From IMG/VR virus record IMGVR_UViG_3300021843_000436: a stretch of DNA of 64,000 bases. The stretch is one strand, 5' to 3'. The position numbers and the translations under genes were made by a program. Every line of letters begins with the position of its first letter. Positions within the stretch are counted from its first letter, which is position 1. Positions 1 to 64,000 of the stretch are shown piece after piece. The stretch is from an uncultured virus (IMG/VR IMGVR_UViG_3300021843_000436). Lineage: Duplodnaviria > Heunggongvirae > Uroviricota > Caudoviricetes. Under the pieces are notes generated by a model. The model was not told where the DNA came from. It made no database searches and saw only the letters and a program-made list of their open reading frames with translations.

Positions 1-873
1 ATGAAAAAGGTATCTATAGACTGGAAAATGTCTAAGAATATTTTTAATGTAAGCTCCGCCCTGACCAGGTATAAAGCCTATTTAGAAAGCCTGGGCCTGA
101 AAAAGAATACTGTGGATCTCTATACCCACCTCGTTAAGACCTACCTGGAGGATATAGGCAAGGACATGCCCACCCCTGAAGAGGCAGCCAATTACCACCA
201 GACTTTGGCCCAGAAGAAGCTGTCCAAGACCTCAATGAATAACTTTGCTGCAGCCATCACAAAATACCAAGCGATGTTAAGGAAACCAGTGAAGCTGCCC
301 TTCCTCAAGACAAACAACGCACTGCCCTATTACTTCGATGACATAGACATCCTGAAGCTATTCAGCTCCTGCAATAACTTCAAGCATCTATGCATGATGA
401 AAGTGCTATTCTTTGGCTGCCTGAGGTCAGGAGAGCTGTGCAATCTGGATGTCCAGGACTATGACCCAAAGAACCTGACTCTGAGACTGAATGAGACTAA
501 AAATGGATCTGATGCTATTGCCTACATCAACGATGAAGCTGCTAAGATGCTGAATCAATACCTGCAGGTCAGGCCACCCTTAACCATTGAGGATCGCGAT
601 CCCTTGTTTTTCACCGATTATGGCAACAGGTGGACAGTGAAGCAGGTTCATAAGATGTTTGTGTCCCATAAAAAGGCAGCAGGCATAGTGAAGAAGGGTG
701 GAGTCCATTGCTTCAGCAGGCACTCCTCAGCTACCCTCATGATAGCCCAGGGCTGTGACCTGAGGACTGTCCAGGCCATTCTAAGGCACAGGGACATTAA
801 CACTACTTTGAGATATACTCACTTGAGCGATAAGACAAAGAGGGAAAAATATGAGCACTTTATGAAATTATAG
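1..873 (+). CDS. Tyrosine recombinase/integrase
   Basis: SAM-like N-terminus; catalytic residues R (GCLRSGEL), K (ETKN), H..R (VHCFSRHS), H (ILRHR) and Y (TLRYTH). Confidence 0.95.
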   Translation: MKKVSIDWKMSKNIFNVSSALTRYKAYLESLGLKKNTVDLYTHLVKTYLEDIGKDMPTPEEAANYHQTLAQKKLSKTSMNNFAAAITKYQAMLRKPVKLPFLKTNNALPYYFDDIDILKLFSSCNNFKHLCMMKVLFFGCLRSGELCNLDVQDYDPKNLTLRLNETKNGSDAIAYINDEAAKMLNQYLQVRPPLTIEDRDPLFFTDYGNRWTVKQVHKMFVSHKKAAGIVKKGGVHCFSRHSSATLMIAQGCDLRTVQAILRHRDINTTLRYTHLSDKTKREKYEHFMKL

Positions 874-900
874 ATTCTGCATTAAGACCAGATTCCAAAT

Positions 901-916
901 CCTCTTTTTTTCTTTG
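901..916 (+). terminator. Possible archaeal oligo-T terminator after integrase
   Basis: CCTCTTTTTTTCTTTG about 30 bp after the integrase stop codon. Confidence 0.4.
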
Positions 917-946
917 ACCATAACTGTTATATTCATTCCAGTAATT

Positions 947-961
947 CCATAGGAATTATGG
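947..961. promoter_or_regulatory. CCATA-N5-TATGG palindromic operator, copy 1
   Basis: CCATAGGAATTATGG overlapping the ATG at 958; one of seven exact consensus copies. Confidence 0.7.
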
Positions 962-1610
962 AGGCAACAGAAATTCCTGAGTTTAAGCCTAAGAAGAGCT
1001 TAAACATGGCACAGCTGGCAGCTAACATGAAGGAAGAGATGACTGTGCTCTTTGGCTCAAAGCCAGAGAACCTCACCTTTGCAGGCTTCAGAATCTATTG
1101 CCTAGATAAAAAAGAGGGATACCTCTCAGCCACCAGCTATCTTTCTAAGGGCATTGACCTGGCAGCCTTTGGTTCTGAGGATCAGGCTGTGAAAATTGAT
1201 CCCAGCCTTCCTGACTATGATAAGAAGCTCCTGCTCAGGGGCTCAGCTCTCATCTATGCATCTATGCTCTCCTGGAGGGTGTCAGGACCCAGAATCATGA
1301 GGTCCTGCAGGCATGTAGCACCCTCTGGGAGGAGGCCAAATTCTTCAAAGACCCAGCTCCCACTCTGGATCAGGTGCTGGAGGAATATTCTGCAGCTATC
1401 AAAGCCTGGCCAGAGCATGATGACTTGGAGAGCCAAGTGAGCAGCCTGGAGTCAGACCTGCAGGACATGGAGTCTGAGAGGGATGAAGCCCAGGAAGAAG
1501 TGGAGCAGAAGCAGCAAAGAATCCAGGAGCTAGAGGCTGAATTGACCAGGAGAGATGAGGAGCTAGATGATCTGCAGGAGAAGCTGAAGGAGGCTCAGGC
1601 CAGTAACTGA
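958..1610 (+). pseudogene. Coiled-coil protein gene split by an 8-bp tandem duplication
   Basis: CATCTATG is repeated at 1251-1258 and 1259-1266. Removing one copy joins ORF 958..1440 to ORF 1374..1610 into one 214-aa ORF (..GSALIYALLEGVRTQNHEVLQ..DQVLEEYS..). Confidence 0.8.
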
Positions 1611-1726
1611 GGTCTTCCTACCCTGGCCTCCAGGGAAGCCTGTCCCTCCAGGCTGGAAGCTGATCTCTGGAGAAGAGAGGACAAAAAGGGAGCAGCAGAT
1701 GATCAATTTCATAAATCAAAACACTA

Positions 1727-2143
1727 TTGGTGAACATGATAATAGTAGAAGAGACACCTAAAAAGAAGGAAAGGCCCTCAGCAACTCTGAGGACCCTAAC
1801 TGGAGGACCCTCCAGGGAAAGCACAAAGAGCAGAGAGCTTCTGGCAAAGCTCAGAAGAATCATCCAGGGAACGGAGGAGGGCCTGGAGGAGTTGGCCTCT
1901 CTGGAGCATGATCAATGGGCTGGCTGGATGAGACACCTCTTTTCAAAATGTTATCAGGGCAACGGAGGCTCTCTGATAATCCCACCCCATCTGGTGGCCA
2001 GGTGGCAAAGACAGATGAAGACTTCCTATGCAAATCTGCCTCCTGAAGAGAAGGAACCTGATAGGGTAGAGGCTAGGAAGGTCTTAGGGTTGAAGTGGCT
2101 GGAGGAGGAGGAAGGCCATGACTGCAGTGGTCATGGTCTATGA
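1727..2143 (+). CDS. Hypothetical protein with RyR-repeat-like domain
   Basis: LASLEHDQW...SYANLPPEEKEPDRVEA matches the RyR-domain pattern LA..EH..W...Y..L.E.EKE.DR. Confidence 0.55.
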   Translation: MVNMIIVEETPKKKERPSATLRTLTGGPSRESTKSRELLAKLRRIIQGTEEGLEELASLEHDQWAGWMRHLFSKCYQGNGGSLIIPPHLVARWQRQMKTSYANLPPEEKEPDRVEARKVLGLKWLEEEEGHDCSGHGL

Positions 2144-2564
2144 GGGAGACTGGAAACCTATGGTAGATAAGCCAAAGAAAGAGCCTGCAGCTCAGTCCTT
2201 AGAGGATGGCACCCCTGGAAAAGCTGCCCAGAGAAAGAATAGGCTGAAGCATAAGCTTCTGGAAAAGGCTGAGCTTGATAAAAAGAGGGCTGAGGACCTG
2301 AAGAGAAAGAGGCAGCAGGCTGTGGAGCTTATTGCAGTCCTGACTGAGGATGTCATGGAGGGTGGAGATCAGCTCCTCCTGGATGGCATAGACAGCCTTT
2401 TCCAGGTCCTGGAGTGGGAGAAGCCTTTCTGGCCCAAAGGGACACCTGAGCAGGAGCCCAGGCAAAGGCTGAAGGTCCATCTAGCTGCCTGCCTACCTAA
2501 CTATCTGCAGGCCCTGAAGCTCTGCATGGAGCAGAAGAAGGCTCAGGAGGGTCAGCATGCATAA
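2118..2564 (+). CDS. Hypothetical protein
   Basis: Overlaps neighbours in an operon; GGAGG upstream; codon usage matches the core genes. Confidence 0.7.
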   Translation: MTAVVMVYEGDWKPMVDKPKKEPAAQSLEDGTPGKAAQRKNRLKHKLLEKAELDKKRAEDLKRKRQQAVELIAVLTEDVMEGGDQLLLDGIDSLFQVLEWEKPFWPKGTPEQEPRQRLKVHLAACLPNYLQALKLCMEQKKAQEGQHA

Positions 2565-2721
2565 TGTCTCTGATCAGGTCATGCTGGATGCCAGGAGGAC
2601 TGTCAGTGCCTTGAATCTGGAGGAGGTCATCCAGGAGGCCCTGGAGCAGGGAGATGTGGAGTCTCTGAAGGGAATCTTCTGCCTGGAGTTTGATCCTATG
2701 GAGGCTGGTTATGCCAGCTAA
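2557..2721 (+). CDS. Small hypothetical protein (54 aa, MHNVSDQVMLDARR...; not in ORF track)
   Basis: ATG at 2557 preceded by GGAGG, open to TAA at 2719-2721, overlapping the upstream stop. Confidence 0.6.
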   Translation: MHNVSDQVMLDARRTVSALNLEEVIQEALEQGDVESLKGIFCLEFDPMEAGYAS

Positions 2722-2856
2722 TGGGTGGAGGCCATAAATGGGTCTCTCTGAGTTCCTATTTTTTGGGTCTGGATTCCATAGTATTCATAGTTTTTATGCT
2801 TTACTAGATACTTACTGTTTGATTATGGAAAGGCTTAAATCTAATTGAAAGCCATA

Positions 2857-2882
2857 GGCAGGGGTGGCAGGGGTACCCCTGC
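2857..2882. promoter_or_regulatory. GGCAGGGGT iteron pair with 16-bp palindrome upstream of primase-helicase
   Basis: GGCAGGGGTGGCAGGGGTACCCCTGC; perfect palindrome GCAGGGGTACCCCTGC at 2867-2882; the same motif forms the two large elements at 5346 and 54862. Confidence 0.7.
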
Positions 2883-2910
2883 ATGAGTTTATAAAAAGTA
2901 ATATTTGTGA

Positions 2911-5271
2911 GTGAATACCATGACTTTAACTGTGGAAATTTCACCTCAATTGCAGAATGAGGGCTTTAGATTCTGCAAAGTGGCAAAAAGAGATAAGAAG
3001 CCCTTTGAGCAGGGGTGGTCAAAGAAGGGCTACTCTTATGATGATCCAATTCTGAAGTCCTGGCTGGAATCTGGTGGCAATTATGGGGTTCTGGGAGGAC
3101 ATGGAGACCTTGTGATCTTTGATGCTGATGACCTGGCCAGACTCCAGGAGCTGGGAGTTATAGCTCTCCTGCCAGAGAGCTTCACTGTCAGGACCCCTGG
3201 AAGAGGAGGCTGGCACATTTACCTCATCTGCCCAGGCATTGAGAAGAAGATGGCCCTCTATGATCCTGAAAAGACCTCCACAGATGCCAAAGGCAGGGAG
3301 CAGTTTGTCCATGTGGCTGATCTGGTGGCCCTGGGCATGCAGGCAGTAGGCCCAGGGTCCATAAGGGAGATCCCCAGGGAGGATGGCACTGAGACCAGAG
3401 CCTATGAGGTCATCAAAGACCTACCTATAGCCCATATCACTGAAGATCAGCTAAAGGAGGCCATTAAGGTCCTGAGGATCACTCCCAGGATGGATAAGAA
3501 GAAGACTGCAGAAGGCAAAGAAGAGCAGCCCCAGAAGGCAGGTTATAGGAGATGGTCTGACACTCTGCATGTGGAGGACATCCTGCTGCCTGAGAACATT
3601 GTGGTGGATAATCTGGACATCACTGGAGAGCTGCAGGGAGCACATCCCATTCATGGCTCAGAAACTGGGAGAAATTTTGCCATCAATGTGAAAAAGAATA
3701 ACTGGGTCTGCTTCAGATGCCACCCACCTGAGGGAAAAGGTGAGGCAGGTAAGGATTACTGTGGAGGTGGCCCCTGGGAGCTGCTGGGCATTAGAGAGGG
3801 CATTATAACCTGTGATGACTGTTATAAGGGGTGGAGGAGAGATCAGCCTGAAAAATGGGCTGCTATCCTCAGGAGAGCCAGGGATCTGGGAATAGAGGTG
3901 CCCAGGCTGCCTGATGGAGATTCCATGTCTGAGCTGAGGAGAGATATCATAAGATATTGTGTGGAGGTCCTCATGGGCTCAGAGCATATCAGGACCCTGC
4001 ATTCTGGTGAGATCCTACTCTATGAGAATGGGGTCTATAAATTTGAAGGAGACATCCTCCTGGGCAGCATGATCCAGCAGTTGGGTGGCCCTCAGACAAC
4101 TAATACTGTGGTGCTGGAGGTACTTGGACAGATAAGAAGGCTGACAGCTACTGACTTCCTGGACTTCGATAAGGATCCTTACAGGATCAGTGTGAAGAAT
4201 GGTATCTTAAACCTGAATACTGGGCATCTGGAGCCCCATGACCCTGAATTTTTAACAGTCATCCAGATCCCAGTGGACTTCAAACCTGGAGCTGATTGCC
4301 CTGAGATAAAGAAGTTCATGACTGAAATTGTGAAGGATAAGGATCTAGCTCTTATGGAGGAGATGGCAGGATATTGCCTTCTCAGGGCTCATAATATCCA
4401 TAAAGGCTTTCTCTTGCTGGGAGAGGGTAGGAATGGGAAGTCCACCTGGGTGAACCTCCTGGCAGCCCTGGTGAGCCTGGAAAACACCTCCCAGGTCCCT
4501 CTGCAGCAGCTGGGCAGGAAGTTCAAGACCAGTGAGCTGAAGGGGAAGCTGATCAACTTCTATACTGATCTGCCTGATCTCACAGTAGCTGTGACTGATG
4601 CCTTCAAGATAGTTACCTCTGGAGACCCCATGACCATTGAGGAGAAGTATAAGGCCCCTCAGAAAATGATCAATTACTCAAAGCAGGTCTTCAGTGCTAA
4701 TGCCCTGCCAAAGTGTCTGGATGAGACCTATGGCTTCTTCAGCAGGCTGATTCTAATAGACTTCCCCAACAGATTTGAGGGAGACAATGCTGATCCATTC
4801 CTCCTGAAGAAGTTAACCACCCCAGAAGAGCTGAGTGGCTTCCTGAATTTAGCTATCTCTGGGTTGAGGAGGCTTTTGCAGAACCAGCATTTCTCCTATG
4901 ATATGAGTGTGGATGACATAGCTGAGGAATACCAAAGAAGATCAGCTCCTGCTATGGCAGTGACTGACTTTGTGGGTGCCACTACCCTGAAGAATACCTC
5001 TGATGCTGTGCTGAAAGAAGACCTGTGGCTGGCTTATAGAGGCTGGTGCCTGGAAAATGGAGAAAATGAACTGCCTAAGGAGAGCTTCTTCAAAGGGGTC
5101 TATTCTGCTTATGCTGTCTCAAATACCAGGATCTCAGAGGACGGCTTCAGGAGACCCGCTCTGAGGGGCCTGGTGCTTTCAGAGGAAGGCAGGAGACTGG
5201 CAGATCTAGGAAAATCCATTTCTCCAGAGTATGCTAAGTCTGGCCAGAGAAGGGCTGAGGTGGCAGGGTAG
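2911..5271 (+). CDS. Primase-helicase (bifunctional Prim-Pol + Zn finger + D5/P4-type SF3 helicase)
   Basis: GNYGVLGGHGDLVIFDAD and TVRTPGRGGWHIY (Prim-Pol); HPIH...CFRC (Zn finger); VKNGILNL (D5_N); Walker A GEGRNGKST; SANALP. Confidence 0.93.
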   Translation: MNTMTLTVEISPQLQNEGFRFCKVAKRDKKPFEQGWSKKGYSYDDPILKSWLESGGNYGVLGGHGDLVIFDADDLARLQELGVIALLPESFTVRTPGRGGWHIYLICPGIEKKMALYDPEKTSTDAKGREQFVHVADLVALGMQAVGPGSIREIPREDGTETRAYEVIKDLPIAHITEDQLKEAIKVLRITPRMDKKKTAEGKEEQPQKAGYRRWSDTLHVEDILLPENIVVDNLDITGELQGAHPIHGSETGRNFAINVKKNNWVCFRCHPPEGKGEAGKDYCGGGPWELLGIREGIITCDDCYKGWRRDQPEKWAAILRRARDLGIEVPRLPDGDSMSELRRDIIRYCVEVLMGSEHIRTLHSGEILLYENGVYKFEGDILLGSMIQQLGGPQTTNTVVLEVLGQIRRLTATDFLDFDKDPYRISVKNGILNLNTGHLEPHDPEFLTVIQIPVDFKPGADCPEIKKFMTEIVKDKDLALMEEMAGYCLLRAHNIHKGFLLLGEGRNGKSTWVNLLAALVSLENTSQVPLQQLGRKFKTSELKGKLINFYTDLPDLTVAVTDAFKIVTSGDPMTIEEKYKAPQKMINYSKQVFSANALPKCLDETYGFFSRLILIDFPNRFEGDNADPFLLKKLTTPEELSGFLNLAISGLRRLLQNQHFSYDMSVDDIAEEYQRRSAPAMAVTDFVGATTLKNTSDAVLKEDLWLAYRGWCLENGENELPKESFFKGVYSAYAVSNTRISEDGFRRPALRGLVLSEEGRRLADLGKSISPEYAKSGQRRAEVAG

Positions 5272-5345
5272 GCCCCTCAAAACTTTTCTATTTTATGGTC
5301 TTTTTCCAAGAGGGGATCATTTTAATAAGTCATGCTAGATGAAAA

Positions 5346-5736
5346 TGGCAGGGGTGCCAAAGTCAGAAAATGGGCAATTAACGCTGTTATTTCACTATCA
5401 GCAGCCACCTGGCTGGGGTGGCAGGGGTACCCCTCCCCTAACCTTTACTATACTCTCCCTCCTATACTANNNNNNNNNNNNNNNNNNNNNNNNNNNNNNN
5501 NNNNNNNNNNNNNNNNNNNNNNNNNNNNNNNNNNNNNNNNNNNNNNNNNNNNNNNNNNNNNNNNNNNNNGGGGTGGCAGGGGTACCCCTCCCCTAACCTT
5601 TACTATACTCTCCCTCCTATACTATTTTCCTTACTCTTCTAATAGAGGAGGGGTACCCCTGCCATGTCTGCCAGGCTGCTCTGCATATCGAAATAACGCC
5701 GTTAACTGTGTAAAATGTGGAGATTGACCCCTGCCA
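5346..5736. repeat. Large imperfect inverted-repeat element, copy A (putative replication origin)
   Basis: Arms of about 90 bp bounded by TGGCAGGGGT...ACCCCTGCCA, with inner GGCAGGGGTACCCCTCC / GGAGGGGTACCCCTGCC around a pyrimidine/AT-rich spacer; lies just downstream of the primase-helicase; contains the N gap. Confidence 0.75.
5470..5569. other. Scaffold gap (100 N), probably an artefactual join of overlapping contig ends
   Basis: The 55 bp before the gap (5415-5469) are identical to the 55 bp after it (5570-5624). Confidence 0.85.
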
Positions 5737-5881
5737 TTATTATAGTGAAGAAGTTATAAACTAAATAGATTCTATTATGGATTATTTTAGGAAAAGACTT
5801 ATTAACATGGCTTTGTTAAATCTAAATGTGGATATAAAATCCATAATTAAGAAAAGGACCATTAAAAAGAGGTGAAAAGCT

Positions 5882-6499
5882 ACGAAAATTAACATCTGTG
5901 CCTTATTGGTCCTGGCTATCTATTTGGTTACTCTGATCCCTTCACTGGCTAACACCATCTCAGAGGATGTGATGGTCTTAGGGAATGGAATTGGCCATTT
6001 TACTACTGATGCAAAGGAGGCCAAAGAGAGAGCCATAGGCCAGGGAATGCAAAGCTACTCAAAGAGACTCAATTGGACCCAGGATGAGGGAAACTATACC
6101 TTTGGGTCTGACTATGTGATACAGGCATCTCAGAAGAATATCTGGAATCAGTTTATGCTTTCTGCTAATAGCCAAAGGGTAGGCTGGCAAAGCAATTTAA
6201 GAGCCAGCAATCTAGGAAACTTTACTGGAGCTGGCAGAATGCAGCTGAATCCTGAGAGTTTTGATACTCAATACTTCATGCAGGGTGATGGAGTATTGCA
6301 GGGCAGTGTCATAGATGGCACTGGAAAGCATCCTGAATGGGTTACCACCACCTTTGTGAATGGAAGCTTTGTCATAAACAGTCATGTTAATATAAGCAAA
6401 CCCATGCCTATCAATGTTGACTGGCTGTCATTCTGTGAGGGCAGCTATCTTCCAGTCCCTGCTGGGATCATGAAGGCCCCAACTCCACTAAAAGGATAA
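5882..6499 (+). CDS. Secreted/surface beta-rich protein with signal peptide (start uncertain: ACG 5882 or TTG 5906)
   Basis: GAGGTGA at 5869-5875, then in-frame ACG-AAA-ATT.. giving (M)KINICALLVLAIYLVTLIPSLA, a typical signal peptide. Confidence 0.65.
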   Translation, partial: TKINICALLVLAIYLVTLIPSLANTISEDVMVLGNGIGHFTTDAKEAKERAIGQGMQSYSKRLNWTQDEGNYTFGSDYVIQASQKNIWNQFMLSANSQRVGWQSNLRASNLGNFTGAGRMQLNPESFDTQYFMQGDGVLQGSVIDGTGKHPEWVTTTFVNGSFVINSHVNISKPMPINVDWLSFCEGSYLPVPAGIMKAPTPLKG

Positions 6500-6509
6500 A
6501 ATAAAAGGC

Positions 6510-7199
6510 TCAGCATACAATAGGTGGGCTTACTGTCATTTTTTCTTTTCGATTGGCAGCAAATTCTGTGAGCCACTCCCTGTCTGCATACTTTGTTATT
6601 TCCTGGACTTTCTCTGCAGGATAGAAGACAAACTGGCCAACTGTGTCACATTCCAGGGGTGTCAGAGGCACATAGATCATGTGAGGGATATGCCTATACT
6701 TTCTCTGTTTCTTCTCCAGCCAGTGAAGGCTCTGCTGGGGCCTCTCAGGATTAAACCAGAAGAATTGGAGGTTCCATTCCTCTCCTATGTAGCCTACCTT
6801 TGCATCAATGCCATTCATGTCATCTTGTACATCATAATAGACATAGGTGAAGGCATCTGATTCCTTAAGCCTGACTAGAAATTCCAGATCTCTCACAAAG
6901 CTGACATAAGTCCTGCCCAGCCTTCTAGTCCAATCTCCAGGCTTGAAGCCATGCTTCTTCAGCCAGTCGGTGGCCATTTCGGTATGCTTAAGGCAAAATT
7001 CTTTCTCGCTAGGTGGCACCTGCTGCCTATCGGCCAGCCTCATGAAAAGCTCTCCAAAGGGCATTATCCCTTTAGGCTCAGCCCTTTCAATCTCCTTGGG
7101 CACATAGGTGTCATAGATTCTGCAAGTATTCATAGCCCATTCACGTATTCCCATAGTTGTAAAGCCGGAAAGATCTGGTCTATATCCCATTATATTCAT
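6510..7199 (-). CDS. TaqI-like PD-(D/E)xK endonuclease, no cognate methyltransferase in window
   Basis: RRLGRTYVSF...DDMNGIDAKV...LQ resembles the TaqI core as recalled (ARLYRTAVS...LDAQGIDALI...IQIK); the Lys of QxK is absent (LQFF). Confidence 0.55.
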   Translation of the reverse strand: MNIMGYRPDLSGFTTMGIREWAMNTCRIYDTYVPKEIERAEPKGIMPFGELFMRLADRQQVPPSEKEFCLKHTEMATDWLKKHGFKPGDWTRRLGRTYVSFVRDLEFLVRLKESDAFTYVYYDVQDDMNGIDAKVGYIGEEWNLQFFWFNPERPQQSLHWLEKKQRKYRHIPHMIYVPLTPLECDTVGQFVFYPAEKVQEITKYADREWLTEFAANRKEKMTVSPPIVC

Positions 7200-7259
7200 C
7201 TCCAGTGCTTTTAGGTCAAATTATGGGAGGACTACTAATTCATCTCCTTGAAATCCTTT

Positions 7260-7274
7260 CCATAGGACCTATGG
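7260..7274. promoter_or_regulatory. CCATA-N5-TATGG operator, copy 2
   Basis: CCATAGGACCTATGG plus an extra half-site (AAACTATGG), next to a minus-strand TTAAATA box upstream of the nuclease gene. Confidence 0.7.
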
Positions 7275-7481
7275 AAACTATGGAATATTTAACCTTATAA
7301 AATTATCTGTTGAAAATAATTCAAATTAAAATAATTGAGATGGATTGTGATTATTCGTGATGTATAGTTAAAAAATAATATACTGATCTTATGTGGAAGG
7401 TCTGGGAGACTTCTATGGTAGTTATGGGAGACTTATGGAGCAAAGTCTTAAATATTGGTGCTATGGAATATAGAGAAATCG

Positions 7482-8054
7482 ATGGCAGGAAACGTAAAAT
7501 CTAATCAAAAAACCCTGGAGCAGAGGGGCCTGGCCACAATTGCCATGACTTACCCTGAAGAGATGGGGATCATCGCAGTGGCCCATGACCTGAGTGAGAG
7601 GACAGGAGAGCAGGTCTCTCCAGACATGGTGGCCAGCCTGAGAAAGAGGCTGAAAGCAGGGAAGTCCTACAGAGAGGCCCTCCTGCAGGTGGAGAGGGCT
7701 GACATCAGATTCAAGTTGAAGACCCTGGCAAAGGACCTGAGGGACCTCTTTGATGAAGCCTCAGGGGAATCAGATCTCATGAGGGCCAGGGCCTACTCAG
7801 GCCACACCCTGGCTGGTGTTTATAAACAGCTCTATGATCACCTGGGTGATGAGATCGAGAGGGTGAGAGAAGAGGAGAATGGAGCGGATGGTGAAGAAGA
7901 GGATGCTGATTTTACCCTGGTGGAAGATGATGAGCCCCATGCTGCCCCTGCCCCTGCCCCTGATCCTGCCCAGCTCCCAGGACCTGCCCCTGGGGAAGTG
8001 GCCACTGATCAGACTCCTGCCTCTGATGATGGGCCAAGGGAAGTGGTCCTTTAA
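7482..8054 (+). CDS. Probable terminase small subunit
   Basis: Directly upstream of and abutting TerL; helical N-terminus with acidic/Pro-rich tail (ORF track start 7455; ATG at 7482 preferred). Confidence 0.55.
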   Translation: MAGNVKSNQKTLEQRGLATIAMTYPEEMGIIAVAHDLSERTGEQVSPDMVASLRKRLKAGKSYREALLQVERADIRFKLKTLAKDLRDLFDEASGESDLMRARAYSGHTLAGVYKQLYDHLGDEIERVREEENGADGEEEDADFTLVEDDEPHAAPAPAPDPAQLPGPAPGEVATDQTPASDDGPREVVL

Positions 8055-9686
8055 ATGTCTCATAGGGATCTCAAGACTAAAATAAAACTAAGTTCAAAAT
8101 TAAAGAAGAAGATCTCAGCCTCACTGGAGAGGCCCCTGAGACAGAGGGAGATCCAAGAGCTGGAAAATTCCTTTTGGGACCTGAAGAGCTTCACTAATAC
8201 CGTTTATAGGTGGGCTGTAGAGAAGAAGTTTGGAGGCTTTACTTCTGGCCAGTATGTAAACAGGATGTGTGACTTCCTGCAGTCAAATCCCTGGACCCTT
8301 TATGTAGGCCCCAGGGCTCACTGGAAGTCCATGAGGTTCTATGACTTGAACCTCTGGGATATCTGGAGATATCAATTCCTGCCTAAGATAGATCCAGTCC
8401 ACACCACCAGGGACTTCAGGGTGCTCTATGGCAGCTACAAAAAGAACCTGGCTGATGAGCACATCCTACAGATCAAAGAGCTGGTCATAAACTCCATCAT
8501 GCCAGACCTGGGTCTGAGGGATGCCAAGAAGGATGCTGAGACCCTGGCCACCTGGAGCTGGGATAATGGGGTCCATAAATTTAGGATTAAGACTTTTGGT
8601 ATGCTGGAGGGTGTCAGAGGAGGGCACTCAGAGAGGGTCTATGTGGATGATCCTTTTAAGGACCCTAAATCCATCACAGCACCCACAGGCATTTTTGAGA
8701 TCAATGGTCTCTTTACGGGCACAGTCATGTCCATCCCTGTGGACAGCCCTTATGAAGTAGGCCAGCTCCATGTGATAGGCACCCCTCAGACAGAGGTGGA
8801 TTTCTTCTATGACCCTAATATTTTAAGGGCCTTCACCAGGGCAAATGGCAGCCCAGCCTATCTATATGAGAAGGCTATCATGCTGACCAATGGCCAGGAG
8901 ACCCCTCTCTGGCCAGAGATGTATTCCCTGGAGAAGCTCCATGAGATGAGAAGATCCAGGAAGGTCAGGCTGCAGGGAGGCACCATCAGCCTCTTTGAGC
9001 AGGAGTACATGTGCCAGCCCAGGTCCTCAGCCACCAGCTACTTCAGCCACATTAAGATCCTGCCAGACCAGCATCTGATGAATCTGGACTTTGCCACCAA
9101 AGCCATTCCTGAGTTTATTTATTCAGGAAAATCTATAATAGCAGGCTATGACCCAGGCAAAAAGGTCCACCCTGCCCACTTTGTAGTGCTGCATTATCAA
9201 AACAGGCACTATTTCCAGCTCCTCTCCAAGTGGTTTGACCATGTGGATTATTCAGTGCCAGATCAAGATACTGGTTATTCTCAATTTACTTATATAAATA
9301 AGGCTGTAAATTTCTTTGGCATTGGAGTGGTCTATGGTGATAACACTCATGGAGAGCTGGCCCAGTGTGAGGAGCTGGGAAACAATGGAGAGGAGACCTC
9401 CACCATCTTCAATCTTCAGCCTATCACAATTAACAGGGAGATGAAGACCAGGATAGGAATTGAGCTGGACACCGTGCTCAGCTCAGGCAGGCTTCATCTC
9501 CTGGATGATGACAGGCAGCTAAGGTCTCTCAATGCAGTCCAGGGGGACCTGTCAATAGTAGAGGGCACAGATCATCATGGTGAGGGTTTCACCTCCCTGG
9601 GATTGCCCATAGTCCACATGGAAGCCCAGGCTGGCAGGATGAATATAGCTCAGGCCCCAGGCATGTATTTCATGAGTCCTGCATAG
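8055..9686 (+). CDS. terL: Terminase large subunit
   Basis: Walker A GPRAHWKS, Walker B VYVDDP, coupling motif IGTP, FEQEYMC, nuclease IIAGYDPG. Confidence 0.92.
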   Translation: MSHRDLKTKIKLSSKLKKKISASLERPLRQREIQELENSFWDLKSFTNTVYRWAVEKKFGGFTSGQYVNRMCDFLQSNPWTLYVGPRAHWKSMRFYDLNLWDIWRYQFLPKIDPVHTTRDFRVLYGSYKKNLADEHILQIKELVINSIMPDLGLRDAKKDAETLATWSWDNGVHKFRIKTFGMLEGVRGGHSERVYVDDPFKDPKSITAPTGIFEINGLFTGTVMSIPVDSPYEVGQLHVIGTPQTEVDFFYDPNILRAFTRANGSPAYLYEKAIMLTNGQETPLWPEMYSLEKLHEMRRSRKVRLQGGTISLFEQEYMCQPRSSATSYFSHIKILPDQHLMNLDFATKAIPEFIYSGKSIIAGYDPGKKVHPAHFVVLHYQNRHYFQLLSKWFDHVDYSVPDQDTGYSQFTYINKAVNFFGIGVVYGDNTHGELAQCEELGNNGEETSTIFNLQPITINREMKTRIGIELDTVLSSGRLHLLDDDRQLRSLNAVQGDLSIVEGTDHHGEGFTSLGLPIVHMEAQAGRMNIAQAPGMYFMSPA

Positions 9687-9826
9687 AGTTAAATCCAGGA
9701 GCCTGAAGCTATCATTCTCACTTTCGCTCCACATGCAGGTTATCTTGATATACTTGGATTAACTTATGTGCATTTCTTCCCTCCCATAGGTTTGGGAGGG
9801 ATTTATGGAATGGGAGTGAAAAAAAG

Positions 9827-10096
9827 ATGTGTGGAGCAGTACAATCTGCCTCTCAGCAGAACGAGGGGCTGAGGGTATTTGTTTTAAGAAGATTTGTGGA
9901 AGAGGGAGATTCAGACTGGCATAGGGGCCTGGATGTAGTGGTGGCTCATAATGAGGAGGAGGCCAGAGATCTGGCTGAGGCTGCCCATCCAGGTAATAAA
10001 AAATTTGGTCCTTATAAAAGCGTTAAAATAATCGATATAGATAAGCCCCATTTTGCCTATGGCAGGGCTTTTGATGCTCAGTTTATTCATTGGTAA
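9827..10096 (+). CDS. Hypothetical protein
   Basis: VVVAHNEEEARDLA motif common in small viral proteins; GGAGTGA upstream. Confidence 0.6.
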   Translation: MCGAVQSASQQNEGLRVFVLRRFVEEGDSDWHRGLDVVVAHNEEEARDLAEAAHPGNKKFGPYKSVKIIDIDKPHFAYGRAFDAQFIHW

Positions 10097-10137
10097 ACAG
10101 GACTATACCTCCACTTTTCTTCTCTTTTTAAGCAAAT

Positions 10138-10152
10138 CCATAAATACTATGG
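10138..10152. promoter_or_regulatory. CCATA-N5-TATGG operator, copy 3
   Basis: CCATAAATACTATGG overlapping the ATG at 10149. Confidence 0.6.
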
Positions 10153-10670
10153 CAGCCCAGCCCAGGACTGGAGTGAGTCTTATGGACACTTCAGAATATT
10201 CTAAGGAGAAGCTCCTGGCTGATTTGAAGGCAGGGGCAGTGAATATCATAGCTCTCAGGCCCCTAAGGGCTGGAGAGCAGGAAGCCTTTGACCAGGTTAT
10301 GGGGAAGCTTAGACAGGGAGCCTCCTGGCTGGGGCTGGTGACCAATGATAAGGTGGCTGTATTCTATGAGTGGCCTCTGGCCCAGAGGATGGCAAAGGAC
10401 TATGCAGACCTGACTGAGTTGGTCAACAAAGGGGATGGCTACAGTCTGCTTCATATTGAGAAGCTGGACATCATGGCTGGGGTCCTGAAGGCTGCAGAGA
10501 CCCTCCTGCAGGAGAGGCAGATCCTCCTGCTCTTTGACTATGACGGCTACCCTGGAGGAGCCAGGATGGTCAGCTTCTTCATAGTGCCTATGGAAGGCTT
10601 TGAGGCCCATGACCCTGGCTTTGAAAAGGTCATCAAAAAGGTGAAGGAGGGAGGTGAGACCAGTGGCTGA
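10149..10670 (+). CDS. Hypothetical protein
   Basis: Part of ORF 10053..10670; core-like codon usage begins at ATG 10149. Confidence 0.65.
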   Translation: MAAQPRTGVSLMDTSEYSKEKLLADLKAGAVNIIALRPLRAGEQEAFDQVMGKLRQGASWLGLVTNDKVAVFYEWPLAQRMAKDYADLTELVNKGDGYSLLHIEKLDIMAGVLKAAETLLQERQILLLFDYDGYPGGARMVSFFIVPMEGFEAHDPGFEKVIKKVKEGGETSG

Positions 10671-10902
10671 GGCTCAGAAGCTCCTGGAGAAAATCCAGGG
10701 CTGGAAGCAGAAGAGGGATAATCCCAAATATTTTGGGACAACTGATGAGGCTCTTCATTATGCTGTAGAGGTCAGGGAGAATGCTATGTTGGATCTCTTT
10801 GGCCATCCCTGGCAGGAGTTTTCCTCTGCAGATGACCAGGAGGGAGACATCCTGGATGAGCTGGAGGCCATGCTCCAGAAGTTTATCCAGGAAACAGCCT
10901 AA
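10654..10902 (+). CDS. Hypothetical protein
   Basis: Overlaps the upstream gene; GGAGGTG RBS region. Confidence 0.6.
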   Translation: MRPVAEAQKLLEKIQGWKQKRDNPKYFGTTDEALHYAVEVRENAMLDLFGHPWQEFSSADDQEGDILDELEAMLQKFIQETA

Positions 10903-10923
10903 CCATAAGATCTATAAGTAATC

Positions 10924-11433
10924 ATGTTAGCTATAGTTCCTGGAGGAACTATAATGGCTATGAGTGCTCCTATAGAGAGAATTTCAGATAAACAGGGCAT
11001 GTGCCCTGAATGTGGATGGACTGGATCTTTCACCTTTGTGCCCCTTCCAAAGGAGCTGGGTGGAGGACGGTTCTTCCTGATCTGTAAAGACTGTGCTGCA
11101 GTGGCTGAGGTCACCAGAGAGCCTGATTCTGAGAATCCTGATTTCCTGAAGTGCATTCCTTTTGAAGGCATAGGGTCCGACACTCCCACAGGCAAAATAG
11201 GAGACTATGGTGCCCTGAGGACTGTCAGGAATTACAGGATCAAATACGTCACAGCCACTGGTAGGCAGGTCACCTGGATGGACTTTGTGGAGCAGATGGG
11301 CAGAGACCCTGAGCTTCTTCTGCAGTGGAGGAATGAGGAGCTGGCTGCAGAGGGGAAGAGAGTGGAGCCCTTCAAGGTCACAGATGCAAAGCCTGGGCAG
11401 AAGCCCTTTGCAGGGCCTTTCAAGGTAGGATAA
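10924..11433 (+). CDS. Zinc-ribbon protein
   Basis: CPECG...CKDC pair. Confidence 0.65.
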   Translation: MLAIVPGGTIMAMSAPIERISDKQGMCPECGWTGSFTFVPLPKELGGGRFFLICKDCAAVAEVTREPDSENPDFLKCIPFEGIGSDTPTGKIGDYGALRTVRNYRIKYVTATGRQVTWMDFVEQMGRDPELLLQWRNEELAAEGKRVEPFKVTDAKPGQKPFAGPFKVG

Positions 11434-11654
11434 GGCCCTGATAGTCGAAGGTGGAAAGTCCCAAACCCTGGACCTCTATGAGAACGTTACATCTGGGGAT
11501 GAGATTCTCCTCACCAATGGCCTGGGCATTTATACTGGGTTGAAAATTCCTTAAACCCAGTATTCTGCTTTCTTTTCTAATTTAAAACCTTATTAAACTT
11601 CTATTTTCTAAAATAGATAAGACCTATAGTTTTTATATTAGTAATAGACCTTAA

Positions 11655-13589
11655 ATGTCATCTATGAGCCAGGAGAAGACAAAAAAGGCAGTATCTAAGC
11701 TAAAAACCCATGATATTAGACCTACAGTGGAGTTTCATGCTCAGAATACTCAGACTTCAATTTCCTTTTACCAAATGATGATAAATGACCTGAAAACTTT
11801 CCTGGTGGCAGATCCAGCCAGGACTAACAAATATGTCATCTATGATGTCATGCCCAGGCTGGACCCTGAGCTGGGTGTGGCCTTGCAGATGATCACTTTC
11901 TCAGTCCTCAATTCCTACCAGGGACCAGAGCTGAAAGAAGGATACACACCTAGCAGGGAGGACTTCATGGCAGATGTGGAGACCATTCTTAGTGAGATCA
12001 AATTCTCCACTAATCTTCCAGAGATCGTCAGGGGCCTAGTGAAGAATGGAGATGTGGTCTGGAGGCTCTTCAGGAAGGGTGCCAGCTCAACCATAGATAA
12101 GGTGGAGCTGTTGCCCACTTATGCTGTCACCATCATAGACAATGCCTATGAGAAGGACCCTGAGAATAATCAGGTAATCAGGAAGAGGGAGACCTATCTG
12201 GTGGGTGAGAGATCTAAAGAGCAGATTACAAAACCCACTCTGCAGCCTGTTATGCAGACCAGCCAGGGTACTCCCACCACTACTGTGCCTGTGGTGGCCC
12301 AGGCAGTGGGAGAGGCCAGGGAGAGAATCACTGCAGATGAGATCCTCCACTTCTCCATGATGAGCCAGGGAAATTATCAGAAAGACATCTTTGGCAGGGA
12401 CTCTTATGGCATTTGGGGCATTTCACCCCTGGAGAGCCTGGTCTTTGTCCTGAAGATGAAGCTGGCTCTAAATCTTGATTATCTCAGGTGGAGCAGGACT
12501 GGAATGCCCAGGTGGGATGCCTCCCTGGATCTCTCAGAGGTCATGAACCTCATGAACTACCAGGGCAGCCAGCAGGAGAGGCTGAAGCAGGCCAGGGACA
12601 TGGCCAATGACATTTTTGAGGAGTTTAGAAAAAAGCTTTATTATACTGATAATGATCCTAACTCTCCCACCTGTGGTCAGGAGCTGCCTGTGGAGACTGA
12701 CCACATGTGGATTCATGGCACTAATGTCACTGTGGAGCAGAAGGGTGGCCAGTCTGAAGCCCCTGTCCACTACCTGGAAGTTATCAAGAAGTGTGACATG
12801 TCCATCTGCAGTGCCCTGGGAGTGCCTCTCTCCCTCTTTGGTTATGAGGCAGGCTCCACCTATGCCATAGGCTATATCACTCAGCAGTTTATGACCTCCA
12901 TAGGAGGAGGGCTCCTGAAGTGCATTGAGTCCACTGTGGAGGACTTCCTCAGGGCTGAGATGAAGGCCAGGGTTATGGACTTCACTGAGCTTGATTTTGA
13001 TAATCTTATCCTGAAGTACAAAGTCAATGACACTGAGACCCTGAGAGCTGAGCTGGAGGTTAAGAAGCTCCAGATTAGCCTGGCTGGTGAGGCTTATGAT
13101 AAGGGCATAGTCACCAAGAATGAGGCCAGGGCCATCCTGGGCCTGAAGCCAGTGGAGGGTGGAGATGAGTTCAAAGCTGCTCCTGCAAACCCATTAGATG
13201 GGCTCCTGGCTCTGCAGGCTGGTGGGCAGAAGCCTCCTGCTGATCAGGAAGGGAAACAGTCTAAAGAAAACACCCAGGGGAAGGGTGGAGGAGACCAGGG
13301 AGGTCAGCAGAATGGGCAGCCCAAAGCTGGTGAGCAGTCTGAAATAATGAGGTACATGACTGATGAGCAGCTGCATGGGCCTCATATCCACCACCATGAT
13401 GATGCTGCAGCCCTGGCCCCTGTGGAGCTGAAGCTGGAGACCGACCTGATCAAGGAGTATAACCAGGCAGTTCAGGACTTTGCTAATGGGGCCATCCAGC
13501 TCCTGGATGGGATGACCAGCCAGCCCCAGGAAGAGGAGGGGAAGACTGGGAAGGGCAGGAAGAGAAAGCCAGGCAAAGGGGCTGAGTGA
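11655..13589 (+). CDS. Portal protein
   Basis: Position between terminase and MuF; EILHFS..GRDSYGIWGISPLESL, ICSALGVPLSLFG and GIVTKNEARAILGL motifs. Confidence 0.88.
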   Translation: MSSMSQEKTKKAVSKLKTHDIRPTVEFHAQNTQTSISFYQMMINDLKTFLVADPARTNKYVIYDVMPRLDPELGVALQMITFSVLNSYQGPELKEGYTPSREDFMADVETILSEIKFSTNLPEIVRGLVKNGDVVWRLFRKGASSTIDKVELLPTYAVTIIDNAYEKDPENNQVIRKRETYLVGERSKEQITKPTLQPVMQTSQGTPTTTVPVVAQAVGEARERITADEILHFSMMSQGNYQKDIFGRDSYGIWGISPLESLVFVLKMKLALNLDYLRWSRTGMPRWDASLDLSEVMNLMNYQGSQQERLKQARDMANDIFEEFRKKLYYTDNDPNSPTCGQELPVETDHMWIHGTNVTVEQKGGQSEAPVHYLEVIKKCDMSICSALGVPLSLFGYEAGSTYAIGYITQQFMTSIGGGLLKCIESTVEDFLRAEMKARVMDFTELDFDNLILKYKVNDTETLRAELEVKKLQISLAGEAYDKGIVTKNEARAILGLKPVEGGDEFKAAPANPLDGLLALQAGGQKPPADQEGKQSKENTQGKGGGDQGGQQNGQPKAGEQSEIMRYMTDEQLHGPHIHHHDDAAALAPVELKLETDLIKEYNQAVQDFANGAIQLLDGMTSQPQEEEGKTGKGRKRKPGKGAE

Positions 13590-16500
13590 GGTCACTCATG
13601 CCCTTAGATTATAAAGAATTGAGGAGGAATTATGTCCTGGGCCTCCTCAGTGATGAGGTTTTTGATAATCCTAAATATAAAAATGATCCAGCAGTCCTTA
13701 GACTGAAGAAGGACATAGAAGAGATAGCAGTCCAGAAAATCGATTTTAGCCAGGATAATGTGAACACCTCTATGATCCAGCTCCAGGCTGCTTTCTATGC
13801 TGGAGATATCACGAAAGATGACATCGAGGGCTTCATCAAGGACACGAATTATGCCCCTGGATTCAGGGCAGGATCTGCAAAGCTCTGGGATAAAATAGAC
13901 CTGGGGATCATTAAAAGGCCAGAAGACCAGCCAGCCACTCCTCCATCTGGGCCTATAGCCAAACCTCCATCTGGATCTGGAACCAAAGCTCCAGAGGGCC
14001 AAAGGATCACAGTAAAGACAGAGAAGGATTTTGAGAAGCTCAGGACTCAGCTGGTGCTGGATCTGGATAAGGCCACTGTGGACGGCCTGGTGAAGAGCTA
14101 TGCCAGGGGCCAATCAGTGGCCATGTGGGAAAGCAGCAAAGGGAAGGAGAAGGTGGAGCTGGGTGGCCCAGATCCAAAGGAGCAGGTGAAGTATCTCATA
14201 AACACTCTGAAGCCTGTCCATGAGTATAATGATAAACTGGCCACCATGCTCACTAAAAGGCTGACTGACCAGATCAATTCAGGCACTGCCCCTGGTGTCA
14301 TGGCCAAAGGAATGCAGGACACCATCACTCATTTTATGAGGGAGCCAGTCCAGGTGCCCCTCAAAGGCCCTGATGGGAAGCCGAAGCTGGATAAAGACGG
14401 GAATCAAGTGGTGAGGATCTATTCCCCTGAGTCCTATGCTAATCTGCTCTCCAGGACCATAACTTACTCTCTGAGAAATAGGGGCTACCTGGATCATTAC
14501 AAAGCTATGGGCACAGGGGATGGCTGGATCTCTGTCTGCTCTGCAGATGAGAGGAGCTGCCCCTTCTGCATGGATTTACAGGGCAAATTTTTCCCCTGGG
14601 ACTCACCCCAGGAGCCTCCAGCCTATCATCCTTTCTGCAGATGTAGGGTAAAGATCCACTTCTCTAAGGATGCTGAGGAGGGCTTTGCAGGGCCTGATGA
14701 CGGAAAGGTAGAGCAGCCAGTGATTCCAGCCCCAGCTCCTGTGACCCCTAAGATTCAGGCATGGCAGGACTGGACAGTGGACATGGACTATCAGAGTGTG
14801 AAGAGCACTCTGGAGTCAGATCTGGACACCAGGATTAAAGAGGTCACTGCCTTTGAAAGTGGCAGGGACTATGGTGCCAATTTTAAGCCAGGCTGGGATA
14901 ATGATGTCTGGATCAATAAGGACCTTCCAGAGCTGTCAAAGACTCATGCTGCAGTGGGAGCCTATGGCCAATTTTTGGCTTCCACTGTAGAGGGAGACCC
15001 CTCCAAATTCCTGGGCTGCAGTGATGAGGTCTGGGTGGCCATGAAGCCCCAGACTAACACCCTCTTTAAAGAGGTCAATGTGGCCAGAATAGCTAATGCC
15101 AGAGTTAATCTGGAGGCCCTGAAGCAGGAGACAGAGAATGGCTGGCAGGCCATAGTGCAAAAGGGCAAATGGCTGCCTAAGGATACACCCCTCTCCAGGA
15201 TAGCTCCCAGATCTCAGTCAGCCTTTACAGAGGCTGAGCTGTGGCATAACCTGCAGAGGACTAATGCAGAATTTCATGATCTGCTGAATGCCCAGGTTAG
15301 GTCCAGCTCTTTCCTTTCCTTCCCCATTCCTGTGGGTGGAGAGAATGGAGAGCAGAGGAAGGCAGTGCCCTTCACTCAGTTTAAGGAGGTCATGCAGGAA
15401 TGGAGGGCTAACCAGCATGGAGCTGCAGTCCCTGATGACCTGTTTAATGATGCCCTGGATCTCACCCTCAGAAATTGGTTTAGACATGCAGATGGTGAGC
15501 AGTGGACCTCTTTGAGTCAATATCAATCCACAGAGGCTCACATGGGTGCCATGCTGGAGGGCCTCCACATAGACCCAGGCATGGTGAAGGAGATAGCTCC
15601 TGATGCCTATGAGTACCTGGTGAAGCAGGTCTCCACAGGAGCCCTGGGAGAGCCCATAAAGAAGGTCCTCACCTTCATTGGAGATCTCACAAAGAACCTG
15701 CCCCAGGAGATCAAGGTCTTCAAGGACTGGGATGAGCTGAGGAATGTGGTCCAGCAGGAGACTGGCTTCACTGTCAGCTTCAGAGGCCAGGTAGCTGAGG
15801 GCAGGCTCCCAGGCCAATTGGCAGGCATAGACAGGAAGAATAAGCAGTTTTGGCTGGACAGGGGCCTGAGGACTGATGAGGCCAGCCAGCTCCTAACAGG
15901 TCAGTACTCCAGGCTGTGGGCTGAGGATCAGGCAAAGGCTCTAAAGATGAAGGGGCCTGATGCTTTTATTAGGGCATTCTTTGACTGGACTGATAAGGAG
16001 GGCTCCCAGGTAGGCCAGACAGAGCTGGATAAAATGCTCTGTCAGCTGAATATAGCCTCCCAGACTGATGCCCCTATTAAATTTGAGCAGATGGCTGAGA
16101 ACATAGAGAAAGACTGGGCCTCTGTCTGGCAAAGGCATGGGCCTAGATGGGGCCTGAAGGAGAAGACCACAGAGGATGAGATGGCCACTGCTATTGAGGA
16201 CTATCTCCTGCAGCTGAAGAATAAGGGAGTGGACCTCACCTGGGCTGAAGACTTTGGGAATACAAAGTTCACTATGACCAGGAAGATCCTGGGCAAAGAC
16301 CAGGAGGTAAACCTGGATAATTATCAATACTGGTTTAAGAGGGACCTGGAGCAGCAAATGGGGAAGCTCAAAGGCCCTGAGAAGACGGATGTGACCAATA
16401 AATGGGGTGACATCTACCAGTATCTAAAAACCCAGTGGTGGAGACAGGCCAGGGAGACTAATTTCTCAGGGAATGGTGCCCAGGTAGAGGCTGCAGAGAA

Positions 16501-17788
16501 AGTGGCAGCCTTTGTAACTAATCTCTATAAAGATGAGAAGACTGTCAAAGAAATGGCCCCTAAGTGTTATGACAGATTTGTAGCCCTGAATAAACAGAAT
16601 CATTATGGCAGGGTTTTGGGGAAGATCTTTGACACATCTTCAGCTTCCACCCTGGAGGACCTCACTGGAAAGATGAATTTTACCCTGGACCCTATGGGCA
16701 ACTATGACGATATGATAAAGGAAGTAAAGAAAGTATTTCCTTTTGCTCATAAAAATACCAAAGGGGCCTATGGCCAATTCCATCCAGCTAATGATCTTAA
16801 GGGCACTCTGATCTCAGTCAGGTCCTCCATGAAGGGATCTCCACATGCCAGGGCCACTCTGGTGCATGAGACAGGTCATGGCATTGACTGGATGAACTCA
16901 GGGGCAAAGCATAACTGTGCCAGGACTGTGGCAGATCTCAGGAATAACTGCTTCCCTAACCTTTCTCTCCCAGAGGTCCAGGATCTTTTTGACACTGAGC
17001 TGAAGGATACCATGTGCCAGGTCAGACATGCCCTGGCCATGAATGATGTCAGGCTGGCAGATAGCACTGTAGAAGCAGCACTCCTGGAGGACAAAACCTC
17101 TTCTGCAGCTCTGAAGAGGCTGAAGGAGGCTCCTGCCCAGGTGGACTATATCAAGGCCAGGGCAGATCTCCTGAATGAGATAAGTGATTCAATTAAATCC
17201 AAGGGTTATTCCCTGCAGTCCTACCAGGGCGATGGCATAGGGCCTGTCAAACCAGTCACTAAGAAGGTCCAAACCCTGGATGAGTATATGATGGCAATGG
17301 AATCTTATGCTCAAAAATATGCTAATGCCATTATGGATGCCAATGCTCAGAAGGAGCAGGCCCAGATAGAGCTGGCAGCCCATGCAAAAGTGGAGTTTTT
17401 AAATGACTTCCTGACTGTTAAAGATAGAGATTCCACTACCCTCTATAAGAGTAACTATGATGTACCTGTCACCATCTATAATTTTGATGACTGGTCTGAG
17501 CAGTATTTCAAAATGCTGCCTATAGAACCTGGTTTGAAGCAGGACATCAAGAATGCAGTTAAGATCTCCTGGATGCAAAGGTGTGAGGGTCACTGCTGGT
17601 CTGGAGACTATGGCTGGTCTGGGAGACCTACAGAGAGGTGGGCAGTCTTTGTCCAGGGGCTCTATATGGACCCCAAAAGATCTGCAGAAATAGCTCCAAA
17701 GGCTTATAAAGCATTCATGGAAAATATGAGAACAAATAAATATGCTTCAGTCCTGGGCAGGCTCCTGGGATTCAGAGCTATGGTGTGA
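13586..17788 (+). CDS. Long MuF/SPP1 gp7-like minor head protein with three C-terminal zincin-like domains
   Basis: MuF motif DERSCPFC...PPAYHPFCRC; HETGH at 16865-16879; three copies of a D-P/E-x4-(I/M)AP-x-(A/C)Y motif. Confidence 0.85.
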   Translation: MRSLMPLDYKELRRNYVLGLLSDEVFDNPKYKNDPAVLRLKKDIEEIAVQKIDFSQDNVNTSMIQLQAAFYAGDITKDDIEGFIKDTNYAPGFRAGSAKLWDKIDLGIIKRPEDQPATPPSGPIAKPPSGSGTKAPEGQRITVKTEKDFEKLRTQLVLDLDKATVDGLVKSYARGQSVAMWESSKGKEKVELGGPDPKEQVKYLINTLKPVHEYNDKLATMLTKRLTDQINSGTAPGVMAKGMQDTITHFMREPVQVPLKGPDGKPKLDKDGNQVVRIYSPESYANLLSRTITYSLRNRGYLDHYKAMGTGDGWISVCSADERSCPFCMDLQGKFFPWDSPQEPPAYHPFCRCRVKIHFSKDAEEGFAGPDDGKVEQPVIPAPAPVTPKIQAWQDWTVDMDYQSVKSTLESDLDTRIKEVTAFESGRDYGANFKPGWDNDVWINKDLPELSKTHAAVGAYGQFLASTVEGDPSKFLGCSDEVWVAMKPQTNTLFKEVNVARIANARVNLEALKQETENGWQAIVQKGKWLPKDTPLSRIAPRSQSAFTEAELWHNLQRTNAEFHDLLNAQVRSSSFLSFPIPVGGENGEQRKAVPFTQFKEVMQEWRANQHGAAVPDDLFNDALDLTLRNWFRHADGEQWTSLSQYQSTEAHMGAMLEGLHIDPGMVKEIAPDAYEYLVKQVSTGALGEPIKKVLTFIGDLTKNLPQEIKVFKDWDELRNVVQQETGFTVSFRGQVAEGRLPGQLAGIDRKNKQFWLDRGLRTDEASQLLTGQYSRLWAEDQAKALKMKGPDAFIRAFFDWTDKEGSQVGQTELDKMLCQLNIASQTDAPIKFEQMAENIEKDWASVWQRHGPRWGLKEKTTEDEMATAIEDYLLQLKNKGVDLTWAEDFGNTKFTMTRKILGKDQEVNLDNYQYWFKRDLEQQMGKLKGPEKTDVTNKWGDIYQYLKTQWWRQARETNFSGNGAQVEAAEKVAAFVTNLYKDEKTVKEMAPKCYDRFVALNKQNHYGRVLGKIFDTSSASTLEDLTGKMNFTLDPMGNYDDMIKEVKKVFPFAHKNTKGAYGQFHPANDLKGTLISVRSSMKGSPHARATLVHETGHGIDWMNSGAKHNCARTVADLRNNCFPNLSLPEVQDLFDTELKDTMCQVRHALAMNDVRLADSTVEAALLEDKTSSAALKRLKEAPAQVDYIKARADLLNEISDSIKSKGYSLQSYQGDGIGPVKPVTKKVQTLDEYMMAMESYAQKYANAIMDANAQKEQAQIELAAHAKVEFLNDFLTVKDRDSTTLYKSNYDVPVTIYNFDDWSEQYFKMLPIEPGLKQDIKNAVKISWMQRCEGHCWSGDYGWSGRPTERWAVFVQGLYMDPKRSAEIAPKAYKAFMENMRTNKYASVLGRLLGFRAMV

Positions 17789-18057
17789 GGTGGAGGATGG
17801 ACCCTAACGTATTGAGTGGATATGATGTCATCATGAGGGATGATAGGGGCTGGAATGGCCAGAGGGAGAGGATGGAGGCCAGTGCCAGAAAGTCCCTGGA
17901 GGAGATGAAGTCTCTTCCCAGGGCCAGGGCCTGGTGGCTCATAGAGGTCAGGACAAATAAGGTCCTGGTGGAAGGTGGCGAAGGGGTAGGGCACCACCCT
18001 TCAGAGTATGGCTATGATCCTGAGCAGGGCCTGGCCTCTCTCTTTTATAAGAAATGA
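17785..18057 (+). CDS. Small protein coupled to MuF (possible immunity/accessory)
   Basis: GTGA overlap with the MuF stop codon. Confidence 0.55.
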   Translation: MRWRMDPNVLSGYDVIMRDDRGWNGQRERMEASARKSLEEMKSLPRARAWWLIEVRTNKVLVEGGEGVGHHPSEYGYDPEQGLASLFYKK

Positions 18058-18173
18058 GGGCTTCTAAATAGTTATTTCCTCATTGTAATCATTTTTTTGA
18101 CCTATTACAATGTTTTCTTGATGTAGGTAGGATTTAAATAAGTCTAACTAGAAATTGGCCTATGTGAGATGAT

Positions 18174-19025
18174 ATGAACTCTGAAGCATTTACTCATCCT
18201 GAATTAAATGAAACTTATGAAAAATTGTATTTAGGAAATTTGATTAAATATTTGGAATCCAAAAATGAAAATAAATTAGTTGGGCTACTAAAGGATTCTA
18301 TCTGCTGTATTACTACATCTACTAATTTTTCTAAGATTAGGTGGGATGGTTTTAGTGCTGAGGTTTATTTCCATGTTCCTGTTGGCAAAATTGGAGACAT
18401 AAATGTGGAAGATAGAAAGAAGCTAAAAACGTATTGCAATGATGTTATGCCAAAGAGTTATGGATATGACATAATGAAAGTTGAGATCATACCAAACACT
18501 GAAGCAGATGGAACGATGTCAAGAGAACTGACTCGCCTCCAGGAGCAAATTCAACGAAGTTCTTCGCTTGATATTTTACCTTCAGAGTTAATTGAAAAAG
18601 GAAAAGATATGGCAAATGTATATTTATATTTATATTGCGTAGAGAATTCCTTGAGGTTATTCATTGAAAAAATAGGGCAGGATAAATTTGGCAATGACTA
18701 CCTCAATTCTTTAAGTCTTAGGGCAGATACACGAAGGAAAATTACATCAAGAAAGGAGGGAGAAGATAAGAATAAATGGCTAAGAATCAGAGGAGATTCA
18801 GACATTTTCTATATGGATTTTGAAGAACTAGGCAGCATAATTCAAAATAATTGGGAAATATTTAAAGATTATTTTCCCTCAATGGCATGGATTATGCAGA
18901 AAATTGAAGAATTAGTGGTTTGCAGAAATCTAGTCGCACATAATAGCTACATTGGATTGGATGAGCGTGAGCTAATATCTTCGTATTATAAAAGTATTTT
19001 AAAGCAAATAGGGTCATGCATATGA
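18174..19025 (+). CDS. Swt1-like HEPN-domain protein (moron)
   Basis: YLYCVENSLRLFI...MDFEELGSII..NWEIFKDYF...RNLVAHN (RxxxxH); AT-rich, CG present, own upstream TTTAAATA box. Confidence 0.8.
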   Translation: MNSEAFTHPELNETYEKLYLGNLIKYLESKNENKLVGLLKDSICCITTSTNFSKIRWDGFSAEVYFHVPVGKIGDINVEDRKKLKTYCNDVMPKSYGYDIMKVEIIPNTEADGTMSRELTRLQEQIQRSSSLDILPSELIEKGKDMANVYLYLYCVENSLRLFIEKIGQDKFGNDYLNSLSLRADTRRKITSRKEGEDKNKWLRIRGDSDIFYMDFEELGSIIQNNWEIFKDYFPSMAWIMQKIEELVVCRNLVAHNSYIGLDERELISSYYKSILKQIGSCI

Positions 19026-19247
19026 ATGTCCCTTAAGCGTAAGATAAATGACATCAGCTTAACTCTTTTCTCTTTAAACCATTTATTTAAGCTTCTTTTA
19101 TCTCTAAACCATGATTTGGAATCTTATTTTCTATAATAGACTATTCTATCTTTCTGTATTTAAAAAGAATAAGCATAAATAGGAGAATAATTTAATAAAA
19201 CAATTTGATGAGCTTTAGCTCAAATCAAACTTATAGAAGGAGGTATT

Positions 19248-20822
19248 ATGACTGAAATAATCCTCCAGGGCATGAAATACCAGGCCATTGAGGGCTATGA
19301 GATAAAGCAGCACTCAAAGGACCACTCTGGACCCATTATTTTGGATGCCATCGCTACACGTGAGGGTGTCTGGAAGGGAGTCTATAGACCTGGCCAGCTC
19401 ATCAAAGATAATGTCAGGTGGCTAAAGGGGAAGCCCATAACCTTGAATCACCCACCCCTGAGCACTGGTGGAAAGGCATTCAATAACCTGGCAGTAGGCC
19501 AGATCCTGGATGCCTGGTATATCCCAGAGGGTCATCAGGCTGGAGTCAAATGTGAGCTGTGGCCTGAGAAGCTCCCAGGCGAGATCCTTAGCAAAATTGA
19601 TGATCAGCAGATAGTGGATGTCTCCACTGGCTTTTATGCTGCAGAGCAGCCTGGAAAGGGTGTCTGGCAGGGGAAGGACTATGAGGCCACTGAGAAGTCC
19701 CTGGATTTTGATCATTTGGCCCTGGTGCCCATTGGTGCCTGCAGCCAGGCTGATGGCTGTGGCCTGGGCCTACATGCCCAGGATCTCTCAAAGATTGACC
19801 TGACAGGCAGCTCCACTGAAGAGCTGCATGAGCACTTGAACAAAGCCCTGGGCTGGACCTGTGCCCTCCATCACTCTGCAGGAGCTGAGGATGAATCTGC
19901 TCTTTCTGAGACAAAGACCTTCCTGGATAGAGTAGTGGAAGAAGTGCTTCAAAAAGATGAAGCAGGCTTAAAATCTGATATTTTTGAATTAAATCCATGT
20001 AAAAGGTATATTTTGCTTCATTCTTACGATAGAGTGTCTGAATCAAGAAAAGAACACTCATTAGAGTCTTATGAAGCAAATGCTTATAAACAAGAAGTTA
20101 ATTCAAGTAAAAAAGAGGTTAATGATATGACTGGAGAGCAAAATAAAGGATCTGGAGCTGGTGATCTGTCTTTTGGAAAGGCAGATGACCTTTCTGGATT
20201 CATTTCCACTGTTAAGGGCTTAAAGCCTGAAGAGCAGGGTGTTAAGGCTCTGCAAGGACTGGAGACTTTGGCTGAACTCTGGTCTGGTCAAAAGGGACCC
20301 TTTACTCCTGCCCAGGCTCCTGCCCCTGCCACTTATCCTGTGCCTGCAGTGACAGTCACCCCTGGAGAGCAGGGAGCTGCAGAGAAGCTGGAGATAGCCT
20401 GGAAGGAGGGAAAGACCCCTGATGAAGCAAAGCAGGCCATCTCCCAGGCCATCACTGGATTCCATTCTAAGGCTCTCAACCTGGAGAAGACCGTGGGAGA
20501 GCTGACTGGAAAGGTCACTGGGCTCAGCACTGAGATCCAGACCATGAAGGCCCATTCTGCTAAGGAGCAGATGGACAGGATCAAGCAGCATTCTGGCCTC
20601 ACTGATGCTGAAATGAAGGTCTATGAGGGTATGAGCCCTGAGGCCCTGGCCACCATTGCAGATCACTTCCAGAAGATGAAGCAGCATTCTGGTGAGGGTG
20701 ATCAAACTCACATAGATCCTCCTGCTGGTGGAAAAGGTGGGAAGGGTGGAAAGAGGACCAGAGCAGAACTGGATGCCTTGAATGATCAAATGGATGCTAA
20801 GCTGGGCATAAAGAGCAAATGA
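19248..20822 (+). CDS. Prohead maturation protease-scaffold fusion (DUF2213-like)
   Basis: KPITLNHPP, DVSTGF, DHLALVPIGACS..GCG; coiled-coil C-terminal scaffold; upstream of the capsid genes. Confidence 0.85.
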   Translation: MTEIILQGMKYQAIEGYEIKQHSKDHSGPIILDAIATREGVWKGVYRPGQLIKDNVRWLKGKPITLNHPPLSTGGKAFNNLAVGQILDAWYIPEGHQAGVKCELWPEKLPGEILSKIDDQQIVDVSTGFYAAEQPGKGVWQGKDYEATEKSLDFDHLALVPIGACSQADGCGLGLHAQDLSKIDLTGSSTEELHEHLNKALGWTCALHHSAGAEDESALSETKTFLDRVVEEVLQKDEAGLKSDIFELNPCKRYILLHSYDRVSESRKEHSLESYEANAYKQEVNSSKKEVNDMTGEQNKGSGAGDLSFGKADDLSGFISTVKGLKPEEQGVKALQGLETLAELWSGQKGPFTPAQAPAPATYPVPAVTVTPGEQGAAEKLEIAWKEGKTPDEAKQAISQAITGFHSKALNLEKTVGELTGKVTGLSTEIQTMKAHSAKEQMDRIKQHSGLTDAEMKVYEGMSPEALATIADHFQKMKQHSGEGDQTHIDPPAGGKGGKGGKRTRAELDALNDQMDAKLGIKSK

Positions 20823-20847
20823 AAACAAAACCAGTGAGGTGTGATTT

Positions 20848-21465
20848 ATGAGTCTAGCTGATCAATATGCTGGTGACGTTGGATATCTGGGCATTCCCTA
20901 CTCCTGTTATCTCTTTGAGGGGAATATCCAGCTGAAGAGTGGACGGATAGGCAGAACTGGCAGGAAGCATGTGGATGTGGATTATGCCAGTGAGCTGAAT
21001 GAGGGAGATTTAGTTGAGATCTTCCAGAACACTGCCCTGACTTACAACGCCTGCAGGGGCCTCCCTGTAGTTGAAGCAGTCTCTGGCACTGGTGATGGCA
21101 TTGTAGGCCAGATCGTCACCATAGAGCCTGCAAAGAATATCCCAGCCACTGAAGATGTGGTCTCCTCCCTGGCTACTATGCTGTCTCAGGACCTCCTGAG
21201 GAGAGCTACTGTGGAGATCTTTGGCCTGCAGGCCACTATGCTGAGAGAGGTCTCCATTGCTGCCAATGGTGGTGGAGCTGACACCCTGCAGGTAGGTGAC
21301 ACTGCTAAGCTGGTCTGGGACGTGTCTGCAAAGAAATGGGTCTATGCAGCCTCTGGAGGAAAGGGCCTTGTGCCATTCCACACTCTGGCAGGTAGTACTT
21401 CTGTAGAGGTCACTGGACCTGTGCTTTTGGGTCTGGGAGCTTTCCCCATCACCAAGGTGGCCTAA
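20848..21465 (+). CDS. Probable capsid cement/decoration protein
   Basis: Position between protease and major capsid protein; Gly/Val-rich beta composition. Confidence 0.55.
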   Translation: MSLADQYAGDVGYLGIPYSCYLFEGNIQLKSGRIGRTGRKHVDVDYASELNEGDLVEIFQNTALTYNACRGLPVVEAVSGTGDGIVGQIVTIEPAKNIPATEDVVSSLATMLSQDLLRRATVEIFGLQATMLREVSIAANGGGADTLQVGDTAKLVWDVSAKKWVYAASGGKGLVPFHTLAGSTSVEVTGPVLLGLGAFPITKVA

Positions 21466-21485
21466 ATTCAGGATGATGATTATAC

Positions 21486-22439
21486 ATGAGTGACACAAAG
21501 GTAACTCTTCCAAATGAGCAGTATCTTCAGACTGATTTCATCGAGGCCAGGATTATGAGAATCCTGGACCCAGAGCTGGAGTGGCTCAATTTCATGAATA
21601 AGGTCCAGAGCACGTCTAAGGCTATTTGGACCACCAAAGAGATCTACAACGCAAAGAACGATCCTAAGAGAAGGAAGCCCAGAATCAGGACTCCTGGCTC
21701 CAAGTTCGTAAAGGTCTCTGTAAGCCAGCTCACTGAGATCAGCACCACAATGGCCACTGAGGGTCTGGAGATCAGGATTGATGAGGATGCCATCAGATAC
21801 ACTGAGGGCATTGATGAGATCCAGAGGGCCTATACAAAGGCTGCCTACTGGCTGGTGGACTCTGTAAACTACCAGTTTGGTGTGGCCCTCATGGGTGGAG
21901 TATATCCAGGCACTGAGGCTGGATTCAATAGCTTCTCTGGAAAGAGCACCCCTGCCTGGTCTGACTTAACTGGCAGGAAGCCAGTGGGAGATCTCATGCT
22001 CCTGGCCAGGGATATGGAGAGGGATGAGTATCCCTATGAGCTGACAGATGTCTATCTCAATAAGACCAACTACTGGGAGCTGATGGATTACCTCATCAAC
22101 TTGAACGTAGGGGTCAATGAGAAGAAAGAGATCTGGGGAATGCCTAACACCCAGAGCACTCAGGTCTCCATCCCTGTGGTAGGCAACGTCAAAGTGCATA
22201 AGATGAAGTCTGCCATCACTGAAGGCTCCATCCTGGGCCTGGACACCAGATTCAGCCCTGCCACGTTCTACTATGGAATCAATCCAAAGTATCCACAGGC
22301 CACTGAGAATAACATGGGATTCCATGTCCACAGATATGAGGACGATGAGACCCATGACACCATCATCCAGATGTGGCTGGAGTTTGGTATCCTGGTGAAG
22401 GAGACCTATGGTGGCATCGCTCTGGCCAGTGGAGTCTAA
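21486..22439 (+). CDS. Major capsid protein (HK97-fold)
   Basis: Size and position; E-loop region RTPGSKFVKVSV, GLEIRIDEDAIR; C-terminal IIQMWLEFGILVKE strand. Confidence 0.8.
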   Translation: MSDTKVTLPNEQYLQTDFIEARIMRILDPELEWLNFMNKVQSTSKAIWTTKEIYNAKNDPKRRKPRIRTPGSKFVKVSVSQLTEISTTMATEGLEIRIDEDAIRYTEGIDEIQRAYTKAAYWLVDSVNYQFGVALMGGVYPGTEAGFNSFSGKSTPAWSDLTGRKPVGDLMLLARDMERDEYPYELTDVYLNKTNYWELMDYLINLNVGVNEKKEIWGMPNTQSTQVSIPVVGNVKVHKMKSAITEGSILGLDTRFSPATFYYGINPKYPQATENNMGFHVHRYEDDETHDTIIQMWLEFGILVKETYGGIALASGV

Positions 22440-22473
22440 GGACTCCATTCCTTTCCTTTTTGGAGGTTAAGTC

Positions 22474-22986
22474 ATGGGAAATGCTACTCTTAAATTTTTG
22501 CAGGTGGTCAAAGAGCTGGGCCTCCTGGAATTGATTCCTCCCTTCAACTTTGGAGCCAATAAGCTGGAGGGTGTAGCTGCAGGCACTGCAGACACTGATG
22601 CTGTCATCAGAAGCCAGGTGAAGGCTGGGACTATTATCATTGAGATTGATGGCACTGACACTGATGGAGATCTTCTGGAGAATGATTATGGCATAGCAAA
22701 AGCACCCTATGCATGTACTATCAAAAAGGCCACCCTCATCTCCAGGGAGACAGGTGCCACAGCCACTGTGGACATCCTGGCAGGAGCTGACATGGCTCAT
22801 TTGGCCTCTATCACTGGCACAGGGACAAAACCTGCCCTCTCCAATGCTCAGGAGGCTTCTGTCACCAGTTTCACTAACTATGGCACTGTGGCTCTGACTG
22901 CAGGCCAGATAGTCCAGGCAAAGGTGGGAGCTTCTCCTGCTGTAGCTAATAAAGCCTGGCTGCTTTTGGAAGTAGAGAGATCTTAG
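22474..22986 (+). CDS. Probable virion structural protein
   Basis: Follows the MCP; Ala/Thr/Gly-rich beta composition. Confidence 0.55.
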   Translation: MGNATLKFLQVVKELGLLELIPPFNFGANKLEGVAAGTADTDAVIRSQVKAGTIIIEIDGTDTDGDLLENDYGIAKAPYACTIKKATLISRETGATATVDILAGADMAHLASITGTGTKPALSNAQEASVTSFTNYGTVALTAGQIVQAKVGASPAVANKAWLLLEVERS

Positions 22987-23121
22987 GGTCTCTTTACTTT
23001 CTTAATTCTATCTTTAACGTCCTTTCATTAAACAAACTAATTTTAAAGCATATTTATTGAATCTAAGGTCTATTTTTTGTTTTAGACGAAAATGCTTTAA
23101 ATTAGAACTTATCCCTGGTAA

Positions 23122-23550
23122 ATGGGAGGATTAAGAATGTCTAAAGACAAAAAGGGATCAAAAGGAAAGAGGCAGCCTATTCCTATAGCCTGCCCAGACC
23201 TGGACTCTGCAAAGTTGGAGGGCCTAATTGATTTACTGGTTATCAAGGGAGTGATTAATGATCAGGAGCTGGCTGCTGCTGCAGATCTTTATGGCTCCTA
23301 TATGAATGGACTCCTGGACCTGCTTCATGAAAAGGGCATAATCGAAGAGTGGGAGCTGGACATAGCTGTGGCTGAATTTCATAGGTTTGTCCAGGCTATT
23401 GGCCAGAATAATTTCATCCCACCTGCAGTCCTCTTTGAGAGGAGGAGGAATGCTGTCTCTGACAGATTGAAGCTGGAAAGGAAGCTCATGGCAGGAGAGT
23501 CTTCACAGCCTGCCACCTCTGTCCCTACCACCCCAGTGGTAGAGACTTAA
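23122..23550 (+). CDS. Hypothetical protein with duplicated L.DLL..KG.I...EL motif
   Basis: LIDLLVIKGVINDQEL and LLDLLHEKGIIEEWEL. Confidence 0.6.
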   Translation: MGGLRMSKDKKGSKGKRQPIPIACPDLDSAKLEGLIDLLVIKGVINDQELAAAADLYGSYMNGLLDLLHEKGIIEEWELDIAVAEFHRFVQAIGQNNFIPPAVLFERRRNAVSDRLKLERKLMAGESSQPATSVPTTPVVET

Positions 23551-23569
23551 TCCTCTCTTTCCATGAGCC

Positions 23570-26059
23570 ATGCCTAATTTATATGTTTTTTATAAAGGGA
23601 ATACTGCTCCCTCTGGTTGGACCAGGACCACCACTTATGATGGCAGATATGCTAGATGTGGCAGCACTCATGGAGCTACTGCAGGCAATTCCACTCACAC
23701 TCACACTCTATCATCTTATACAGTAGCCAATGGCACCCAGGTGGGCTGGACCACTAAATCAGATTCTGGCTACATGTCAGTCCATAACCACACCATGACC
23801 ATGAACTCCTGCAGCTCTGATAATAATGATCCTCCATATTATACTTTATCATTAATATACATCGATGCCAGCACTTTTGAGTCCAATGTGAAAGCTTTCC
23901 CCTCTGGTGTAGTGGTGGCTTCTTCTGCAGCTATATCCCATAGTGATTTTACCAGGGAGACAGCCCTGGATTCAAGATTTATCAAGCTGGGAGATTATGG
24001 TTCCACAGGAGGCAGGAGTGCCACCACTGCAGGACATTCCTGCAGCTTTACCCTGGATGCCAAAACACCAGCCTCAATGACTGGAAACTCCTGGTCATCC
24101 ACTGCCAGGGGCTGCAATAATGGAAGCCATTCTCACACTCTATCCACTACTTCAGACACTTCCACCACCCTGCCAAAAAAAGTAACCACCAGGCTCTATA
24201 CTGCAAATAAAACCACTACCAGCATTCCAGTTAATGTGGTCTGCTTCTTTGATGGCACTCCCAGTTCCAAGTGGACAGCCATTACAGCCTGGAATGATGC
24301 TTGCATCTATGGAGGGGATTCAAATCCAACAGTGGATGGCTCAGACACCCACACTCATGGGGCTATGTCTGGCACCAGCTCATCCATAACAGATGGAGCC
24401 TATGATTATGGTCAAACAGGCACTGCTGCTTATTGTACTGCTCACACCCATAGCCATGCAGTCTCAGGGATTAATCTGTCCACTGGGAATCACCTGCCTC
24501 CTGTGGTTATGCTGGTGCCCTACTATCTTAACACCCAGATGGTGCCCCAGCAGACCTTGGATAAGACCTGCAGCATAGATATGGTACTGAAAAGGGTCCA
24601 GACCACCACAGCCTCTGTGGATATCGTTGTCAAAAAGAGAGACATTGACACCACAGCAAATGTGGACATGCTGCTGAAGAAGGCCCAGGCCATTGACTGG
24701 CAGGTGGACCTGGCCATGAAGAAGGCCCAGGATGCCACTCTTGAGATGAACTTCCTAGCCAGAAAAGCCCTGGACATGGGCTATGACTCTGATATCCTCA
24801 TGAGGAAGGCCCTGACCCTGGACTATGAGACAGATCTCCTGGTGAAGAAAGCTCAGGAGCAGGATTATAACGGGGATCTCCTGGTAAAGAAGGCCCAGGA
24901 TCTCACCTGTGAGGCTGACCTCCTGATGAAGAAAGCTCAGGAGCAGACCTATGCCACTGATCTGCTGATGAAGAAAGCCTTGGACTCCACCTATGGCATG
25001 GATCTCCTGGCCAAAAAGACAGTAGAAAATGAATATCAGGCTTCAATGTTATTGATTTCAGGCAGAAAAATAGAATACACTGCTGGCCTGAAAATTATAA
25101 AAGCCCTGGATTTAAATTATGATGCAAACATCCTCCTGCAGAAGAGAGGAGTAGAGGCCACCTATGAAATGGCAGCCTCCCTGAAGAAGAGTCTGGAGCT
25201 GGGTTATGGGGTGGATCTTGATATTCAAAGGGCCTTTGAGACTTCTGCAAACATAAACATCCTCCTGAAAAAGCAGGGCTCCCTAGACTTTGCTGTTGAT
25301 CTTCTTATGCTGAAGAGAGGAGTGGAGCTGGGCTATACTGCAGGATTGACCCTGGCTAAATTCATTCATAAGAGATACGATGCAAATCTCTCTGTAAAGA
25401 AGCCATTCTCTCAGGATTATGCTGCCAGTATTTTCCTGACAAATAGGCTGATGGCCACCTATTCTGCAGACATAAGCATGAGAAAGGCCCTGCAGATCCT
25501 CTATTTCATAGGGCTCCAAATGAGGAGGCCCTGGGACAAAACCTATGCTGCAAACCTCCTGGTGGAGAAGTCTCTGGAGGCCAGCTATGAGATGGGCATA
25601 GACCTCTTCACTCTTAGTGTTATTCATTATCAAGCTACCATGAAAATCTGGGGCCATAAGGACATTCACTATGGCATGATGATGAAAACCAGAAAGGGAG
25701 ACATAGAGGCCGGTTATGGAGCCCAGATAAAGATCATTCTCCCTGAGCATAAGCCCAGGAAGCTGAGGTCCTCTGTCAGAGAAGAATATCCTGCTGTTAT
25801 CACATCCCAGGGCTCCACATACAAAAAGACTGACAGCATCCCTGGCCCCAGCATCAGACTGTCAGAGCATGAGGTGCCTCAGGAGACAGTCCTGACTCAG
25901 GGCTCTCACTATTCTCCCACTGACACTATCCCTGGACCTACCCTCAGACCAACAGAGAAAGAAGAGAAGGAAACTCCTGAATCTGAGGGATCTTCTTATT
26001 CTCCTACTAGAGAAATACAATACCAAAAGGAATTAAGGCCAGGTAAAGCCCAGTTTTAA
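23570..26059 (+). CDS. Fibre-like virion protein: collar/HxH head plus about 28 14-aa repeats
   Basis: TAPSGW collar-like motif, several HTH/HNH/HSH motifs, repeats such as AQEQDYNGDLLVKK, and three C-terminal QGS.YSPTD.IPGP-like repeats. Confidence 0.7.
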   Translation: MPNLYVFYKGNTAPSGWTRTTTYDGRYARCGSTHGATAGNSTHTHTLSSYTVANGTQVGWTTKSDSGYMSVHNHTMTMNSCSSDNNDPPYYTLSLIYIDASTFESNVKAFPSGVVVASSAAISHSDFTRETALDSRFIKLGDYGSTGGRSATTAGHSCSFTLDAKTPASMTGNSWSSTARGCNNGSHSHTLSTTSDTSTTLPKKVTTRLYTANKTTTSIPVNVVCFFDGTPSSKWTAITAWNDACIYGGDSNPTVDGSDTHTHGAMSGTSSSITDGAYDYGQTGTAAYCTAHTHSHAVSGINLSTGNHLPPVVMLVPYYLNTQMVPQQTLDKTCSIDMVLKRVQTTTASVDIVVKKRDIDTTANVDMLLKKAQAIDWQVDLAMKKAQDATLEMNFLARKALDMGYDSDILMRKALTLDYETDLLVKKAQEQDYNGDLLVKKAQDLTCEADLLMKKAQEQTYATDLLMKKALDSTYGMDLLAKKTVENEYQASMLLISGRKIEYTAGLKIIKALDLNYDANILLQKRGVEATYEMAASLKKSLELGYGVDLDIQRAFETSANINILLKKQGSLDFAVDLLMLKRGVELGYTAGLTLAKFIHKRYDANLSVKKPFSQDYAASIFLTNRLMATYSADISMRKALQILYFIGLQMRRPWDKTYAANLLVEKSLEASYEMGIDLFTLSVIHYQATMKIWGHKDIHYGMMMKTRKGDIEAGYGAQIKIILPEHKPRKLRSSVREEYPAVITSQGSTYKKTDSIPGPSIRLSEHEVPQETVLTQGSHYSPTDTIPGPTLRPTEKEEKETPESEGSSYSPTREIQYQKELRPGKAQF

Positions 26060-26183
26060 TCCTTATTTCTTAAAACGCCTCTATTTGGGCTTATTTTTGA
26101 AAATAACCTATTTTAGAGCAGATTAACTATTTATAGCTGAAATTAGCCTCTTTCCATTTGGGCATTTTACTCTGGAGGCTCCA

Positions 26184-26615
26184 ATGGTTAGAAGAAGACT
26201 TAACCTGGCTCAGATTGTGGATAAATATGCTGGAAAATATGAGGATTTAGTGATAGCCAGGATTGATGAGGGGAAAATTGATCCGCCTCTCAAAAAGGCC
26301 ACAATTGACAGAAAGAAGTCTTCTAAGACCCTCATTCAATCAACCCACCTCCTGGGCAGTGTAACCAGGAAAGTCTGGGTCCAGGGGAATACCCTGGGCT
26401 GTAAAGTGGGGGTGTTTGATGAGACTGCCTGGTATGGGTTAGTCCATGAATTTGGTTATCCTGAGGATAAAGACTCTACCACCTGGAATGAGGATCAGAT
26501 AATCCCTACCAGGAGCTGGCTCAGAGTGCCCTTTGATCAAAACTGGGAGAAGCTCTCCAAAAAAATGGAGGATGAAATCTTCCAGGCGACTGAAAATTAT
26601 GTTTTGAAAAGGTGA
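26184..26615 (+). CDS. Neck/virion morphogenesis protein (HK97 gp10/Mu gpG-like)
   Basis: PPLKKATIDRK, LIQSTHLLGS, YGLVHEFG, IPTRSWLR. Confidence 0.7.
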   Translation: MVRRRLNLAQIVDKYAGKYEDLVIARIDEGKIDPPLKKATIDRKKSSKTLIQSTHLLGSVTRKVWVQGNTLGCKVGVFDETAWYGLVHEFGYPEDKDSTTWNEDQIIPTRSWLRVPFDQNWEKLSKKMEDEIFQATENYVLKR

Positions 26616-26619
26616 CACG

Positions 26620-27195
26620 ATGACGGCAAGTGTTAATGTAGAGGAAGGAAATGGATCTTCTGCCACCTGGAGTGTTATCACTCAGGGCAGATATTGCACC
26701 AGAGATGCATATAATCCTGGGGATAATGATCCATGTGTAGTGCCTCAATCCAGCTTTAACTATTCCTACTGGAAGTCTTTCAGGCTTGCATTCTCTGGTA
26801 CGTTCACAAAGATTAGCAATATCAGATGGTTTGGGCCTGGAAATATCAAATCCACATGGGGCCTGGGCACTGGTGGAATGCTCCTGGTAGCCAGGAGAGA
26901 TACTGGTGACAATGGCTGCCCAGACGGGTCCTACCAACAGGCTGCAGGCACCCAGGGAGAGACTGGCTACTATCTAAAGGATGGCACAAATGGTCATGCC
27001 TATTTCAAGAGTCAGACCACTGACCCAGCAGATGCTGACAGCTATACCTCAGCCAGCCCTCTGCTGATTGATTCCACAGAGTACACCACTGCTGGACACT
27101 CTAAGCATGTCCTGACACAGGCAAAGATAGCTCCAGATGCCACCCAGGGTGACAAGGCCAATATCACTTTCACCCTCAGATACGATGAAATTTAA
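26620..27195 (+). CDS. Probable virion structural protein
   Basis: Within the structural operon; SYWKSFRL...TLRYDE pattern. Confidence 0.55.
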   Translation: MTASVNVEEGNGSSATWSVITQGRYCTRDAYNPGDNDPCVVPQSSFNYSYWKSFRLAFSGTFTKISNIRWFGPGNIKSTWGLGTGGMLLVARRDTGDNGCPDGSYQQAAGTQGETGYYLKDGTNGHAYFKSQTTDPADADSYTSASPLLIDSTEYTTAGHSKHVLTQAKIAPDATQGDKANITFTLRYDEI

Positions 27196-27204
27196 GTATT
27201 TGAG

Positions 27205-27951
27205 GTGAAATTGATGGCTGAGAGACCCCTACTGAAATATTACTGGGTGAAGGTCCTTCCAGATGGTAGGACCTGCATTCCTCAATTTAAGCCTGACACT
27301 GGAGAGGAGATTCAATGGGGTGAGAGCCAGGTGGCCCTCTCTAAGATTCTTCTTATGCCCTTTGATCCAGAGCTGGCTGAGCTGGTCTATAAGGTCAGTA
27401 ATGGTGAGATCTGGCCAGAGGCTTCAGACAGAGCTGTGGTAGAGGTCTCAGTCAGCCCTGAGGACCAGGTGGAAGTTTACAGAAGAGGATACATCACTAT
27501 CTGGACTGATTATGAATGTGAAGTTTGTGGTGCCTCTTTTAAGTGGGATGGCCAGGGCAGGCTCACATGTCCCTCCTGTGGCACCAGAAATGAATGGCAA
27601 TGTCTGAGATGTGGTGCCAGAGACCTGGGAGAATATCACTGTGATAGATGTGATCACACTTGGAAGAGAGAAGGCCCCTGGATTCCAGGAGCAGATGTCC
27701 TTTGTCCTATTTGCAAACAGTCAGACAAAGTGAAGGCCCAGGGCATAATCAAGGATAAGCCTATCTTTCTGACAAAGGGTGAGGTCAGGTGCCCTGATTG
27801 TGAAGATGAAGGCCATCCTGAGGGACTGGAAAAGATTGAATGGCTTCATCTCAAAGAGCACCAGGATCATCATATCAATTATTATATAAAAGTAGCTGGA
27901 AAATTTGAGATGGAGATTGCAGATGACAAAACAGAGATGCACACACTATGA
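27205..27951 (+). CDS. Multi zinc-ribbon protein
   Basis: CEVC, CPSC, CLRC, CDRC, CPIC, CPDC. Confidence 0.7.
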   Translation: MKLMAERPLLKYYWVKVLPDGRTCIPQFKPDTGEEIQWGESQVALSKILLMPFDPELAELVYKVSNGEIWPEASDRAVVEVSVSPEDQVEVYRRGYITIWTDYECEVCGASFKWDGQGRLTCPSCGTRNEWQCLRCGARDLGEYHCDRCDHTWKREGPWIPGADVLCPICKQSDKVKAQGIIKDKPIFLTKGEVRCPDCEDEGHPEGLEKIEWLHLKEHQDHHINYYIKVAGKFEMEIADDKTEMHTL

Positions 27952-30149
27952 GCAACGTCTATTGTTTTTGGAAGGGTGGCACTGCTCCATCTCCCTGGGC
28001 CAAAAAGACATACTGGGACGGCTCCTATGTTAAGCTGAGCAATACTCAAGCTAATCATGGAGTGACTGGTGGTGCTGGAAACCACACTCATAATGGCTCC
28101 AGTAACTGGAGCATTAGCAGCTGCAATTATGGTGGTGATGTAGCTACATCTGGAGGCACCTCCATGATGACTCCTCACACCCACCCAGCCCCTTCTTCTG
28201 TAACTGTTAGCTCATCAAATAACGATCCATCTTATTACACTCTGGAGTTAATTTATACTGATTATGACACCTGGGAGAATACTGACAGGACACTTCCTGC
28301 AGGAGCTGTGATCCTATCCCAGTCTGCTCTTAACACCAGTGACTGGACTCAAATCTCCAGATTCACTTCTGCAGATGGGAGACTCATTAAGCTTGGCACA
28401 GCAGGCTCCACTGGTGGAAGGGATGAACACACCCATGATGTCACTGCCACACTGGGAAGTGGTGGCTCATATACTGGAGTCTTGGCCCCTAACATGGGCT
28501 CAGTCACTAACTATGTAGCCCACACCCACACCATATCAGTCACCACAGCCTCTAAAAATCATTGGCCAAGGCATGTAAAGACCAGGCTCTATCAGGTGGA
28601 CACTACCACTGACAAAACAATGGCAGGGGCCATTTTGTTCTTTGATCAGACCCCTTCATCAAACTGGGAGCTGGCCAGCAGCAGCTTTAATGGCTGCTTC
28701 CTGTGCTCCAATGATGAGAGTGTGACTGTCTATGGCACTAACACTCACGATCATCTCAGTATTTCAGGAACATCTTCAAGCTACAGTGCTGGCACATTCT
28801 CCTGCTTCAGGAGTGCTCCAGATGTCCAGGGTGCTGTCAATCCACATAGTCACACCTTCAGCTTTAACCTGAATAGTGCCAGTCATGAGCCACAGTATGT
28901 CTATTTGGTGCCCTACAGATTGAAGAACACCCTTTTGCACATCAATGTCCAGGATAAGACTTACTCTTTGGACATGGTGACAAAGAAGGTCCAGGATAAA
29001 ACTTACACTTCCAGTATTAGAATGAGGGCCTCCAATTCTGCCATCTATACTCCTGATATCATAATGAAGAAAGTCCAGACCCTGGGCTATAATGCCAGTC
29101 TTCTGCTCAAAGAGGTCAATGAGACCTCTTTTGATATGGACACCAGGCTGCTGGGCAGATTTTGGGCTCAGTATAAGATGGGAATTAACCTGACCTATAA
29201 TGCTGCAGGCTATAGCATGGGCCTGAGGCTGGTCAGGCCCTATGGTCCCACTGACACTGTAATTAACACCCTTTATCATTCCTGGATTGACCAGCTGAAT
29301 AAAGTCTCCATGAAAATGGATAACATGGTCCTGGCTAACAGGATTGAATATGCCATAGACCAGGAGCTGGATAACAGATGGGGCAAAGTCCTGGACCTGC
29401 CCAGGATGCTGGATGAGACAGATACTCATTACAGAAAGAGGCTGCAGGCAGCCACAAAGATCTTGACTGGCTGTGGTACTAAAGCCAGCTGTGAGGATAT
29501 CCTTAGCTTTTTGGTGGATCAGCCTGACACTGCCAGGATAGAGCAGGGTGAACCAGGAAAAATCAGAATCTACTGGGACACTGACGAAGCCTGCAGGAAA
29601 GGGAAGGAACTGGATAGCCTCATCAGCATGTTAATGCCAAAGATGCTGGCTGCTGGTGTCGAATATACCATTTATCACCCATTCATAGATTACCAGATGG
29701 GGATGTCCATCATAGGTCCTGCTTTTGCTCATTATAACATGGACCTGCTGCTGAAGAAGCTAAATTTAGATTGCAGCTGGACCATGAGGACCAGGATAGT
29801 CCTGCAGCAGAATCTGGACCTCCAGATGGATCTCCTCCTGAAGAGACTGATCGATAAGAATTACCATGCAAACCTGATCCTTCTGGGCAGCCCAGATAAG
29901 AACTATCAGATGGACCTACTGGTAGAAAGAGCCCTGGACATGGATTATGAGATAGACATGCTCCTCAGGAAGCTGCAGAATTTAAATTATAATATTAGCA
30001 TGATCCTGCAGAAGAGGAATATCTCAAAAGCCTACCAGATAAACCTCCTGGCCAGGAAGACAAAGAGACTGTTTTACTCTGCAAATTCCACCATCAAGGC
30101 TGTCCGGGGTGCTGGTTATGGCATAGATATCAAGGTGGTGAGCATTTAA
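27948..30149 (+). CDS. Fibre-like protein with embedded baseplate wedge (P2 gpI/Mu gp48-like) domain
   Basis: N-terminus paralogous to 23570 protein; ELDNRWGKVLDLPRMLDETDTHYRKRL...GTKAS flanked by 7 and 11 14-aa repeats. Confidence 0.7.
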   Translation: MSNVYCFWKGGTAPSPWAKKTYWDGSYVKLSNTQANHGVTGGAGNHTHNGSSNWSISSCNYGGDVATSGGTSMMTPHTHPAPSSVTVSSSNNDPSYYTLELIYTDYDTWENTDRTLPAGAVILSQSALNTSDWTQISRFTSADGRLIKLGTAGSTGGRDEHTHDVTATLGSGGSYTGVLAPNMGSVTNYVAHTHTISVTTASKNHWPRHVKTRLYQVDTTTDKTMAGAILFFDQTPSSNWELASSSFNGCFLCSNDESVTVYGTNTHDHLSISGTSSSYSAGTFSCFRSAPDVQGAVNPHSHTFSFNLNSASHEPQYVYLVPYRLKNTLLHINVQDKTYSLDMVTKKVQDKTYTSSIRMRASNSAIYTPDIIMKKVQTLGYNASLLLKEVNETSFDMDTRLLGRFWAQYKMGINLTYNAAGYSMGLRLVRPYGPTDTVINTLYHSWIDQLNKVSMKMDNMVLANRIEYAIDQELDNRWGKVLDLPRMLDETDTHYRKRLQAATKILTGCGTKASCEDILSFLVDQPDTARIEQGEPGKIRIYWDTDEACRKGKELDSLISMLMPKMLAAGVEYTIYHPFIDYQMGMSIIGPAFAHYNMDLLLKKLNLDCSWTMRTRIVLQQNLDLQMDLLLKRLIDKNYHANLILLGSPDKNYQMDLLVERALDMDYEIDMLLRKLQNLNYNISMILQKRNISKAYQINLLARKTKRLFYSANSTIKAVRGAGYGIDIKVVSI

Positions 30150-31114
30150 TGCCCAGACCCTTAGTGCTAATGCTCCCTCCAGATGGAGTGAGATTTTTAG
30201 GCTGCTTTGATGTGGTGAATTTTAAAGAGTGGTGGTTTAGCTACCCCATGCCTGGAGACATTGAAAAAGTCATCTCCAGTATGTGGACCTATGGTTATAT
30301 CCACTTGGCTCTGTGCCTGATGAAAAATGGCACTTATTCAATTTATCAAAGCATTGACCAGGGCAGAAGCTGGGTGGAAGTCTATAACACCCCATTAAAA
30401 ATCAATGATCTATTTTTCATTGACTTTGGTTGGGTTCTGGTCTCCACAGAAGAGGGCTGGCTGGAGTCCAATGATTCAGGCTCCACTTATCATGTTCTGA
30501 GCACAGATGCCCCTAACTGCAAAGAGGTCATTAGACTGGGTGAGTCCTCCCTGATGGCCTATGATGGCACCAGGGTCTGGCTGTCCACTAACCTGGGAGC
30601 TGAATGGACCATAGTCTATACCTTTAGCATAGAAAGTCCTGCAGCCCTGGCTGGCAATTGGCTGAGGGCTGTTGTGGGTTCTGGAGACACCCTCTATAAG
30701 ACAGATAATCAGGGAGGCTCCTTTCAGGTCCTGGCCAGATGGCCAGGAGAGAAGATCCTCTCAGTCATTCATACGGATGACAGAGAGTGGAGCCCTGAAG
30801 GGAATAGCTATCTGGTAAGGACCCTTAATCCCAGCACTGGCATAGTCAGGCATTATTTCACAAACAATGGTGGCCAGTCCTGGAGCCCCAGGTTTGACCA
30901 GTTTTATGCTCCCTCAGATAAGCCAGTCTCTTATGCTGCAGTTCTGCAGCCTGGATCAGATCAGTGGGATTCTTTGGTATTCTCTGCTCAGACCAGGATA
31001 AACACTGCAGAGAACAGGCAGGAGATCTCTCTTAAGTATTCCCGAAATGATGGGAAAGATTGGATTGACATTGATGCCAGCCAAATATCTTTAATCCCTC
31101 CTGGAGGTGATTAA
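30149..31114 (+). CDS. BNR/Asp-box beta-propeller protein (sialidase-like fold; possible receptor binding)
   Basis: SIDQGRSW, SNDSGSTY, STNLGAEW, TDNQGGSF, TNNGGQSW, SRNDGKDW. Confidence 0.8.
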   Translation: MPRPLVLMLPPDGVRFLGCFDVVNFKEWWFSYPMPGDIEKVISSMWTYGYIHLALCLMKNGTYSIYQSIDQGRSWVEVYNTPLKINDLFFIDFGWVLVSTEEGWLESNDSGSTYHVLSTDAPNCKEVIRLGESSLMAYDGTRVWLSTNLGAEWTIVYTFSIESPAALAGNWLRAVVGSGDTLYKTDNQGGSFQVLARWPGEKILSVIHTDDREWSPEGNSYLVRTLNPSTGIVRHYFTNNGGQSWSPRFDQFYAPSDKPVSYAAVLQPGSDQWDSLVFSAQTRINTAENRQEISLKYSRNDGKDWIDIDASQISLIPPGGD

Positions 31115-31715
31115 AGTGGCTGAGCCAGTCATTGAGTATAAATTCCCTACCAGGATCTGGATAGGCCCAGCCTGTCATAACTGTGGCTACTGGGAGACAA
31201 TTCCTCAAAAATACCAGATGGCCCTGAGCTGTGATGCTGATATGCTTTGCCTGGGCAGGAAAACGAAGACCTATCAGGCAAAGCTGCAGCTCAAAACAAT
31301 GCCTGATAAAACTTATCAGATGGATATTATTAATCAAAAGAAATTAACTAAGCCATATCAGATGGGGATGAAGATTAGGAAGGCCAAAGAGCTTCCCTAT
31401 TTTGGCCATCTCTATTTGAGTGACACTTTTGATCAGGAGTACTCAGCTGATATGGTTCTTTCTGCCAGGAATGAAGCTCTTTATCATGCCAGTCTAAAAG
31501 TAAAATTCCCATATCAGGCTGTCTATTTTGGCAGTCTGCTGGTTAAGAAAACCACAGGCTCCTGCTATGGCATGAACATAGTTCTGAGACAGGATTACTT
31601 TGACCAAATGATGAGAGACCTGGAGATTAACACCCCACAATTCTGGGACATCACAGCTCCTCTGCTCTGCAGGAGGAGACTGGGAGATATAGGAGAGAGT
31701 GGTGAGACAGTATGA
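31107..31715 (+). CDS. Virion protein with 8-9 14-aa repeats
   Basis: MPDKTYQMDIINQK, KLTKPYQMGMKIRK and similar units. Confidence 0.65.
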   Translation: MIKVAEPVIEYKFPTRIWIGPACHNCGYWETIPQKYQMALSCDADMLCLGRKTKTYQAKLQLKTMPDKTYQMDIINQKKLTKPYQMGMKIRKAKELPYFGHLYLSDTFDQEYSADMVLSARNEALYHASLKVKFPYQAVYFGSLLVKKTTGSCYGMNIVLRQDYFDQMMRDLEINTPQFWDITAPLLCRRRLGDIGESGETV

Positions 31716-32116
31716 GTGATGAAACACCTACCCCTAACCCTTTAATTGCAGTCATCAGAAATATCATCGATATTCCAGAAGCTGAAGAGCTTTCTGATGC
31801 CGTTATTTCAGAAGCCATAGATGAAGCCACTGTCTTTGTCAATGGAGTGGCCAATCCTGCCAGTCCACTTGATATGAAAAATCTGGCCATTAAAAATCTG
31901 GCTGCCCTCTGGTCTTTCCAGTCCTATTCTGACAGAGTGCATCATGAAGCCATAGGCAGCTTTGATGAAAATGCAAACTGGAATCCCATTCTTTCAAGAG
32001 CATGGGAGAGAGACACCAGAGAGAAAGTGGCAGCCCTGGAGAGGAGATTCCAGATGATCATAGACAGGATCTCTGGCCAGGTTAAGACCATCCCTGTCTT
32101 TTCTAGCATCAGGTGA
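31712..32116 (+). CDS. Probable head-tail adaptor
   Basis: Helical; ELSDAVISEAIDEATVFVN pattern typical of gp6/gp15-like connectors. Confidence 0.6.
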   Translation: MSDETPTPNPLIAVIRNIIDIPEAEELSDAVISEAIDEATVFVNGVANPASPLDMKNLAIKNLAALWSFQSYSDRVHHEAIGSFDENANWNPILSRAWERDTREKVAALERRFQMIIDRISGQVKTIPVFSSIR

Positions 32117-32712
32117 TCCAGATGAAAGGTACTCAGCTGGATCTTGTAGTCCAAAAGCTACCCTCCAAATTGGCTGGAGTGACTATCAATAAGGCCAGGC
32201 TAAAGCAGCAGATGAAGATGCCTGACCCTCCCAGGCTCCTCCTGGGAGTGCTGACAGATGGTGTCAAAGTAGATGGCAAAGCAGATCAGAGGAGATTTAT
32301 CTATCATCCTGAAAATGGTTATGATGAGAGATATCTAGGCTCAATCAAAAGAGACACTCTCACTCTTTTTGTTGATGGATATGACTTAAACCAGGTCAGA
32401 GAGATGATGGATGATCTCCAGCTTCAGCTAGATTCTAGGGAGCTAGATTTGGTCTGGTCTAACGATAGAATGAGATTAGCAGAGAGCTTTAATCCTCAAG
32501 AGCACCCAGAAGGAAAGGATTCTAGGTCAAATAAGCCATTATATAGGATTTCCATCGATTTATGGATAGAATATGAGTTTTTATGGCTAGATAACACTCC
32601 TCCAATCCAAAGCTTTAATTACGGGATCATTTCTAATGATAAAACTGCATTTCAGGCTCAATTATATGCTCCTGGAAGTTATGGAGCATCAATCAAGCTT
32701 ATAAAGAAATAA
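32113..32712 (+). CDS. Probable tail completion/terminator protein
   Basis: Position before the sheath gene; LYRISIDLWIEY strand. Confidence 0.5.
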   Translation: MIQMKGTQLDLVVQKLPSKLAGVTINKARLKQQMKMPDPPRLLLGVLTDGVKVDGKADQRRFIYHPENGYDERYLGSIKRDTLTLFVDGYDLNQVREMMDDLQLQLDSRELDLVWSNDRMRLAESFNPQEHPEGKDSRSNKPLYRISIDLWIEYEFLWLDNTPPIQSFNYGIISNDKTAFQAQLYAPGSYGASIKLIKK

Positions 32713-32723
32713 GGAGAATCCAA

Positions 32724-32921
32724 ATGGCTGGAAAACGAGCTAGGATTAAAGATCATATTGCTAGAGGTGATATGACTGAGGAAGAGGCTCAGGAATGGTC
32801 AAAAAATGGATTCAAAGATAGGAATATGTATCTCACTATCCCTGAGAAGCCTACTGCAGTTTTGCCTTCCTCAGATACCCCTGCTGAGTCCAAAGGGACT
32901 AAACTAAAAAGATTTGAGTGA
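32724..32921 (+). CDS. Small hypothetical protein preceding sheath
   Basis: AGGAG RBS; typical small gene before a sheath gene. Confidence 0.5.
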   Translation: MAGKRARIKDHIARGDMTEEEAQEWSKNGFKDRNMYLTIPEKPTAVLPSSDTPAESKGTKLKRFE

Positions 32922-32932
32922 GGAGATAAAAG

Positions 32933-34591
32933 ATGTCTAATTTATACGGCACTCCTAACTCCATTGTGGGAATTACCCTGCAAGTGGAGCCTATGGGTCC
33001 AGTCCAGGTGGTCCTGGGCACTAACATTGTGGGCATTATAGGAACTGCCCTCAAAGGCCCCATAGGTGTCCCAGTGGGTATGCAGGACCCCTCCTATGCC
33101 AGGAGACTCTATGGAGCTGGAGACCTCTATGAAGCTGCTGGTGTGGCTTTTTCCCAGGGTGCTGGCACTGTCTATTGTGTCAGAGTAGGCCCTGCAGATG
33201 CTGTGACTGCTCATGCCAGTCTGGTTGATGGAGCCACCCCTGGGGTGGAAGTAGCCACCTTGAATTATAGGGGTGAAGGCATAGCAGGCAACTCCACAGT
33301 CTATGAGATCAGAGTGGGCACCATCCCAGCTACTGATGTGGAAAGATTCAAGGGTGATGGCACTGTTGGCCCCTATGCTCTGGATGTCTGGGACATTGTG
33401 GAAGACACAAAGAATGCCATCAAGGTGGGAGCCACTTCAAAGACAGTCGTCTATTCCAATGGTGACCTGGCTGCTGGCAAAGTCTATGTCAATAAGACAA
33501 AGGGTGAGCTGACCTTCTTCACTGGAGAGGCACCCACTTCTGCTGACCTGATCGTTAGCACTCTGTTGTATAACACCAGGAGAATCATCCTGAAGGATGA
33601 AAATGGCAATGAAGAGGACTTTGATAACATCAGATCCCTAGTAGATATGCAGTCTCAGCTGGACCAGTCCCTCATTTGTGAGCTGATCCCTGTGACTGGA
33701 AAAGTCCTCATGCCTAAGACAGTCACACCCACTGCTCTGGCTGATGGATCTGACGGGTCCAGCATTACCACCACCCACTATCTGAATGCTCTGGATGCTC
33801 TGGGCGAAGAGGTCACTCCCACCACAGTGGCTCTCTGCTCTTATGAAGTGGCTGCTGGCACTTATGATCTTCATCCTGTAGCTGAGGGCTGGGCCACTAA
33901 CATGGCACGGCAGCTGAAGCCATGCACAGTGTTTGTCCCAACAAAGCAGATGGAGACAAAGGAAGTCCTGGAGAACCTGGCTGCAGGCTACAATAACAGG
34001 CACTTTGTCATCTGTGGCAACTCCTGGGACTGCTCAGCCACCTCCAAGAACCTGGCTGTGGCCAGAGCTGCAAAAGAGGCTGCCCTGCCCCTGGGTGAGT
34101 CTGCTGCTTATGCAGGCAACTCCATGAGTGGCATTGACGGTCTGCTGAAGATCTTCAGGGACACTGAAGTGGATCACCTCACCAGAGCTGGTGTGGACAT
34201 TTGCATCATGAAGGGTGCTGTGGGTGCTCCCAGAGGAGTCAGGCCATATCTTGGTGTGACCACTTCCACAGAATGGCAATTCTCCAGAACTGTGGATAAC
34301 AGAACGATCAACTACGTCATCCTGGCTCTGAAGTACATCACTGACCAGTACTACCACAGGAGAAGAAGCAGCAGGGTCCTCAGCTCTTTGAAGGCCACTA
34401 TTGTGGGCCTCCTGGAGGAGCAGAAGGAAATGGAAAATATTGAGGGCTACGTTGTCGAAGTTAAGGCCCCTGCCAATGATTTGGACAGAGTGGACATTGA
34501 CCTCCAGCTGCAGTGCATTGGCCATATCGAGAGATTCCATGTATTGCTGCAAGTAGGCATAATGTCAAACTATGTGGGATTTGCTGCTTAA
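32933..34591 (+). CDS. Tail sheath protein
   Basis: IVGIIGTALKGPIGVP, VYCVRV, LADGSDG, RTVDNRTINYV, C-terminal IGHIERFHV. Confidence 0.9.
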   Translation: MSNLYGTPNSIVGITLQVEPMGPVQVVLGTNIVGIIGTALKGPIGVPVGMQDPSYARRLYGAGDLYEAAGVAFSQGAGTVYCVRVGPADAVTAHASLVDGATPGVEVATLNYRGEGIAGNSTVYEIRVGTIPATDVERFKGDGTVGPYALDVWDIVEDTKNAIKVGATSKTVVYSNGDLAAGKVYVNKTKGELTFFTGEAPTSADLIVSTLLYNTRRIILKDENGNEEDFDNIRSLVDMQSQLDQSLICELIPVTGKVLMPKTVTPTALADGSDGSSITTTHYLNALDALGEEVTPTTVALCSYEVAAGTYDLHPVAEGWATNMARQLKPCTVFVPTKQMETKEVLENLAAGYNNRHFVICGNSWDCSATSKNLAVARAAKEAALPLGESAAYAGNSMSGIDGLLKIFRDTEVDHLTRAGVDICIMKGAVGAPRGVRPYLGVTTSTEWQFSRTVDNRTINYVILALKYITDQYYHRRRSSRVLSSLKATIVGLLEEQKEMENIEGYVVEVKAPANDLDRVDIDLQLQCIGHIERFHVLLQVGIMSNYVGFAA

Positions 34592-34602
34592 GGTGATGAA
34601 AA

Positions 34603-35106
34603 ATGGCTGTAACTAAAGCTGTTTGGGAATCCTATGAAATTCTGGGCCAGGACCCTGGTGACATCCTCATGGTGGTCAATGCAGGTGGCACAGAGCTGGA
34701 GTTCCCTGTTAAGAGTTTGAAGGTGGATAAGACAGTGGAGGTGAGAGGTGAATACGGCACTGGCTCTCACCTTCCCTATCAGCTCACCCCTGGAAAGATC
34801 TCTTTCCAGGGCTCCTTTGGAGTGGGCACCTGGGTCTCCAAGTCAGATAAGGAGGCTCTGGTGAAGGCCCTGACAAAGCAGGATGATGAAGGTCTTCCCA
34901 GGTACTTCAGGCTGGAGATCCATGACAGGCCCAGGGCTGTGGAAGAGTTGTCTGATCCTAACAATCCCACTGACAAAGTGGCCAGGATGCCCATTGAGAT
35001 CTATGATGGATGCATGCTGACTGGTGACGGCATAGACGTGGGAGAGCCTGGAAACACCATCATCAGGAATTATCCCTTTATGGCAATGAGGAGGATTCCA
35101 GCTTAG
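34603..35106 (+). CDS. Tail tube protein
   Basis: Follows the sheath gene; EYGTGS..P..LTPGKISFQGS. Confidence 0.8.
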   Translation: MAVTKAVWESYEILGQDPGDILMVVNAGGTELEFPVKSLKVDKTVEVRGEYGTGSHLPYQLTPGKISFQGSFGVGTWVSKSDKEALVKALTKQDDEGLPRYFRLEIHDRPRAVEELSDPNNPTDKVARMPIEIYDGCMLTGDGIDVGEPGNTIIRNYPFMAMRRIPA

Positions 35107-35130
35107 GCTGGAATCTCTAAATTTTAGGGA

Positions 35131-35622
35131 GTGACGATTATGGAAGTTAAAACTGAAGAATCTAAATCTTATCCTCCTATCACAAAGGAGCTGCTCATCA
35201 AAGGCATAGACTTCACAGAAGATGTGGTCCTGTCTGTTTATGAGGCCACAGTTAAGGTCAGACCCCTCAGGGATGTGGAACTTTATGAGCTTCTGGACAT
35301 GGCTGAGAAAAATGGCTGTGCTGATCTCCTGAATAAGGAGGCCCTGAAGAAGAAGGATCTGGCAGTGCTCATCAAGGCCACAAAGCTTCTGGAGACTGCC
35401 TGTAAGATGGCAGTGGTCTTTGCAGACCTGCCCAGAATCGATCTTCCTGAGGTTAGGGCTGCCATGAAGCCAGAAGAGGTCCAGAAGGTAGAGGCTGAGA
35501 TAGCCAACAGGGTGAAGCTCTTTAAGGGGCTCTCCACTGTGGAAATAGGCATAGCCATCCTGGAGCTTTCTGTGGGCTCTATGGAGGGGCTAAAAACTTT
35601 TCAGAAAGCCCAGCAGGAATGA
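35131..35622 (+). CDS. Tail assembly chaperone
   Basis: Between tube and tape measure; VKVRPL motif. Confidence 0.7.
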   Translation: MTIMEVKTEESKSYPPITKELLIKGIDFTEDVVLSVYEATVKVRPLRDVELYELLDMAEKNGCADLLNKEALKKKDLAVLIKATKLLETACKMAVVFADLPRIDLPEVRAAMKPEEVQKVEAEIANRVKLFKGLSTVEIGIAILELSVGSMEGLKTFQKAQQE

Positions 35623-35876
35623 GCCTCATGGCCCTGCAGGAGAGTGGCTATAGATTCAGATCTGAGGTCAAAGATCTGACCTCTCTCCAGGTGGCTTTTG
35701 TTAATCTAACACTCCTGAAGAAACTGGAGATGGTAACTGGAGTGTTAGGAGGAAAGAAAGGCAGCTCAAGGCCTATGCCCATGAGTGCTCCTGTCCAGGG
35801 AGGGGATGTGAAGAGGGTCACCATGACTGCCCAGGAATACGTGGCCATGAGGAAGAAGCAAAGGGGAATGATTTAA
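35619..35876 (+). CDS. Tail assembly chaperone second ORF (-1 frame; possible frameshift extension)
   Basis: Lies in the -1 frame and is open upstream to AAAAACTTTT at 35592-35601; ..VKDLTSLQV.. motif. Confidence 0.6.
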   Translation: MSLMALQESGYRFRSEVKDLTSLQVAFVNLTLLKKLEMVTGVLGGKKGSSRPMPMSAPVQGGDVKRVTMTAQEYVAMRKKQRGMI

Positions 35877-35877
35877 A

Positions 35878-38493
35878 ATGCCAATTAGGGATCTAACAGT
35901 CCTATTCCAGATCATAGACAGAGCATCAGGAATCCTGGACCCTCTCCTTTCAAAGATGGACTCCATAGATGGCTCTTCCATTGATATGGAGGTGAACCTG
36001 GACCCTGGGCAGGCTTCTGCCCAGGCTGCTATTTTTGAGTCATCTCTTAACAAACTCCAGGATGCAAATGAAAAACTCACTGGTGCCCTGGAAAAGACCA
36101 CAGAGGGAAAGAAGAAAGTAGGCAAAGAAGCAGAAGCTGCTGGCAAAAAGACCAAAGAAGCTGGAGAGGGAGCAAAGCAGGCCAGTGGTCACTTCCAGAC
36201 CCTCCAGAATACTGTGGAAGGAGCCAGTAAAAAATTCAATGATATGAAGTCCCATCTGGATGGGATTAAAACAAAGCTCCTGGCAATTCAGGCAGTTATC
36301 ACTGGCATAGCTGCAGTAGCTGTTATGTCCTCAGCAAAAACTGAGACATTGGTTGAAGAGCTGAATGGCCTGAAAGGTGAACAATTTGCAGCTCCTATTA
36401 TTGAATGGGCAAATGAGGGCAAAGGTGGCAAAGCCTGGACTTCAAAGACTCAGAGGCTGCAGATAGGAGCAGACCTTTCTGAGATGGGTTATAACCCTGA
36501 TGAAGTTAAAAAATATGGCACAGAGATAGAGAAGTACTTCTTCCAGAAGACTGCCATGCTGAAGAGGCAGGGAGTAGGTAATGCAGAAGACCTAGCCCAA
36601 ACAATGGCAGCAGCTGAGAAGACTGGAAACGTCAGATCTGTGGAGAGGCTATTTTCTGCTGGTGCCATTTCTGAGGATAAGCTCTCCAGAGAGACAGAAA
36701 GACTTAGGATGAATTATGAAAAGTTTGCTTTTGCTACTGATGAAGTGGTCAAAAAGCAGGCCATGCATAACCTGATGATGAAGGAGCTGACCAAAACTAA
36801 CAAAGACTTTTCTGGTCAGGCCGTCACACTGGAGCAGAAGCTAGATGTCCTGGGGAATAAATGGGGCAGCCTCCTCTCTGGCATAGGAGATAAACTAAGA
36901 CCTGCAGTCACCATGATTGTAGATGGTCTTATTACTGTTATCGATGTAATTGATTCAATTCCAGGCCACAATGAGATCCTCATCTTCCTGGGCATTCTTA
37001 TCACGATCATAACCACCCTGGTGAGCTGGGTTTTGATCCTGGCCCCTGCTCTGGAATTTCTAGTTTGGGTCCTGGGTGAGTCAGGAGTGGCTGGAGCTGC
37101 AGCTGGCCTGGGTGGTGTTTTAGCTACCCTAGGAGGAGCCCTGGGCTCCATAGCTGGAGTCCTGGGCTCAGTCCTGGCTTCTTTAGCTGGTGTCATAGGA
37201 GCTATTGCTGCCTCACCATTGCTGCCTATCATCGCTGTTATTTTAGCTGTTGCTGCAGCTCTTTATTTGATCTATACCAGGACCACTCTCCTGCAGGATG
37301 GGTTTGCCATGCTGCAGAATTTTGTGGGCAGGGCATTCACTGCTGTCCTGAAGCTCTGGAGCCTGGTCAGTGGAGGAATGAGAGGGAATAAATCAGACCT
37401 CCTGGAGCTGGGTACCTGGATCAGGAATTTCCTGGATGGTCTCATCCCTGGATGGCTTTCAAATTTGTTTGCCCAGGCCCAGTCTATCTATAGAGAAGCT
37501 CTAAAGTGGTTTGACAAAATCATGGGCTGGTGGAATAGTTTCCTTAAGAAAGTTGGGGAAGTCTATGATAAGATAAAGGCCATGCTGGGACTGGGTGGCA
37601 ATGGCCTGGGTCCAGATATGTCCTTGGAGGACGTTAAGAAAAATATGGCAGCCTATGCAGATGATGAAGGCACTGCCAAATTTAAAGATGCCAGCCCTGC
37701 TGTGGTTGAAGCCATTTATAATAAGGTCTTCAAAGGCATTGAGCCCAGTAATCAGGATCTGGCTAACATCCAGGGATATAGAAGATCTCAAGAGCTGGAG
37801 GATTACCTTAACAAACTAAAGAACACTGCCCCAGCTCCCTCCCTACCCCAGCAGGCAGCTGATAAAGCTAAGGCCCCATTTGAGGCAGCTGGAGCTGCAA
37901 TCCAGGAATCTGGTCAGACTTATGTGGATAATTCTGCTCAGACTTACAACGATGTTAAGCAGAAGACTGGATCTGACGCTGCTGCAGGAATGGCTTCCTA
38001 TAATCCACTGGGCTTCTATTCTGATCTGGCTGGAAAAGGTGTCAATTATCTGAAGGGTCTAGCAGGCCAGGGTGAAGAAGAGTCTAAAGATCAGGAAACA
38101 CCCCAGGCTGCTGGTGGTGCCACTATCACGGCAGAGGGTCAGCTGAAGGTCCACAAAAAGGAAGAGGTTATTCCTGCAAAGATAGTTGAAGGCACTGGAA
38201 AGTTGGGCTCTCTCCTGGCTTCTGCACTCAGTTTCATGAATAGCAGGACTGATATTGAGCAGATCATCTCTGAAAAGATGTTTTCTCAAAACGTCAATAA
38301 CAATAACAGAGAGATCTCTCAGGGCTCAGGACCAATAACAGTCCAGGTGACTATCCAGGCCCCTGTCACTGTCCAGATCACCAGAGAAATGGATTTGACT
38401 AAATTAAATATTAATCAGCTTATTGACTGGAGCAAAGTCTCCTATGAGCTGGAAAAAGTTGTCAGGAATACATTCAGACCACAGGAGGGCTAA
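35878..38493 (+). CDS. Tape measure protein
   Basis: FQIIDRAS N-terminus, long helical body, hydrophobic Gly/Ala/Leu segments. Confidence 0.88.
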   Translation: MPIRDLTVLFQIIDRASGILDPLLSKMDSIDGSSIDMEVNLDPGQASAQAAIFESSLNKLQDANEKLTGALEKTTEGKKKVGKEAEAAGKKTKEAGEGAKQASGHFQTLQNTVEGASKKFNDMKSHLDGIKTKLLAIQAVITGIAAVAVMSSAKTETLVEELNGLKGEQFAAPIIEWANEGKGGKAWTSKTQRLQIGADLSEMGYNPDEVKKYGTEIEKYFFQKTAMLKRQGVGNAEDLAQTMAAAEKTGNVRSVERLFSAGAISEDKLSRETERLRMNYEKFAFATDEVVKKQAMHNLMMKELTKTNKDFSGQAVTLEQKLDVLGNKWGSLLSGIGDKLRPAVTMIVDGLITVIDVIDSIPGHNEILIFLGILITIITTLVSWVLILAPALEFLVWVLGESGVAGAAAGLGGVLATLGGALGSIAGVLGSVLASLAGVIGAIAASPLLPIIAVILAVAAALYLIYTRTTLLQDGFAMLQNFVGRAFTAVLKLWSLVSGGMRGNKSDLLELGTWIRNFLDGLIPGWLSNLFAQAQSIYREALKWFDKIMGWWNSFLKKVGEVYDKIKAMLGLGGNGLGPDMSLEDVKKNMAAYADDEGTAKFKDASPAVVEAIYNKVFKGIEPSNQDLANIQGYRRSQELEDYLNKLKNTAPAPSLPQQAADKAKAPFEAAGAAIQESGQTYVDNSAQTYNDVKQKTGSDAAAGMASYNPLGFYSDLAGKGVNYLKGLAGQGEEESKDQETPQAAGGATITAEGQLKVHKKEEVIPAKIVEGTGKLGSLLASALSFMNSRTDIEQIISEKMFSQNVNNNNREISQGSGPITVQVTIQAPVTVQITREMDLTKLNINQLIDWSKVSYELEKVVRNTFRPQEG

Positions 38494-38991
38494 ATGGTCC
38501 TAGAGATTAACTATGATGTGGCTGCTCTCATGGCAGCCCCTGACATCAGTGCTGAGATGGCTAAACAGGCAGGGCAGCAGATGATGCCCTCCCAGGACTA
38601 TCTGGAGACTGAGGAGAACAAAGAAGTTAAGGTCACCATTGATGGGCATGAGTTTAGAGTCAATCCTCAGCAGATGAACTGGTCAAAAGAGTTTAAAATT
38701 AATGAGGATGAGGTGGTCTATGAGCAGGATATCACTCAATGGATGGGAGTGAAAAACAAAAGGCTCAGCATCAACCTGAAGACGTTCACTTCTGATGAGA
38801 AGGAATTTCTCTGGTATTTGGGAGATGATGACGGTCCTAATCCTGGACCTCACCTTATTGAGGCTGCCATTCCTACTGGCTCCATTTGCATGTACCTGAA
38901 GAAATGGAGTGGCCAGCAGGTAGAGGGTGAATCTGATAATATGTGGTATTGGCAGCTAGAATTTTGGGAAGCCAATGAAAATGGGATCTGA
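38494..38991 (+). CDS. Tail tube initiator/baseplate protein (P2 gpU-like)
   Basis: Follows the tape measure gene; FRVNPQQ, QWMG, WQLEFWE. Confidence 0.6.
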   Translation: MVLEINYDVAALMAAPDISAEMAKQAGQQMMPSQDYLETEENKEVKVTIDGHEFRVNPQQMNWSKEFKINEDEVVYEQDITQWMGVKNKRLSINLKTFTSDEKEFLWYLGDDDGPNPGPHLIEAAIPTGSICMYLKKWSGQQVEGESDNMWYWQLEFWEANENGI

Positions 38992-38999
38992 GGTGGACC

Positions 39000-40493
39000 A
39001 TGCCCATTAAACCTAAGATCACCATTAAGGGAGAAGACTGGTCTAAAGTCTTTCTCTCTGTCCACATGGATAGAAATCTGGAAAACCAGGACGCCGACAG
39101 GGCCACTGTTAAGCTGTCTAACCCTTATGGCAAACTCACTGGAAAGTTTGTCAGAGGTGACCTGGTGAAGATGAATATCACCAATATAGTCAGGAAATGC
39201 CCCAAAGTATCCACTGAGTATCCTTATAAAATGTTCACTGGCAATATTTACACCATCCAGGACTCTCCTCTGGGCATCGAAATGGTGGTCACCTGCAGGA
39301 TCTCCAGCCTAAATAAGAACATGCCTAATGGCTTGTTAAACCATGAAGGCTGGGATGTTAAACAATGGGTCACATTTATTATTGATGAGTTTAATAAAAT
39401 AGCATCAGACTGGGAGAAGATAGAGGTAGCTGAGATCTGGGCCAGTGACACGATCATCCAGAAAGATCAGATGACCAATGGAGGAGACATGACCTTCCTG
39501 GATGCAATTGATGCCTGCTGCCAATTCTCAGGAGGGTTTTATTACTTTGATGATGACGATAAATTCCACTTCTGTGATCCATCAAAACCAGCTACCACCA
39601 ATACCATTGACATCACAGCAGTCTCCACAAATCCTGTGGCCTGCTATACTCAGCAGGGTTATCACAATGTTCAGACAGTCATAGGCTCATCTGAGAATGC
39701 CCCTGGTCAGCATCCTTCAGAGCAGGACAAACATGCTCCTGTTATGGCCACTTATGTGTCTCCTGCTGCAGAATCTGGTGAGGAAGCTAAAGTCATAGCT
39801 CCTCCCTTATTCCTGCCCTATATCACCACAGAAGCTGATGCTCTGAAGGTGGCAAAGAACATGGTGGCAAACTTTGCCCAGTATATGAATGCTACCCAGG
39901 ACCTGGAGCTGGTCAATGCTATTATAAAACCCCTGGATCACGTTAAGTATTCCACTGGATTGAGGTATTACAAAGGAAAGCTCTGTAGTAAAATCATCAA
40001 AGTCCCTCCAGAAAAGCAGGCAAAGACTGAGGGCCTGGTAAGAAGAGCAGTATGTGATGTTTCAGTGAAGGGTTGGACCCAAAAGCTAGAGACCTGTGCT
40101 CCTCCATCCCAGACAGAAGAAGACGATACAAAGGGCTCTGAAAACAGTCCTGCAGAAGAGGCTAATGTGGAGACAGCAAAAGCAGAGGTCAAAACCTATG
40201 GCAAACCTCCCTATGGCTGGACTAAAGACGGTTATAATTTCTTCTTTGCTAAGCAGGACATTTATGATCAAATGGAGGTAGAGCTACATGATAGAGGAAT
40301 CCAAGAAGAGCCAAACTCCTGGATGTATGTCAATCCTGAGACCTTTGATCCTACCACTAAACCCAGTACCTGGGACATAGCTAGATACGGACAGGACCAG
40401 GTGCCTCCTGCAGGCTGGAAGATGGTGGAGAGATGGGATTCAAACACAGCTCCTGGAGATATTGATGGGAATGTCAATGCATTCCATTTTTAA
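39000..40493 (+). CDS. Baseplate hub (P2 gpD/Mu gp44-like)
   Basis: ADRATVKLSN, MFTGNI, FYYFDDDDKFHF. Confidence 0.7.
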   Translation: MPIKPKITIKGEDWSKVFLSVHMDRNLENQDADRATVKLSNPYGKLTGKFVRGDLVKMNITNIVRKCPKVSTEYPYKMFTGNIYTIQDSPLGIEMVVTCRISSLNKNMPNGLLNHEGWDVKQWVTFIIDEFNKIASDWEKIEVAEIWASDTIIQKDQMTNGGDMTFLDAIDACCQFSGGFYYFDDDDKFHFCDPSKPATTNTIDITAVSTNPVACYTQQGYHNVQTVIGSSENAPGQHPSEQDKHAPVMATYVSPAAESGEEAKVIAPPLFLPYITTEADALKVAKNMVANFAQYMNATQDLELVNAIIKPLDHVKYSTGLRYYKGKLCSKIIKVPPEKQAKTEGLVRRAVCDVSVKGWTQKLETCAPPSQTEEDDTKGSENSPAEEANVETAKAEVKTYGKPPYGWTKDGYNFFFAKQDIYDQMEVELHDRGIQEEPNSWMYVNPETFDPTTKPSTWDIARYGQDQVPPAGWKMVERWDSNTAPGDIDGNVNAFHF

Positions 40494-40511
40494 ATTTTAT
40501 GGAGGATAATT

Positions 40512-41450
40512 ATGGTTACAATGAAAGAGGCTCTCAGGAATGAAATGAAGAAAGCTCTTTCCATGATCTTGAGGATAGAGACCTGTGAGGTGCTGGATGT
40601 CCAGCTCCACTCCCAGCCTGAAGATCAAAAAGCAAATACAGTGACTATCAGGCTGAGAGACTCCACAAATCTGACTGAATGCACTGAGATCATCAGATAT
40701 AGAGTCCCAGTGCTCTGTGCTTATGTAGGGCATTTGTTTGGCTTTACCTGGAGCCCTGCAGTGGGAGACCTGGTGAAGGTAGTATTCCTTAGCAATGAGA
40801 AAGCCTATGTCATCAGCCCCTATTTTAACCAGGAGCAAAAGCCCATCTGCAGACAGAATCCAGATGATAAGGTCTTCAAGTTCTGCCAGACTCCTGCTGC
40901 AGAATACACTTCAACAAAGTGCCCAAAGATTCAATACATAAAGAAATTTCAAAATCCAGATCATCCTGTCTGCATGAAATATTTTGGAAAGGATAGGAGC
41001 TTCATTATCATCTCTGACTGTCCACTGGGCCATTCTCACCCTGACTGTAATCTTTGCACTGATCTGGAGGATATTGAAAATCATTCAAATTCTGTGAAGT
41101 TTTATCCATCCACCCACCCTCAGCATCCTAACAGAATCAGGGTCTCTCAGAAGAAAGGCCAGACAGTCCAGCTGGAGGATGATGGCTCCATTATGCTGGA
41201 GGATTCAAAGGGTAATTTCCTTTGCCTCCAGGGTGATGCTCAGGAGGGAGGCATTGTAATAAAAGACAGAGCTGGCAGCTTCATAGCCCTCAATGGTAAT
41301 GGCACTTTGACGGTTCATGCATCTCAAAACGGCTCTCATAATTTGAACACTGAGCACTGTGCATGTGGTGGTGGTCATTGTACTCAGGTGAATCCTAACC
41401 CCTATGGATTTGATGACATGGATAAGACGGCAAAGCAGGAGGCTTATTAA
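40512..41450 (+). CDS. Baseplate central spike (gpV-like)
   Basis: OB-fold SPAVGDLVKVVF; beta-helix repeats GQTVQLED/GNFLCL/GSFIAL; His/Cys-rich tip. Confidence 0.75.
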   Translation: MVTMKEALRNEMKKALSMILRIETCEVLDVQLHSQPEDQKANTVTIRLRDSTNLTECTEIIRYRVPVLCAYVGHLFGFTWSPAVGDLVKVVFLSNEKAYVISPYFNQEQKPICRQNPDDKVFKFCQTPAAEYTSTKCPKIQYIKKFQNPDHPVCMKYFGKDRSFIIISDCPLGHSHPDCNLCTDLEDIENHSNSVKFYPSTHPQHPNRIRVSQKKGQTVQLEDDGSIMLEDSKGNFLCLQGDAQEGGIVIKDRAGSFIALNGNGTLTVHASQNGSHNLNTEHCACGGGHCTQVNPNPYGFDDMDKTAKQEAY

Positions 41451-41451
41451 G

Positions 41452-41913
41452 ATGGGTGGTGGAGATCTACTGACTAATATTAATTTTGGCCCTGGCAGGA
41501 CTATCTGCCACAGGGCTCTGGATTTAATCCTCACTCCTAATGGAGATCTGGCTCTCACTCCTGACGATGACACCAGAATCCTGCAGAGCTTCATGCTCTA
41601 TCTCTTTACTGCAAAGGGTGAGAGGACAGATAAAACGGTGGGCTGTGCCCTTACCACTATCCTGCATAAGAAGCTCACTGCTAACACCCTCAATGAAGCA
41701 GAGAAAAGTGTCCAGGAGGATCTGAAGAGGCTCTTCCCAGATCAAGGCAGAATCATGGTCAAAGCCAGAAAGGTGGTCAGTGAGAATAATAATTCAGTGC
41801 TAATAAAAATTTTCATGGCTGGAAAGATTTATAGCATAGCTGTGAACCTAGAAGAATTGCTAAGATCATCTACTCTGGCAGCATCTTTGAAGCAGCCACT
41901 CCAGGAGGTCTGA
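41452..41913 (+). CDS. Baseplate wedge subunit (gp25/Mu gp46-like)
   Basis: DLILTPNGDLAL, LFTAKGER...VGC (ORF track start 41404; ATG 41452 preferred). Confidence 0.7.
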   Translation: MGGGDLLTNINFGPGRTICHRALDLILTPNGDLALTPDDDTRILQSFMLYLFTAKGERTDKTVGCALTTILHKKLTANTLNEAEKSVQEDLKRLFPDQGRIMVKARKVVSENNNSVLIKIFMAGKIYSIAVNLEELLRSSTLAASLKQPLQEV

Positions 41914-41914
41914 A

Positions 41915-43363
41915 ATGTCTTTTGAGTCAGTTAGAACAATTAAAACGATAAAAGAAGAAATGAAGACCTATCAAATGGCCAGGCATTCAGGATTGAGGGC
42001 CTATGAAGAGACTTCAGTCCTGACCACCATGAATGAAGCTATGGCCAAAGAGATCCAGGGGCTGGAGATCAAAGGGCAGGAGTCAGAGATAGACAGAGAC
42101 ATCTATAGAGCCACTGGAGATAAACTGGAGTACCTGGTAAAAGACAGGCTGCCTGCAGGCAGGCTCCCTGGAGCTAAAGCAGTAGGCCAGATTCAATTTA
42201 GCAGAAACACTCCAGCACTTAGAGAATACATTATCCCTGCTGGGACCCTGGTCTATGCCCCTGGAGTCATAGAAGTAGTGGTCTTTGAGACCACTGTAGA
42301 AGCAAAGATCTCCATAGGAGACCAGTCCATTCTGGTGCCTGCAGTAGCTCAAGAGGCTAGCCTCCTGGGGAATGTGGACTCTTTCTCAGTGACTGTCATT
42401 CCCAGGCCACCAGCAGGGGTAGAGAGAGTCACAAACCCGCTCCCATTTGCTGGAGGCACTGATCCTGAAGATGATGACTCTCTCAGGCTCAGATATCTCC
42501 TGGCTACCAGTTTGAACGGCAAAGCTACAAAGCAGATGCTAGAGGAGCATTTAATAGCACTGACTGATGATAATGGAGATCCTCTGGTGAGAGAGGCCCA
42601 AACATTCCCTGCAGGCCCTGGTGAGCTGGTCATCATCCTGGATGCCACAGAGCAGACAGAAATGCCCCAGGCCATAGTGGACTGCATTAAAGAAAATATT
42701 GCCATTGGACCTGTGGCCAGAGGACTCTATGCAGCCCATTTTGATGGTGAAACAATAGAGCCAAACCTGGGCACCTCCAGAGGTGGGAAGCTTTTCCTTA
42801 GATCCAGGTCAAACTTCATCAACTCTTATGAGGTCACCATCTACTATCACGATCAGCTATATAGAGACAGGACCACTGTGGCTGTCACTCCTCAGGTCTT
42901 CTTAAAAGGAGATGTCATGGAGGTGGACCTCCAGGATGCCAGTGACCTGGTGACAGTAATCACTGGAGGTATTAACCCAGCCCCTGGAGAATTTGATCTC
43001 CTGGTAGGTTATGGAGAGTATCCCTATTTGTATAATCTACCTGAAAAAGTGGCAATAGATACTTATCTCCAGATCTATTTCACTGCCACCCCAGAGGCAG
43101 GATTACTTGATAAGATTAAAGAATCCATCAGGCACTTCCTAGATTCCTTCAAGATAGGAGAGAGATTTGAGTACTCAGATCTATACACTGCTGTCCTAAT
43201 TGACCATGCCACTGGAGTGCCTTTTATTGGCATTCAAGAGATTAAATATCTCAAGGCCCAGGGCAAAGGTCAAAACTGTGATGCCAATGGACAGAGAATC
43301 CTTCTGGATAACGATGAAAGAATAGACCCTGGTGTGATTACGATTGAAGTAATGGAGGAATAA
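41915..43363 (+). CDS. Baseplate J protein
   Basis: ATGDKLE, IPAGT, VTNP..FAGGTDPEDDDSLRLR. Confidence 0.92.
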   Translation: MSFESVRTIKTIKEEMKTYQMARHSGLRAYEETSVLTTMNEAMAKEIQGLEIKGQESEIDRDIYRATGDKLEYLVKDRLPAGRLPGAKAVGQIQFSRNTPALREYIIPAGTLVYAPGVIEVVVFETTVEAKISIGDQSILVPAVAQEASLLGNVDSFSVTVIPRPPAGVERVTNPLPFAGGTDPEDDDSLRLRYLLATSLNGKATKQMLEEHLIALTDDNGDPLVREAQTFPAGPGELVIILDATEQTEMPQAIVDCIKENIAIGPVARGLYAAHFDGETIEPNLGTSRGGKLFLRSRSNFINSYEVTIYYHDQLYRDRTTVAVTPQVFLKGDVMEVDLQDASDLVTVITGGINPAPGEFDLLVGYGEYPYLYNLPEKVAIDTYLQIYFTATPEAGLLDKIKESIRHFLDSFKIGERFEYSDLYTAVLIDHATGVPFIGIQEIKYLKAQGKGQNCDANGQRILLDNDERIDPGVITIEVMEE

Positions 43364-43367
43364 AATT

Positions 43368-43751
43368 ATGGCAGATGAAGAAGTTAAGACAGAACCAACA
43401 ACATCAGACGATGACTCGATTCCTGAAGATCCCAACAGAGTGGTAAGTGATAAGGACACTGTGCTGAAGAGCTTTGGCATGGCCATAGTCAGTCTGATAT
43501 CCAAGAGATTCACCCTGGCTGAGGAGATCCTCCTGGCCACTGTAGCCCTGGCTTTTGCCATCATCTTCATGGTACCTGATAGCAGAGTCCAGATAGCAAT
43601 GCCCATCTTTACCTTCATAGGAGGTTTTGCTTCTGCTGCAGTCATGTTCTACCTGGGTAACCATAACCAGGCAGTCCAGGCCAGCCTGCAGGCTCAGCTG
43701 GAAGAGCTGAAGGCAGCCCAGATTGTCCAGGCTTCCCAGCCTCAAAAGTGA
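43368..43751 (+). CDS. Two-TM membrane protein, holin-like
   Basis: Two hydrophobic segments ending AVMFYLG; last gene of the structural operon. Confidence 0.55.
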   Translation: MADEEVKTEPTTSDDDSIPEDPNRVVSDKDTVLKSFGMAIVSLISKRFTLAEEILLATVALAFAIIFMVPDSRVQIAMPIFTFIGGFASAAVMFYLGNHNQAVQASLQAQLEELKAAQIVQASQPQK

Positions 43752-43791
43752 AGGCTGGTATTCACTCTTTTTCCATAGTAATCATTAAATA

Positions 43792-43806
43792 CCATAGTCA
43801 ATATGG
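43792..43806. promoter_or_regulatory. CCATA-N5-TATGG operator, copy 4, directly after TTAAATA
   Basis: TTAAATA-CCATAGTCAATATGG upstream of thyA. Confidence 0.72.
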
Positions 43807-43836
43807 CCATCATGTTAAAGCAAACCTTTGGAGGCC

Positions 43837-44547
43837 ATGACAGGGTATTTAGTTAAAGCTCAAAATTTGTCTCAAGCCTGGGAGGAGGGCCTTAGACTGA
43901 TATGGGATCAGGGAGACTTTGTGGGAGATCAAAGAGGCTCAGACACTATGGAGCTGCTGAGCCTGATGACGGTGATCCCTTATGGAAAAATCAATCTCCC
44001 TAAGCTCTATCCTCATAAAGAAAGAGCCTTGAAGGATTACAGGGAGCAACTATGTCATCCAGATTTATCCACTGGATTCATATACACCTATGGAAATAGA
44101 ACCCAAGCATGGGGCCATGAAGCTGGCACCCCTGTTAATCAGATTGATTATGCCATTAAGCAGCTGAGAGAAAGTCCATCCAGCAGAAGGGCAGTGGCCA
44201 GCACATGGCTTCCCACATTCGACTGCATGAGATCTGAAGTCCCATGCATGATGGTGGTCCAGTTTATTCTCAGACATTCAGATCTAACCCTAGACGTTTT
44301 CTTCAGAAGCCATGACTTTTATGGGGCCTATCCAGCCAATGTCTATGGGCTCTTTGGCCTCCTGGAAATGGTGGCAGATAAGCTATACGCAAAGCCTAAG
44401 GAAATTTGTGCTATTTCAGCCTCAGCTCATGTCTATGATTGGGACTGGCCATTATGGGCCAGAGTCCTGGGTGAGGAAGAGCTGCCTCCAGTTTGCGTCC
44501 AGGCTGGAATGAGTCTGGCAAATCTAAGGGAGGCTGCTATAGCATGA
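43837..44547 (+). CDS. thyA: Thymidylate synthase, methanogen-type
   Basis: FIYTYGNR, SRRAV, VPC (catalytic Cys), FRSHD..GAYPAN, SAHVY. Confidence 0.88.
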   Translation: MTGYLVKAQNLSQAWEEGLRLIWDQGDFVGDQRGSDTMELLSLMTVIPYGKINLPKLYPHKERALKDYREQLCHPDLSTGFIYTYGNRTQAWGHEAGTPVNQIDYAIKQLRESPSSRRAVASTWLPTFDCMRSEVPCMMVVQFILRHSDLTLDVFFRSHDFYGAYPANVYGLFGLLEMVADKLYAKPKEICAISASAHVYDWDWPLWARVLGEEELPPVCVQAGMSLANLREAAIA

Positions 44548-45026
44548 AATCAACCCAGAACACTTTTGAGTGGGATATGGTCCAGGCCCTGAACGTATTC
44601 TTAAAGACAGGGGCCAGGACTGGCAAAGCTTACAGATTGAAACAAACCAGATACCAGAGCCAATTTTTAGACATCCTGGTAGATTCTGCAGAGTCCAGGT
44701 ACTACCTGGGCATTGAATGCAAATCCATAAATGCAGTTAAATATAAAAAGCTCTATTTTGCCACCTACTTCAGCCAGGCTGGAGGAATCCATCAGCTGGA
44801 CAGGATCTCCAAATTTCTGCAGGAAACGGGCAGAAAGGGCTTCCTGGCAGTAGAAATGAGGAATGGCACAGGAAAGAAGAGAGAAGCCTATCTTCTGCCT
44901 TTCAAATGGGTCTATGAGCAGTTTAAGTCTGGGGTGAATGGGCTCTCCACAGAGGATGTTAGAAAAATAGGGATCAAGCTCCTCAGAACAAAGGGAGCTT
45001 ATGAATTTAAAGAGGGCATGATTTAG
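44544..45026 (+). CDS. Holliday junction resolvase-like PD-(D/E)xK nuclease
   Basis: FEWDMV, DILVDS, GIECKS; ATGA-coupled to thyA. Confidence 0.75.
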   Translation: MKSTQNTFEWDMVQALNVFLKTGARTGKAYRLKQTRYQSQFLDILVDSAESRYYLGIECKSINAVKYKKLYFATYFSQAGGIHQLDRISKFLQETGRKGFLAVEMRNGTGKKREAYLLPFKWVYEQFKSGVNGLSTEDVRKIGIKLLRTKGAYEFKEGMI

Positions 45027-45031
45027 CCCTC

Positions 45032-46057
45032 TTAACATTCATTTGGATCATAAACACAATCAAGAGGATTTTTATCATCCCTAAACTGGACAAACCTGGG
45101 ATGCCTGAATTTTCCTGAATCCAATCTTTGCTGGGCTTCGACAATGAAAACCCTGCCTATATAGCCCACTCTGTTTGCACTGATCTCTTCTCTGAGTGCA
45201 TCATCAAATCCAGAGCATTGGCCAAATTCCACCAGCTCACCCTCCCAGTATTGACCAAATTTGATGGAGCCTATCTGCCCTTTGTATTTGGTCTCAGAGA
45301 CAGATCCATCCACCTTCTGAGAGGTCTCCTTTGCATCCTCATAACCCATGACTATCACATCATGGGTCTCCTGCCTCTTCACTTTGACCCAGTTCTTCTT
45401 CTCACCGTAGAGGCCCATCTTATTCTTCAGGATGCCTCCCTCTCCACCATCATCAAAGATCTGAGCCAGAGCCTCCTCTTTATCCTCTTCCCAGACTGGT
45501 GCCAGGGTGAAATATTGACCAAAGTCATGAGCAAAGACCTCCTCCAGGATCTTCCTCCTGGCCAGATAGGGCTGAGTCCTGATGTCTTGACCATTCCAGA
45601 AAAGGATGTCAAAGACTTTATATTTAGCCCAGCCATTCTTCTCCTGCAGCTCCCAGGCCCTCTCTGGCTTTGATCCTGTGACCTCCTGGGCATTCATGCT
45701 ATTCTCTCCTAGGAGAAGCTCTCCATCAAATATGCAGCCCTGAATGGCCTCATAGAGATGTTCTTCTTCAGGGATCTGGCCCAGTAGGGAAAGCTGTGGG
45801 AAGTTCAAAGATTTATCAGTGAAAAGCTGGGTTTTCTTTGAGATGTGCCTGCTGGTGATCCTATTCTGACCCTGCAGTACATGAAGTAGCTCCCTGATCC
45901 CATCATATTTGGGCTCCAGGACCCAGCGGTCTCCCTTCCCTTTGCATGAGAGCAGCTCAGGTTTAAAGCTGCCCCTGGCCTCTGCTGGTTTGATCTGCCT
46001 GACTATAGGCCCATCTAGGAATTGGGCTGTCTTTTGAGCTGCGATTGTCTCTAACAC
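45032..46057 (-). CDS. ATP-dependent DNA ligase
   Basis: EPKYDGIR, DGEL, FDIL, EGGILK, WVKVK, FRHPRF..R.DK. Confidence 0.93.
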   Translation of the reverse strand: MLETIAAQKTAQFLDGPIVRQIKPAEARGSFKPELLSCKGKGDRWVLEPKYDGIRELLHVLQGQNRITSRHISKKTQLFTDKSLNFPQLSLLGQIPEEEHLYEAIQGCIFDGELLLGENSMNAQEVTGSKPERAWELQEKNGWAKYKVFDILFWNGQDIRTQPYLARRKILEEVFAHDFGQYFTLAPVWEEDKEEALAQIFDDGGEGGILKNKMGLYGEKKNWVKVKRQETHDVIVMGYEDAKETSQKVDGSVSETKYKGQIGSIKFGQYWEGELVEFGQCSGFDDALREEISANRVGYIGRVFIVEAQQRLDSGKFRHPRFVQFRDDKNPLDCVYDPNEC

Positions 46058-46344
46058 GCTATGCCCTCCAGGTTTGCCCAGGCTTCCTGCTCTTTGGCTT
46101 TCATCTCCTCTCCCATCCTCTGCAATTCAGCCTGGATAGGCTCATAAAAGGCTGAGGCCATTCCCACTGGGGCTATAGTGGCATAGACCACCTTAGGGAC
46201 TCTGAATCTCTCAAAGAATTTGCAGGAATGGCACCACATCTGATATTCAATATAATATGTAGTTTCTATCCTCCTTTGCTGATTTATTATGCTGCAATTT
46301 GGGCAAACCTTCTGAGAGCCATAAGTGAGCCGAACCTCCTCCAT
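46051..46344 (-). CDS. Zinc-finger hypothetical protein
   Basis: CPNC...CHSC. Confidence 0.6.
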   Translation of the reverse strand: MEEVRLTYGSQKVCPNCSIINQQRRIETTYYIEYQMWCHSCKFFERFRVPKVVYATIAPVGMASAFYEPIQAELQRMGEEMKAKEQEAWANLEGIAC

Positions 46345-46613
46345 TAGTTCAACTCCTGGCCGTTGATGATCCGCTTCAGGTCTTCCATCTTTAAAGAGCC
46401 ATTCTCATTGAAGAGCTGGTTATACTTGAAGAGCTTCCCTTCCACTTCTAGGATGGGCACCTTTGTAGGTCTGCAGTGCATCTTTGACAAATAGACAAAT
46501 CCATCAGCAGAGGCAGCATCTCCATGCTCCACCTGCAGGCCCATCTGCTTTAGGTTCATCTCCAGCTGCTTACACTTTGGGCAGGTATCTGTGCCCCAGA
46601 CTGTAACTGCTAT
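46344..46613 (-). CDS. Glutaredoxin/NrdH-like redoxin (non-canonical ATA start inferred)
   Basis: In-frame extension of ORF 46344..46559 gives VTVWGTDTCPKCKQL...KVPILEVEG; no ATG/GTG/TTG between the upstream in-frame TAA and CPKC. Confidence 0.7.
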   Translation of the reverse strand: MAVTVWGTDTCPKCKQLEMNLKQMGLQVEHGDAASADGFVYLSKMHCRPTKVPILEVEGKLFKYNQLFNENGSLKMEDLKRIINGQELN

Positions 46614-46615
46614 AA

Positions 46616-47332
46616 CTATCCTCTCCTTTTAGAAATAGTGCTCGTTATGACTTTGCAGGCTTTATCCAGCAGGATCTCCTGAGGCAGCAGTGCATCAAAA
46701 TACAACCACTTCAAAGGATTCTGCAGAGCCAGGCCCATATAGACTTCCTGGGCTTTCTGCAAAGTCTCCAGTTTCTCAAAACACTTCAGCTGACCCTCTG
46801 GCCTCTTCTTCAGTCTTTCCAGAGCCTTATCTGGTGCCAGGGTCAGAAGAATGCTGACATCAGGACAGATGTCCCATTCCTGGGTCAAGACACTGGCCAC
46901 AGGCCCCTGGTATGCCCTGGAGCTGAAGGGTGTCCACCTGTCACAGATTACCACCCTGTCATCAGCCAGGGCTGGGATTATCACATCAGCCAAATGAATG
47001 GCATGATCCAGGGTGAACTTCAGAGAAGTGATAGCCTCTGGCCTTACATTCCCTGCAGGCCAGTCAGAGATAAGGTGCTCTAGCTCACGGAAGCCCTGGA
47101 ACCTCTCAGTGGGCTCCTGGGTTACTACGACCATCTCTCCAAGATCATCCGAGAGCTTCTTCCCCAGTGTCTGGGCCAGAGTGGTCTTCCCTGTCCCATC
47201 AATTCCTTCCAGAACCACCAGGCATCCTCTACTGGCTTTTCTCAGATCCAGCCTGGTGGAGTCAGCATCATAGGTTAAAATCGATTGCAGAAGGCTGTGC
47301 CCTCTGATATTATCTTTTCCCATAAGCTGCAT
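46616..47332 (-). CDS. tmk: Thymidylate (dTMP) kinase
   Basis: LEGIDGTGKTT, TQEP, VICDRW, S.AYQG. Confidence 0.9.
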   Translation of the reverse strand: MQLMGKDNIRGHSLLQSILTYDADSTRLDLRKASRGCLVVLEGIDGTGKTTLAQTLGKKLSDDLGEMVVVTQEPTERFQGFRELEHLISDWPAGNVRPEAITSLKFTLDHAIHLADVIIPALADDRVVICDRWTPFSSRAYQGPVASVLTQEWDICPDVSILLTLAPDKALERLKKRPEGQLKCFEKLETLQKAQEVYMGLALQNPLKWLYFDALLPQEILLDKACKVITSTISKRRG

Positions 47333-47367
47333 AGATTCACTCCCTTATGCCCATAAAGGCAGTATTT

Positions 47368-47382
47368 CCATAGTTCCTATGG
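47368..47382. promoter_or_regulatory. CCATA-N5-TATGG operator, copy 5
   Basis: CCATAGTTCCTATGG abutting minus-strand TTTATTTA upstream of tmk. Confidence 0.72.
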
Positions 47383-47530
47383 TAAATAAAGCTTTCTTTT
47401 AATTTAATATGATACTGTATTAAAAAGCCAAATTAGCCTTCACATGGAGGTGTGTCCAAATGGATGTATGGAAGAAGATCCTCCTGGATTTTAATCCAGG
47501 CCAAAGCCTGGAGGCAAAAGAGAGGATAGC

Positions 47531-50500
47531 CTAATCCTCCTCCATGACCTCCAGGGGCATGTCAAATTTACTGAATCTATGGACCTTTGGACTCAGGAAG
47601 AGATCCTGGGCCAGAGAGGGGATCTTCTCATCTTCAGTTACCCTGAAAAATTTTCCTCCAGTGCAAGAGACTGAGATGCTACCTGTGATGGATTTACCCC
47701 ATTTTAGTGGCCTAATCTTCGGTGAAGACATGGCTATACATTCATGGGCCTCAAAGTCATTGTATAAGACGATCCTGAAATATTCATTTTCAGCCTTAGA
47801 CCTGAATGGCCCTGCTATGTAACCCACCACCCACTGGCCTTTAGCAGAAGACTTCAGATGCCACATCACTTCATTCTCTTCCGTGGTTTTCTCCTTTGCC
47901 TGCAGCTCCTCCAGGATGTAATACCAGTATGCTCCTCTGTAGATCCAGACATTCCTGAAGCCATCCTCCAGGTTTGGAATCTGGCTCTTTGCTCTAAAGA
48001 CTCCTGAGCCATCCTCTACAGTAAAGTCCTGCATGGTGGCCTCCATGATGACCTGGGCCTTCATGACCTCACCCTCCTCCATCTGACCCAGTGTCCTAGG
48101 ATTGATGGTCTTATAATGAGGCAGTGGGATCATGGTATAGTCCTTCAGGGAGACCTCCCTGCCATCCAGACAGCCAGTGGCCTCAAAGAGCTTCTGTTTA
48201 GCATCTGTGAGGGGCTTCCCTCCTTTGATCCTGTCTATGAGCTGCTGGCCAGTCTTCAGAGCTATGCCCTTTATGCAAGTCAGCCCCAGCTGGATCTCAT
48301 CCCTCTCACCAGTGGTCTCCAGCTGTGGATGCCTTATGCTGGGCCTCCTGATGGGGATCAGCATCCTATCAGCTTCTCTCAGGATCTCCCTTCTCTCTTT
48401 GCCCTCTGTTTTAATGTTCATCCAGGTAGCTGCAGCCAGGGCTGGATTCAGCATCTTCAGATAGATGGTCATAAGAGAGACCCAGGCATAGGCCACTGCA
48501 TGGGATCTGTTAAATCCATAGCCAGCCCAGAGGAGGATCTCCTTCCACTGCTTCTCCTTTGCAGGGTCCTTCAGCTGCTCCTTCAGGGTACCGTCCTCCA
48601 GGGCCTGCAGCTTATCCAGCTTCTTCTTTGAGATTGCTCTCCTGGCCTGGTCTGCTTCCTGCATGGACATACCAAAGATTATATTCAGGGCCTTCAGGAC
48701 CTGCTCCTGGTAGATGATCAGTCCATAGGAGTCCTCTGTGCCCTTCATGGCCTCATAGGGCTCTCCATCCACTCTCCTCTTCTTATAGAGATCAATGAGG
48801 GGCCTGGTGCCTGGTCTATTAAGGGCCACTATTCTGACCACATCTTCAAAGTGCTCAGGAGGGACCTCCTTCATGAGCTGCTCTCCAGCCTGGGTGCCCA
48901 GCTGGAAGATGCCGTAGGGATAGAGCCTGGCAAAGAGCAGCATATCAGCTATGTCATCATTTGGCAGCTGGTGAAGCTCCCAGTCCAGCTGTTTCATGGC
49001 TGCAGGAAGGTCAACTCCCTCAGAGACAGAGGTTCTGGGCTTCAGCATCTCAGCTATAAAGTCCAGGGTATCCAGACCCAGCACATCAAATTTAGGGATG
49101 TTCAGCTCCAGGATGTCCCTCAGCTCCAGCTCTATGGCCAGCCCTGGGCCATCCTTCTTTGCCCTGGTGAGTGGGATAGTCTCTGCAATATTTGGCAGGG
49201 CCACCACACCAGCTGCATGGATTCCCTTATGCCTGATATGGCCATCCAGGTGATCAGTTAGCATCCTGATGCTTTCTGCCACTTCATCTGAGAGCTTATC
49301 AGTGAGGAGGGCCTCCTGATCCACCCTCTTCAGCCAGCAGGCATCTCTGATCATGAGCTTCTCATGCCACCTGGCATAAGTGGAGATCTGAGCTGTTTGC
49401 CTGCCCACAATATCTCCCAGGATCTGAATGGCCTCCTGCCTTCTGGACTTCTGGACATCCAAATCAAAATCTGGAGGGTCCTTTCTTCCTTCTGGGAGGA
49501 ATCTCTCAAAGAGGAGCTTTTGAGTGATGGGATTAATTCTGGTGATGTCCAGGATGTAGCTGATGAAGCTTCCTGATGCTGATCCTCTTCCAGGTCCTCT
49601 GAGGATGCCAGCCTTATCCAGCCTCTGACATAGTTCATATTCAATGATGAAATACCAGGCAAAGTCAGACTTTGTAATCCTGTCGTATTCCATATCTACC
49701 CTGGCAGCCAGAGCCTCTTCTCCTCCCATAGCTTCTAACTCTGCCTTTGGGGTTCTTCCCAAAAAGGCCAGGAAACTCTTATACACCAGCTCCCTGAAGT
49801 TGAGATGAGAGACACAATCCTTAGGAGCGGGAAAAGTCCTGGGCAGGCTAAAGTCAAAGTCAGAAGCAAACTTCCTGGTCATATCGATAACCATAGCAGC
49901 CTCATCTTCCTCCAGGCCCAGGTTTGCTATGACCTCAGCTTCACTCTGATAATAATAAGAATTGCCAGGGAAATAATCATCCTTATAGACCAGGGTCCTG
50001 TCTTTGTAGATAATGCTGGCAGCTGCCACTTTTGGACCCCTCTCATCCCAGGAGTTATAATGGGAGTCACAGGTGGCTATCACCAGGAGATCCTCTCTGC
50101 AGGCCAAGGCATAAGCCCATCTGTTAAACTCATGCTGCTGCTCCAGGTCTGGATGAGGCATGATCTCTATGACCAGTTCTCCTCCTGCTGCAGCTATCTC
50201 AGCCCAGGTCTTCATGAACCAGGCTTCAGCCTCTTCTGGGTCTTCCATCCACTTCTGGAAAAGGAGACCACCTTTGCAGGCAGTGCCAAAAGCCAACCCC
50301 TGGGCATGCTCTATGAGGTGCTGCAGAGGGATCAGGGGCTTCCTCTTAAAGTGATTCACCACAGCATCATTATGAAGATGGATCAGATTCTTCCAGCCCT
50401 CAGGAGATTTGACCCAGATGGTCATGTGGCCCTTCCCAGGACCTTCTGCCTTGTTGTCTATGGAGAGAATATAATCAATGCTACCCCATTCTTTCTTAAG

Positions 50501-51478
50501 CTGTTTTGCCACCTGAGATCTACCATTAAGCCATTCATTGAATTTCTCAGGCAATTCTTTCATAGCTTCAGTCTCTGTAACTTCGTTTGCCTTGCCCAAA
50601 GTAAGCTTAGAGAGATGCTCACCATTATGGGTCATATTCACAGTCCAGTATTTCTTTCCATTTTTGTTAGTGTCATTTTGGACTGGATGAGCATCAATGA
50701 TCACAGTGCATGAATTCTCATCTCCTTCTTCAATTTCTTGAATATAGCCCTCATAACCAATGATGGGCTGGACCCCATGCTTCCTGCAGGCTGATTCAAA
50801 CTGATATACTCCAGCCATAGTGCCATGATCAGTCAGGGCCAGGTGAGTGATCCCCAGGTTTGCTGCCACCTTTGCCATGTCCTCAGGGCTCCTGATGGAG
50901 TCTCCCACACTAAAATCACTATGGCAGTGGAGTTGTGGGATCTGATGGACCTGGGGTGGCTTTGTCCCTGGGAAATTTTCAAAGAGATATGTGAGAGCCG
51001 TCAGCAGGTCTGATCTATACATATCCTCAGTATATCGTGAATTATGGCTCAGATAATTAGGATGATAGACCATCTTATGCTCGATATTCAAAGCAGTGAG
51101 AGCTTTATCTGCAGTATTTCCCAGGGCCAGGATCAGCTTAGGCTGGAAACATTCCACCTGCTGCTTTAGGAATGACAGGCAGGAGTTAATCTCCTGGGCT
51201 CTGGGAGCCCTCAACCCTGGAGGGTGACACTTCAGGACATTGATCATAGCATAATTCTCCATCCCCAGCTCTGAGAGGAGCTTCCTGAGAGTATGCCCAT
51301 CAGGTCCACAAAATGGGACTCCTCTCTCCAGCTCCTTTTCCCTGGGAGCCTCACCCACACAAAGGAGATCCACTTTCTCAGGATCTCCTATGATGGTGCC
51401 CACCACATGGCCCTCCAGTTTGCAGACATTGCACTGCCTGATCTTCTGGCCAATTTCTTTGAGCTTCTCCATCTGCAT
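47531..51478 (-). CDS. dnaE: Family C DNA polymerase (DnaE-like) with N-terminal family-4 uracil-DNA glycosylase domain
   Basis: UDG: CNVC, VGEAP, NVLKCHPP, YHP. PHP: LHCHSDFS, ALTDHG, TCDSHY. Pol: GPGRGSASGS, FERFL, PPDFDLD, HAAG, KFDVLGL, YGFNRSHAVAY. Confidence 0.93.
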   Translation of the reverse strand: MQMEKLKEIGQKIRQCNVCKLEGHVVGTIIGDPEKVDLLCVGEAPREKELERGVPFCGPDGHTLRKLLSELGMENYAMINVLKCHPPGLRAPRAQEINSCLSFLKQQVECFQPKLILALGNTADKALTALNIEHKMVYHPNYLSHNSRYTEDMYRSDLLTALTYLFENFPGTKPPQVHQIPQLHCHSDFSVGDSIRSPEDMAKVAANLGITHLALTDHGTMAGVYQFESACRKHGVQPIIGYEGYIQEIEEGDENSCTVIIDAHPVQNDTNKNGKKYWTVNMTHNGEHLSKLTLGKANEVTETEAMKELPEKFNEWLNGRSQVAKQLKKEWGSIDYILSIDNKAEGPGKGHMTIWVKSPEGWKNLIHLHNDAVVNHFKRKPLIPLQHLIEHAQGLAFGTACKGGLLFQKWMEDPEEAEAWFMKTWAEIAAAGGELVIEIMPHPDLEQQHEFNRWAYALACREDLLVIATCDSHYNSWDERGPKVAAASIIYKDRTLVYKDDYFPGNSYYYQSEAEVIANLGLEEDEAAMVIDMTRKFASDFDFSLPRTFPAPKDCVSHLNFRELVYKSFLAFLGRTPKAELEAMGGEEALAARVDMEYDRITKSDFAWYFIIEYELCQRLDKAGILRGPGRGSASGSFISYILDITRINPITQKLLFERFLPEGRKDPPDFDLDVQKSRRQEAIQILGDIVGRQTAQISTYARWHEKLMIRDACWLKRVDQEALLTDKLSDEVAESIRMLTDHLDGHIRHKGIHAAGVVALPNIAETIPLTRAKKDGPGLAIELELRDILELNIPKFDVLGLDTLDFIAEMLKPRTSVSEGVDLPAAMKQLDWELHQLPNDDIADMLLFARLYPYGIFQLGTQAGEQLMKEVPPEHFEDVVRIVALNRPGTRPLIDLYKKRRVDGEPYEAMKGTEDSYGLIIYQEQVLKALNIIFGMSMQEADQARRAISKKKLDKLQALEDGTLKEQLKDPAKEKQWKEILLWAGYGFNRSHAVAYAWVSLMTIYLKMLNPALAAATWMNIKTEGKERREILREADRMLIPIRRPSIRHPQLETTGERDEIQLGLTCIKGIALKTGQQLIDRIKGGKPLTDAKQKLFEATGCLDGREVSLKDYTMIPLPHYKTINPRTLGQMEEGEVMKAQVIMEATMQDFTVEDGSGVFRAKSQIPNLEDGFRNVWIYRGAYWYYILEELQAKEKTTEENEVMWHLKSSAKGQWVVGYIAGPFRSKAENEYFRIVLYNDFEAHECIAMSSPKIRPLKWGKSITGSISVSCTGGKFFRVTEDEKIPSLAQDLFLSPKVHRFSKFDMPLEVMEED

Positions 51479-51480
51479 TC

Positions 51481-51858
51481 CTATGCCTCCAGGTTAGGCT
51501 CCCAGTCTAGTCCCAGGATGTTCTTTGCCAGATTGATGAGTGCATCAATGGGAGTGACTCCCTCAGCTTGGACTGTCTTCTGAGACATGACCACAGCATG
51601 GACTGGGCCTTCCTTCAGCCAGGAGATCTCATCCTCCATGCCATCCAGATCTGCAGCCAGATTTCCCAGGGCTGTGGGCATAGAAGCAGACCAGGCTGCA
51701 GCAGTCTCCTGTGGCATGTCTGCTCCCATAATTGCACAAACATCCTCAGGGCCATCCATGAAAACCCTGATCTCCTCACCCATTGGAGTGGCCTCTTCTT
51801 TCTTCATATTGGCCTGGGTTACACTAAAGAAGCGTATTGTCTCCATATAACCACCCAA
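51481..51858 (-). CDS. Hypothetical protein
   Basis: In the minus-strand operon between polymerase and SSB-like genes. Confidence 0.6.
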   Translation of the reverse strand: MGGYMETIRFFSVTQANMKKEEATPMGEEIRVFMDGPEDVCAIMGADMPQETAAAWSASMPTALGNLAADLDGMEDEISWLKEGPVHAVVMSQKTVQAEGVTPIDALINLAKNILGLDWEPNLEA

Positions 51859-51868
51859 AAATAAAAAT

Positions 51869-53611
51869 TTACAGAGGGGTCTCTGCTTTTTGGGCCTGAG
51901 TCTGGCTTCCCTTCTGAGCTGCCAGTCTGGACCTCAGTGCGTTGATCCTCTGCTGCTCAGATTCATTGATGGCTCCCTTTGCTGCAGGAGCCTTCTTCTC
52001 AAAGAGGCCCTTTGCAGGTCCCTTCACTGCTGCCTTCTTAGATGTAGGGGCAGGGGCCTCCTGGACAGAGGATGTCTGGGGTGCATCTATCTGGCCCTGG
52101 GCAGAAGGGACCACTTCCTTATTCAGGATCTGAGAGACAGCCTTTGCCTCATCCTGGGTTAGGATGCCAGCATCCACAGCCTCCTGTTGAGCTGGCCTGA
52201 TCTCCTCCTGGGCTCCAGGCTTTTGGAGATCCTTTGCACTGGCAATAGGTGCATCTTCTGGCAGTGGCTCCTGCTGAGCAGCTGGACCCTCATCCATCTG
52301 AGCTGCTGGAGCTTCATCCACCTGGTCTGCTGAACCTTCCTCCTCTATGCCCAGATCCTCAGGGAGATCAGGGAGCACAGAGTCCATATTCCAGAGGGCC
52401 AGTGCTATCTTAGAGATTCTCTCCTTATCATTTTGATCCACATACCTGGAGACTCTCACCAGGGCCTTAATTCTGTTAGCCAGGAAGTATGGCCTGCCCT
52501 CTATCTCTTCAAGGACTCCTCCATCCAGATAGGCAGTGTCCCTCAGCATCATGGAGGCATCAGATCCTGTCAAAGGATTATGGATCTCCATGACATAGAA
52601 TGGGCCTTTGGCACCCTCCTTCTCCACAATGGAGGTAGGTGTGCCATCCATGATGACATAACTGCCCACATAGTCAGCTATGATGTCAGGGCTGAAGTCT
52701 ATGATAGTCTCCAGGTCTGGCCAGGCCAGTGGACTCTGGTCTTTGCTCTCCTGGCAGTCTCCCACGTTGAAGAAAGTGCCCTTATCAGTCTCAGCCTGAG
52801 TGATGATAGTGTTTAACACCTTATCGTTAGGGGCATCCCACCATCTCTGAGCAAAAGTGGTGCTGGCCTCTCTGACTATGCTGCTCTCAGGGTCCTCTGG
52901 ATTCTGAATCAGCAGGGTGAGGAAGCTGGTCTCAAATTCATAATTTGATCCATCATCCCTGGTGCCCTGCTTTGTCTTTGGAGGCGTGACTCCCAGCTTC
53001 ATGACTCTATACCTGGGATCTCCAGGAACGACCTCTGGAAGCTCACTGGGATCAGCAGAATCACACTCCTTAATATTGGTCCAGCCCTGATTTTTCTCCA
53101 GTATGACATGGCAGGCTTCTCCCACTTTCACATCAGGGGCAGCACCCCATAGGATAGTCCTGATCAGCTCCCAGGCACTTCCAGGGATATCTGGCTCCAC
53201 CAGGAAAGTAACCCTCCTATAAGTGGAGTTTCTGGCAGACTTCTGGGGCTTACCCATCTCCAAGAGAATGGCCAGCTTTGGCTTCACTCCCACGTATCTC
53301 TTCTCCTGCAAGGCCCTCAGGCTCTTCAGGATCAGCTCTTCTGGTGTGACAGGGCTATTCCACTTCTCAAAGTCTCCCTTATAGGCTTGAAGCTGCATAA
53401 AGAAGTCATGTCTCACCTTAGGCTCAGCCTGGCCAGTGTCTCCAGCTATCTTCTTCACCACTGCCAGATCTTCCTTCATGGAAGCCTCTATTCCAGCATG
53501 GTCTTCACCCAGTCTCATGAGCTTCAACTGAACATAGAACTTAGGTGTCTGAAACTTTGCAGCCAAATTTTCGATAGCGCTCCCTGTCATTGTAATTCTC
53601 CTTTCAATCAT
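51869..53611 (-). CDS. Probable multi-OB-fold ssDNA-binding (RPA-like) protein
   Basis: IRTILWG, TKQGTRDDGS.Y and EKEGAKGPFY-type OB hairpins; acidic disordered C-terminus; replication context. Confidence 0.5.
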   Translation of the reverse strand: MIERRITMTGSAIENLAAKFQTPKFYVQLKLMRLGEDHAGIEASMKEDLAVVKKIAGDTGQAEPKVRHDFFMQLQAYKGDFEKWNSPVTPEELILKSLRALQEKRYVGVKPKLAILLEMGKPQKSARNSTYRRVTFLVEPDIPGSAWELIRTILWGAAPDVKVGEACHVILEKNQGWTNIKECDSADPSELPEVVPGDPRYRVMKLGVTPPKTKQGTRDDGSNYEFETSFLTLLIQNPEDPESSIVREASTTFAQRWWDAPNDKVLNTIITQAETDKGTFFNVGDCQESKDQSPLAWPDLETIIDFSPDIIADYVGSYVIMDGTPTSIVEKEGAKGPFYVMEIHNPLTGSDASMMLRDTAYLDGGVLEEIEGRPYFLANRIKALVRVSRYVDQNDKERISKIALALWNMDSVLPDLPEDLGIEEEGSADQVDEAPAAQMDEGPAAQQEPLPEDAPIASAKDLQKPGAQEEIRPAQQEAVDAGILTQDEAKAVSQILNKEVVPSAQGQIDAPQTSSVQEAPAPTSKKAAVKGPAKGLFEKKAPAAKGAINESEQQRINALRSRLAAQKGSQTQAQKAETPL

Positions 53612-53677
53612 ATTAACAAATTTTTGAGCAGCAGATGCCTTCCTGCTGCTTCTCCCTTAGAGGCACCAGCCTCTTCC

Positions 53678-54025
53678 CTACTTTTTCAGACTGATGCCAA
53701 CTCTTTCTAACTGCTCCTCCACAGATCTGTCCACAAACTCTCTGGTGGACTCCTCAGGTCTCTTTGTCCTGAAATCCAGGATAACAAAATGGACCTGCCC
53801 TGCCTCATCCCCAGATGGGGCTCTAGCTTTTACCCAGTCACATTTACACTCCCTATGGGTCCTCATGATCCTCTTCAGAGCAGCATCATAGCTCTCCCTT
53901 TTATGAGCCAAATCAGCTAACTCATCTCTGGTGTCAAAGGACACTTCTATGCTAGTCCTGGGGCCTCTAGGCTCCAGGGCGGTGGGTTTATCTTTGGTAG
54001 TCAATGTTTTGACCTCCACATCCAC
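53678..54025 (-). CDS. Small RHH-like DNA-binding protein
   Basis: RTSIEVSFDTRDELADLAHKRESYDAALKRI matches archaeal RHH/antitoxin-like pattern. Confidence 0.6.
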   Translation of the reverse strand: MDVEVKTLTTKDKPTALEPRGPRTSIEVSFDTRDELADLAHKRESYDAALKRIMRTHRECKCDWVKARAPSGDEAGQVHFVILDFRTKRPEESTREFVDRSVEEQLERVGISLKK

Positions 54026-54111
54026 AGAGACACCCTTCCTATATAAGTTTTATGGAAACTATGGCATAGCTGGAAAAAGCTCAAATACACTTAATTCCTA
54101 TAGAATAGCTG

Positions 54112-54762
54112 ATGACACGAACTGATGAAAATTTTAATGTGCTTCAGGAGACTGTGCCACATGGGATCTCAGCCTCCAGAATCCATGCCTGGATGTTTTG
54201 CTCCAGGAGCCACCAGCTGAAATATGACATGGGCCTCCCAGGAATCACAGGACCTGCAGCCAGGATAGGTGTGAAGATGCATGATAGAATAGCCCAGGCC
54301 CTGCAAAATGGCACTGAGCCCCATCTGCCCGGTAAATGGCTGGCCAACTATCATGAGATGTGCCAGGACCTGCAGCTCTCAGATAACCTGCTGATAGAAA
54401 AGCAACTGGAGGGGCAGGCCCAGGGAGAGGCCATCCTGGGCTATTTGGATTTGATAGACCTTGATCAATGTTTCATCTTAGACTGGAAGACTGGCAAAGT
54501 GCATGGCTATCCTGTCCAGGCTTACATCTATAGCATGCTGGTGGATCAGCTCCTGGGTGAGCCTTTGCCCATGTATTATGCTTACATCAAGCATGGAAAA
54601 TTGATCCCCACCACTAAGGAAGATTTGATCAAAGGGAGAAGAATCTTCCAGAGATTTGTTAATCGCGACTCCAGATATTTACCATGTTTTAATGGCGAAT
54701 CCAATAAGTGCTTAAAATGCAGCTACAGGGTGCCCTGTGCTATGGTTTGTCAGGGCCTTTAG
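54112..54762 (+). CDS. Cas4/RecB-like PD-(D/E)xK exonuclease
   Basis: ISASRI...C, GYLDLI, DWKTG, QAYIY, C-terminal CLKC..PC. Confidence 0.85.
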   Translation: MTRTDENFNVLQETVPHGISASRIHAWMFCSRSHQLKYDMGLPGITGPAARIGVKMHDRIAQALQNGTEPHLPGKWLANYHEMCQDLQLSDNLLIEKQLEGQAQGEAILGYLDLIDLDQCFILDWKTGKVHGYPVQAYIYSMLVDQLLGEPLPMYYAYIKHGKLIPTTKEDLIKGRRIFQRFVNRDSRYLPCFNGESNKCLKCSYRVPCAMVCQGL

Positions 54763-54861
54763 GCCCTTCTTCCTTTTCTCTGTGTGACTTTTTGATAATT
54801 AGGCCAAACCTCCAGATGGATTCCTGGAGGCCAGGTATAAAAACCAGCATCAGTGATGGCC

Positions 54862-55096
54862 TGGCAGGGGTCAAACATCGAACTTTACGGAGTTCACACC
54901 GTTATTTCGATATGCAGAGACACCTGGCGGGGGTGGCAGGGGTACCCCTCCCCTAACCTTTACTATACTCTCCCTCCTATACTATTTTCCTTACTCTTCT
55001 AATAGAGGAGGGGTACCCCTGCCATGTCTGCCAGGCAGCTCCTGTTATTGAAATAACGACGTGAACTGTGTAAAACCTAGAGATTGACCCCTGCCA
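54862..55096. repeat. Large imperfect inverted-repeat element, copy B (putative origin/second cis site)
   Basis: 54930-55036 is identical to 5570-5676 (107 bp, direct orientation); arms TGGCAGGGGTCAA...TTGACCCCTGCCA; extra tandem TGGCAGGGG pair at 55151-55169. Confidence 0.8.
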
Positions 55097-55194
55097 ATAG
55101 ATAGCAATAGACACTATTTTGATTTAGAATAAAATTTGCCCCGCCCTTTCTGGCAGGGGTGGCAGGGGTGGTCCTCAAAGACTTTTCTAAAAAG

Positions 55195-55228
55195 CTATAA
55201 ATACCATAGTAACTATGGTATAAGTGGA
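55195..55228 (+). promoter_or_regulatory. TATA promoter with operator copy 6
   Basis: CTATAAATACCATAGTAACTATGGTATAAGTGGA; nearly identical to 58195-58228. Confidence 0.8.
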
Positions 55229-55233
55229 TAGCT

Positions 55234-55368
55234 ATGAAAGCATGCATTGGCTGTGGAAGGGATATGACCACCAAGAAAATTGAAGGCTGGGTCCCTGGGA
55301 AGGGATTCCTGTGCAATGAATGTATTCAGAAAACTGACGCGAAGGAGGCAATCCATGCCCATTGGTAA
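55234..55368 (+). CDS. Zinc-finger microprotein (44 aa; not in ORF track)
   Basis: MKACIGCGR...FLCNECIQ..., starting right after the promoter (leaderless-like). Confidence 0.6.
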   Translation: MKACIGCGRDMTTKKIEGWVPGKGFLCNECIQKTDAKEAIHAHW

Positions 55369-55648
55369 AAAGATATTATTTCCTCATGGGAAGACGGTGA
55401 TCACTCCTGCAGCTCTGGAGGTCCTGCAGGAGCTGGACATCATCCAGCTCCTGGGATGGCACCTAACTGGAGACTGGAGTCAGATGTCTGAGGCTGACAG
55501 GGCTGCTAATGCCCAGGCCCTGGAGAATGGCTCCAGGATCTTCAGCTCCTATGAGGTGAAGGGCCAAAACATCTGGGTCATCACTGATGCTGTGGGTGAG
55601 GATGGACAGAGGGCTAGCACCTGCATTCTATTGCCTGGAGAATACTGA
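55355..55648 (+). CDS. Conserved mobile-element protein of unknown function
   Basis: LFPHG..VITP, H..GDW, AN..AL..GSRIFSSY, IWVIT, T.ILLP.EY; GGAGG before ATG 55355. Confidence 0.75.
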   Translation: MPIGKKILFPHGKTVITPAALEVLQELDIIQLLGWHLTGDWSQMSEADRAANAQALENGSRIFSSYEVKGQNIWVITDAVGEDGQRASTCILLPGEY

Positions 55649-55805
55649 ATTGATCTAATATACTAGAGAAAGGAAAAGGTGATTTGAGGGAATTGTTGAT
55701 GAGTTATGATGTATCTTCTGGTGTTTTTTGCACTCAATTGATTGAAGTGATACTATTTTAGGAAAAGCATGATCCCCAAGTAAAACGGAAGGATTTGAAT
55801 TAAAT

Positions 55806-56927
55806 TCATAAAATTGGAATGTCAGATTTTTTCAATCCATCTTTTGTTTTGAAATATTCTGAAAGCTCTCCGTTTCTGATGAATTCCCTCGATTTGCTGA
55901 ATTCATTAGAACTTTGATAGTATTCATGAAGCCGATTTGCTGAATTGAACACTTGATTTGGGTATTCTTCACAGCAATCGCTATAAGAAGCTATGAAATC
56001 GTCTGTATTTTTGCCCTTGCATATAGGGCAGTCACAATTTAATGAAGTTCCAAAATCTATCCAATCTTGGAATCTATGGAAAGCTAAAGGAATTGGATCA
56101 AAGCGTTTCGTAGATCCTATTGGTTTAGGACTGAGTATTTCGCTTCCTGTTCTTGGAGGAACATAACGGCCAATTCTTACGCTAAAAGAGTCTATACCCC
56201 ATTTCTGCAGTAAATGCATGGTCGATGTAGGATTTGTCCTAGCGAGTTCACGAGGAACTCCTGACATTTGGAGAAGCACATTAGTCTCTCTATTTTCCCA
56301 TAGGAGGCGATAATTTTGAACATTTTTATGGATTGGTCTGTATATTAATCCAATAGTATGTATTTGATCTGTCTCAGAATGTTCTAGTAATGCCAAGAAC
56401 CTTTCATGAAAAACATCGATATCAAGCCCCATATCCAAATAGATTAACGGTTCTCGATTCTCTGACAAGACTTCTTCAGCAAAACTTTCTGCAATTTCTT
56501 CAAAATCTGGCGCAGAAGGAGGAATATTTGGTATGCTGATAAAATCCAGATTGCTCATACGTTGAAGCTCTAATAATTGCTTGATACTGCTATCATTTAG
56601 ATTTGTGCTGGACGGCAGCTGTGGGTAATATCGTTTTATTGTATAATCCATTTTATCTGAATAGAAGTCTATAGTCCTTTTCCTGTTATAAAAAGACCCA
56701 TTTTCTTCCATGAATTTTTTCCAGTTATCACTATAAAATTGTCCGACAATTTCAGATAATTCATTATCCAAAGGCGGTTCAAAAGGTAACTTAGCTTTAT
56801 ATTGGAATTCGGATGAAGTTACCGCCCTGTTGGGTGTCTTAAAGGTGCCACGATCTGTAATTATAGATAACGCTCTCCCTCCAAAACGATCTAATTCACC
56901 CTCAATAGATATACGTGTGATTCTCAT
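55806..56927 (-). CDS. Divergent TGT (tRNA-guanine transglycosylase)-fold protein
   Basis: RGTFKTP start, GIDSFS, CDCPIC...H zinc site; TAATG-coupled to the upstream gene; AT-rich with normal CG. Confidence 0.6.
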   Translation of the reverse strand: MRITRISIEGELDRFGGRALSIITDRGTFKTPNRAVTSSEFQYKAKLPFEPPLDNELSEIVGQFYSDNWKKFMEENGSFYNRKRTIDFYSDKMDYTIKRYYPQLPSSTNLNDSSIKQLLELQRMSNLDFISIPNIPPSAPDFEEIAESFAEEVLSENREPLIYLDMGLDIDVFHERFLALLEHSETDQIHTIGLIYRPIHKNVQNYRLLWENRETNVLLQMSGVPRELARTNPTSTMHLLQKWGIDSFSVRIGRYVPPRTGSEILSPKPIGSTKRFDPIPLAFHRFQDWIDFGTSLNCDCPICKGKNTDDFIASYSDCCEEYPNQVFNSANRLHEYYQSSNEFSKSREFIRNGELSEYFKTKDGLKKSDIPIL

Positions 56928-57889
56928 TATGCCCTCTTCCGTGCCCAATTAGGAAGCACCTTTTCTTTTATTCTAGATTCTATAGTATAGCCTTGATATT
57001 TCTTATAGACATCTTTTAGAATACCATCATTTCCAAGCTCATCCACACCTCTTCTCCATGAACGTAGGTCTTCTTTCAAAGCATCTGGCAATGAATTATA
57101 AATTCTTCCAGCCTCCATTTTTCCCTTCTCTGTAAGGATGAAGCTTTCTTTATCAGATGAACGCTTCCCCTTTATAATGATTAAACCTTGCCGCTCTAAG
57201 GAATATAATGATTGATCTATATCAAAACTATAAGGGCCATAATAGTAGGGAATAAAATTTGGGGATATTGCAGGGACATTAAATTCCCTGAGTTTTTCTT
57301 TAAATAATAAGAATGATGCTTTCATAAGGCTGATAGCCCCTTTGACCGGTCTTTTTGATGAACATAGCAGCACTAGAATAAGCTCTGTCGGATCAAGCGG
57401 GCGAATGCTAAATCCTTTTAAAATTTCTCTAATTTTTGGGAGCGATTTCTCACTAAAATAAACCATTCCACAATTAGGGCATCCAAATCCGTCGAACTCT
57501 CCAAATACCTCTCCTGATATCTCTAAAGGGTATATGCCAGGCTGCAAGTTTGCTTTTTCGCATCGAGAGCACAAGTCTTTTCGTCTATTTCGTCGCATGT
57601 ACCGGTTTTGGCGATAAATTTTATCTTTTACTGAATGGTTGTTGTTACCTTCTTTCCATGTTGTTATAACATTGAAATGACATGGCTTATTGTCCGCTAT
57701 TACAACGACACATCCTTGCTGATACTTATCACCATCGCCATTATCATTATTTGATTTCGTTCCACTAACTATGGCATCCCTTATATCCCCCTCGCTTAAG
57801 CTATCATTAATCATTTCAATTATAGCATGGAAAGATAAACTGAGTTGGCATCTGATTTTCTCTACAGCAATCTGGCTTTCGAGATGCAT
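56927..57889 (-). CDS. DUF4258-like + YgiT-type Zn finger + Panacea/SocA-like wHTH fusion
   Basis: LSFHAIIEM..SLSEGDIRDAI..G...VITTW; CSRC...CPNCGMVYF; LMKASFL...FIPYYYGPYS..I...VYKKY. Confidence 0.6.
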   Translation of the reverse strand: MHLESQIAVEKIRCQLSLSFHAIIEMINDSLSEGDIRDAIVSGTKSNNDNGDGDKYQQGCVVVIADNKPCHFNVITTWKEGNNNHSVKDKIYRQNRYMRRNRRKDLCSRCEKANLQPGIYPLEISGEVFGEFDGFGCPNCGMVYFSEKSLPKIREILKGFSIRPLDPTELILVLLCSSKRPVKGAISLMKASFLLFKEKLREFNVPAISPNFIPYYYGPYSFDIDQSLYSLERQGLIIIKGKRSSDKESFILTEKGKMEAGRIYNSLPDALKEDLRSWRRGVDELGNDGILKDVYKKYQGYTIESRIKEKVLPNWARKRA

Positions 57890-58194
57890 CGGAACTCGTG
57901 AATACTCTCCTACTATTTATCCTCATTCAATGATTTCATTGCGACACCTTTTTCATTCTCATTTCATATAACAACCCCTTCCACTCAATTTGCGTTTTAG
58001 TATTCTATGGAAAGAGAGGAAGGCTACGGGTTTAAAAGCGTAAGTCTCATGCGCGAAAGTCCTTACCTATCCGATTTTTAAAAACCCTATGGCACCAGCA
58101 CAGGATAACTGCTACCACGCTTGATTTCTCTCATAAGAATGTAAAGCACATAATGGCTAGGTTTTGTATGGAGCATAAGTTCTTTAATGCAAAC

Positions 58195-58228
58195 CTATAA
58201 ATACCATAGTTTCTATGGAATAAGTGGA
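58195..58228 (+). promoter_or_regulatory. TATA promoter with operator copy 7
   Basis: CTATAAATACCATAGTTTCTATGGAATAAGTGGA. Confidence 0.8.
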
Positions 58229-58237
58229 GGCCATAGC

Positions 58238-58603
58238 ATGGACATTAAGGCATTCACTACCTATCTAAAAGCCAGTCAGCTTGGAAGCCTGCTGGATGAA
58301 GCCTATGGAGCTGGGAAAACTGAGTCTGAGGCACCCAGGCTCTTTGCCGTTTATGAAAGCTACCAGAAGGGAGACCTGAATCTCCAGGAGATGGCAAAGG
58401 AGATGAATCTCACCACTCTGGGTCTGGATTCTGAGAAGATTAAAAGATGGCTCCCTAAGCTGGTGCCCAGACATGCCCTTGGCTGCAAGGTCCAGGTAGT
58501 GGAGATCACTCCCAGGACTAAAGGCTTTGAAGATGAGGCAAAGGACTGGGCAGCCAGAGGTGGCCAAATCAAGGACATTAAGGGAGGAGAGCTAACAATA
58601 TGA
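58238..58603 (+). CDS. HTH-domain protein
   Basis: YQKGDLNLQEMAKEMNLT; GGAGG before ATG 58238 (ORF track start 58187). Confidence 0.55.
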   Translation: MDIKAFTTYLKASQLGSLLDEAYGAGKTESEAPRLFAVYESYQKGDLNLQEMAKEMNLTTLGLDSEKIKRWLPKLVPRHALGCKVQVVEITPRTKGFEDEAKDWAARGGQIKDIKGGELTI

Positions 58604-59133
58604 AACAACTCACTGAGACTGATGCAAAGGTTTTGGCTGGCATAAGTGGAGCAAAGGTCATTGTGGAGGTCATTGCTGCCTCTGAGCAGCCAACTGAACC
58701 TCTTTTTATGAGGCTTCACTATGTCAATAACAGAGAGGGCCAGGAGTTTTATCAGAAGGAGCCCATGATCCTGGTGCCTCTGGACTATCTGGTGGAGAAA
58801 ATTAACTATGCCTGCTTTATGTCTGCAGCCCTGGGAGCTGACATCCTTCTCCAGGTCTCTGGACCAAAGGGATTCACAGATGAGCTGGAGGCTGCTTTTA
58901 AGTCTCTGGTGCCTCTCATGAGCCAGCAGTATGGTCTGACTGTAATGGACACTTTCACTGAAGAAGTCCAGGAAGAGGACCCCTCTGCTGAAGCTCAGAG
59001 GCTGGGCAGGGAGATAGTGGAGAAGGCTCTGGGAAGGAGACTCCCTCCAGGAGCTGAGGTCCAGATCCTTAAGCTCACAGGAAGCCAGCAGGGAGGCCAC
59101 TGTGACTGTCCAGATTGTGCTGGCCACAGATAA
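58600..59133 (+). CDS. Hypothetical protein with C-terminal HCDCPDC
   Basis: ATGA-coupled operon member. Confidence 0.65.
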   Translation: MKQLTETDAKVLAGISGAKVIVEVIAASEQPTEPLFMRLHYVNNREGQEFYQKEPMILVPLDYLVEKINYACFMSAALGADILLQVSGPKGFTDELEAAFKSLVPLMSQQYGLTVMDTFTEEVQEEDPSAEAQRLGREIVEKALGRRLPPGAEVQILKLTGSQQGGHCDCPDCAGHR

Positions 59134-60778
59134 GCTGGTCAGGAATTATCTGATCGTAAGAGGTCAGGAAGATGAGATCTGGAAAGCCAAATCTCATCTT
59201 TCCAGGCTGGGCTTTGTTTGGCAGCCTGATAAGAAATACTGGTTTAGGCTCTTTGATTTAGAGATCGTCAGAAAGCTGATGGACTGGAAACAGGCTGATC
59301 TGACTCCTAAACTGCTGAAGTTCTATCAGACAGAGACTATGAAGAATACTCCCACCAGGGAGTTTGTTAGCACTTTCAGGCCAGACATGCTGATGACATA
59401 TCAAATCCAGGGAGTGGAGACAGCACAGAAGGCAGGAAATTTCCTCTTTGCTGATGACATGGGCCTGGGAAAGACAGCTCAGACTTTGAAAATAGCAGAG
59501 GAGCTGGGCTGCAGAACCCTGGTCATCTGCCCCAGCACTTTGGTGGATGAATGGGGCTCCCAGATAAAGAAGTTTACTGAGTCCGAGACCGTCCTCATTA
59601 AGGGCTCCTGGCCCGTCAGAGCAAAGCTTTGGGAGGTCTGGAAGTCCTGTCATCCAGTTCATTATGTGGTCATGTCCTGGGACAGCCTGAGGAATAAGAA
59701 GGATCTGGCTTCTGCTCAGGATTACTGCAGGGATGGCCTCATCATCTTTGATGAGATTACAAAGGGAAAGAATGCCCAGGCTCAGAGGTCAAAGGCTGCA
59801 GCTTCTCTGAAGGCCAGGAGGGTCCTGGGGATCACTGGCTCTCCAATTGAGAATAATTTAAAAGAGCTGTGGCACATTTTGAGACTGGTCAGGCCAGAGC
59901 TTTTCCCTAACTATGAGAGGTTTGCTAACACCTTCATGATTCTGGAAGAGAAAAACTTTGGTGGCTATAACTTCAAGGACATTGTAGGCTATAAAAATCT
60001 GGATGTACTGAAGCAGATCATAGCTCCCTATTATATCAGGAGACTCAGGACAGAGGTCCTGCAGCTGCCACCCAGCAGCACTGTGGTTAGAAGAGTGGAT
60101 CTATCAGATCAGCAGCAGGAGATAGAGCAGCTCCTTTTGAAAGCTTCTCAGGAGGCTTTTAATATGGATAGGATGGAGCTGGTGCTGAAATACTTCACCT
60201 ATGGGATGGAGAATTTCATCAGCCCCTGCCTGCTCCCACAGGGATGGACTCCAGATGAGAACCTTCTGCAGGAGGAGCAGCTCTTAAAACTCATTCAGGA
60301 GGCTTCAAAGGACCCCACTCCCAGGGAGTCTGAGGTCCTGGAAATCCTGAAGGAATCCAGCCCTAACAAAATCATAGTCTTCTCAGGCTTCAAAAAGGCT
60401 CTGGAGAGACTGGCTGGTTTTGTCCAAGAGCCTATCTCCTGGCTGACCTCTGGGGTGGATGTCCAGGCTGAGCTGGCCACCTGGAAGGGAGAGGGCTCCA
60501 GGCTGCTTTTCATGACATCTGCAGGAGCTATGGGTCATAATCTTCAGGAGCAGTGCTCCATGATGGTGGTCCTCAGCTCCCTGCATAACCCCAGGATGAT
60601 GGACCAGCTCCTAGCCAGGATCTCCAGAATGGGCCAGAAGAAGCCTGTCACCTACTATGTTCTGGATTCTGACAGCCAAATAGAGCAGAAGCTCCATGTA
60701 AACACTGCAGAGAAGAATGAGCTATCTGAGAATGTTTTCAGGAATACTGATCTGGCAAAGATGGTGATGTGCCAATGA
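59102..60778 (+). CDS. SNF2-family ATPase/helicase (SMARCAL1/HARP-like)
   Basis: LFADDMGLGKT, LVICP, IIFDEIT, TGSPIEN, YIRR, GHNLQ, QLLARISRMGQ. Confidence 0.88.
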   Translation: MTVQIVLATDKLVRNYLIVRGQEDEIWKAKSHLSRLGFVWQPDKKYWFRLFDLEIVRKLMDWKQADLTPKLLKFYQTETMKNTPTREFVSTFRPDMLMTYQIQGVETAQKAGNFLFADDMGLGKTAQTLKIAEELGCRTLVICPSTLVDEWGSQIKKFTESETVLIKGSWPVRAKLWEVWKSCHPVHYVVMSWDSLRNKKDLASAQDYCRDGLIIFDEITKGKNAQAQRSKAAASLKARRVLGITGSPIENNLKELWHILRLVRPELFPNYERFANTFMILEEKNFGGYNFKDIVGYKNLDVLKQIIAPYYIRRLRTEVLQLPPSSTVVRRVDLSDQQQEIEQLLLKASQEAFNMDRMELVLKYFTYGMENFISPCLLPQGWTPDENLLQEEQLLKLIQEASKDPTPRESEVLEILKESSPNKIIVFSGFKKALERLAGFVQEPISWLTSGVDVQAELATWKGEGSRLLFMTSAGAMGHNLQEQCSMMVVLSSLHNPRMMDQLLARISRMGQKKPVTYYVLDSDSQIEQKLHVNTAEKNELSENVFRNTDLAKMVMCQ

Positions 60779-61563
60779 AAGGCAGCTATGTGATGCTGTT
60801 GCCTCAGAGGAAAGGGAATATCCTCCTCCCTCTGGAGGTGGCCCAGAAGCTCCAGGATCTGCCAGTCCATGACGAACATGGACAGAAGGTGGGCTTCATT
60901 CAGGAGGTCAGGAAGGGCCAGAATGAGGGATACTGGGAAGCAGTGGTCAAAGTCACCAGCCCTGCATTCATGGATAGGGTGGGCTTTTCTGTGGCTGACC
61001 TTTCTCCTATTTTCGATATGCAGAGCACCAAATATGATCTAATGATCGAAGAGGTGGCCCTGGTCTCAAAATATGACCAGCTGGATGAGGCCACAAAGGA
61101 AGGAGACCAGAACTCTATCAAAGTCCTTGAAAATGAGATCAAATCTCATGAGAGAAAGCAAAAACGACTGCAGCAGAAGCAGCAGCAGATAAAATCAAGT
61201 CCAATGTTTAAGGGAGGAATTATTAAAATGGCGGAAGGAAAATCAGTCATGTATCTATCACAGAAGACTTTGAGAAGTGTCACAGAAAGACCAACAAACC
61301 CACTGGCAGCCAGCCTGTTTTCAGAGTGTTGCGCTGAAGTGGTGAAGCTTCTGGGCACTGCTGCTGTGGTGGCCTCCAATGAGGATGACCTCACCATCTT
61401 AAAACCCTCCCATGTGGCCAGGGGCCTGCAGATGGTCCTGCCAAAGAATGTGGCCAATGAGATCATCAGGGATGTTTTCAAGGGCAAAGTACCTGACGCC
61501 CTTATTGAAACCCTAACAAGGGAGCAGCCTTTGACAGTTAAGCCAGCTCAGAGGAGTGAGTGA
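60769..61563 (+). CDS. Prohead-protease-like domain + coiled coil + C-terminal histone-fold domain
   Basis: N-term PVHDEH..VG, VGFSV, IEEVALV; C-term helix/loop spacing matches the histone fold (..TILKPSHVARGLQMVLP..); internal GGAGG at 61213-61217 before in-frame ATG 61228. Confidence 0.5.
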   Translation: MPMKGSYVMLLPQRKGNILLPLEVAQKLQDLPVHDEHGQKVGFIQEVRKGQNEGYWEAVVKVTSPAFMDRVGFSVADLSPIFDMQSTKYDLMIEEVALVSKYDQLDEATKEGDQNSIKVLENEIKSHERKQKRLQQKQQQIKSSPMFKGGIIKMAEGKSVMYLSQKTLRSVTERPTNPLAASLFSECCAEVVKLLGTAAVVASNEDDLTILKPSHVARGLQMVLPKNVANEIIRDVFKGKVPDALIETLTREQPLTVKPAQRSE

Positions 61564-61861
61564 AATGGAGCACTTTCTTTCTGTCCTGGTAGCCTATCTC
61601 ACTGGAGCCACCCTGGTGGAAATGTATGGCCCCTGGGCTTTTTATCACCTCCTGGTCTGGATCTGGGATAAGTTCTATGGTCTGAGCTGGTGGGTTTTGA
61701 GTGGAGCCTGGTGGATTCTTATTAACATCCTCCTGCCCCTGGTCTGGATCTCTGCAGGTATTTCTCTCATCTATCTCACCCATAGGGGCTGGCAGGGAAA
61801 GATGAGGGCCTGGGCCTGGGAGAAGGATCACACCTCAAAGCTCAGGAGAGTAGGTGAGTGA
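61556..61861 (+). CDS. Membrane protein
   Basis: Trp-rich hydrophobic segments. Confidence 0.65.
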   Translation: MSEMEHFLSVLVAYLTGATLVEMYGPWAFYHLLVWIWDKFYGLSWWVLSGAWWILINILLPLVWISAGISLIYLTHRGWQGKMRAWAWEKDHTSKLRRVGE

Positions 61862-62214
61862 GCATGGAGAGAAAAAGCTTCAGGGATATGCCTCAGGTGG
61901 AACTGGTGCTGATCCCAGAGCTGGGACAGCCCAGGGCTCTCCCTTATCCCTCTGTGGAGGAGGCAAAATTCTCAGCCAGAGGAATCTCCAGGAAAGGACC
62001 TCAGAAGTATGTGGCCTGGTATGTCCTGGATGATGACGGCCTGATCCTGGCCTCTCATGGCTATTCTTTGCCCAGTCTGAAGTGTCTCAGACCAGATGCC
62101 CACACTGAGAGGGACCTGCAGAGAGTCCAGGAGAGGGGCCTTAACAGAGATGAAAAGGCCCAGCTCCTGGTGGATCAATTGGCAAATGAAAGGAGAGCAG
62201 CTGCATGGAATTGA
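61858..62214 (+). CDS. Hypothetical protein
   Basis: Overlapping operon member. Confidence 0.6.
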   Translation: MSMERKSFRDMPQVELVLIPELGQPRALPYPSVEEAKFSARGISRKGPQKYVAWYVLDDDGLILASHGYSLPSLKCLRPDAHTERDLQRVQERGLNRDEKAQLLVDQLANERRAAAWN

Positions 62215-62990
62215 TAGCCAGTATAGGGCAGGCTGTGGATGCCTTAGAAGGCATGAAGAAAAAAGTGGTCACCTTCCAGGTCCTCTCAGGGATAGATGGT
62301 GCTCTGTCCAATATGTGGACCATCACTCACAATTTTATAGTAGCTCAGAACGGGCTGGGATATGATCCCAGCCAGCTCCCTGCTTATCAGGAGGCTAAAT
62401 TCCTCTGGCTGAAGATGCTACTGCTAGGGATGCCAGTTAAGCCTGCTCAGTCTCCTTTCTGTAGCTATTTCAGTGAGAGATGTGATCAGTGTGGCTTTGT
62501 TAAAAATCATGGCTCCTGCTATGACTTTGGATCTGACTATTATAAATTGATCACCTCTCTGGCTAAAATGATTAAGCTCTCTAATTATGAGCCAGAGCCC
62601 TGGACAGAGTATGTCAAACTGAGCCCAGTCACAGCACAGGCTTATGATATTTACACTTTCAATATGATGGAGGCAGCTCAGACCATTGAATCTCACATAA
62701 CCTCATGGAGGAAGATCTTCAAGGCTACCAAGTCTTTTGAGGAAATAATGCAGGATAGAGTCATGTTCATGAATCTGATCCTTAATGATCTTCCTCTGGA
62801 GATTTGGGACACTTATGCTGGCACTTGGAGGATCGCAGCTTTTCAGGAGATGCCTATTTCCTACCAATTCCCATTAGAGGGAGTTAAATTCACTGATCAC
62901 GAAATAAACACCACATTAGGTCTGAGGAAGTTCAGGGATGAGACTTTGACTGCCCTAAAGAATTACTGGAAGCCAGGAGAGACATTTTAA
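62205..62990 (+). CDS. Hypothetical protein with Cys cluster
   Basis: SPFC...CDQC...C. Confidence 0.65.
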   Translation: MELIASIGQAVDALEGMKKKVVTFQVLSGIDGALSNMWTITHNFIVAQNGLGYDPSQLPAYQEAKFLWLKMLLLGMPVKPAQSPFCSYFSERCDQCGFVKNHGSCYDFGSDYYKLITSLAKMIKLSNYEPEPWTEYVKLSPVTAQAYDIYTFNMMEAAQTIESHITSWRKIFKATKSFEEIMQDRVMFMNLILNDLPLEIWDTYAGTWRIAAFQEMPISYQFPLEGVKFTDHEINTTLGLRKFRDETLTALKNYWKPGETF

Positions 62991-63235
62991 TGGTTGATCA
63001 TTTAGAGGAGTTTAAAAAGGGTCTGCAGGCCATTAGGAATTATCTGGATGAGAAGGCTCCAGACTGGGTGACTGTCACTTTGAAGGTGGAGATAGAGCCC
63101 TGCCACTCCAGGGTGGAGATGCTGGAATTAGTAGAGCAGACGGGTCCAGCCTCCTTTAATGTCACCCAGTTTCCTCCACTCAGCATAAAGACCTGTGACG
63201 TAACCATGAGAGTGGGCATTCTGGAGGCACTTTAA
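62990..63235 (+). CDS. Hypothetical protein
   Basis: TAATG coupling on both sides. Confidence 0.65.
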   Translation: MVDHLEEFKKGLQAIRNYLDEKAPDWVTVTLKVEIEPCHSRVEMLELVEQTGPASFNVTQFPPLSIKTCDVTMRVGILEAL

Positions 63236-63900
63236 TGAGTGGCCTGGAAAACTTTTCCATTTTTGATATCCTGGGAATGCCTGAGCAGAACCTGAAGGCC
63301 CAGGTGAAGAGATCGCTGGACTTCTGGCTGAAGGAGGTCAGAATGGTCAAAGATCCTGGAGAGGCCCTGGCCCTGTTGAATCAGGCTGAGGAATGGACTG
63401 CAGAGCAGAAGATCACTGTGATAAAGGGAATGCTTACCCTGAATCTGGTCTCCTTTCTGACCTCCAATAAGGTGGACTTCCTGGACTATGATGGCTGGAA
63501 GAAGTACATGCAGGAGAATCCCTTTGTCCCAGCTCAGACTCTGGAGATCCCTAATGATAAGGTAGTGGATCTCTCTGTCCAGGCCATGAAGGTCCTGAGG
63601 CCAAAGGTCACCAGGGACATGATGAGAAGTGGCAGGGCTCCAAAGCCACAGAAGCTCCTGGGCCAGCTGGTGGAGATCTGGATCAAAGAGGATGGAGAAA
63701 AGAAGCTCTTCTTCATCGGCTGGGCTATTTATGCCACAGTAATGAGGACCCAGGCTCAGGCAGGGATGTCTATTCCCATTGAGACAAAAGCAGTGGCAGA
63801 AGCCATCAGACCTGAGAAGCCACTTAAACCCTTGGATGAATCTGGACAGTTATGTGATGTAAATGACATAATGGCCAGATTAAAGAAGATTAGAGCTTAA
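63235..63900 (+). CDS. Hypothetical protein
   Basis: TAATG coupling; core-like codon usage. Confidence 0.7.
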   Translation: MSGLENFSIFDILGMPEQNLKAQVKRSLDFWLKEVRMVKDPGEALALLNQAEEWTAEQKITVIKGMLTLNLVSFLTSNKVDFLDYDGWKKYMQENPFVPAQTLEIPNDKVVDLSVQAMKVLRPKVTRDMMRSGRAPKPQKLLGQLVEIWIKEDGEKKLFFIGWAIYATVMRTQAQAGMSIPIETKAVAEAIRPEKPLKPLDESGQLCDVNDIMARLKKIRA

Positions 63901-64000
63901 ACAGGGAATTATGGAATGTTATTTTAACAAATAGGGACATGATAAGGGTTAAATATGAGAATAGTAGGTCTTAAAGTGTCTGCTGGCAAAATGGCCTCCA

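Follow-up and report, generated by a model that had tools for sequence, protein, structure and literature searches.

The window (the whole 64,000-nucleotide stretch analyzed here, from the uncultured virus IMGVR_UViG_3300021843_000436) raises the question of what removes almost every CG dinucleotide from a viral genome with a GC content of 47.7%. Between positions 874 and 55650 there are 225 CG where 3112 are expected (observed/expected 0.072), with GpC normal at 1.0 and C and G separated by 1 to 7 bases at 0.98 to 1.19. The near-total avoidance claimed in a preliminary description of this DNA is thus real, and its counts for 11641-12600 (1 CG against 57 expected) and 57241-57660 (14 against 15.6), as well as the abundance of GGCC, GATC, and CCWGG, are reproduced. 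The depletion spans 874 to 55650 as described but does not stop there, as low CG resumes past the inserted island and continues to 64000 (21 CG against 341 expected in 58187-64000), and in a closely related provirus the CG-poor core extends to about 75 kb. The island was said to have normal CG, which holds within 57241-57660 but not for its whole length (0.74), and the HEPN moron, also described as normal, is half depleted (10 CG against 21 expected; 0.47). The 13-fold CG contrast also flags provirus borders and recent gene imports. The features are as follows, with CG values as observed/expected.

1-873, plus strand: tyrosine integrase at the provirus end (CG 0.22)
874-18057: left part of the CG-purged core, with primase-helicase, terminase, portal, and head genes
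5470-5569: gap of 100 N within the left CG-purged core
6510-7199, minus strand: solitary gene for a candidate TaqI-like PD-(D/E)XK nuclease, 229 aa
18174-19025, plus strand: HEPN moron, 33% GC (CG 0.47; another insert in its place in the related provirus, G001)
19248-55649: CG-purged core, with head, contractile-tail, and replication genes
43828-44547, plus strand: ordinary methanogen-type thymidylate synthase (TIGR03283 above cut-off)
44544-45026, plus strand: resolvase-like nuclease candidate (motif by eye; no family match)
45032-46063, minus strand: what we take, from motifs read by eye, to be an ATP-dependent DNA ligase
47531-51478, minus strand: UDG-fused DnaE-type DNA polymerase, the virus's own replicase
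54112-54762, plus strand: Cas4-like PD-(D/E)XK exonuclease
55650-58186, minus strand: foreign island of two genes, 37% GC (CG 0.74; other inserts there in G001 and in the relative G107)
58187-64000: CG-purged core resumed after the island, beyond the coordinates of the preliminary description (CG 0.06)

CG is depleted at every codon position (0.03 at 1-2, 0.04 at 2-3, and 0.10 at 3-1) and in intergenic DNA (0.14), so the effect is not limited to arginine codons; with no tRNA gene in the window, we reject an arginine or tRNA effect. Arginine is nonetheless almost always AGA or AGG, as first described, with CGN accounting for 2% of viral arginine codons versus 60% in the host. No DNA methyltransferase was found among the 64 window open reading frames (ORFs), as had been reported, or among those scanned elsewhere in the related provirus, and a search of the virus for base-modifying genes found none. 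The thymidylate synthase shows no sign of being a cytosine-modifying enzyme, and we reject that role. Contigs from RNA runs of one sample cover the stretch, giving neither strand nor level, and may derive from DNA.

A 95 to 98% identical provirus lies within a Methanothrix chromosome (G001; one contig, 98% complete), from which we infer that this is a temperate myovirus lineage of Methanothrix. That chromosome has CG at 0.92 to 1.03 in all 15 of the 20-kb samples taken, so the virus does not mirror a Methanothrix bias, although the GC content and TA/AC biases of the window agree with this host. Other invaders of the host family are mostly CG-normal (306 CRISPR spacers at 0.71 to 1.21 per array, 41 of 42 terminase- or portal-family loci at 0.65 to 1.24, and plasmid pGP6 at 0.82), and the depletion is lineage specific. 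None of the 306 spacers matches the window; G025, a family member, carries a spacer matching a relative of the virus, L110, at 37 of 37 positions.

The usual explanations for CG loss are damage from methylation or, in animals, ZAP. In this virus, we are nearly certain that genome-wide purifying selection acts against CG in the viral DNA, leaving the host and most other invaders unaffected. Synonymous differences involving CG between the window and G001 number 72 (51 + 21), where hypermutation predicts 199 to 240 (148-176 + 51-64) and selection predicts 35 + 10. Among arginines conserved between the window and G107, none of 368 is CGN in both, and in glycine codons before G the lost C is replaced proportionately by A (0.55) and T (0.35), not by T alone. 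The strength of selection is about 3 to 4 scaled units per site, with C- or G-flanked sites worst affected. Because this selection acts on a virus of an archaeon that is itself undepleted, some factor in these cells, encoded by virus or host, must recognize CG in DNA.

The rarest NCGN words in the window are CCGG and GCGC (0.01 each), but the nonpalindromic TCGG, TCGC, and CCGC (0.02 to 0.04) are as rare as the palindromic ones, the host being normal for CG. By hand arithmetic, five of the six mixed NCGN classes, all but ACGG, roughly fit the product of half-site effects. With 32 copies left (0.10), TCGA ranks with the least avoided contexts, and plain TaqI (TCGA) specificity is rejected. The virus also avoids CAAG (0.30), CAAC (0.44), and GAAC (0.46); the host does not, and this avoidance scales with CG loss. 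GAAC is a motif of phosphorothioate (Dnd) restriction, which may be why it is avoided. Several 6-bp sites are nearly absent (observed/expected: GAGCTC 0/38, CCATGG 0/27, GGGCCC 0/22, AGGCCT 1/39, and GGATCC 1/25), which together with the CAAG, GAAC, and CAAC avoidance indicates strong anti-restriction selection, but the common restriction sites GGCC, GATC, AGCT, and CATG are not avoided. The classical pattern, in which 4- to 6-bp palindromes are underused by the host too, holds for the 6-bp palindromes, whose avoidance the host shares, but not for CG; CCGG and TCGA stand at 1.54 and 0.96 in the host.

A virus-encoded CG-cutting nuclease had been among the suggested causes, and there is now a conserved solitary candidate gene (6510-7199), although the cutting itself is predicted from sequence. 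The protein scores 0.97 against RE_TaqI clusters in Atlas (220 of 256 features), but it has no Pfam match, and the PF09573 profile does not match it at E ≤ 1, short of the family cut-off; six of 64 relatives match the RE_TaqI profile weakly (best, 2.3e-5). Using hhalign, it aligns over 190 columns (99.2%; E 5.5e-20) to an HpaII-locus-associated TaqI-like subfamily defined here and at 91% to a TaqI-family protein. The predicted structure (pLDDT 88.6) is consistent with a PD-(D/E)XK fold with two putative catalytic acidic residues; the top PDB fold matches, Bax1, PspGI, and Hjc, are middling (Z 5.1-6.2, rmsd 3.1-6.5, 94-148 aligned). D127 and D132 are invariant in a 64-row alignment and align with Asp residues of two TaqI-family proteins, and K164 is nearly invariant; the alignment of the nuclease family lacks Lys at its usual place after the second Asp. 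The gene is under constraint (dN/dS 0.07-0.11). The enzyme is predicted to be a homodimer (dimer score 0.50 against 0.01 for the best control, at least 93% of contacts agreeing between runs, pLDDT at least 84), passing a mark that 20 of 30 solved pairs and one of 23 single chains also attained, although resemblance to dimeric nucleases of solved structure may account for this. No cognate adenine methylase adjoins the gene among the window and provirus ORFs scanned, whereas such a methylase is found at the genuine TaqI-family loci L176 and L177. The nuclease has no match in a viral fold library at E ≤ 0.001, and three tblastn queries found no cultured phage carrying it. The resolvase-like gene at 44544-45026 is a weak candidate because it is conserved in relatives of every CG level.

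In bacteria, relatives of the nuclease accompany HpaII-type (CCGG) methylases: of 64 cellular copies, 37 adjoin a C5 methylase and 22 adjoin RE_HpaII, and all five genomes tested (of 27) with solo copies have a 68 to 76% identical methylase elsewhere. None of five viral records, one of them complete, has a C5 methylase. CCGG is absent from six of seven viral carrier loci versus 14 of 77 control loci (p about 6e-4, with kin not independent), a count that leaves out four of 13 distinct viral_contigs loci with an adjoining C5 methylase (L266, L269, L270, and L271) and two with fewer than three expected sites (L275 and L277, both zero). A complete 173-kb viral genome with the nuclease (G694) has no CCGG where 194 are expected; locus L272 has the gene and retains CCGG. 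HpaII-type methylases and CCGG avoidance may each be common around Bacteroidota anyway. A Vsr-like mismatch repair role for the family is rejected, since this would favor CCGG, yet viral carriers lack it. Among 351 genomes of the host class, the TaqI-like family is found solely in the provirus, and a PF09573 search of 401 phylum genomes gives two methylase-linked loci.

The window enzyme belongs to a separate long-branch clade (support 1.0), 16 to 37% identical to the wider family, and the rule that carriers have either an HpaII-type methylase or no CCGG does not extend to it: four CCGG remain in the window core (0.01 of expected) and no such methylase is in G001. The enzyme of the relative G107 is 78% identical, and that genome holds 42 CCGG with CG at 0.17; L110 encodes a 24% identical ortholog and holds 31 CCGG with CG at 0.76. 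This subclade is therefore not a strict CCGG cutter. In four incomplete records the gene was not found and CG is still 0.35 to 0.52 (G108, L117, L115, and L112), with contexts that differ (GCG 0.04 in G108; TCGA 0 against 60 expected in L117). CG is 0.05 in the partial records L114 and L116, and the most CG-free record, L027, has a frameshifted nuclease copy; a search gave no longer record for either the L114/L116 or the L110 lineage. A viral methylase as the agent is rejected, as none was found in the window or the G001 provirus; the relative L113 has a CG-free cassette with a common phage methylase, which this virus lacks.

The leading explanation, unproven and held tentatively, is that a methylase-less nuclease of the virus cuts CG-centered sites in host DNA and that the virus survives by avoiding CG. 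The homodimeric TaqI/HpaII-like endonuclease encoded at 6510-7199 would be silent in the lysogen and would cut N^CGN in the lytic cycle, best with C or G flanks. Host or rival DNA, with CG every ~16 bp and CCGG every ~150 bp, would be destroyed, whereas the viral genome, where CG occurs every ~250 bp and CCGG every ~15 kb, would escape on kinetic grounds with help from the viral ligase; sequence avoidance would replace methylation as self-protection. Set against the nuclease are the 235 CG retained in the window core, including four CCGG and 32 TCGA (the nuclease gene itself contains seven CG, one of them in a CCGG); the avoidance of CAAG, CAAC, and GAAC, which this enzyme leaves unexplained; the partial depletion of relatives with no detected gene and the frameshift in L027; and the CCGG kept in number by G107 and L110, and by L272, which carries the gene. 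A broader version, which we consider speculative, is that widespread undescribed methylase-less TaqI-like nucleases are anti-host weapons of archaeal and bacterial viruses, self-protected by target deletion, and here relaxed from CCGG to a CG core, causing the whole-genome purge. The compositional oddity is thereby reduced to a one-protein test. If true, self would be told from non-self by sequence content and not by chemical marks, and there would be a natural endonuclease specific for CG, probably sensitive to methylation and of possible use as a reagent. A side result open to testing is the link of the nuclease family with HpaII loci and CCGG-null viruses.

Almost as likely as the viral nuclease is a host-side defense, also among the causes first suggested, that recognizes CG or N-C-G half-sites when viral DNA enters the cell or replicates. 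Such a defense might consist of a nuclease, a glycosylase, a deaminase, or an ADP-ribosyltransferase, or of several CG-site restriction systems in patchwork, and would bite hardest on viruses whose own replicase outruns host modification. The virus's avoidance of host-type 6-bp sites and of CAAG, GAAC, and CAAC is consistent with this, as are the different NCG contexts avoided by sister lineages with no detected nuclease, an orphan N4/N6 methylase in G001, and an unrelated virus-like contig (L265, in a bin of the host genus, although its host is doubtful) with CG at 0.06 and CCGG spared. However, no CG footprint is seen in the host, most sampled invaders are normal, and no candidate for a CG-sensing host defense gene was found. 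The single C5 methylase of G001 belongs to an NgoMIV-type system, the orphan methylase is patchy (~23 of 105 family genomes at ≥57% identity), an HpaII-locus-type methylase has one partial match in the 105 and none in G001, and DndC is above the cut-off in one of the 105, not G001. The confinement of the TaqI-like family to the provirus and the sparing of GGCC, GATC, AGCT, and CATG also argue against it.

Rather less probable is that CG is avoided to escape host methylation followed by Type IV cutting in the next host, or because of a lineage-specific replication or packaging cost; either would account for selection with no host footprint, and an Mrr-domain gene lies within an insert of G107, but no CG-wide methylase was found in G001. 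Mutation alone, through CG methylation and deamination to TG/CA of the kind known from vertebrates and Mollicutes, is very improbable, and we reject methylation with deamination, one of the causes first proposed. TG/CA is raised to 1.27, and 100 of 130 CG differences between the window and G001 lead to TG/CA, but AG/CT is raised further (1.37), CG gain is reduced about five-fold and turnover is a third of that predicted, arginine has shifted to AGR even at conserved sites, T is not in excess before G, and the virus has no methylase. That the virus reflects the composition of a main host that is CG-poor and not Methanothrix is scarcely credible, for although the host is known only by inference from G001, the near-identical provirus sits in a nearly complete Methanothrix chromosome of normal CG, the window's GC content and TA/AC biases fit that host, and the G025 spacer matches L110.

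The depletion resembles restriction-site avoidance (PMC6286503), where short words targeted by nucleases are selectively lost, and the virus also shows the classical form with 6-bp palindromes, but the case differs in that the word is a dinucleotide, the virus is temperate, and the proposed enzyme is viral. In the parts of that article (Rusinov et al. 2018) considered here, only sites longer than two bases are treated, 'CpG' and 'dinucleotide' occur 0 times, and extreme avoidance is rarer in temperate viruses. The Borg paper (PMC11208441), as far as considered, concerns YC methylation, not CG avoidance, and the portions of PMC12707154 and PMC2441816 considered add nothing on CG avoidance. By annotation, Methanobacterium virus PhiF1 (MK994522) shares the UDG-DnaE, methanogen thymidylate synthase, anaerobic reductase, and baseplate J genes, but it has a Dam-like methylase and CG at 0.81 over 44 of its 74 kb. 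The replication module alone therefore does not cause CG loss.

TaqI-family Type IIP endonucleases (PF09573) recognize TCGA and HpaII systems (PF09561) recognize CCGG. The window protein is like these in remote sequence similarity, PD-(D/E)XK fold, predicted homodimer, and relatives within HpaII-type loci, but has neither a Pfam match nor a cognate methylase, and TCGA is one of the least avoided CG contexts and CCGG not fully absent. CpG loss via 5-methylcytosine deamination is known in vertebrates and in Mollicutes with M.SssI or M.MpeI; the deep CG deficit and raised TG/CA are common to both, whereas here CG gain is suppressed, arginine has moved to AGR, and there is no T excess, methylase, or host depletion. 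T4-type phages degrade host DNA and protect themselves with modified cytosine. If our favored explanation holds, the present virus would share with them a nuclease directed against host DNA and nucleotide-supply genes, but with no base-modifying gene found, its protection would come from sequence content.

The CG dinucleotide occurs 225 times between 874 and 55650 against 3112 expected, an observed/expected ratio (used for all CG values below) of 0.072 in a window of ~48% GC; on recount, both the near-total avoidance and the hand counts of the preliminary description are right. Every codon position and the intergenic DNA are depleted (0.03 at positions 1-2, 0.04 at 2-3, 0.10 at 3-1, and 0.14 intergenic), which removes the possible refutation that the loss is limited to Arg codons. 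Only adjacent C-G is affected in the window, and downstream of the foreign two-gene island (55650-58186) depletion returns (0.06) and lasts to the window end. The island had been described as having normal CG, and the hand count stands, although the whole island is at 0.74; the HEPN moron (18174-19025), described likewise, measures only 0.47. All NCGN classes are low, with CCGG and GCGC at 0.01, TCGG and CCGC at 0.02, TCGC at 0.04, ACGC at 0.06, TCGA at 0.10, ACGA at 0.16, ACGG at 0.17, and ACGT at 0.34, roughly fitting the product of two half-site effects, with ACGG excepted. Several 6-bp palindromes dropped by the virus are also under-used by the host, whereas CCGG is over-used there (1.54).

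We note that core genes (874-64000) also avoid CAAG/CTTG (0.30), CAAC/GTTG (0.44), and GAAC/GTTC (0.46) after control for codons and CG. These motifs are normal in the host, and their virus-only avoidance scales with CG loss among close relatives. Runs of five C/G are at 0.03 after the same control. Single trinucleotides are avoided in relatives, GCG/CGC in G108 (0.04; L167-L169) and TCG/CGA in L117 (0.15).

The window is a temperate myovirus coding for integrase, D5-type primase, terminase, portal, sheath, baseplate, thymidylate synthase and kinase, UDG-fused DnaE, and SNF2 helicase; the DnaE-type polymerase with fused UDG (47531-51478), in an archaeal virus, has the same arrangement as in PhiF1. 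A provirus 95-98% identical to the window, with a CG-poor core of ~75 kb and an extra arm coding for an anaerobic reductase, a dCMP deaminase, and a DHH protein, is present in genome G001 (98% complete, one contig). The host genus is assigned as Methanothrix because G001 codes for McrA and is congeneric with a genome carrying the Methanothrix plasmid pGP6. As noted previously for the window, no methylase was found among the genes of the virus (window and G001 provirus); a Type IIG gene at the provirus border is near host level (0.81) and outside the purged core. Elsewhere in G001, an orphan N4/N6 methylase adjoins hemB (L032:1246-2283; near PDB 2ZIE) and is patchy across the host family. The related viral record L110 has a 37-base perfect match (7196-7232) to a CRISPR spacer from G025, a host-family genome of another genus.

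Two insertion hot-spots (18058-19247 and 55650-58186) have cargo differing among the window, G001, and the relative G107, often defense-like (HEPN; DUF488; UvrD, PD-(D/E)XK, Mrr) and always higher in CG than the core. A repeat of ~170-220 bp (90-93%) lies at 5378-5739 and 54862-55099 and has an inverted part inside it. Record G002 (49,463 bp), catalogued as complete and as having terminal repeats, is the same as window 5574-55036 and terminates within this repeat; it may therefore be a sub-genome that was excised, or else the result of a break in the assembly. A gene at 958-1541 is in two frames where the related record L027 has one 206-aa ORF, and is missing in G001. In the G001 provirus (L005:18639-19777) a 580-aa gene is interrupted by a pair of ORFs with normal CG that look IS-like on visual inspection. 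A related virus at CG 0.33 contains a CG-free cassette (L113:4569-6445; 0.02-0.16) that carries a common phage amino-methylase and suggests that genes have moved in from CG-free relatives.

Synonymous third positions distinguish selection from decay. At these positions, T/C differences before G between the window and G001 number 51, and A/G differences after C number 21. We fitted a two-state model to control sites, with block sizes ranging from 300 bases to the entire window; hypermutation would give 148-176 differences of the first kind and 51-64 of the second, and selection with a scaled strength of 3.2-3.9 would give 35-36 and 10. The observed counts are close to, and slightly exceed, the prediction for selection. 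Arg is coded as CGN at 2% in the virus and 60% in the host (106 host ORFs), and the 368 Arg residues shared with G107 across 15 genes use AGR in both viruses in 361 cases and CGN in both in no case, which speaks against decay because deamination is unable to yield AGR. Gly codons before G shift from 0.47 C, 0.28 A, and 0.17 T in the host to 0.01, 0.55, and 0.35 in the virus, a proportional redistribution. All three observations contradict the methylation and deamination proposed initially, and decay of methyl-C is a very improbable cause of the loss. There is thus DNA-level selection against CG that is lineage-wide and flank-graded, with recent imports still unpurged.

Our tentative choice for the agent of this selection, at somewhat below even probability, is a viral nuclease, for which there is one candidate gene:

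6510-7199, minus strand: candidate TaqI-like nuclease, upstream of the probable small terminase gene

The product has no Pfam match, but both language-model features (0.97) and profile comparison place it near TaqI-family nucleases, and 6 of 64 relatives match that family weakly. The model has a confident fold (pLDDT 88.6) with middling matches to PD-(D/E)XK nucleases (Z ≤6.2), and the gene is conserved like core genes (dN/dS 0.07-0.11). The predicted homodimer scores 0.50 against 0.01 for the best control; 20 of the 30 solved pairs attained the mark applied, as did 1 of the 23 single chains. With contact agreement of at least 93% and pLDDT of at least 84, the models support a homodimer.

In cells, the wider family adjoins a C5 methylase in 37 of 64 loci and RE_HpaII in 22; among 27 solo copies, all five examined are in genomes with a 68-76% identical methylase elsewhere. 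None of five records with viral copies, one of them complete, has a C5 methylase. The HpaII site is CCGG, which is missing from six of seven informative viral loci versus 14 of 77 control loci, is the most depleted 4-mer in four viral records (57-173 kb examined), and is absent from the complete viral genome G694 (0 versus 194 expected). In Bacteroidota and Clostridia this unnamed TaqI-like family (L278-L341, G694) lies within HpaII-type restriction loci, and in CCGG-null viruses it is solitary. Host CCGG is probably unprotected, since the family was found only in the provirus among 351 host-class genomes and an HpaII-type methylase has one partial match among 105 host-family genomes. CCGG is 100-fold rarer in the viral genome than in the host. 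Expressed in the lytic phase, the solitary nuclease would degrade host or rival DNA, which is rich in CG (62 CG/kb), more rapidly than the virus's own genome (4 CG/kb).

Several observations weigh against the nuclease. The window sub-clade is far from CCGG-linked family members, and CCGG is kept despite the gene (4 in the window core, 42 in G107, and 31 in L110); no C5 methylase was seen in these three, so the enzyme here would need to be slow or relaxed. Relatives without a detected copy, in incomplete records, are still at 0.35-0.52, each with a sequence context of its own, and L114/L116, whose incomplete records may or may not come from viruses with the gene, are at 0.05. The L027 copy is frameshifted in that record, and viral locus L272 carries both the gene and CCGG. 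We note that a tailed-virus contig unrelated to the window (L265, G093:C45; 15.8 kb, 35% GC), binned with a host-genus genome although its host is doubtful, has CG at 0.06 with CCGG spared, which also counts against this reading.

A general host-side CG reader is a serious rival, almost as probable as the viral nuclease. Among other invaders, CRISPR arrays are at 0.71-1.21 (306 spacers, 8 arrays, 5 family genomes), terminase- and portal-family loci at 0.65-1.24 in 41 of 42 (many are short genes of undemonstrated viral origin), and pGP6, MetSV, and Blf4 at 0.82, 0.91, and 1.22. In a set of 132 loci related to the terminase, which includes some duplicates, all four at least 85% identical are CG-poor (0.04-0.24), twelve at 42-48% identity span 0.04-0.76, and 2 of 116 more distant loci are below 0.3. 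Methylation avoidance or another lineage-specific cost is unlikely. The host chromosome is not CG-poor (0.92-1.03 in 15 of 15 20-kb samples, 300 kb of 3.6 Mb), which rules out simple mirroring of its bias; a bias from another host is highly improbable.

The CG depletion is real and strong, and the textbook route fails to explain it. The accessible parts of the literature on CG loss in prokaryotic viruses and solitary phage nucleases (including PMC6286503, PMC11208441, PMC12707154, and PMC2441816) yielded no description of the virus or of such a mechanism, and prior mention is possible, for example in the per-virus tables of PMC6286503 or in subscription journals. This is a variant of target-site avoidance, and one that comes with a specific, testable enzyme as candidate for its cause.

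Follow-up and report, generated by a model that had tools for sequence, protein, structure and literature searches.

The fusion polymerase and its genomic setting

The whole 64,000-nucleotide stretch of viral DNA that was analyzed, hereafter the window, carries on its minus strand (47531..51478) a single open reading frame of 1315 aa with the domain order uracil-DNA glycosylase (UDG) of family 4, PHP, DnaE core, HhH, and OB. The initial annotation had read this frame as a UDG joined to a PHP domain with intact metal ligands and a DnaE core, and the domains, residues, and fold all confirm it. A frameshift or an assembly fusion as the source of the ORF was rejected, as the same frame is open in assemblies that range from 38 to 92% identity. 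The UDG domain (aa 1–170; 50969..51478, minus strand) is followed on the same strand by the PHP domain (aa 178–545; 49844..50947), which contains an exchangeable insert of ~100 aa (aa 247–345; 50444..50740), by the polymerase core of palm, thumb, and fingers (aa 587–1040; 48359..49720), and by a terminal region (47534..48358) comprising the HhH (aa 1041–1110), the OB fold (~aa 1135–1195), and a C-terminal ~120 aa. The core contains GS632-633, D672, D674, D798, and H993; the GS motif and the three Asp residues are invariant in the alignment, and the PF07733 match is 156 bits (Pfam). The three catalytic Asp residues and the GS motif of a family C (DnaE-type) Pol3 core are thus present, the PHP-Pol3-HhH order with a C-terminal OB indicates the DnaE type and not PolC, and the assignment of 47531–51478 as a family C DNA polymerase is supported on these sequence grounds. 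Structure search with a model of the fusion polymerase recovered fold matches. The C-terminal 220 aa matched viral clusters in the ESM Atlas at 0.91–0.93, one of them with 15% tRNA_anti-codon OB (a lead only), and the last ~120 aa may form a second OB. Compared with bacterial DnaE1 enzymes that have an active PHP domain (Thermus aquaticus, Mycobacterium tuberculosis; 22–26% identity), the viral protein adds the UDG and the PHP insert and is without the conserved beta-clamp motif and the DnaB, DnaG, and beta partners; it does not reach the NCBIfam DnaE1 equivalog cut-offs (NF004226, 427 vs 1002 bits; TIGR00594, 414 vs 434 bits).

Upstream lies the gene for a predicted tandem-OB ssDNA-binding protein (SSB; 51869..53611, minus strand), and a PD-(D/E)XK Cas4-like exonuclease (54112..54762, plus strand) is divergent from this SSB-polymerase unit. 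A thymidylate kinase (46616..47332, minus), an ATP-dependent DNA ligase (45032..46057, minus), and a methanogen-type thymidylate synthase (43828..44547, plus; TIGR03283, 176.5 bits with a cut-off of 174.55) are on the other side. The integrase and Prim-Pol that had also been claimed were both found: a tyrosine integrase (1..873, plus) and a Prim-Pol fused to a D5-like helicase, a candidate primase-helicase (2911..5271, plus). A non-coding element that is palindromic and in which TGGCAGGGGT boxes recur is present twice, at 5322..5760 (with a 100-N scaffold gap at 5470–5569) and, 49,360 bp away, at 54862..55192, the copies being 93% identical over 170 nt; we regard these elements as a candidate origin. 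Contigs of a 95–99% alike relative in RNA library X1 span the gene; they were rejected as proof of transcription because structural genes were covered at similar depth and DNA was possibly present.

Host and relatives

An archaeal host had been suspected, and this was borne out by the flanking DNA. A 92%-identical copy of the fusion polymerase lies in G001, a single closed contig of 3.6 Mb (98% complete), within an 83,963-bp provirus that is bounded by 78-bp tRNA-Leu(CAA) direct repeats, one of which adjoins the orthologue of the viral integrase. PolD DP2 (1633 bits) is encoded in the provirus flanks, as are methanogenesis markers 2 and 4, both over cut-off, and the same locus in L094 is labelled Methanothrix sp. 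The virus is read as a temperate head-tail virus with a contractile tail, and these data support as its host Methanothrix, one of the chief acetate-using methanogens in digesters. G002 was rejected as an independent complete genome, being 99.998% identical to the window between two repeats. No CRISPR spacer match was evident at the DNA level for 20 kb of the window in 105 genomes or for L383 in 392; this has no evidential weight, since scoring covered two candidates per genome and the matches of 25–30 nt were left uninspected.

PF07733 matches were obtained in five of 392 Methanosarcinia, two of 105 Methanotrichales, and three of 401 phylum-sample genomes; of the 392, G001 alone had a family C gene on its chromosome. 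Further candidates for archaeal chromosomal genes were rejected: a DnaE2-like gene on a contig of 69% GC, a phage-like contig of 22% GC, contigs of 1.7 and 4.2 kb, and a marginal match of 24 bits. That four of the five Methanosarcinia matches lie on bacterial- or phage-looking contigs would fit a bacterial host, with the archaeal link an artefact of binning or assembly, as would the 'Synergistales bacterium' label that a single member of a sister cluster at 38% identity bears on a 3.1-kb contig, and the position of the N-terminal fusion L388 amid DnaB, DnaG, and RecA genes. We consider this explanation hardly credible, however, given that G001 is one closed contig, that the att repeats of the provirus are exact and lie in a host tRNA, that its flanks are archaeal, that the viral ThyA is of methanogen type, and that homologues of the integrase and Prim-Pol (62% and 65% identical) lie inside another chromosome of the family.

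The rarity of the UDG-DnaE fusion that the initial annotation implied was overstated, as 57 such fusions occur among the best 150 representatives (50% identity), 20 N-terminal and 37 C-terminal, and both forms are already on record. C-terminal fusions were published in 2014 as DnaEX, in which a PF03167 UDG takes the place of the OB and CTD of polymerases from bacterial hosts (Timinskas et al., PMC3919608); they form a separate group in both the polymerase and UDG trees. The N-terminal form is known from the GenBank record of PhiF1 (MK994522, ORF58/ORF57), a virus that is cultured and likewise a methanogen head-tail virus (host Methanothermobacter thermautotrophicus), where a family-4 UDG, PHP, and then a DnaE core are so annotated, with a methanogen-type ThyA and an anaerobic reductase nearby; it is therefore not unique to the window. 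In contrast to the one ORF here, the PhiF1 polymerase (~31% identity) is encoded by two genes divided at the PHP/palm boundary, carries an intein-like insertion, lacks the PHP insert, and has GLNPG as motif 1, and in its relative L412 two genes lie between the polymerase halves. A group of 20 rows that includes PhiF1 has support of 86/97 in one polymerase tree and 89 in the UDG tree and is not resolved in another. Three of four polymerase trees and the UDG tree suggest a single origin with PhiF1, but this was not upheld because AU tests allow other placements (p 0.135 and 0.52). What is new here is the combination of L89 and R46 with a kept uracil pocket, the swapped PHP insert, the upstream tandem-OB SSB, and the failure to find a viral clamp or clamp motif.

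The UDG domain, the PHP insert, and the search for a clamp

A fold match indicates that the N-terminal domain is of the family-4 UDG type. All four cysteines for a 4Fe-4S cluster (C16, C19, C84, and C100) are present, and the pocket residues reported for Tth UDG (E41, G42, E47, F54, N80, and H155; PMC5387724) correspond to E43, A44, E49, F56, N80, and H139, the last assignment drawing on the HP motif as well as on the fold match. This allele is without motif 3 Asn89, which positions water, and without the GE(A/G)PG of motif 1, having L89 and R46 instead, and residue 141 is N. The sisters P0004–P0007 and P0122–P0125 keep N at position 89 and G at position 46. G46R, N89L, and A141N each occur in one of 35 dereplicated N-terminal UDG domains, that of this sub-lineage, in which all three are fixed (7/7 examined sequences), and the segment preceding HP is 19 aa, about 10–19 aa shorter than the 29–38 of five other N-terminal fusions. 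Given this rarity and the short segment, the activity of the domain may have been lost or retuned. As Leu replaces Asn89, which positions water, and Arg replaces a conserved Gly, the allele is probably a weakened glycosylase, one that probably still binds uracil and cleaves more slowly than its 78%-identical sisters: among the positions reported as tested in Tth UDG, N89 was the mildest, N89A lowering k2 only ~6- to 9-fold compared with >1000-fold for H155S (PMC5387724).

The uracil-pocket residues are under purifying selection. Comparison with three relatives gives the UDG domain dN/dS values of 0.11, 0.04, and 0.10, comparable to those of the polymerase domains. The two close pairs contain few changes (5 synonymous vs 2 non-synonymous in one, 7 vs 1 in the other), and the third pair is near saturation (dS 1.39). 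A structural role would explain such selection equally well, and it is possible, although we think it less likely, that the same replicase keeps a catalytically dead UDG that grips DNA or confers processivity in place of the absent clamp. The three fixed substitutions, the shortened domain, and the failure to find a clamp gene or motif all point in this direction, and there is a precedent in the N4-like PolAs, whose retained but inactivated UDG was proposed to be a processivity module (PMC10201439). The same source reports that inactivated fusions usually lose pocket residues, whereas here the five with the strongest effect in Tth UDG (E41, E47, F54, N80, and H155) and the Fe-S cysteines are all kept.

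The PHP domain retains nine metal ligands in all 26 full-length rows. Their pattern, HHDHEHCDH, is that of Mtb DnaE1, and by analogy with the Mtb and Taq DnaE enzymes PHP would be an intrinsic 3'-5' proofreader. The insert is only 23–33% identical between relatives whose core is 91–98% identical, a sequence pattern indicating that it is swapped as a cassette. It is predicted to fold as strands followed by helix, with a three-stranded sheet, and the integrase Arm-type DNA-binding profile Arm-DNA-bind_3 (PF13356) matches weakly, at 17.1 bits (cut-off 27, E 0.006) in one of five inserts and one of 28 whole proteins. No PDB sequence match or consistent Pfam match to the insert was found, and whole-model fold searches barely probe it.

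The claim that no viral clamp is visible held for the two families searched: beta-clamp (PF00712) is absent from G001 and G002 by profile search, and the only PCNA there is that of the host. A clamp is of benefit in replicating an 84-kb genome, and the polymerase might use the host PCNA ring (with RFC) via a non-canonical motif in a hybrid bacterial-archaeal replisome. QDLF at 1291 resembles the clamp-motif consensus; it is present, however, in only two of 10 clade proteins checked, in which no clamp-binding pattern is conserved, no PIP box was found in P0001 or the SSB by motif search, and two PIP-pattern matches in relatives fall within the PHP domain. We therefore regard use of the host ring as improbable. 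The SSB gene is found upstream of the polymerase gene in four related lineages, and its product is modeled with three beta domains and several OB folds (pLDDT 74); the best Foldseek matches are LEF-3, RPA, and CST (E ~1e-7, with low TM-scores of 0.17–0.28), and the ESM Atlas gave nothing above 0.84. Among the 392 genomes the SSB profile found only G001, where the gene is interrupted by a 1.2-kb insertion, and a degraded piece in G079.

Proposed mechanism and implications

From what is observed of the gene, its domains, residues, and fold, its host and neighbours, and the purifying selection, we infer the enzymatic activities, a link between excision and replication, the roles of the partners, and the selective reason as follows. 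The reading that we favor, with moderate confidence, is that of a replicative, self-proofreading DnaE with a UDG that travels with the fork in a temperate Methanothrix virus. The polymerase core would extend primers, probably laid by the viral Prim-Pol/D5 helicase, mismatches would be removed by the PHP domain, and the tandem-OB protein would coat ssDNA, with no clamp encoded or evidently bound. The N-terminal UDG, placed before PHP as in the PhiF1-type lineage, would move with the fork and remove uracil, leaving abasic sites to an AP endonuclease of the host together with the viral ligase; the viral ORFs scanned include neither PolX nor an AP endonuclease, which counts against this reading. 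Uracil would be expected since the virus makes its own dNTPs, with ThyA and thymidylate kinase in the window and a class III reductase (NrdD) and a dCMP deaminase-like protein in the part of the provirus beyond it, and since template uracil inhibits the host family D polymerase, PolD being reported as inhibited by uracil (PMC3627576). The trimeric dUTPase family has matches only outside the provirus. A small ORF with a PRA-PH (MazG-like) match (E 0.01, below cut-off) could remove dUTP, and the host encodes its own family-4 UDG; both count against this reading. A replicase with built-in uracil surveillance is plausible by analogy with SP15-like PolA enzymes, in which the fused UDG is reported to remove template uracil (PMC13697223). 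Those SP15- and SPO1-like enzymes are of family A, with a fold unrelated to family C, and are described from bacterial hosts with thymine-modified genomes and a viral PolX (PMC13697223; PMC10201439), whereas the window has no sign of base modification. A broader extension, which we think quite unlikely, is that clamp-free family C replicases are a recurring and overlooked strategy of methanogen head-tail viruses and that the PHP cassette, exchanged among relatives, is a DNA-binding module with a three-stranded sheet. It would link the replicase to a virus-specific sequence, for which the palindromic TGGCAGGGGT-box elements are candidates, so that the polymerase itself would confer origin specificity.

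A family C polymerase or an N-terminal UDG-DnaE in an archaeal virus is undescribed in the literature searched, although the supplements of PMC11348598, PMC13573593, and PMC11705971 could list one. One survey states that family C polymerases among viruses are exclusive to bacteriophages (PMC4889955), and another assigns family B enzymes to archaeal viruses (PMC11348598); a DnaE in a provirus delimited by att repeats within a closed archaeal chromosome speaks directly against both, and more strongly than a lone GenBank annotation does. This one protein bears on how a bacterial-type replicase runs without a beta-clamp in an archaeal cell, and on whether replication-coupled uracil excision, recently shown for family A, arose as well on the family C fold, which is unrelated. 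Naturally occurring alleles that have or lack Asn89, or whose PHP insert differs or is missing, provide built-in comparisons.

Provirus, host and related elements

The archaeal host suggested in the initial annotation for the fusion polymerase (47531-51478, minus strand) is supported by an att-bounded provirus in a Methanothrix genome (G001), its archaeal flanks, a viral ThyA above the methanogen-type profile cut-off, and the same locus in a Methanothrix sp. from a named collection (L094). G001, the nearest genome (one 3.6-Mb contig, 98% complete), contains a 92%-identical polymerase copy and is collinear with the window in blocks of 95-99% identity. At each end of the provirus lies an identical 78-bp copy, in direct orientation, of the 3' part of tRNA-Leu(CAA); the copies are 83,963 bp apart, and the integrase adjoins one of them. 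The flanking DNA, which had been suggested as a check on the host, carries purL, purQ, PolD DP2 and methanogenesis markers 2 and 4. The window encodes terminase, portal, major head protein, tail sheath and baseplate wedge and thus represents a contractile-tailed virus; the integrase and Prim-Pol attributed to it are both present. A profile search gave PF07733 matches in 5 of 392 Methanosarcinia genomes, and G001 is the only chromosomal case among them, since the other four contigs look bacterial or phage-like or are too short for placement. Contigs C10 of G373 (L461-L463, 69% GC) and C106 of G052 (L464, 22% GC) carry bacterial or phage genes within archaeal bins and were rejected as contamination; such contigs would lead to false calls of archaeal DnaE.

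In the G001 provirus, which may be defective, the SSB gene is interrupted by a 1.2-kb insertion (G001 C1:2578629-2579842; window 52401-52404) that has inverted repeats at its ends and contains transposase-like frames. Contig C62 of G003, another genome of the family, holds a compact element (63641-81156; L534, L535) with two integrases, a Prim-Pol/helicase and four tail genes, in which no capsid or polymerase was seen and which we label a satellite or remnant; its integrase and Prim-Pol homologues are 62% and 65% identical to those of the window. The near-identical viral record G002 (L217-L219; 49,463 bp, called complete with terminal repeats) corresponds exactly to the window between two palindromic repeats. 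Since integrase, Prim-Pol and NrdD are missing from it, this record probably represents an assembly unit (or deletion circle) and not the whole 84-kb genome. The palindromic non-coding elements, at 5322-5760 just after the Prim-Pol/helicase gene (2911-5271, plus strand) and at 54862-55192, contain repeated TGGCAGGGGT boxes, with further boxes at 2861 and 55156, and are candidates for a replication origin or recombination site; a 100-N gap (5470-5569) lies inside the first copy and its two sides overlap. Low-GC genes missing from the G001 provirus (55806-57889 and 18174-19025) are probably defence or toxin-antitoxin cargo; they comprise genes for an unassigned protein of 380 aa and for one of 320 aa that has DUF4258/DUF4364 and weakly matches DarG, as well as an ORF of 283 aa. 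Two paralogous tail-fibre-like proteins (23570-26059 and 27948-30149) carry tandem repeats of 42 nt (14 aa) towards the C terminus.

Distribution and state of the fused glycosylase

The fusion of family-4 UDG to DnaE is real, and the rarity implied for it is weakened by our domain-architecture search, by the C-terminal form described by Timinskas et al. (PMC3919608) and by PhiF1, whose ORF58 GenBank annotates as a DnaE carrying a family-4 UDG at its N terminus, the core being in ORF57. Among the best 150 matches in 50%-identity representatives, found with a query that included the UDG and is therefore biased towards fusions, 57 are fused, with the UDG before the polymerase in 20 and after it in 37; 90 have none and three are fragments. 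The PhiF1-type split looks natural because two other genes separate the polymerase halves in L412. Several other N-terminal fusions are accompanied by methanogen-type ThyA genes (scoring above the cut-off in L412 and L135 and slightly below it in L381 and L386) or by Hef-like nucleases, but the L388 fusion sits among DnaB, DnaG and RecA genes. Viral contigs L380-L383, L386 and L390 (36-41% GC) also encode N-terminal UDG-DnaE; several have a terminase 33-36% identical to that of the window, methanogen-type ThyA or, upstream, a conserved protein of ~425 aa, and they are probable methanogen viruses.

The proposed phylogeny fits more than one origin for the window lineage. In a careful 40-row tree (rows dereplicated at 80% and hand-subsampled from 339; long rows left out here, in later quick trees and in AU tests), the window lineage is a long-stemmed clade (100/100); together with PhiF1 and the remaining N-terminal fusions it makes up a group of 20 rows (86/97, unstarred). 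Two quick trees returned this grouping at 91 and 95 and a third did not resolve it. A UDG quick tree (139 columns, weak) united 36 of 38 N-terminal domains with support of 89 and separated them from the host UDG and from the majority of C-terminal domains. However, AU tests rejected neither of two other placements of the window clade: with the C-terminal fusions (p 0.135) or with four bacterial DnaE (p 0.52), the latter having a likelihood 0.36 above the free tree. Exonuclease, SSB and polymerase occur in this order, in part or whole, in viruses of the window clade.

In the Tth enzyme the pocket comprises E41, G42, E47, F54, N80 and H155, N89 places the water, and k2 falls from 0.23 to 0.025 per s in N89A and to 7e-5 per s in H155S (PMC5387724). 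The window UDG keeps E43, A44, E49, F56, N80, H139 and the four cysteines, but has Leu at position 89, Arg for Gly after GEAP and Asn at 141, each found in one of 35 dereplicated N-terminal domains; in sister proteins that are 78% identical these residues are N, G and A. These changes raise the main rival reading, a dead domain kept as a structural part; UDG dN/dS (0.11 against G001, 0.04 against L134 and 0.10 against L120, from few changes) is within the range of the polymerase domains. The simplest reading of the sequence is that the domain would be a retained, weakened glycosylase.

Exchanged blocks in the PHP region

The PHP insert changes by cassette exchange and not by drift. Over residues 247-345, identity is 23-33% for proteins with cores 91-98% identical, and 25 proteins hold 10 insert types (70% threshold), the insert being missing from three relatives. 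The G001 DNA alignment is broken at window 50446-50745, and replaced blocks have the same ends in two independent assemblies. Synonymous sites are saturated only here and, less so, at residues 546-590 (window 49709-49843), where the PHP domain meets the palm. This is another exchanged block, 64-67% identical to close relatives with flanks 97-99% identical; PhiF1-like viruses split the gene at this boundary. The insert is predicted with good confidence to form strands 256-262, 277-284 and 287-296, three helices and one strand. By eye it resembles integrase arm-binding domains, and one of five inserts and one of 28 proteins matched PF13356 below the Pfam cut-off (E 0.006). A possible DNA-binding role is one lead; evasion of a host defence directed at sensing the polymerase would account for the swapping just as well.

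A proposed clamp-free replicase

The 580-aa protein encoded upstream (51869-53611, minus strand; also in L120, L134, L014, L135 and L137) is predicted to fold as a helical head and three beta domains, with best matches to LEF-3, RPA and CST. The earlier remark that no clamp is visible holds for the beta-clamp and PCNA families: G001 and G002 yielded no beta-clamp and only the host PCNA gene, the window's polymerase and SSB lack a PIP box, and no beta motif is conserved across ten clade proteins. Other replication and nucleotide genes of the provirus are those for Prim-Pol/D5 helicase, SNF2 helicase, ligase, TMK and ThyA, joined outside the window by NrdD, a dCMP deaminase-like protein and a DHH protein. 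Class III reductases use triphosphates and can give dUTP. All trimeric dUTPase matches lie outside the provirus; a 104-aa ORF beside the deaminase and NrdD genes (L005:3196-3510) has a weak PRA-PH/MazG-like match and may sanitise the nucleotide pool in the dUTPase role. We propose as most likely a clamp-free, self-proofreading replicase, all activities of which we infer, whose UDG would travel with it and remove uracil that stems from the dNTPs made by the virus itself or from cytosine deamination. In phage PolA fusions the attached UDG removes uracil (PMC13697223), and template uracil inhibits PolD (PMC3627576).

Each element has a precedent; this analysis documents a chromosomal copy bounded by att sites, a UDG allele with altered residues and an insert that is swapped. 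The literature search, which covered main texts, gave no publication that describes a family C polymerase from an archaeal virus, and term look-ups matched nothing relevant in PMC12926913, PMC9796341, PMC8651126, PMC13465236, PMC12451623, PMC13573593, PMC11705971 or PMC7824862. The assignment of a family C polymerase to an archaeal virus stands, and it contradicts two surveys (PMC4889955; PMC11348598).

Follow-up and report, generated by a model that had tools for sequence, protein, structure and literature searches.

A DUF4258/zinc-finger/Panacea-like fusion gene paired with a probable pseudo-enzyme of the TGT fold: a candidate three-part toxin-antitoxin module on a likely archaeal virus

Described systems closest to the locus

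MqsRAC is one of the TAC systems. In this class, which includes HigBAC and CmdTAC, a translation-targeting toxin and an antitoxin are accompanied by a conserved third protein that stabilizes the antitoxin and senses the virus, and the warhead can be swapped (10.1101/2024.02.24.581848). Here, a two-gene cassette located in a window of 64,000 nucleotides of viral DNA was analyzed. Its gene 1 is predicted to join a DUF4258-type domain, a YgiT-type zinc finger and a Panacea-like domain in one chain, while its gene 2 encodes a divergent TGT-fold protein, termed pseudo-TGT below. The cassette resembles TAC in its toxin-like, antitoxin-like and conserved third parts and in a warhead that appears exchangeable, and the combination of DUF4258 with a YgiT finger parallels MqsR/MqsA. 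Nevertheless, the third part of TAC is a SecB-like chaperone rather than a TGT-fold barrel, and the TAC antitoxin comprises an HTH and a ChAD, whereas the chain analyzed here finishes with a Panacea domain followed by a short basic tail. Toxin and antitoxin are separate in TAC but fused in the window cassette, for which a sensing role is putative. With PanTA (SocA, DUF4065; PMC8832971), the locus has in common the Panacea-like fold, the GP motif, an adjacent predicted toxin and a mobile, patchy occurrence. The PanTA motif reads GPV, whereas here it reads GPY in a domain that lies under the Pfam cut-off; third genes are sporadic in PanTA (PMC8832971), whereas no other neighbor here is as constant as the third gene. 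The datasets of that paper hold 25 third-gene clusters, which could include a pseudo-TGT cluster, and its main text does not contain the word “transglycosylase” (PMC8832971).

Further resemblances are confined to single parts. DarTG shares the DarG-C/Panacea-like domain (7yk3, Z 8.5), but neither a macrodomain nor DarT is present here. Part of the PADLOC model M19A of PDC-M19 is matched, while full-length M19A and its partner gene are absent from the locus; no description of PDC-M19 was found in the literature. Similarly to gene 1, CapRel is a single-chain toxin-antitoxin on a temperate virus with fused and split forms, an example of the fused toxin-antitoxins on temperate phages known to be switched on by direct binding (PMC9712102); its toxin and sensor folds are unrelated to those described here, and it has no third gene. 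With regard to gene 2, QTRT2 has a TGT fold without transglycosylase catalysis, as gene 2 very probably does, but no catalytic TGT partner lies near gene 2, which is located in a mobile, toxin-antitoxin-like operon. Cap10 of type IV CBASS has the same fold and is used in defense, bound to a partner protein. It keeps D73, D122 and D248 without a Zn site, the reverse of gene 2, and needs the QueC-like Cap9 and a CD-NTase (10.1101/2025.04.06.647259), neither of which is present here. DpdA and the BRC TGT are divergent TGT folds in defense loci (PMC10164549, PMC12839542), and some relatives of the present cassette lie inside DUF499/DUF1156 operons. The BRC TGT has been proposed to be an active modifier (PMC12839542), and DpdA has three aspartates reported as invariant (PMC10164549), while two catalytic Asp positions are lost in the gene 2 family. 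None of the Dpd/BRC partners DpdB/C, HerA, PglZ or GNAT was seen in the conserved unit, and CD-NTase, Cap9, DpdB and DpdC were all absent from the two-gene operon and from the scanned neighbors. In the literature outside supplementary tables, the combination of pseudo-TGT, Panacea and DUF4258 was not found described.

The viral insert and the make-up of gene 1

The window is the first part of a record of 73,845 bp, a virus of approximately 74 kb. Pfam searches on the viral ORFs recovered integrase, primase, portal-like, tail sheath, baseplate J, DNA polymerase III alpha, ligase and NrdD genes, and from this set the virus is likely temperate and contractile-tailed. The host is likely a methane-making archaeon, the archaeal assignment being drawn from homologues, and the sequencing runs holding the virus derive mainly from anaerobic digesters and sludge. 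The accessory insert (55636..58190; 2555 bp) occupies a variable slot of this virus. In two of the eight runs compared (X11 and X13, from two studies), contigs link position 55635 to 58191 through 70 letters of other sequence. Since these contigs, which come from related strains, run through the unoccupied site, the insert is optional, and related strains do without the cassette. Runs X6, X9, X15 and X17 were left out of the empty-site count because no contig bridges the uncovered island there; X17 is the single RNA run compared, and the island has no coverage in it. At both island edges run X7 carries different DNA, while run X5, from a study other than the possible source samples, holds pieces inside the island at 99% identity or more. 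The preliminary description had regarded the segment as an AT-rich island of normal CG content that runs antisense to its flanks, in good agreement with what was measured: GC is 0.370, compared with 0.477 and 0.488 for the flanks, the observed/expected CG ratio is 0.74 against 0.07 and 0.06, and both island genes are on the minus strand, whereas the adjoining viral genes are on the plus strand. No edge-marking repeat was found at the borders; a 47-bp repeat occurring 3 kb apart was considered as a border and rejected as a recurrent viral motif. Scans for terminators and for promoters, the latter of the sigma-70 type and thus not of the archaeal type, performed no better than on shuffled sequences.

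Matches to the cassette were obtained in neither phage nor plasmid collections, and searches with two flanking viral genes returned no further locus. Searches of viral contigs yielded one further locus. A second virus record, L086, carries the cassette. DNA likeness to the closest relative, L009, is limited to the two genes, with a protein identity of 73-80%. Between the window and L009, pN is 0.12-0.16 in every domain and pS is 0.71-0.79, near saturation. Because the pair recurs and pN is this low with synonymous sites near saturation, the pairing is more than chance. The two genes are joined by a TAATG stop/start overlap (56925..56929, minus strand), in which the ATG of gene 2 shares its A with the TAA of gene 1; homologues begin at the same Met. 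Translational coupling of the two genes is suggested by this arrangement.

Gene 1 (56927..57889, minus strand; 320 aa) is predicted to consist of a DUF4258-type BECR domain, a basic linker, a YgiT-type Zn finger, a Panacea/DarG-C-like winged helix and a basic C-terminal tail; all of its family matches (DUF4258, SocA_Panacea and YgiT finger) lie under curated cut-offs. The DUF4258-like BECR-fold domain, a predicted RNase toxin, spans residues 15-80 (57650..57847, minus strand), with the Pfam match at 18-77 (E 0.0016), and PF14076 was found on 15 of 38 gene 1 homologues. In fold comparison, the N-terminal domain (residues 9-84) resembled five BECR toxins with Z 6.5-7.1, namely CdiA-CT 5i4q, which is the best match, YoeB, RelE1, ParE2 and BrnT. 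It should be noted that the fold Z-scores of gene 1 are middling (6.5-8.5), that the predicted model of this domain is of moderate confidence only, and that each line of evidence is modest, while together they are consistent with a BECR fold. Residues C70, H71 and T76 are invariant in 30 of 30 close relatives. H21, the first DUF4258 His, is kept in 15 of 30; since Glu replaces it in 11 of 30, the predicted warhead may be weak or dead. Across the alignment of split forms of the DUF4258-like unit, no column is invariant. DUF4258 is given as experimentally undescribed, with 17 listed fusions to MqsA (PMC11980606), and is assigned to the colicin-like RNases in another source (10.64898/2026.08.28.747851). 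The following CxxC..CxxC finger of YgiT/MqsA type (residues 107-140; 57470..57571, minus strand) matches TIGR03831 at E 0.067, and one relative matches MqsA_antitoxin at E 0.0045. The Panacea/SocA/DarG-C-like domain with its GPY motif covers residues 165-305 (56975..57397, minus strand). SocA_Panacea is matched at 188-302 with E 0.029 and 15.7 bits, against a cut-off of 25.7, and the closest fold is DarG-C (DarG 7yk3, Z 8.5, rmsd 4.1, 132 residues aligned). The domain also matches the N-terminal part of PADLOC PDC-M19A at E 2e-13, at positions 7-133 of 294 only. The four finger cysteines and YGPYS are invariant in 30 of 30 gene 1 rows, and the GP of the motif in 47 of 47. Both the TAATG junction and the three domain assignments of the preliminary description are therefore retained, the latter on the combination of sub-cut-off profile matches, folds and the invariant Cys and YGPYS residues.

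The TGT fold of gene 2 and its active-site positions

Gene 2 (55806..56927, minus strand; 373 aa) gave a predicted model with pLDDT 90.7, and TGTs were all of the 50 Foldseek matches listed for it. In the fold search, the archaeal TGT 1iq8 reached Z 23.2 (rmsd 3.9, 307 aligned), the bacterial TGT Z 22.2 and QTRT2 Z 20.9 (rmsd 3.8, 310 aligned), followed by Cap10 (Z 15.9) and DpdA (Z 15.4), while the best non-TGT barrel reached Z 12.9. Profile alignment with four host archaeal TGTs gave a probability of 97 (E 8e-11). The Atlas look-alikes belong to unnamed clusters that are 88-100% archaeal, and TM is 0.69 to TGT clusters. In the predicted model, gene 2 thus has the TGT fold that had been proposed for it, a TIM barrel with an N-terminal sheet and a C-terminal Zn subdomain. 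The family comprises 343 or more clusters formed at 50% identity (profile search, E 0.001 or better) and is mostly archaeal; its alignment A3 has 121 rows, the query plus 120 near-full-length sequences among 150 matches listed. Sequence searches with gene 2 against solved structures gave no match, the Pfam TGT model matches just 7 of the 121 aligned members, no PADLOC model matches any of the 121 at E 0.001, and no NCBIfam model matches the gene 2 protein of the window. In a quick tree, the pseudo-TGTs branch apart from host archaeal TGTs and the Panacea-linked group has 82% support. A true, separate TGT is present in five of five hosts tested. The pseudo-TGTs can accordingly be described as a family without a Pfam, NCBIfam or PADLOC name, in which TGT catalysis appears to be lost; no named system in these three collections matches the cassette, which had earlier been put forward as undescribed.

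The residues at the positions required for catalysis were compared along the alignment. As had been read in the window, GTFKTP, CxCxxC..H334 and GIDSFS are present and DSGG is absent. By profile alignment, S249 (56181..56183, minus strand) occupies the position of the TGT nucleophile Asp (GIDSFS versus GxDxFD). This column contains Ser in 62, Ala in 24, Thr in 12 and Cys in 7 of the 121 rows, and Asp or Glu in none. The motif DSG[GSA], which bears the general acid/base Asp, occurs in 0 of 121 aligned members versus five of five host TGTs; a DSGG-type match in L061, one among 57 locus proteins, lies at about residue 10, outside the barrel, and was rejected. The base-reading Asp after strand 4 aligns to N134, in registers taken from profile alignments rather than from residue-level structure overlay, and because 41 of the 121 rows keep Asp in this column and 13 have Glu, part of the base pocket may survive in some members. 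The Zn site (C298, C300, C303 and H334; 55926..56036, minus strand) is complete in 48 of 48 close family members, and of the 121 rows of the wide family, 63 have CxCxxC and 112 have H334. Seven conserved polar residues, R34, E40, N76, R226, H238, E335 and S339, lack an evident equivalent in TGTs; they may make up a binding site or a new active site. The wide-family alignment has no invariant column, and the near-invariant residues mostly correspond to structural ones of TGTs. Gene 2 is acidic (net -9), as true archaeal TGT barrels are, and net charge fails to separate nucleic-acid from protein binding. Since DSGG and the nucleophile Asp are absent in 121 of 121, gene 2 is likely a pseudo-enzyme, and from its residues it is very probably devoid of transglycosylase activity; both aspartates are essential in DpdA (PMC10164549), and the aspartates of Cap10 are likewise essential (10.1101/2025.04.06.647259). 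The suggestion in the preliminary description that gene 2 acts on nucleic acid as a TGT-type enzyme and effector is not upheld by this loss of both catalytic Asp positions, and the DUF4258-type unit, regarded in that description only as one segment of a fusion, is more likely to be the warhead than gene 2.

Distribution of the cassette and competing readings

Genomes with matches were scattered, 9/351, 15/351, 7/301 and 13/284, in four samples that overlap and include seed genomes and incomplete genomes. Besides the window, 62 loci were scored. L020, L021, L022 and L074, with less than 400 bp upstream, the spurious match L008 and six identical duplicates were removed, which left 51. A Panacea-like gene lies directly upstream on the same strand in 36 of these 51 distinct loci, so that the pairing seen in the window recurs elsewhere; with this and the TIM-barrel fold of gene 2, none of the computable objections named in the preliminary description holds. 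One gene intervenes in L104, L059 and L060 are arranged head-to-head, and 12 of 51 are without Panacea. Beyond the Panacea gene, a BECR-like unit is found in 34 of 36, a count that is partly circular because some of the loci counted also went into the BECR-like profiles; the remaining two are contig ends. Of the 34 units, 29 are DUF4258-like, and five are a zinc-ribbon gene weakly alike (E 0.003). A 158-aa alternative upstream gene has no Atlas name and a weak likeness to DUF4258-like genes (E 0.003). In five loci the Zn motif is on the toxin-like gene instead. The triple fusion is confined to the clade of the window, and the toxin-like gene is separate elsewhere. Because the BECR-like unit is upstream of Panacea in 34 of 36 loci, the conserved unit is, judging from gene order, composed of three parts, two of which are fused in gene 1 of the window. 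The two-component system envisaged at the outset is accordingly revised to three components, since the DUF4258-type unit stands as a gene of its own in most lineages. Throughout the archaeal lineages the parts are found together, fused in several different ways, with Panacea and pseudo-TGT as the constant pair and a toxin-like unit whose form and fusion vary. In L059 and L060, a PIN gene stands next to a Panacea domain joined to UPF0175, and UPF0175 with PIN is a predicted toxin-antitoxin pair (PMC2701414); because of this arrangement, it appears that the warhead changes whereas Panacea and pseudo-TGT are retained. Both loci belong to the same distant branch and represent one event at most, and their PIN genes may be chance neighbors in a defense island. 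Among 39 Panacea-linked loci, 13 have RM, DUF499/DUF1156 (BREX-related), TA/PIN, STAND, ATPase-TOPRIM or nuclease neighbors, picked by eye and counted without a background rate, and four loci are inside another defense operon (L005, L006, L053 and L059). About two thirds of the Panacea-linked loci have no recognised defense neighbor among the genes scanned, and other loci are often located between housekeeping genes. Taken with the optional insert and the patchy spread, the 13 of 39 loci agree with the mobile, defense-like character originally ascribed to the cassette.

A role of the cassette in conflict or as a toxin-antitoxin is probable. The reading favored here, rated slightly short of an even chance, is a three-part toxin-antitoxin defense module similar to TAC, with a predicted RNase warhead and a probably dead TGT as regulator or sensor. 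Against it stand the doubtful active site of the warhead, the majority of loci with no recognised defense neighbor and the 12 loci without Panacea. Gene 2 might instead be the effector itself, an amended form of the original proposal, poisoning the cell or the virus through new barrel chemistry or through binding to tRNA or the host TGT, with Panacea as its antitoxin and the BECR unit as an accessory or autoregulatory part. Panacea usually neutralizes the product of the adjacent gene (PMC8832971), Panacea-pseudo-TGT is the tightest link of the unit, and the conserved polar residues are specific to the family. In addition, 6 of the 12 loci of the sister subfamily that lacks Panacea have, in convergent orientation, a gene of about 110 aa resembling barrel strands 2-4 (probability 89, E 2.6e-6), as if a blocker were needed, which an effector fits at least as well as a sensor. 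However, a toxin-like fold is already supplied in 34 of 36 loci, no Asp or Glu stands at the nucleophile position in any of the 121 members, and the wide family has no invariant column, its near-invariant residues being mostly structural TGT ones. Toxicity of gene 2 through new chemistry or binding is thus considered unlikely. Rather improbable, too, is that the pseudo-TGT presents tRNA, as a QTRT2-like cofactor, to a colicin-like DUF4258 nuclease and is required for killing rather than for silencing. QTRT2, a TGT without catalytic activity, stabilizes tRNA binding (10.1101/2025.04.06.647259) and has Z 20.9 to gene 2. The Zn site, which in QTRT1 is linked to nucleic-acid binding, is retained here, unlike in Cap10 (10.1101/2025.04.06.647259). 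Moreover, DUF4258 has been grouped with colicin-like tRNases (10.64898/2026.08.28.747851), and the CdiA toxin 5i4q is the best match of the N-terminal domain. Against such a presenter, the fixed neighbor is the antitoxin-like gene, not the nuclease, the Zn cysteines are gone in about half of the wide family, and gene 2 has a net charge of -9, though true archaeal TGT barrels are acidic also.

The carriers, an integrase-encoding virus and the second virus record L086, and the frequent insertion between housekeeping genes would also suit an addiction or maintenance module that stabilizes a provirus or island and has no anti-virus role. The cassette is nevertheless absent from related strains, it lies within RM or BREX-related operons in four loci, and a 373-aa third component under purifying selection would be superfluous for simple addiction, which makes this account very doubtful. 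Extremely unlikely is a 7-deazaguanine system, either Dpd-like DNA modification or Cap9/Cap10-like protein deazaguanylation. It would draw on the TGT fold, with Z 15.9 to Cap10 and 15.4 to DpdA, and on queC directly upstream in L002, L003 and L004. Yet the aspartates lost here are kept and required in DpdA (PMC10164549) and Cap10 (10.1101/2025.04.06.647259). The queC gene is found only in these three close relatives, one small clade, and neither the scanned viral ORFs nor the surroundings of the other loci showed a queC or dpd gene, so that the queC link was rejected as lineage-specific.

Within the favored three-part module, the cassette would work like a toxin-antitoxin-plus-third-component system, and it belongs to none of the named families tested. 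The DUF4258-type domain would cleave tRNA or mRNA, and the Zn finger and Panacea domain would neutralize this predicted RNase. The pseudo-TGT may bind the Panacea domain or the basic tail and keep the complex stable and silent, by analogy with the TAC chaperone. During infection, a viral product could displace or reshape the pseudo-TGT contact, by which the RNase would be freed and infection aborted. Carried on a virus, the cassette would protect the lysogen against competing viruses. A bolder form, which is quite unlikely, regards the dead TGT barrel, a fold of tRNA-modifying enzymes, as an archaeal innate immune receptor for a virus signature related to the ancestral chemistry of that fold, switching on an interchangeable RNase via a Panacea adaptor. 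The signature would then be viral nucleic acid modified with 7-deazaguanine, the free base, or, with the barrel as a decoy, a viral TGT/DpdA-like protein or TGT inhibitor.

To our knowledge, few anti-virus systems are typical of archaea. The known TGT-fold defense proteins DpdA and Cap10 are active enzymes, which the pseudo-TGTs very probably are not. If the immune-receptor form were true, it would represent a new sensor class and a defense against viruses that hide their DNA with deazaguanines. If the three-part module is true, it would provide a third mode of linking a sensor with a toxin-antitoxin pair and the first testable function for DUF4258, in a compact two-gene version that is easily cloned, as cargo of a kind that a likely methanogen virus swaps at one slot.

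Base composition and coding content of the virus backbone

Across the virus backbone (window 1-55700 and 58200-64000), the CG observed/expected ratio is 0.06-0.07, the dinucleotide being nearly missing. A second AT-rich cargo gene is located at window 18174-19025, with a GC content of 0.33 and a CG observed/expected ratio of 0.44, and encodes a Swt1-like HEPN product that matches PADLOC PDC-M34B (E 2e-38). At window 47531-51478, a bacterial-type DNA polymerase III alpha is encoded, the N-terminus of which is fused to a uracil-DNA glycosylase domain.

Relatives of gene 1 and the pseudo-TGT family

In a fold search, the model of gene 1 matched A8TKI0 of Sulfolobus spindle-shaped virus 4, a stand-alone protein of 159 aa (E 4e-9, 30% identity); the match most likely runs through the Panacea-like domain. 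The module is also present in split form, with the toxin-like gene separate, on a second virus record (L086:6980-8642), where it adjoins a tail-region gene and the pseudo-TGT is shortened to 213 aa.

In the Panacea-free pseudo-TGT subfamily, tandem genes were observed at L107:6393-8867 and L109:6378-8520, the second copy being shorter. The pseudo-TGT stop in this subfamily is abutted by the end of a convergent small gene, found at L058:7036-7377, L105:3422-3721, L106:4008-4346, L118:6132-6479, and L119:2657-2986, with a product of approximately 100-115 aa, and in a longer version at L069:7124-7573. This product shows a likeness to strands 2-4 of the pseudo-TGT barrel itself (probability 89, E 2.6e-6) and may represent a fragment mimic or inhibitor.

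Promoter-like motif and the edges of the slot

A TATA-like box followed by the palindrome CCATAG-N3-CTATGG is repeated across the virus, mostly immediately 5' of gene starts (window 55196, 58196, 43784, 47367, 7259, and 946; full-record positions 68171 and 70761), and is likely a viral promoter with its operator. At window 54884-55074, a non-coding stretch contains an inverted repeat with arms of 72 nt, 76% complementary and spaced by 47 nt, where contigs of related strains frequently end. In sequencing run X7, a related strain carries more than 255 bases of other DNA at each edge of the slot occupied by the accessory insert (window 55646 and 58191), and the slot therefore likely houses alternative cargo.
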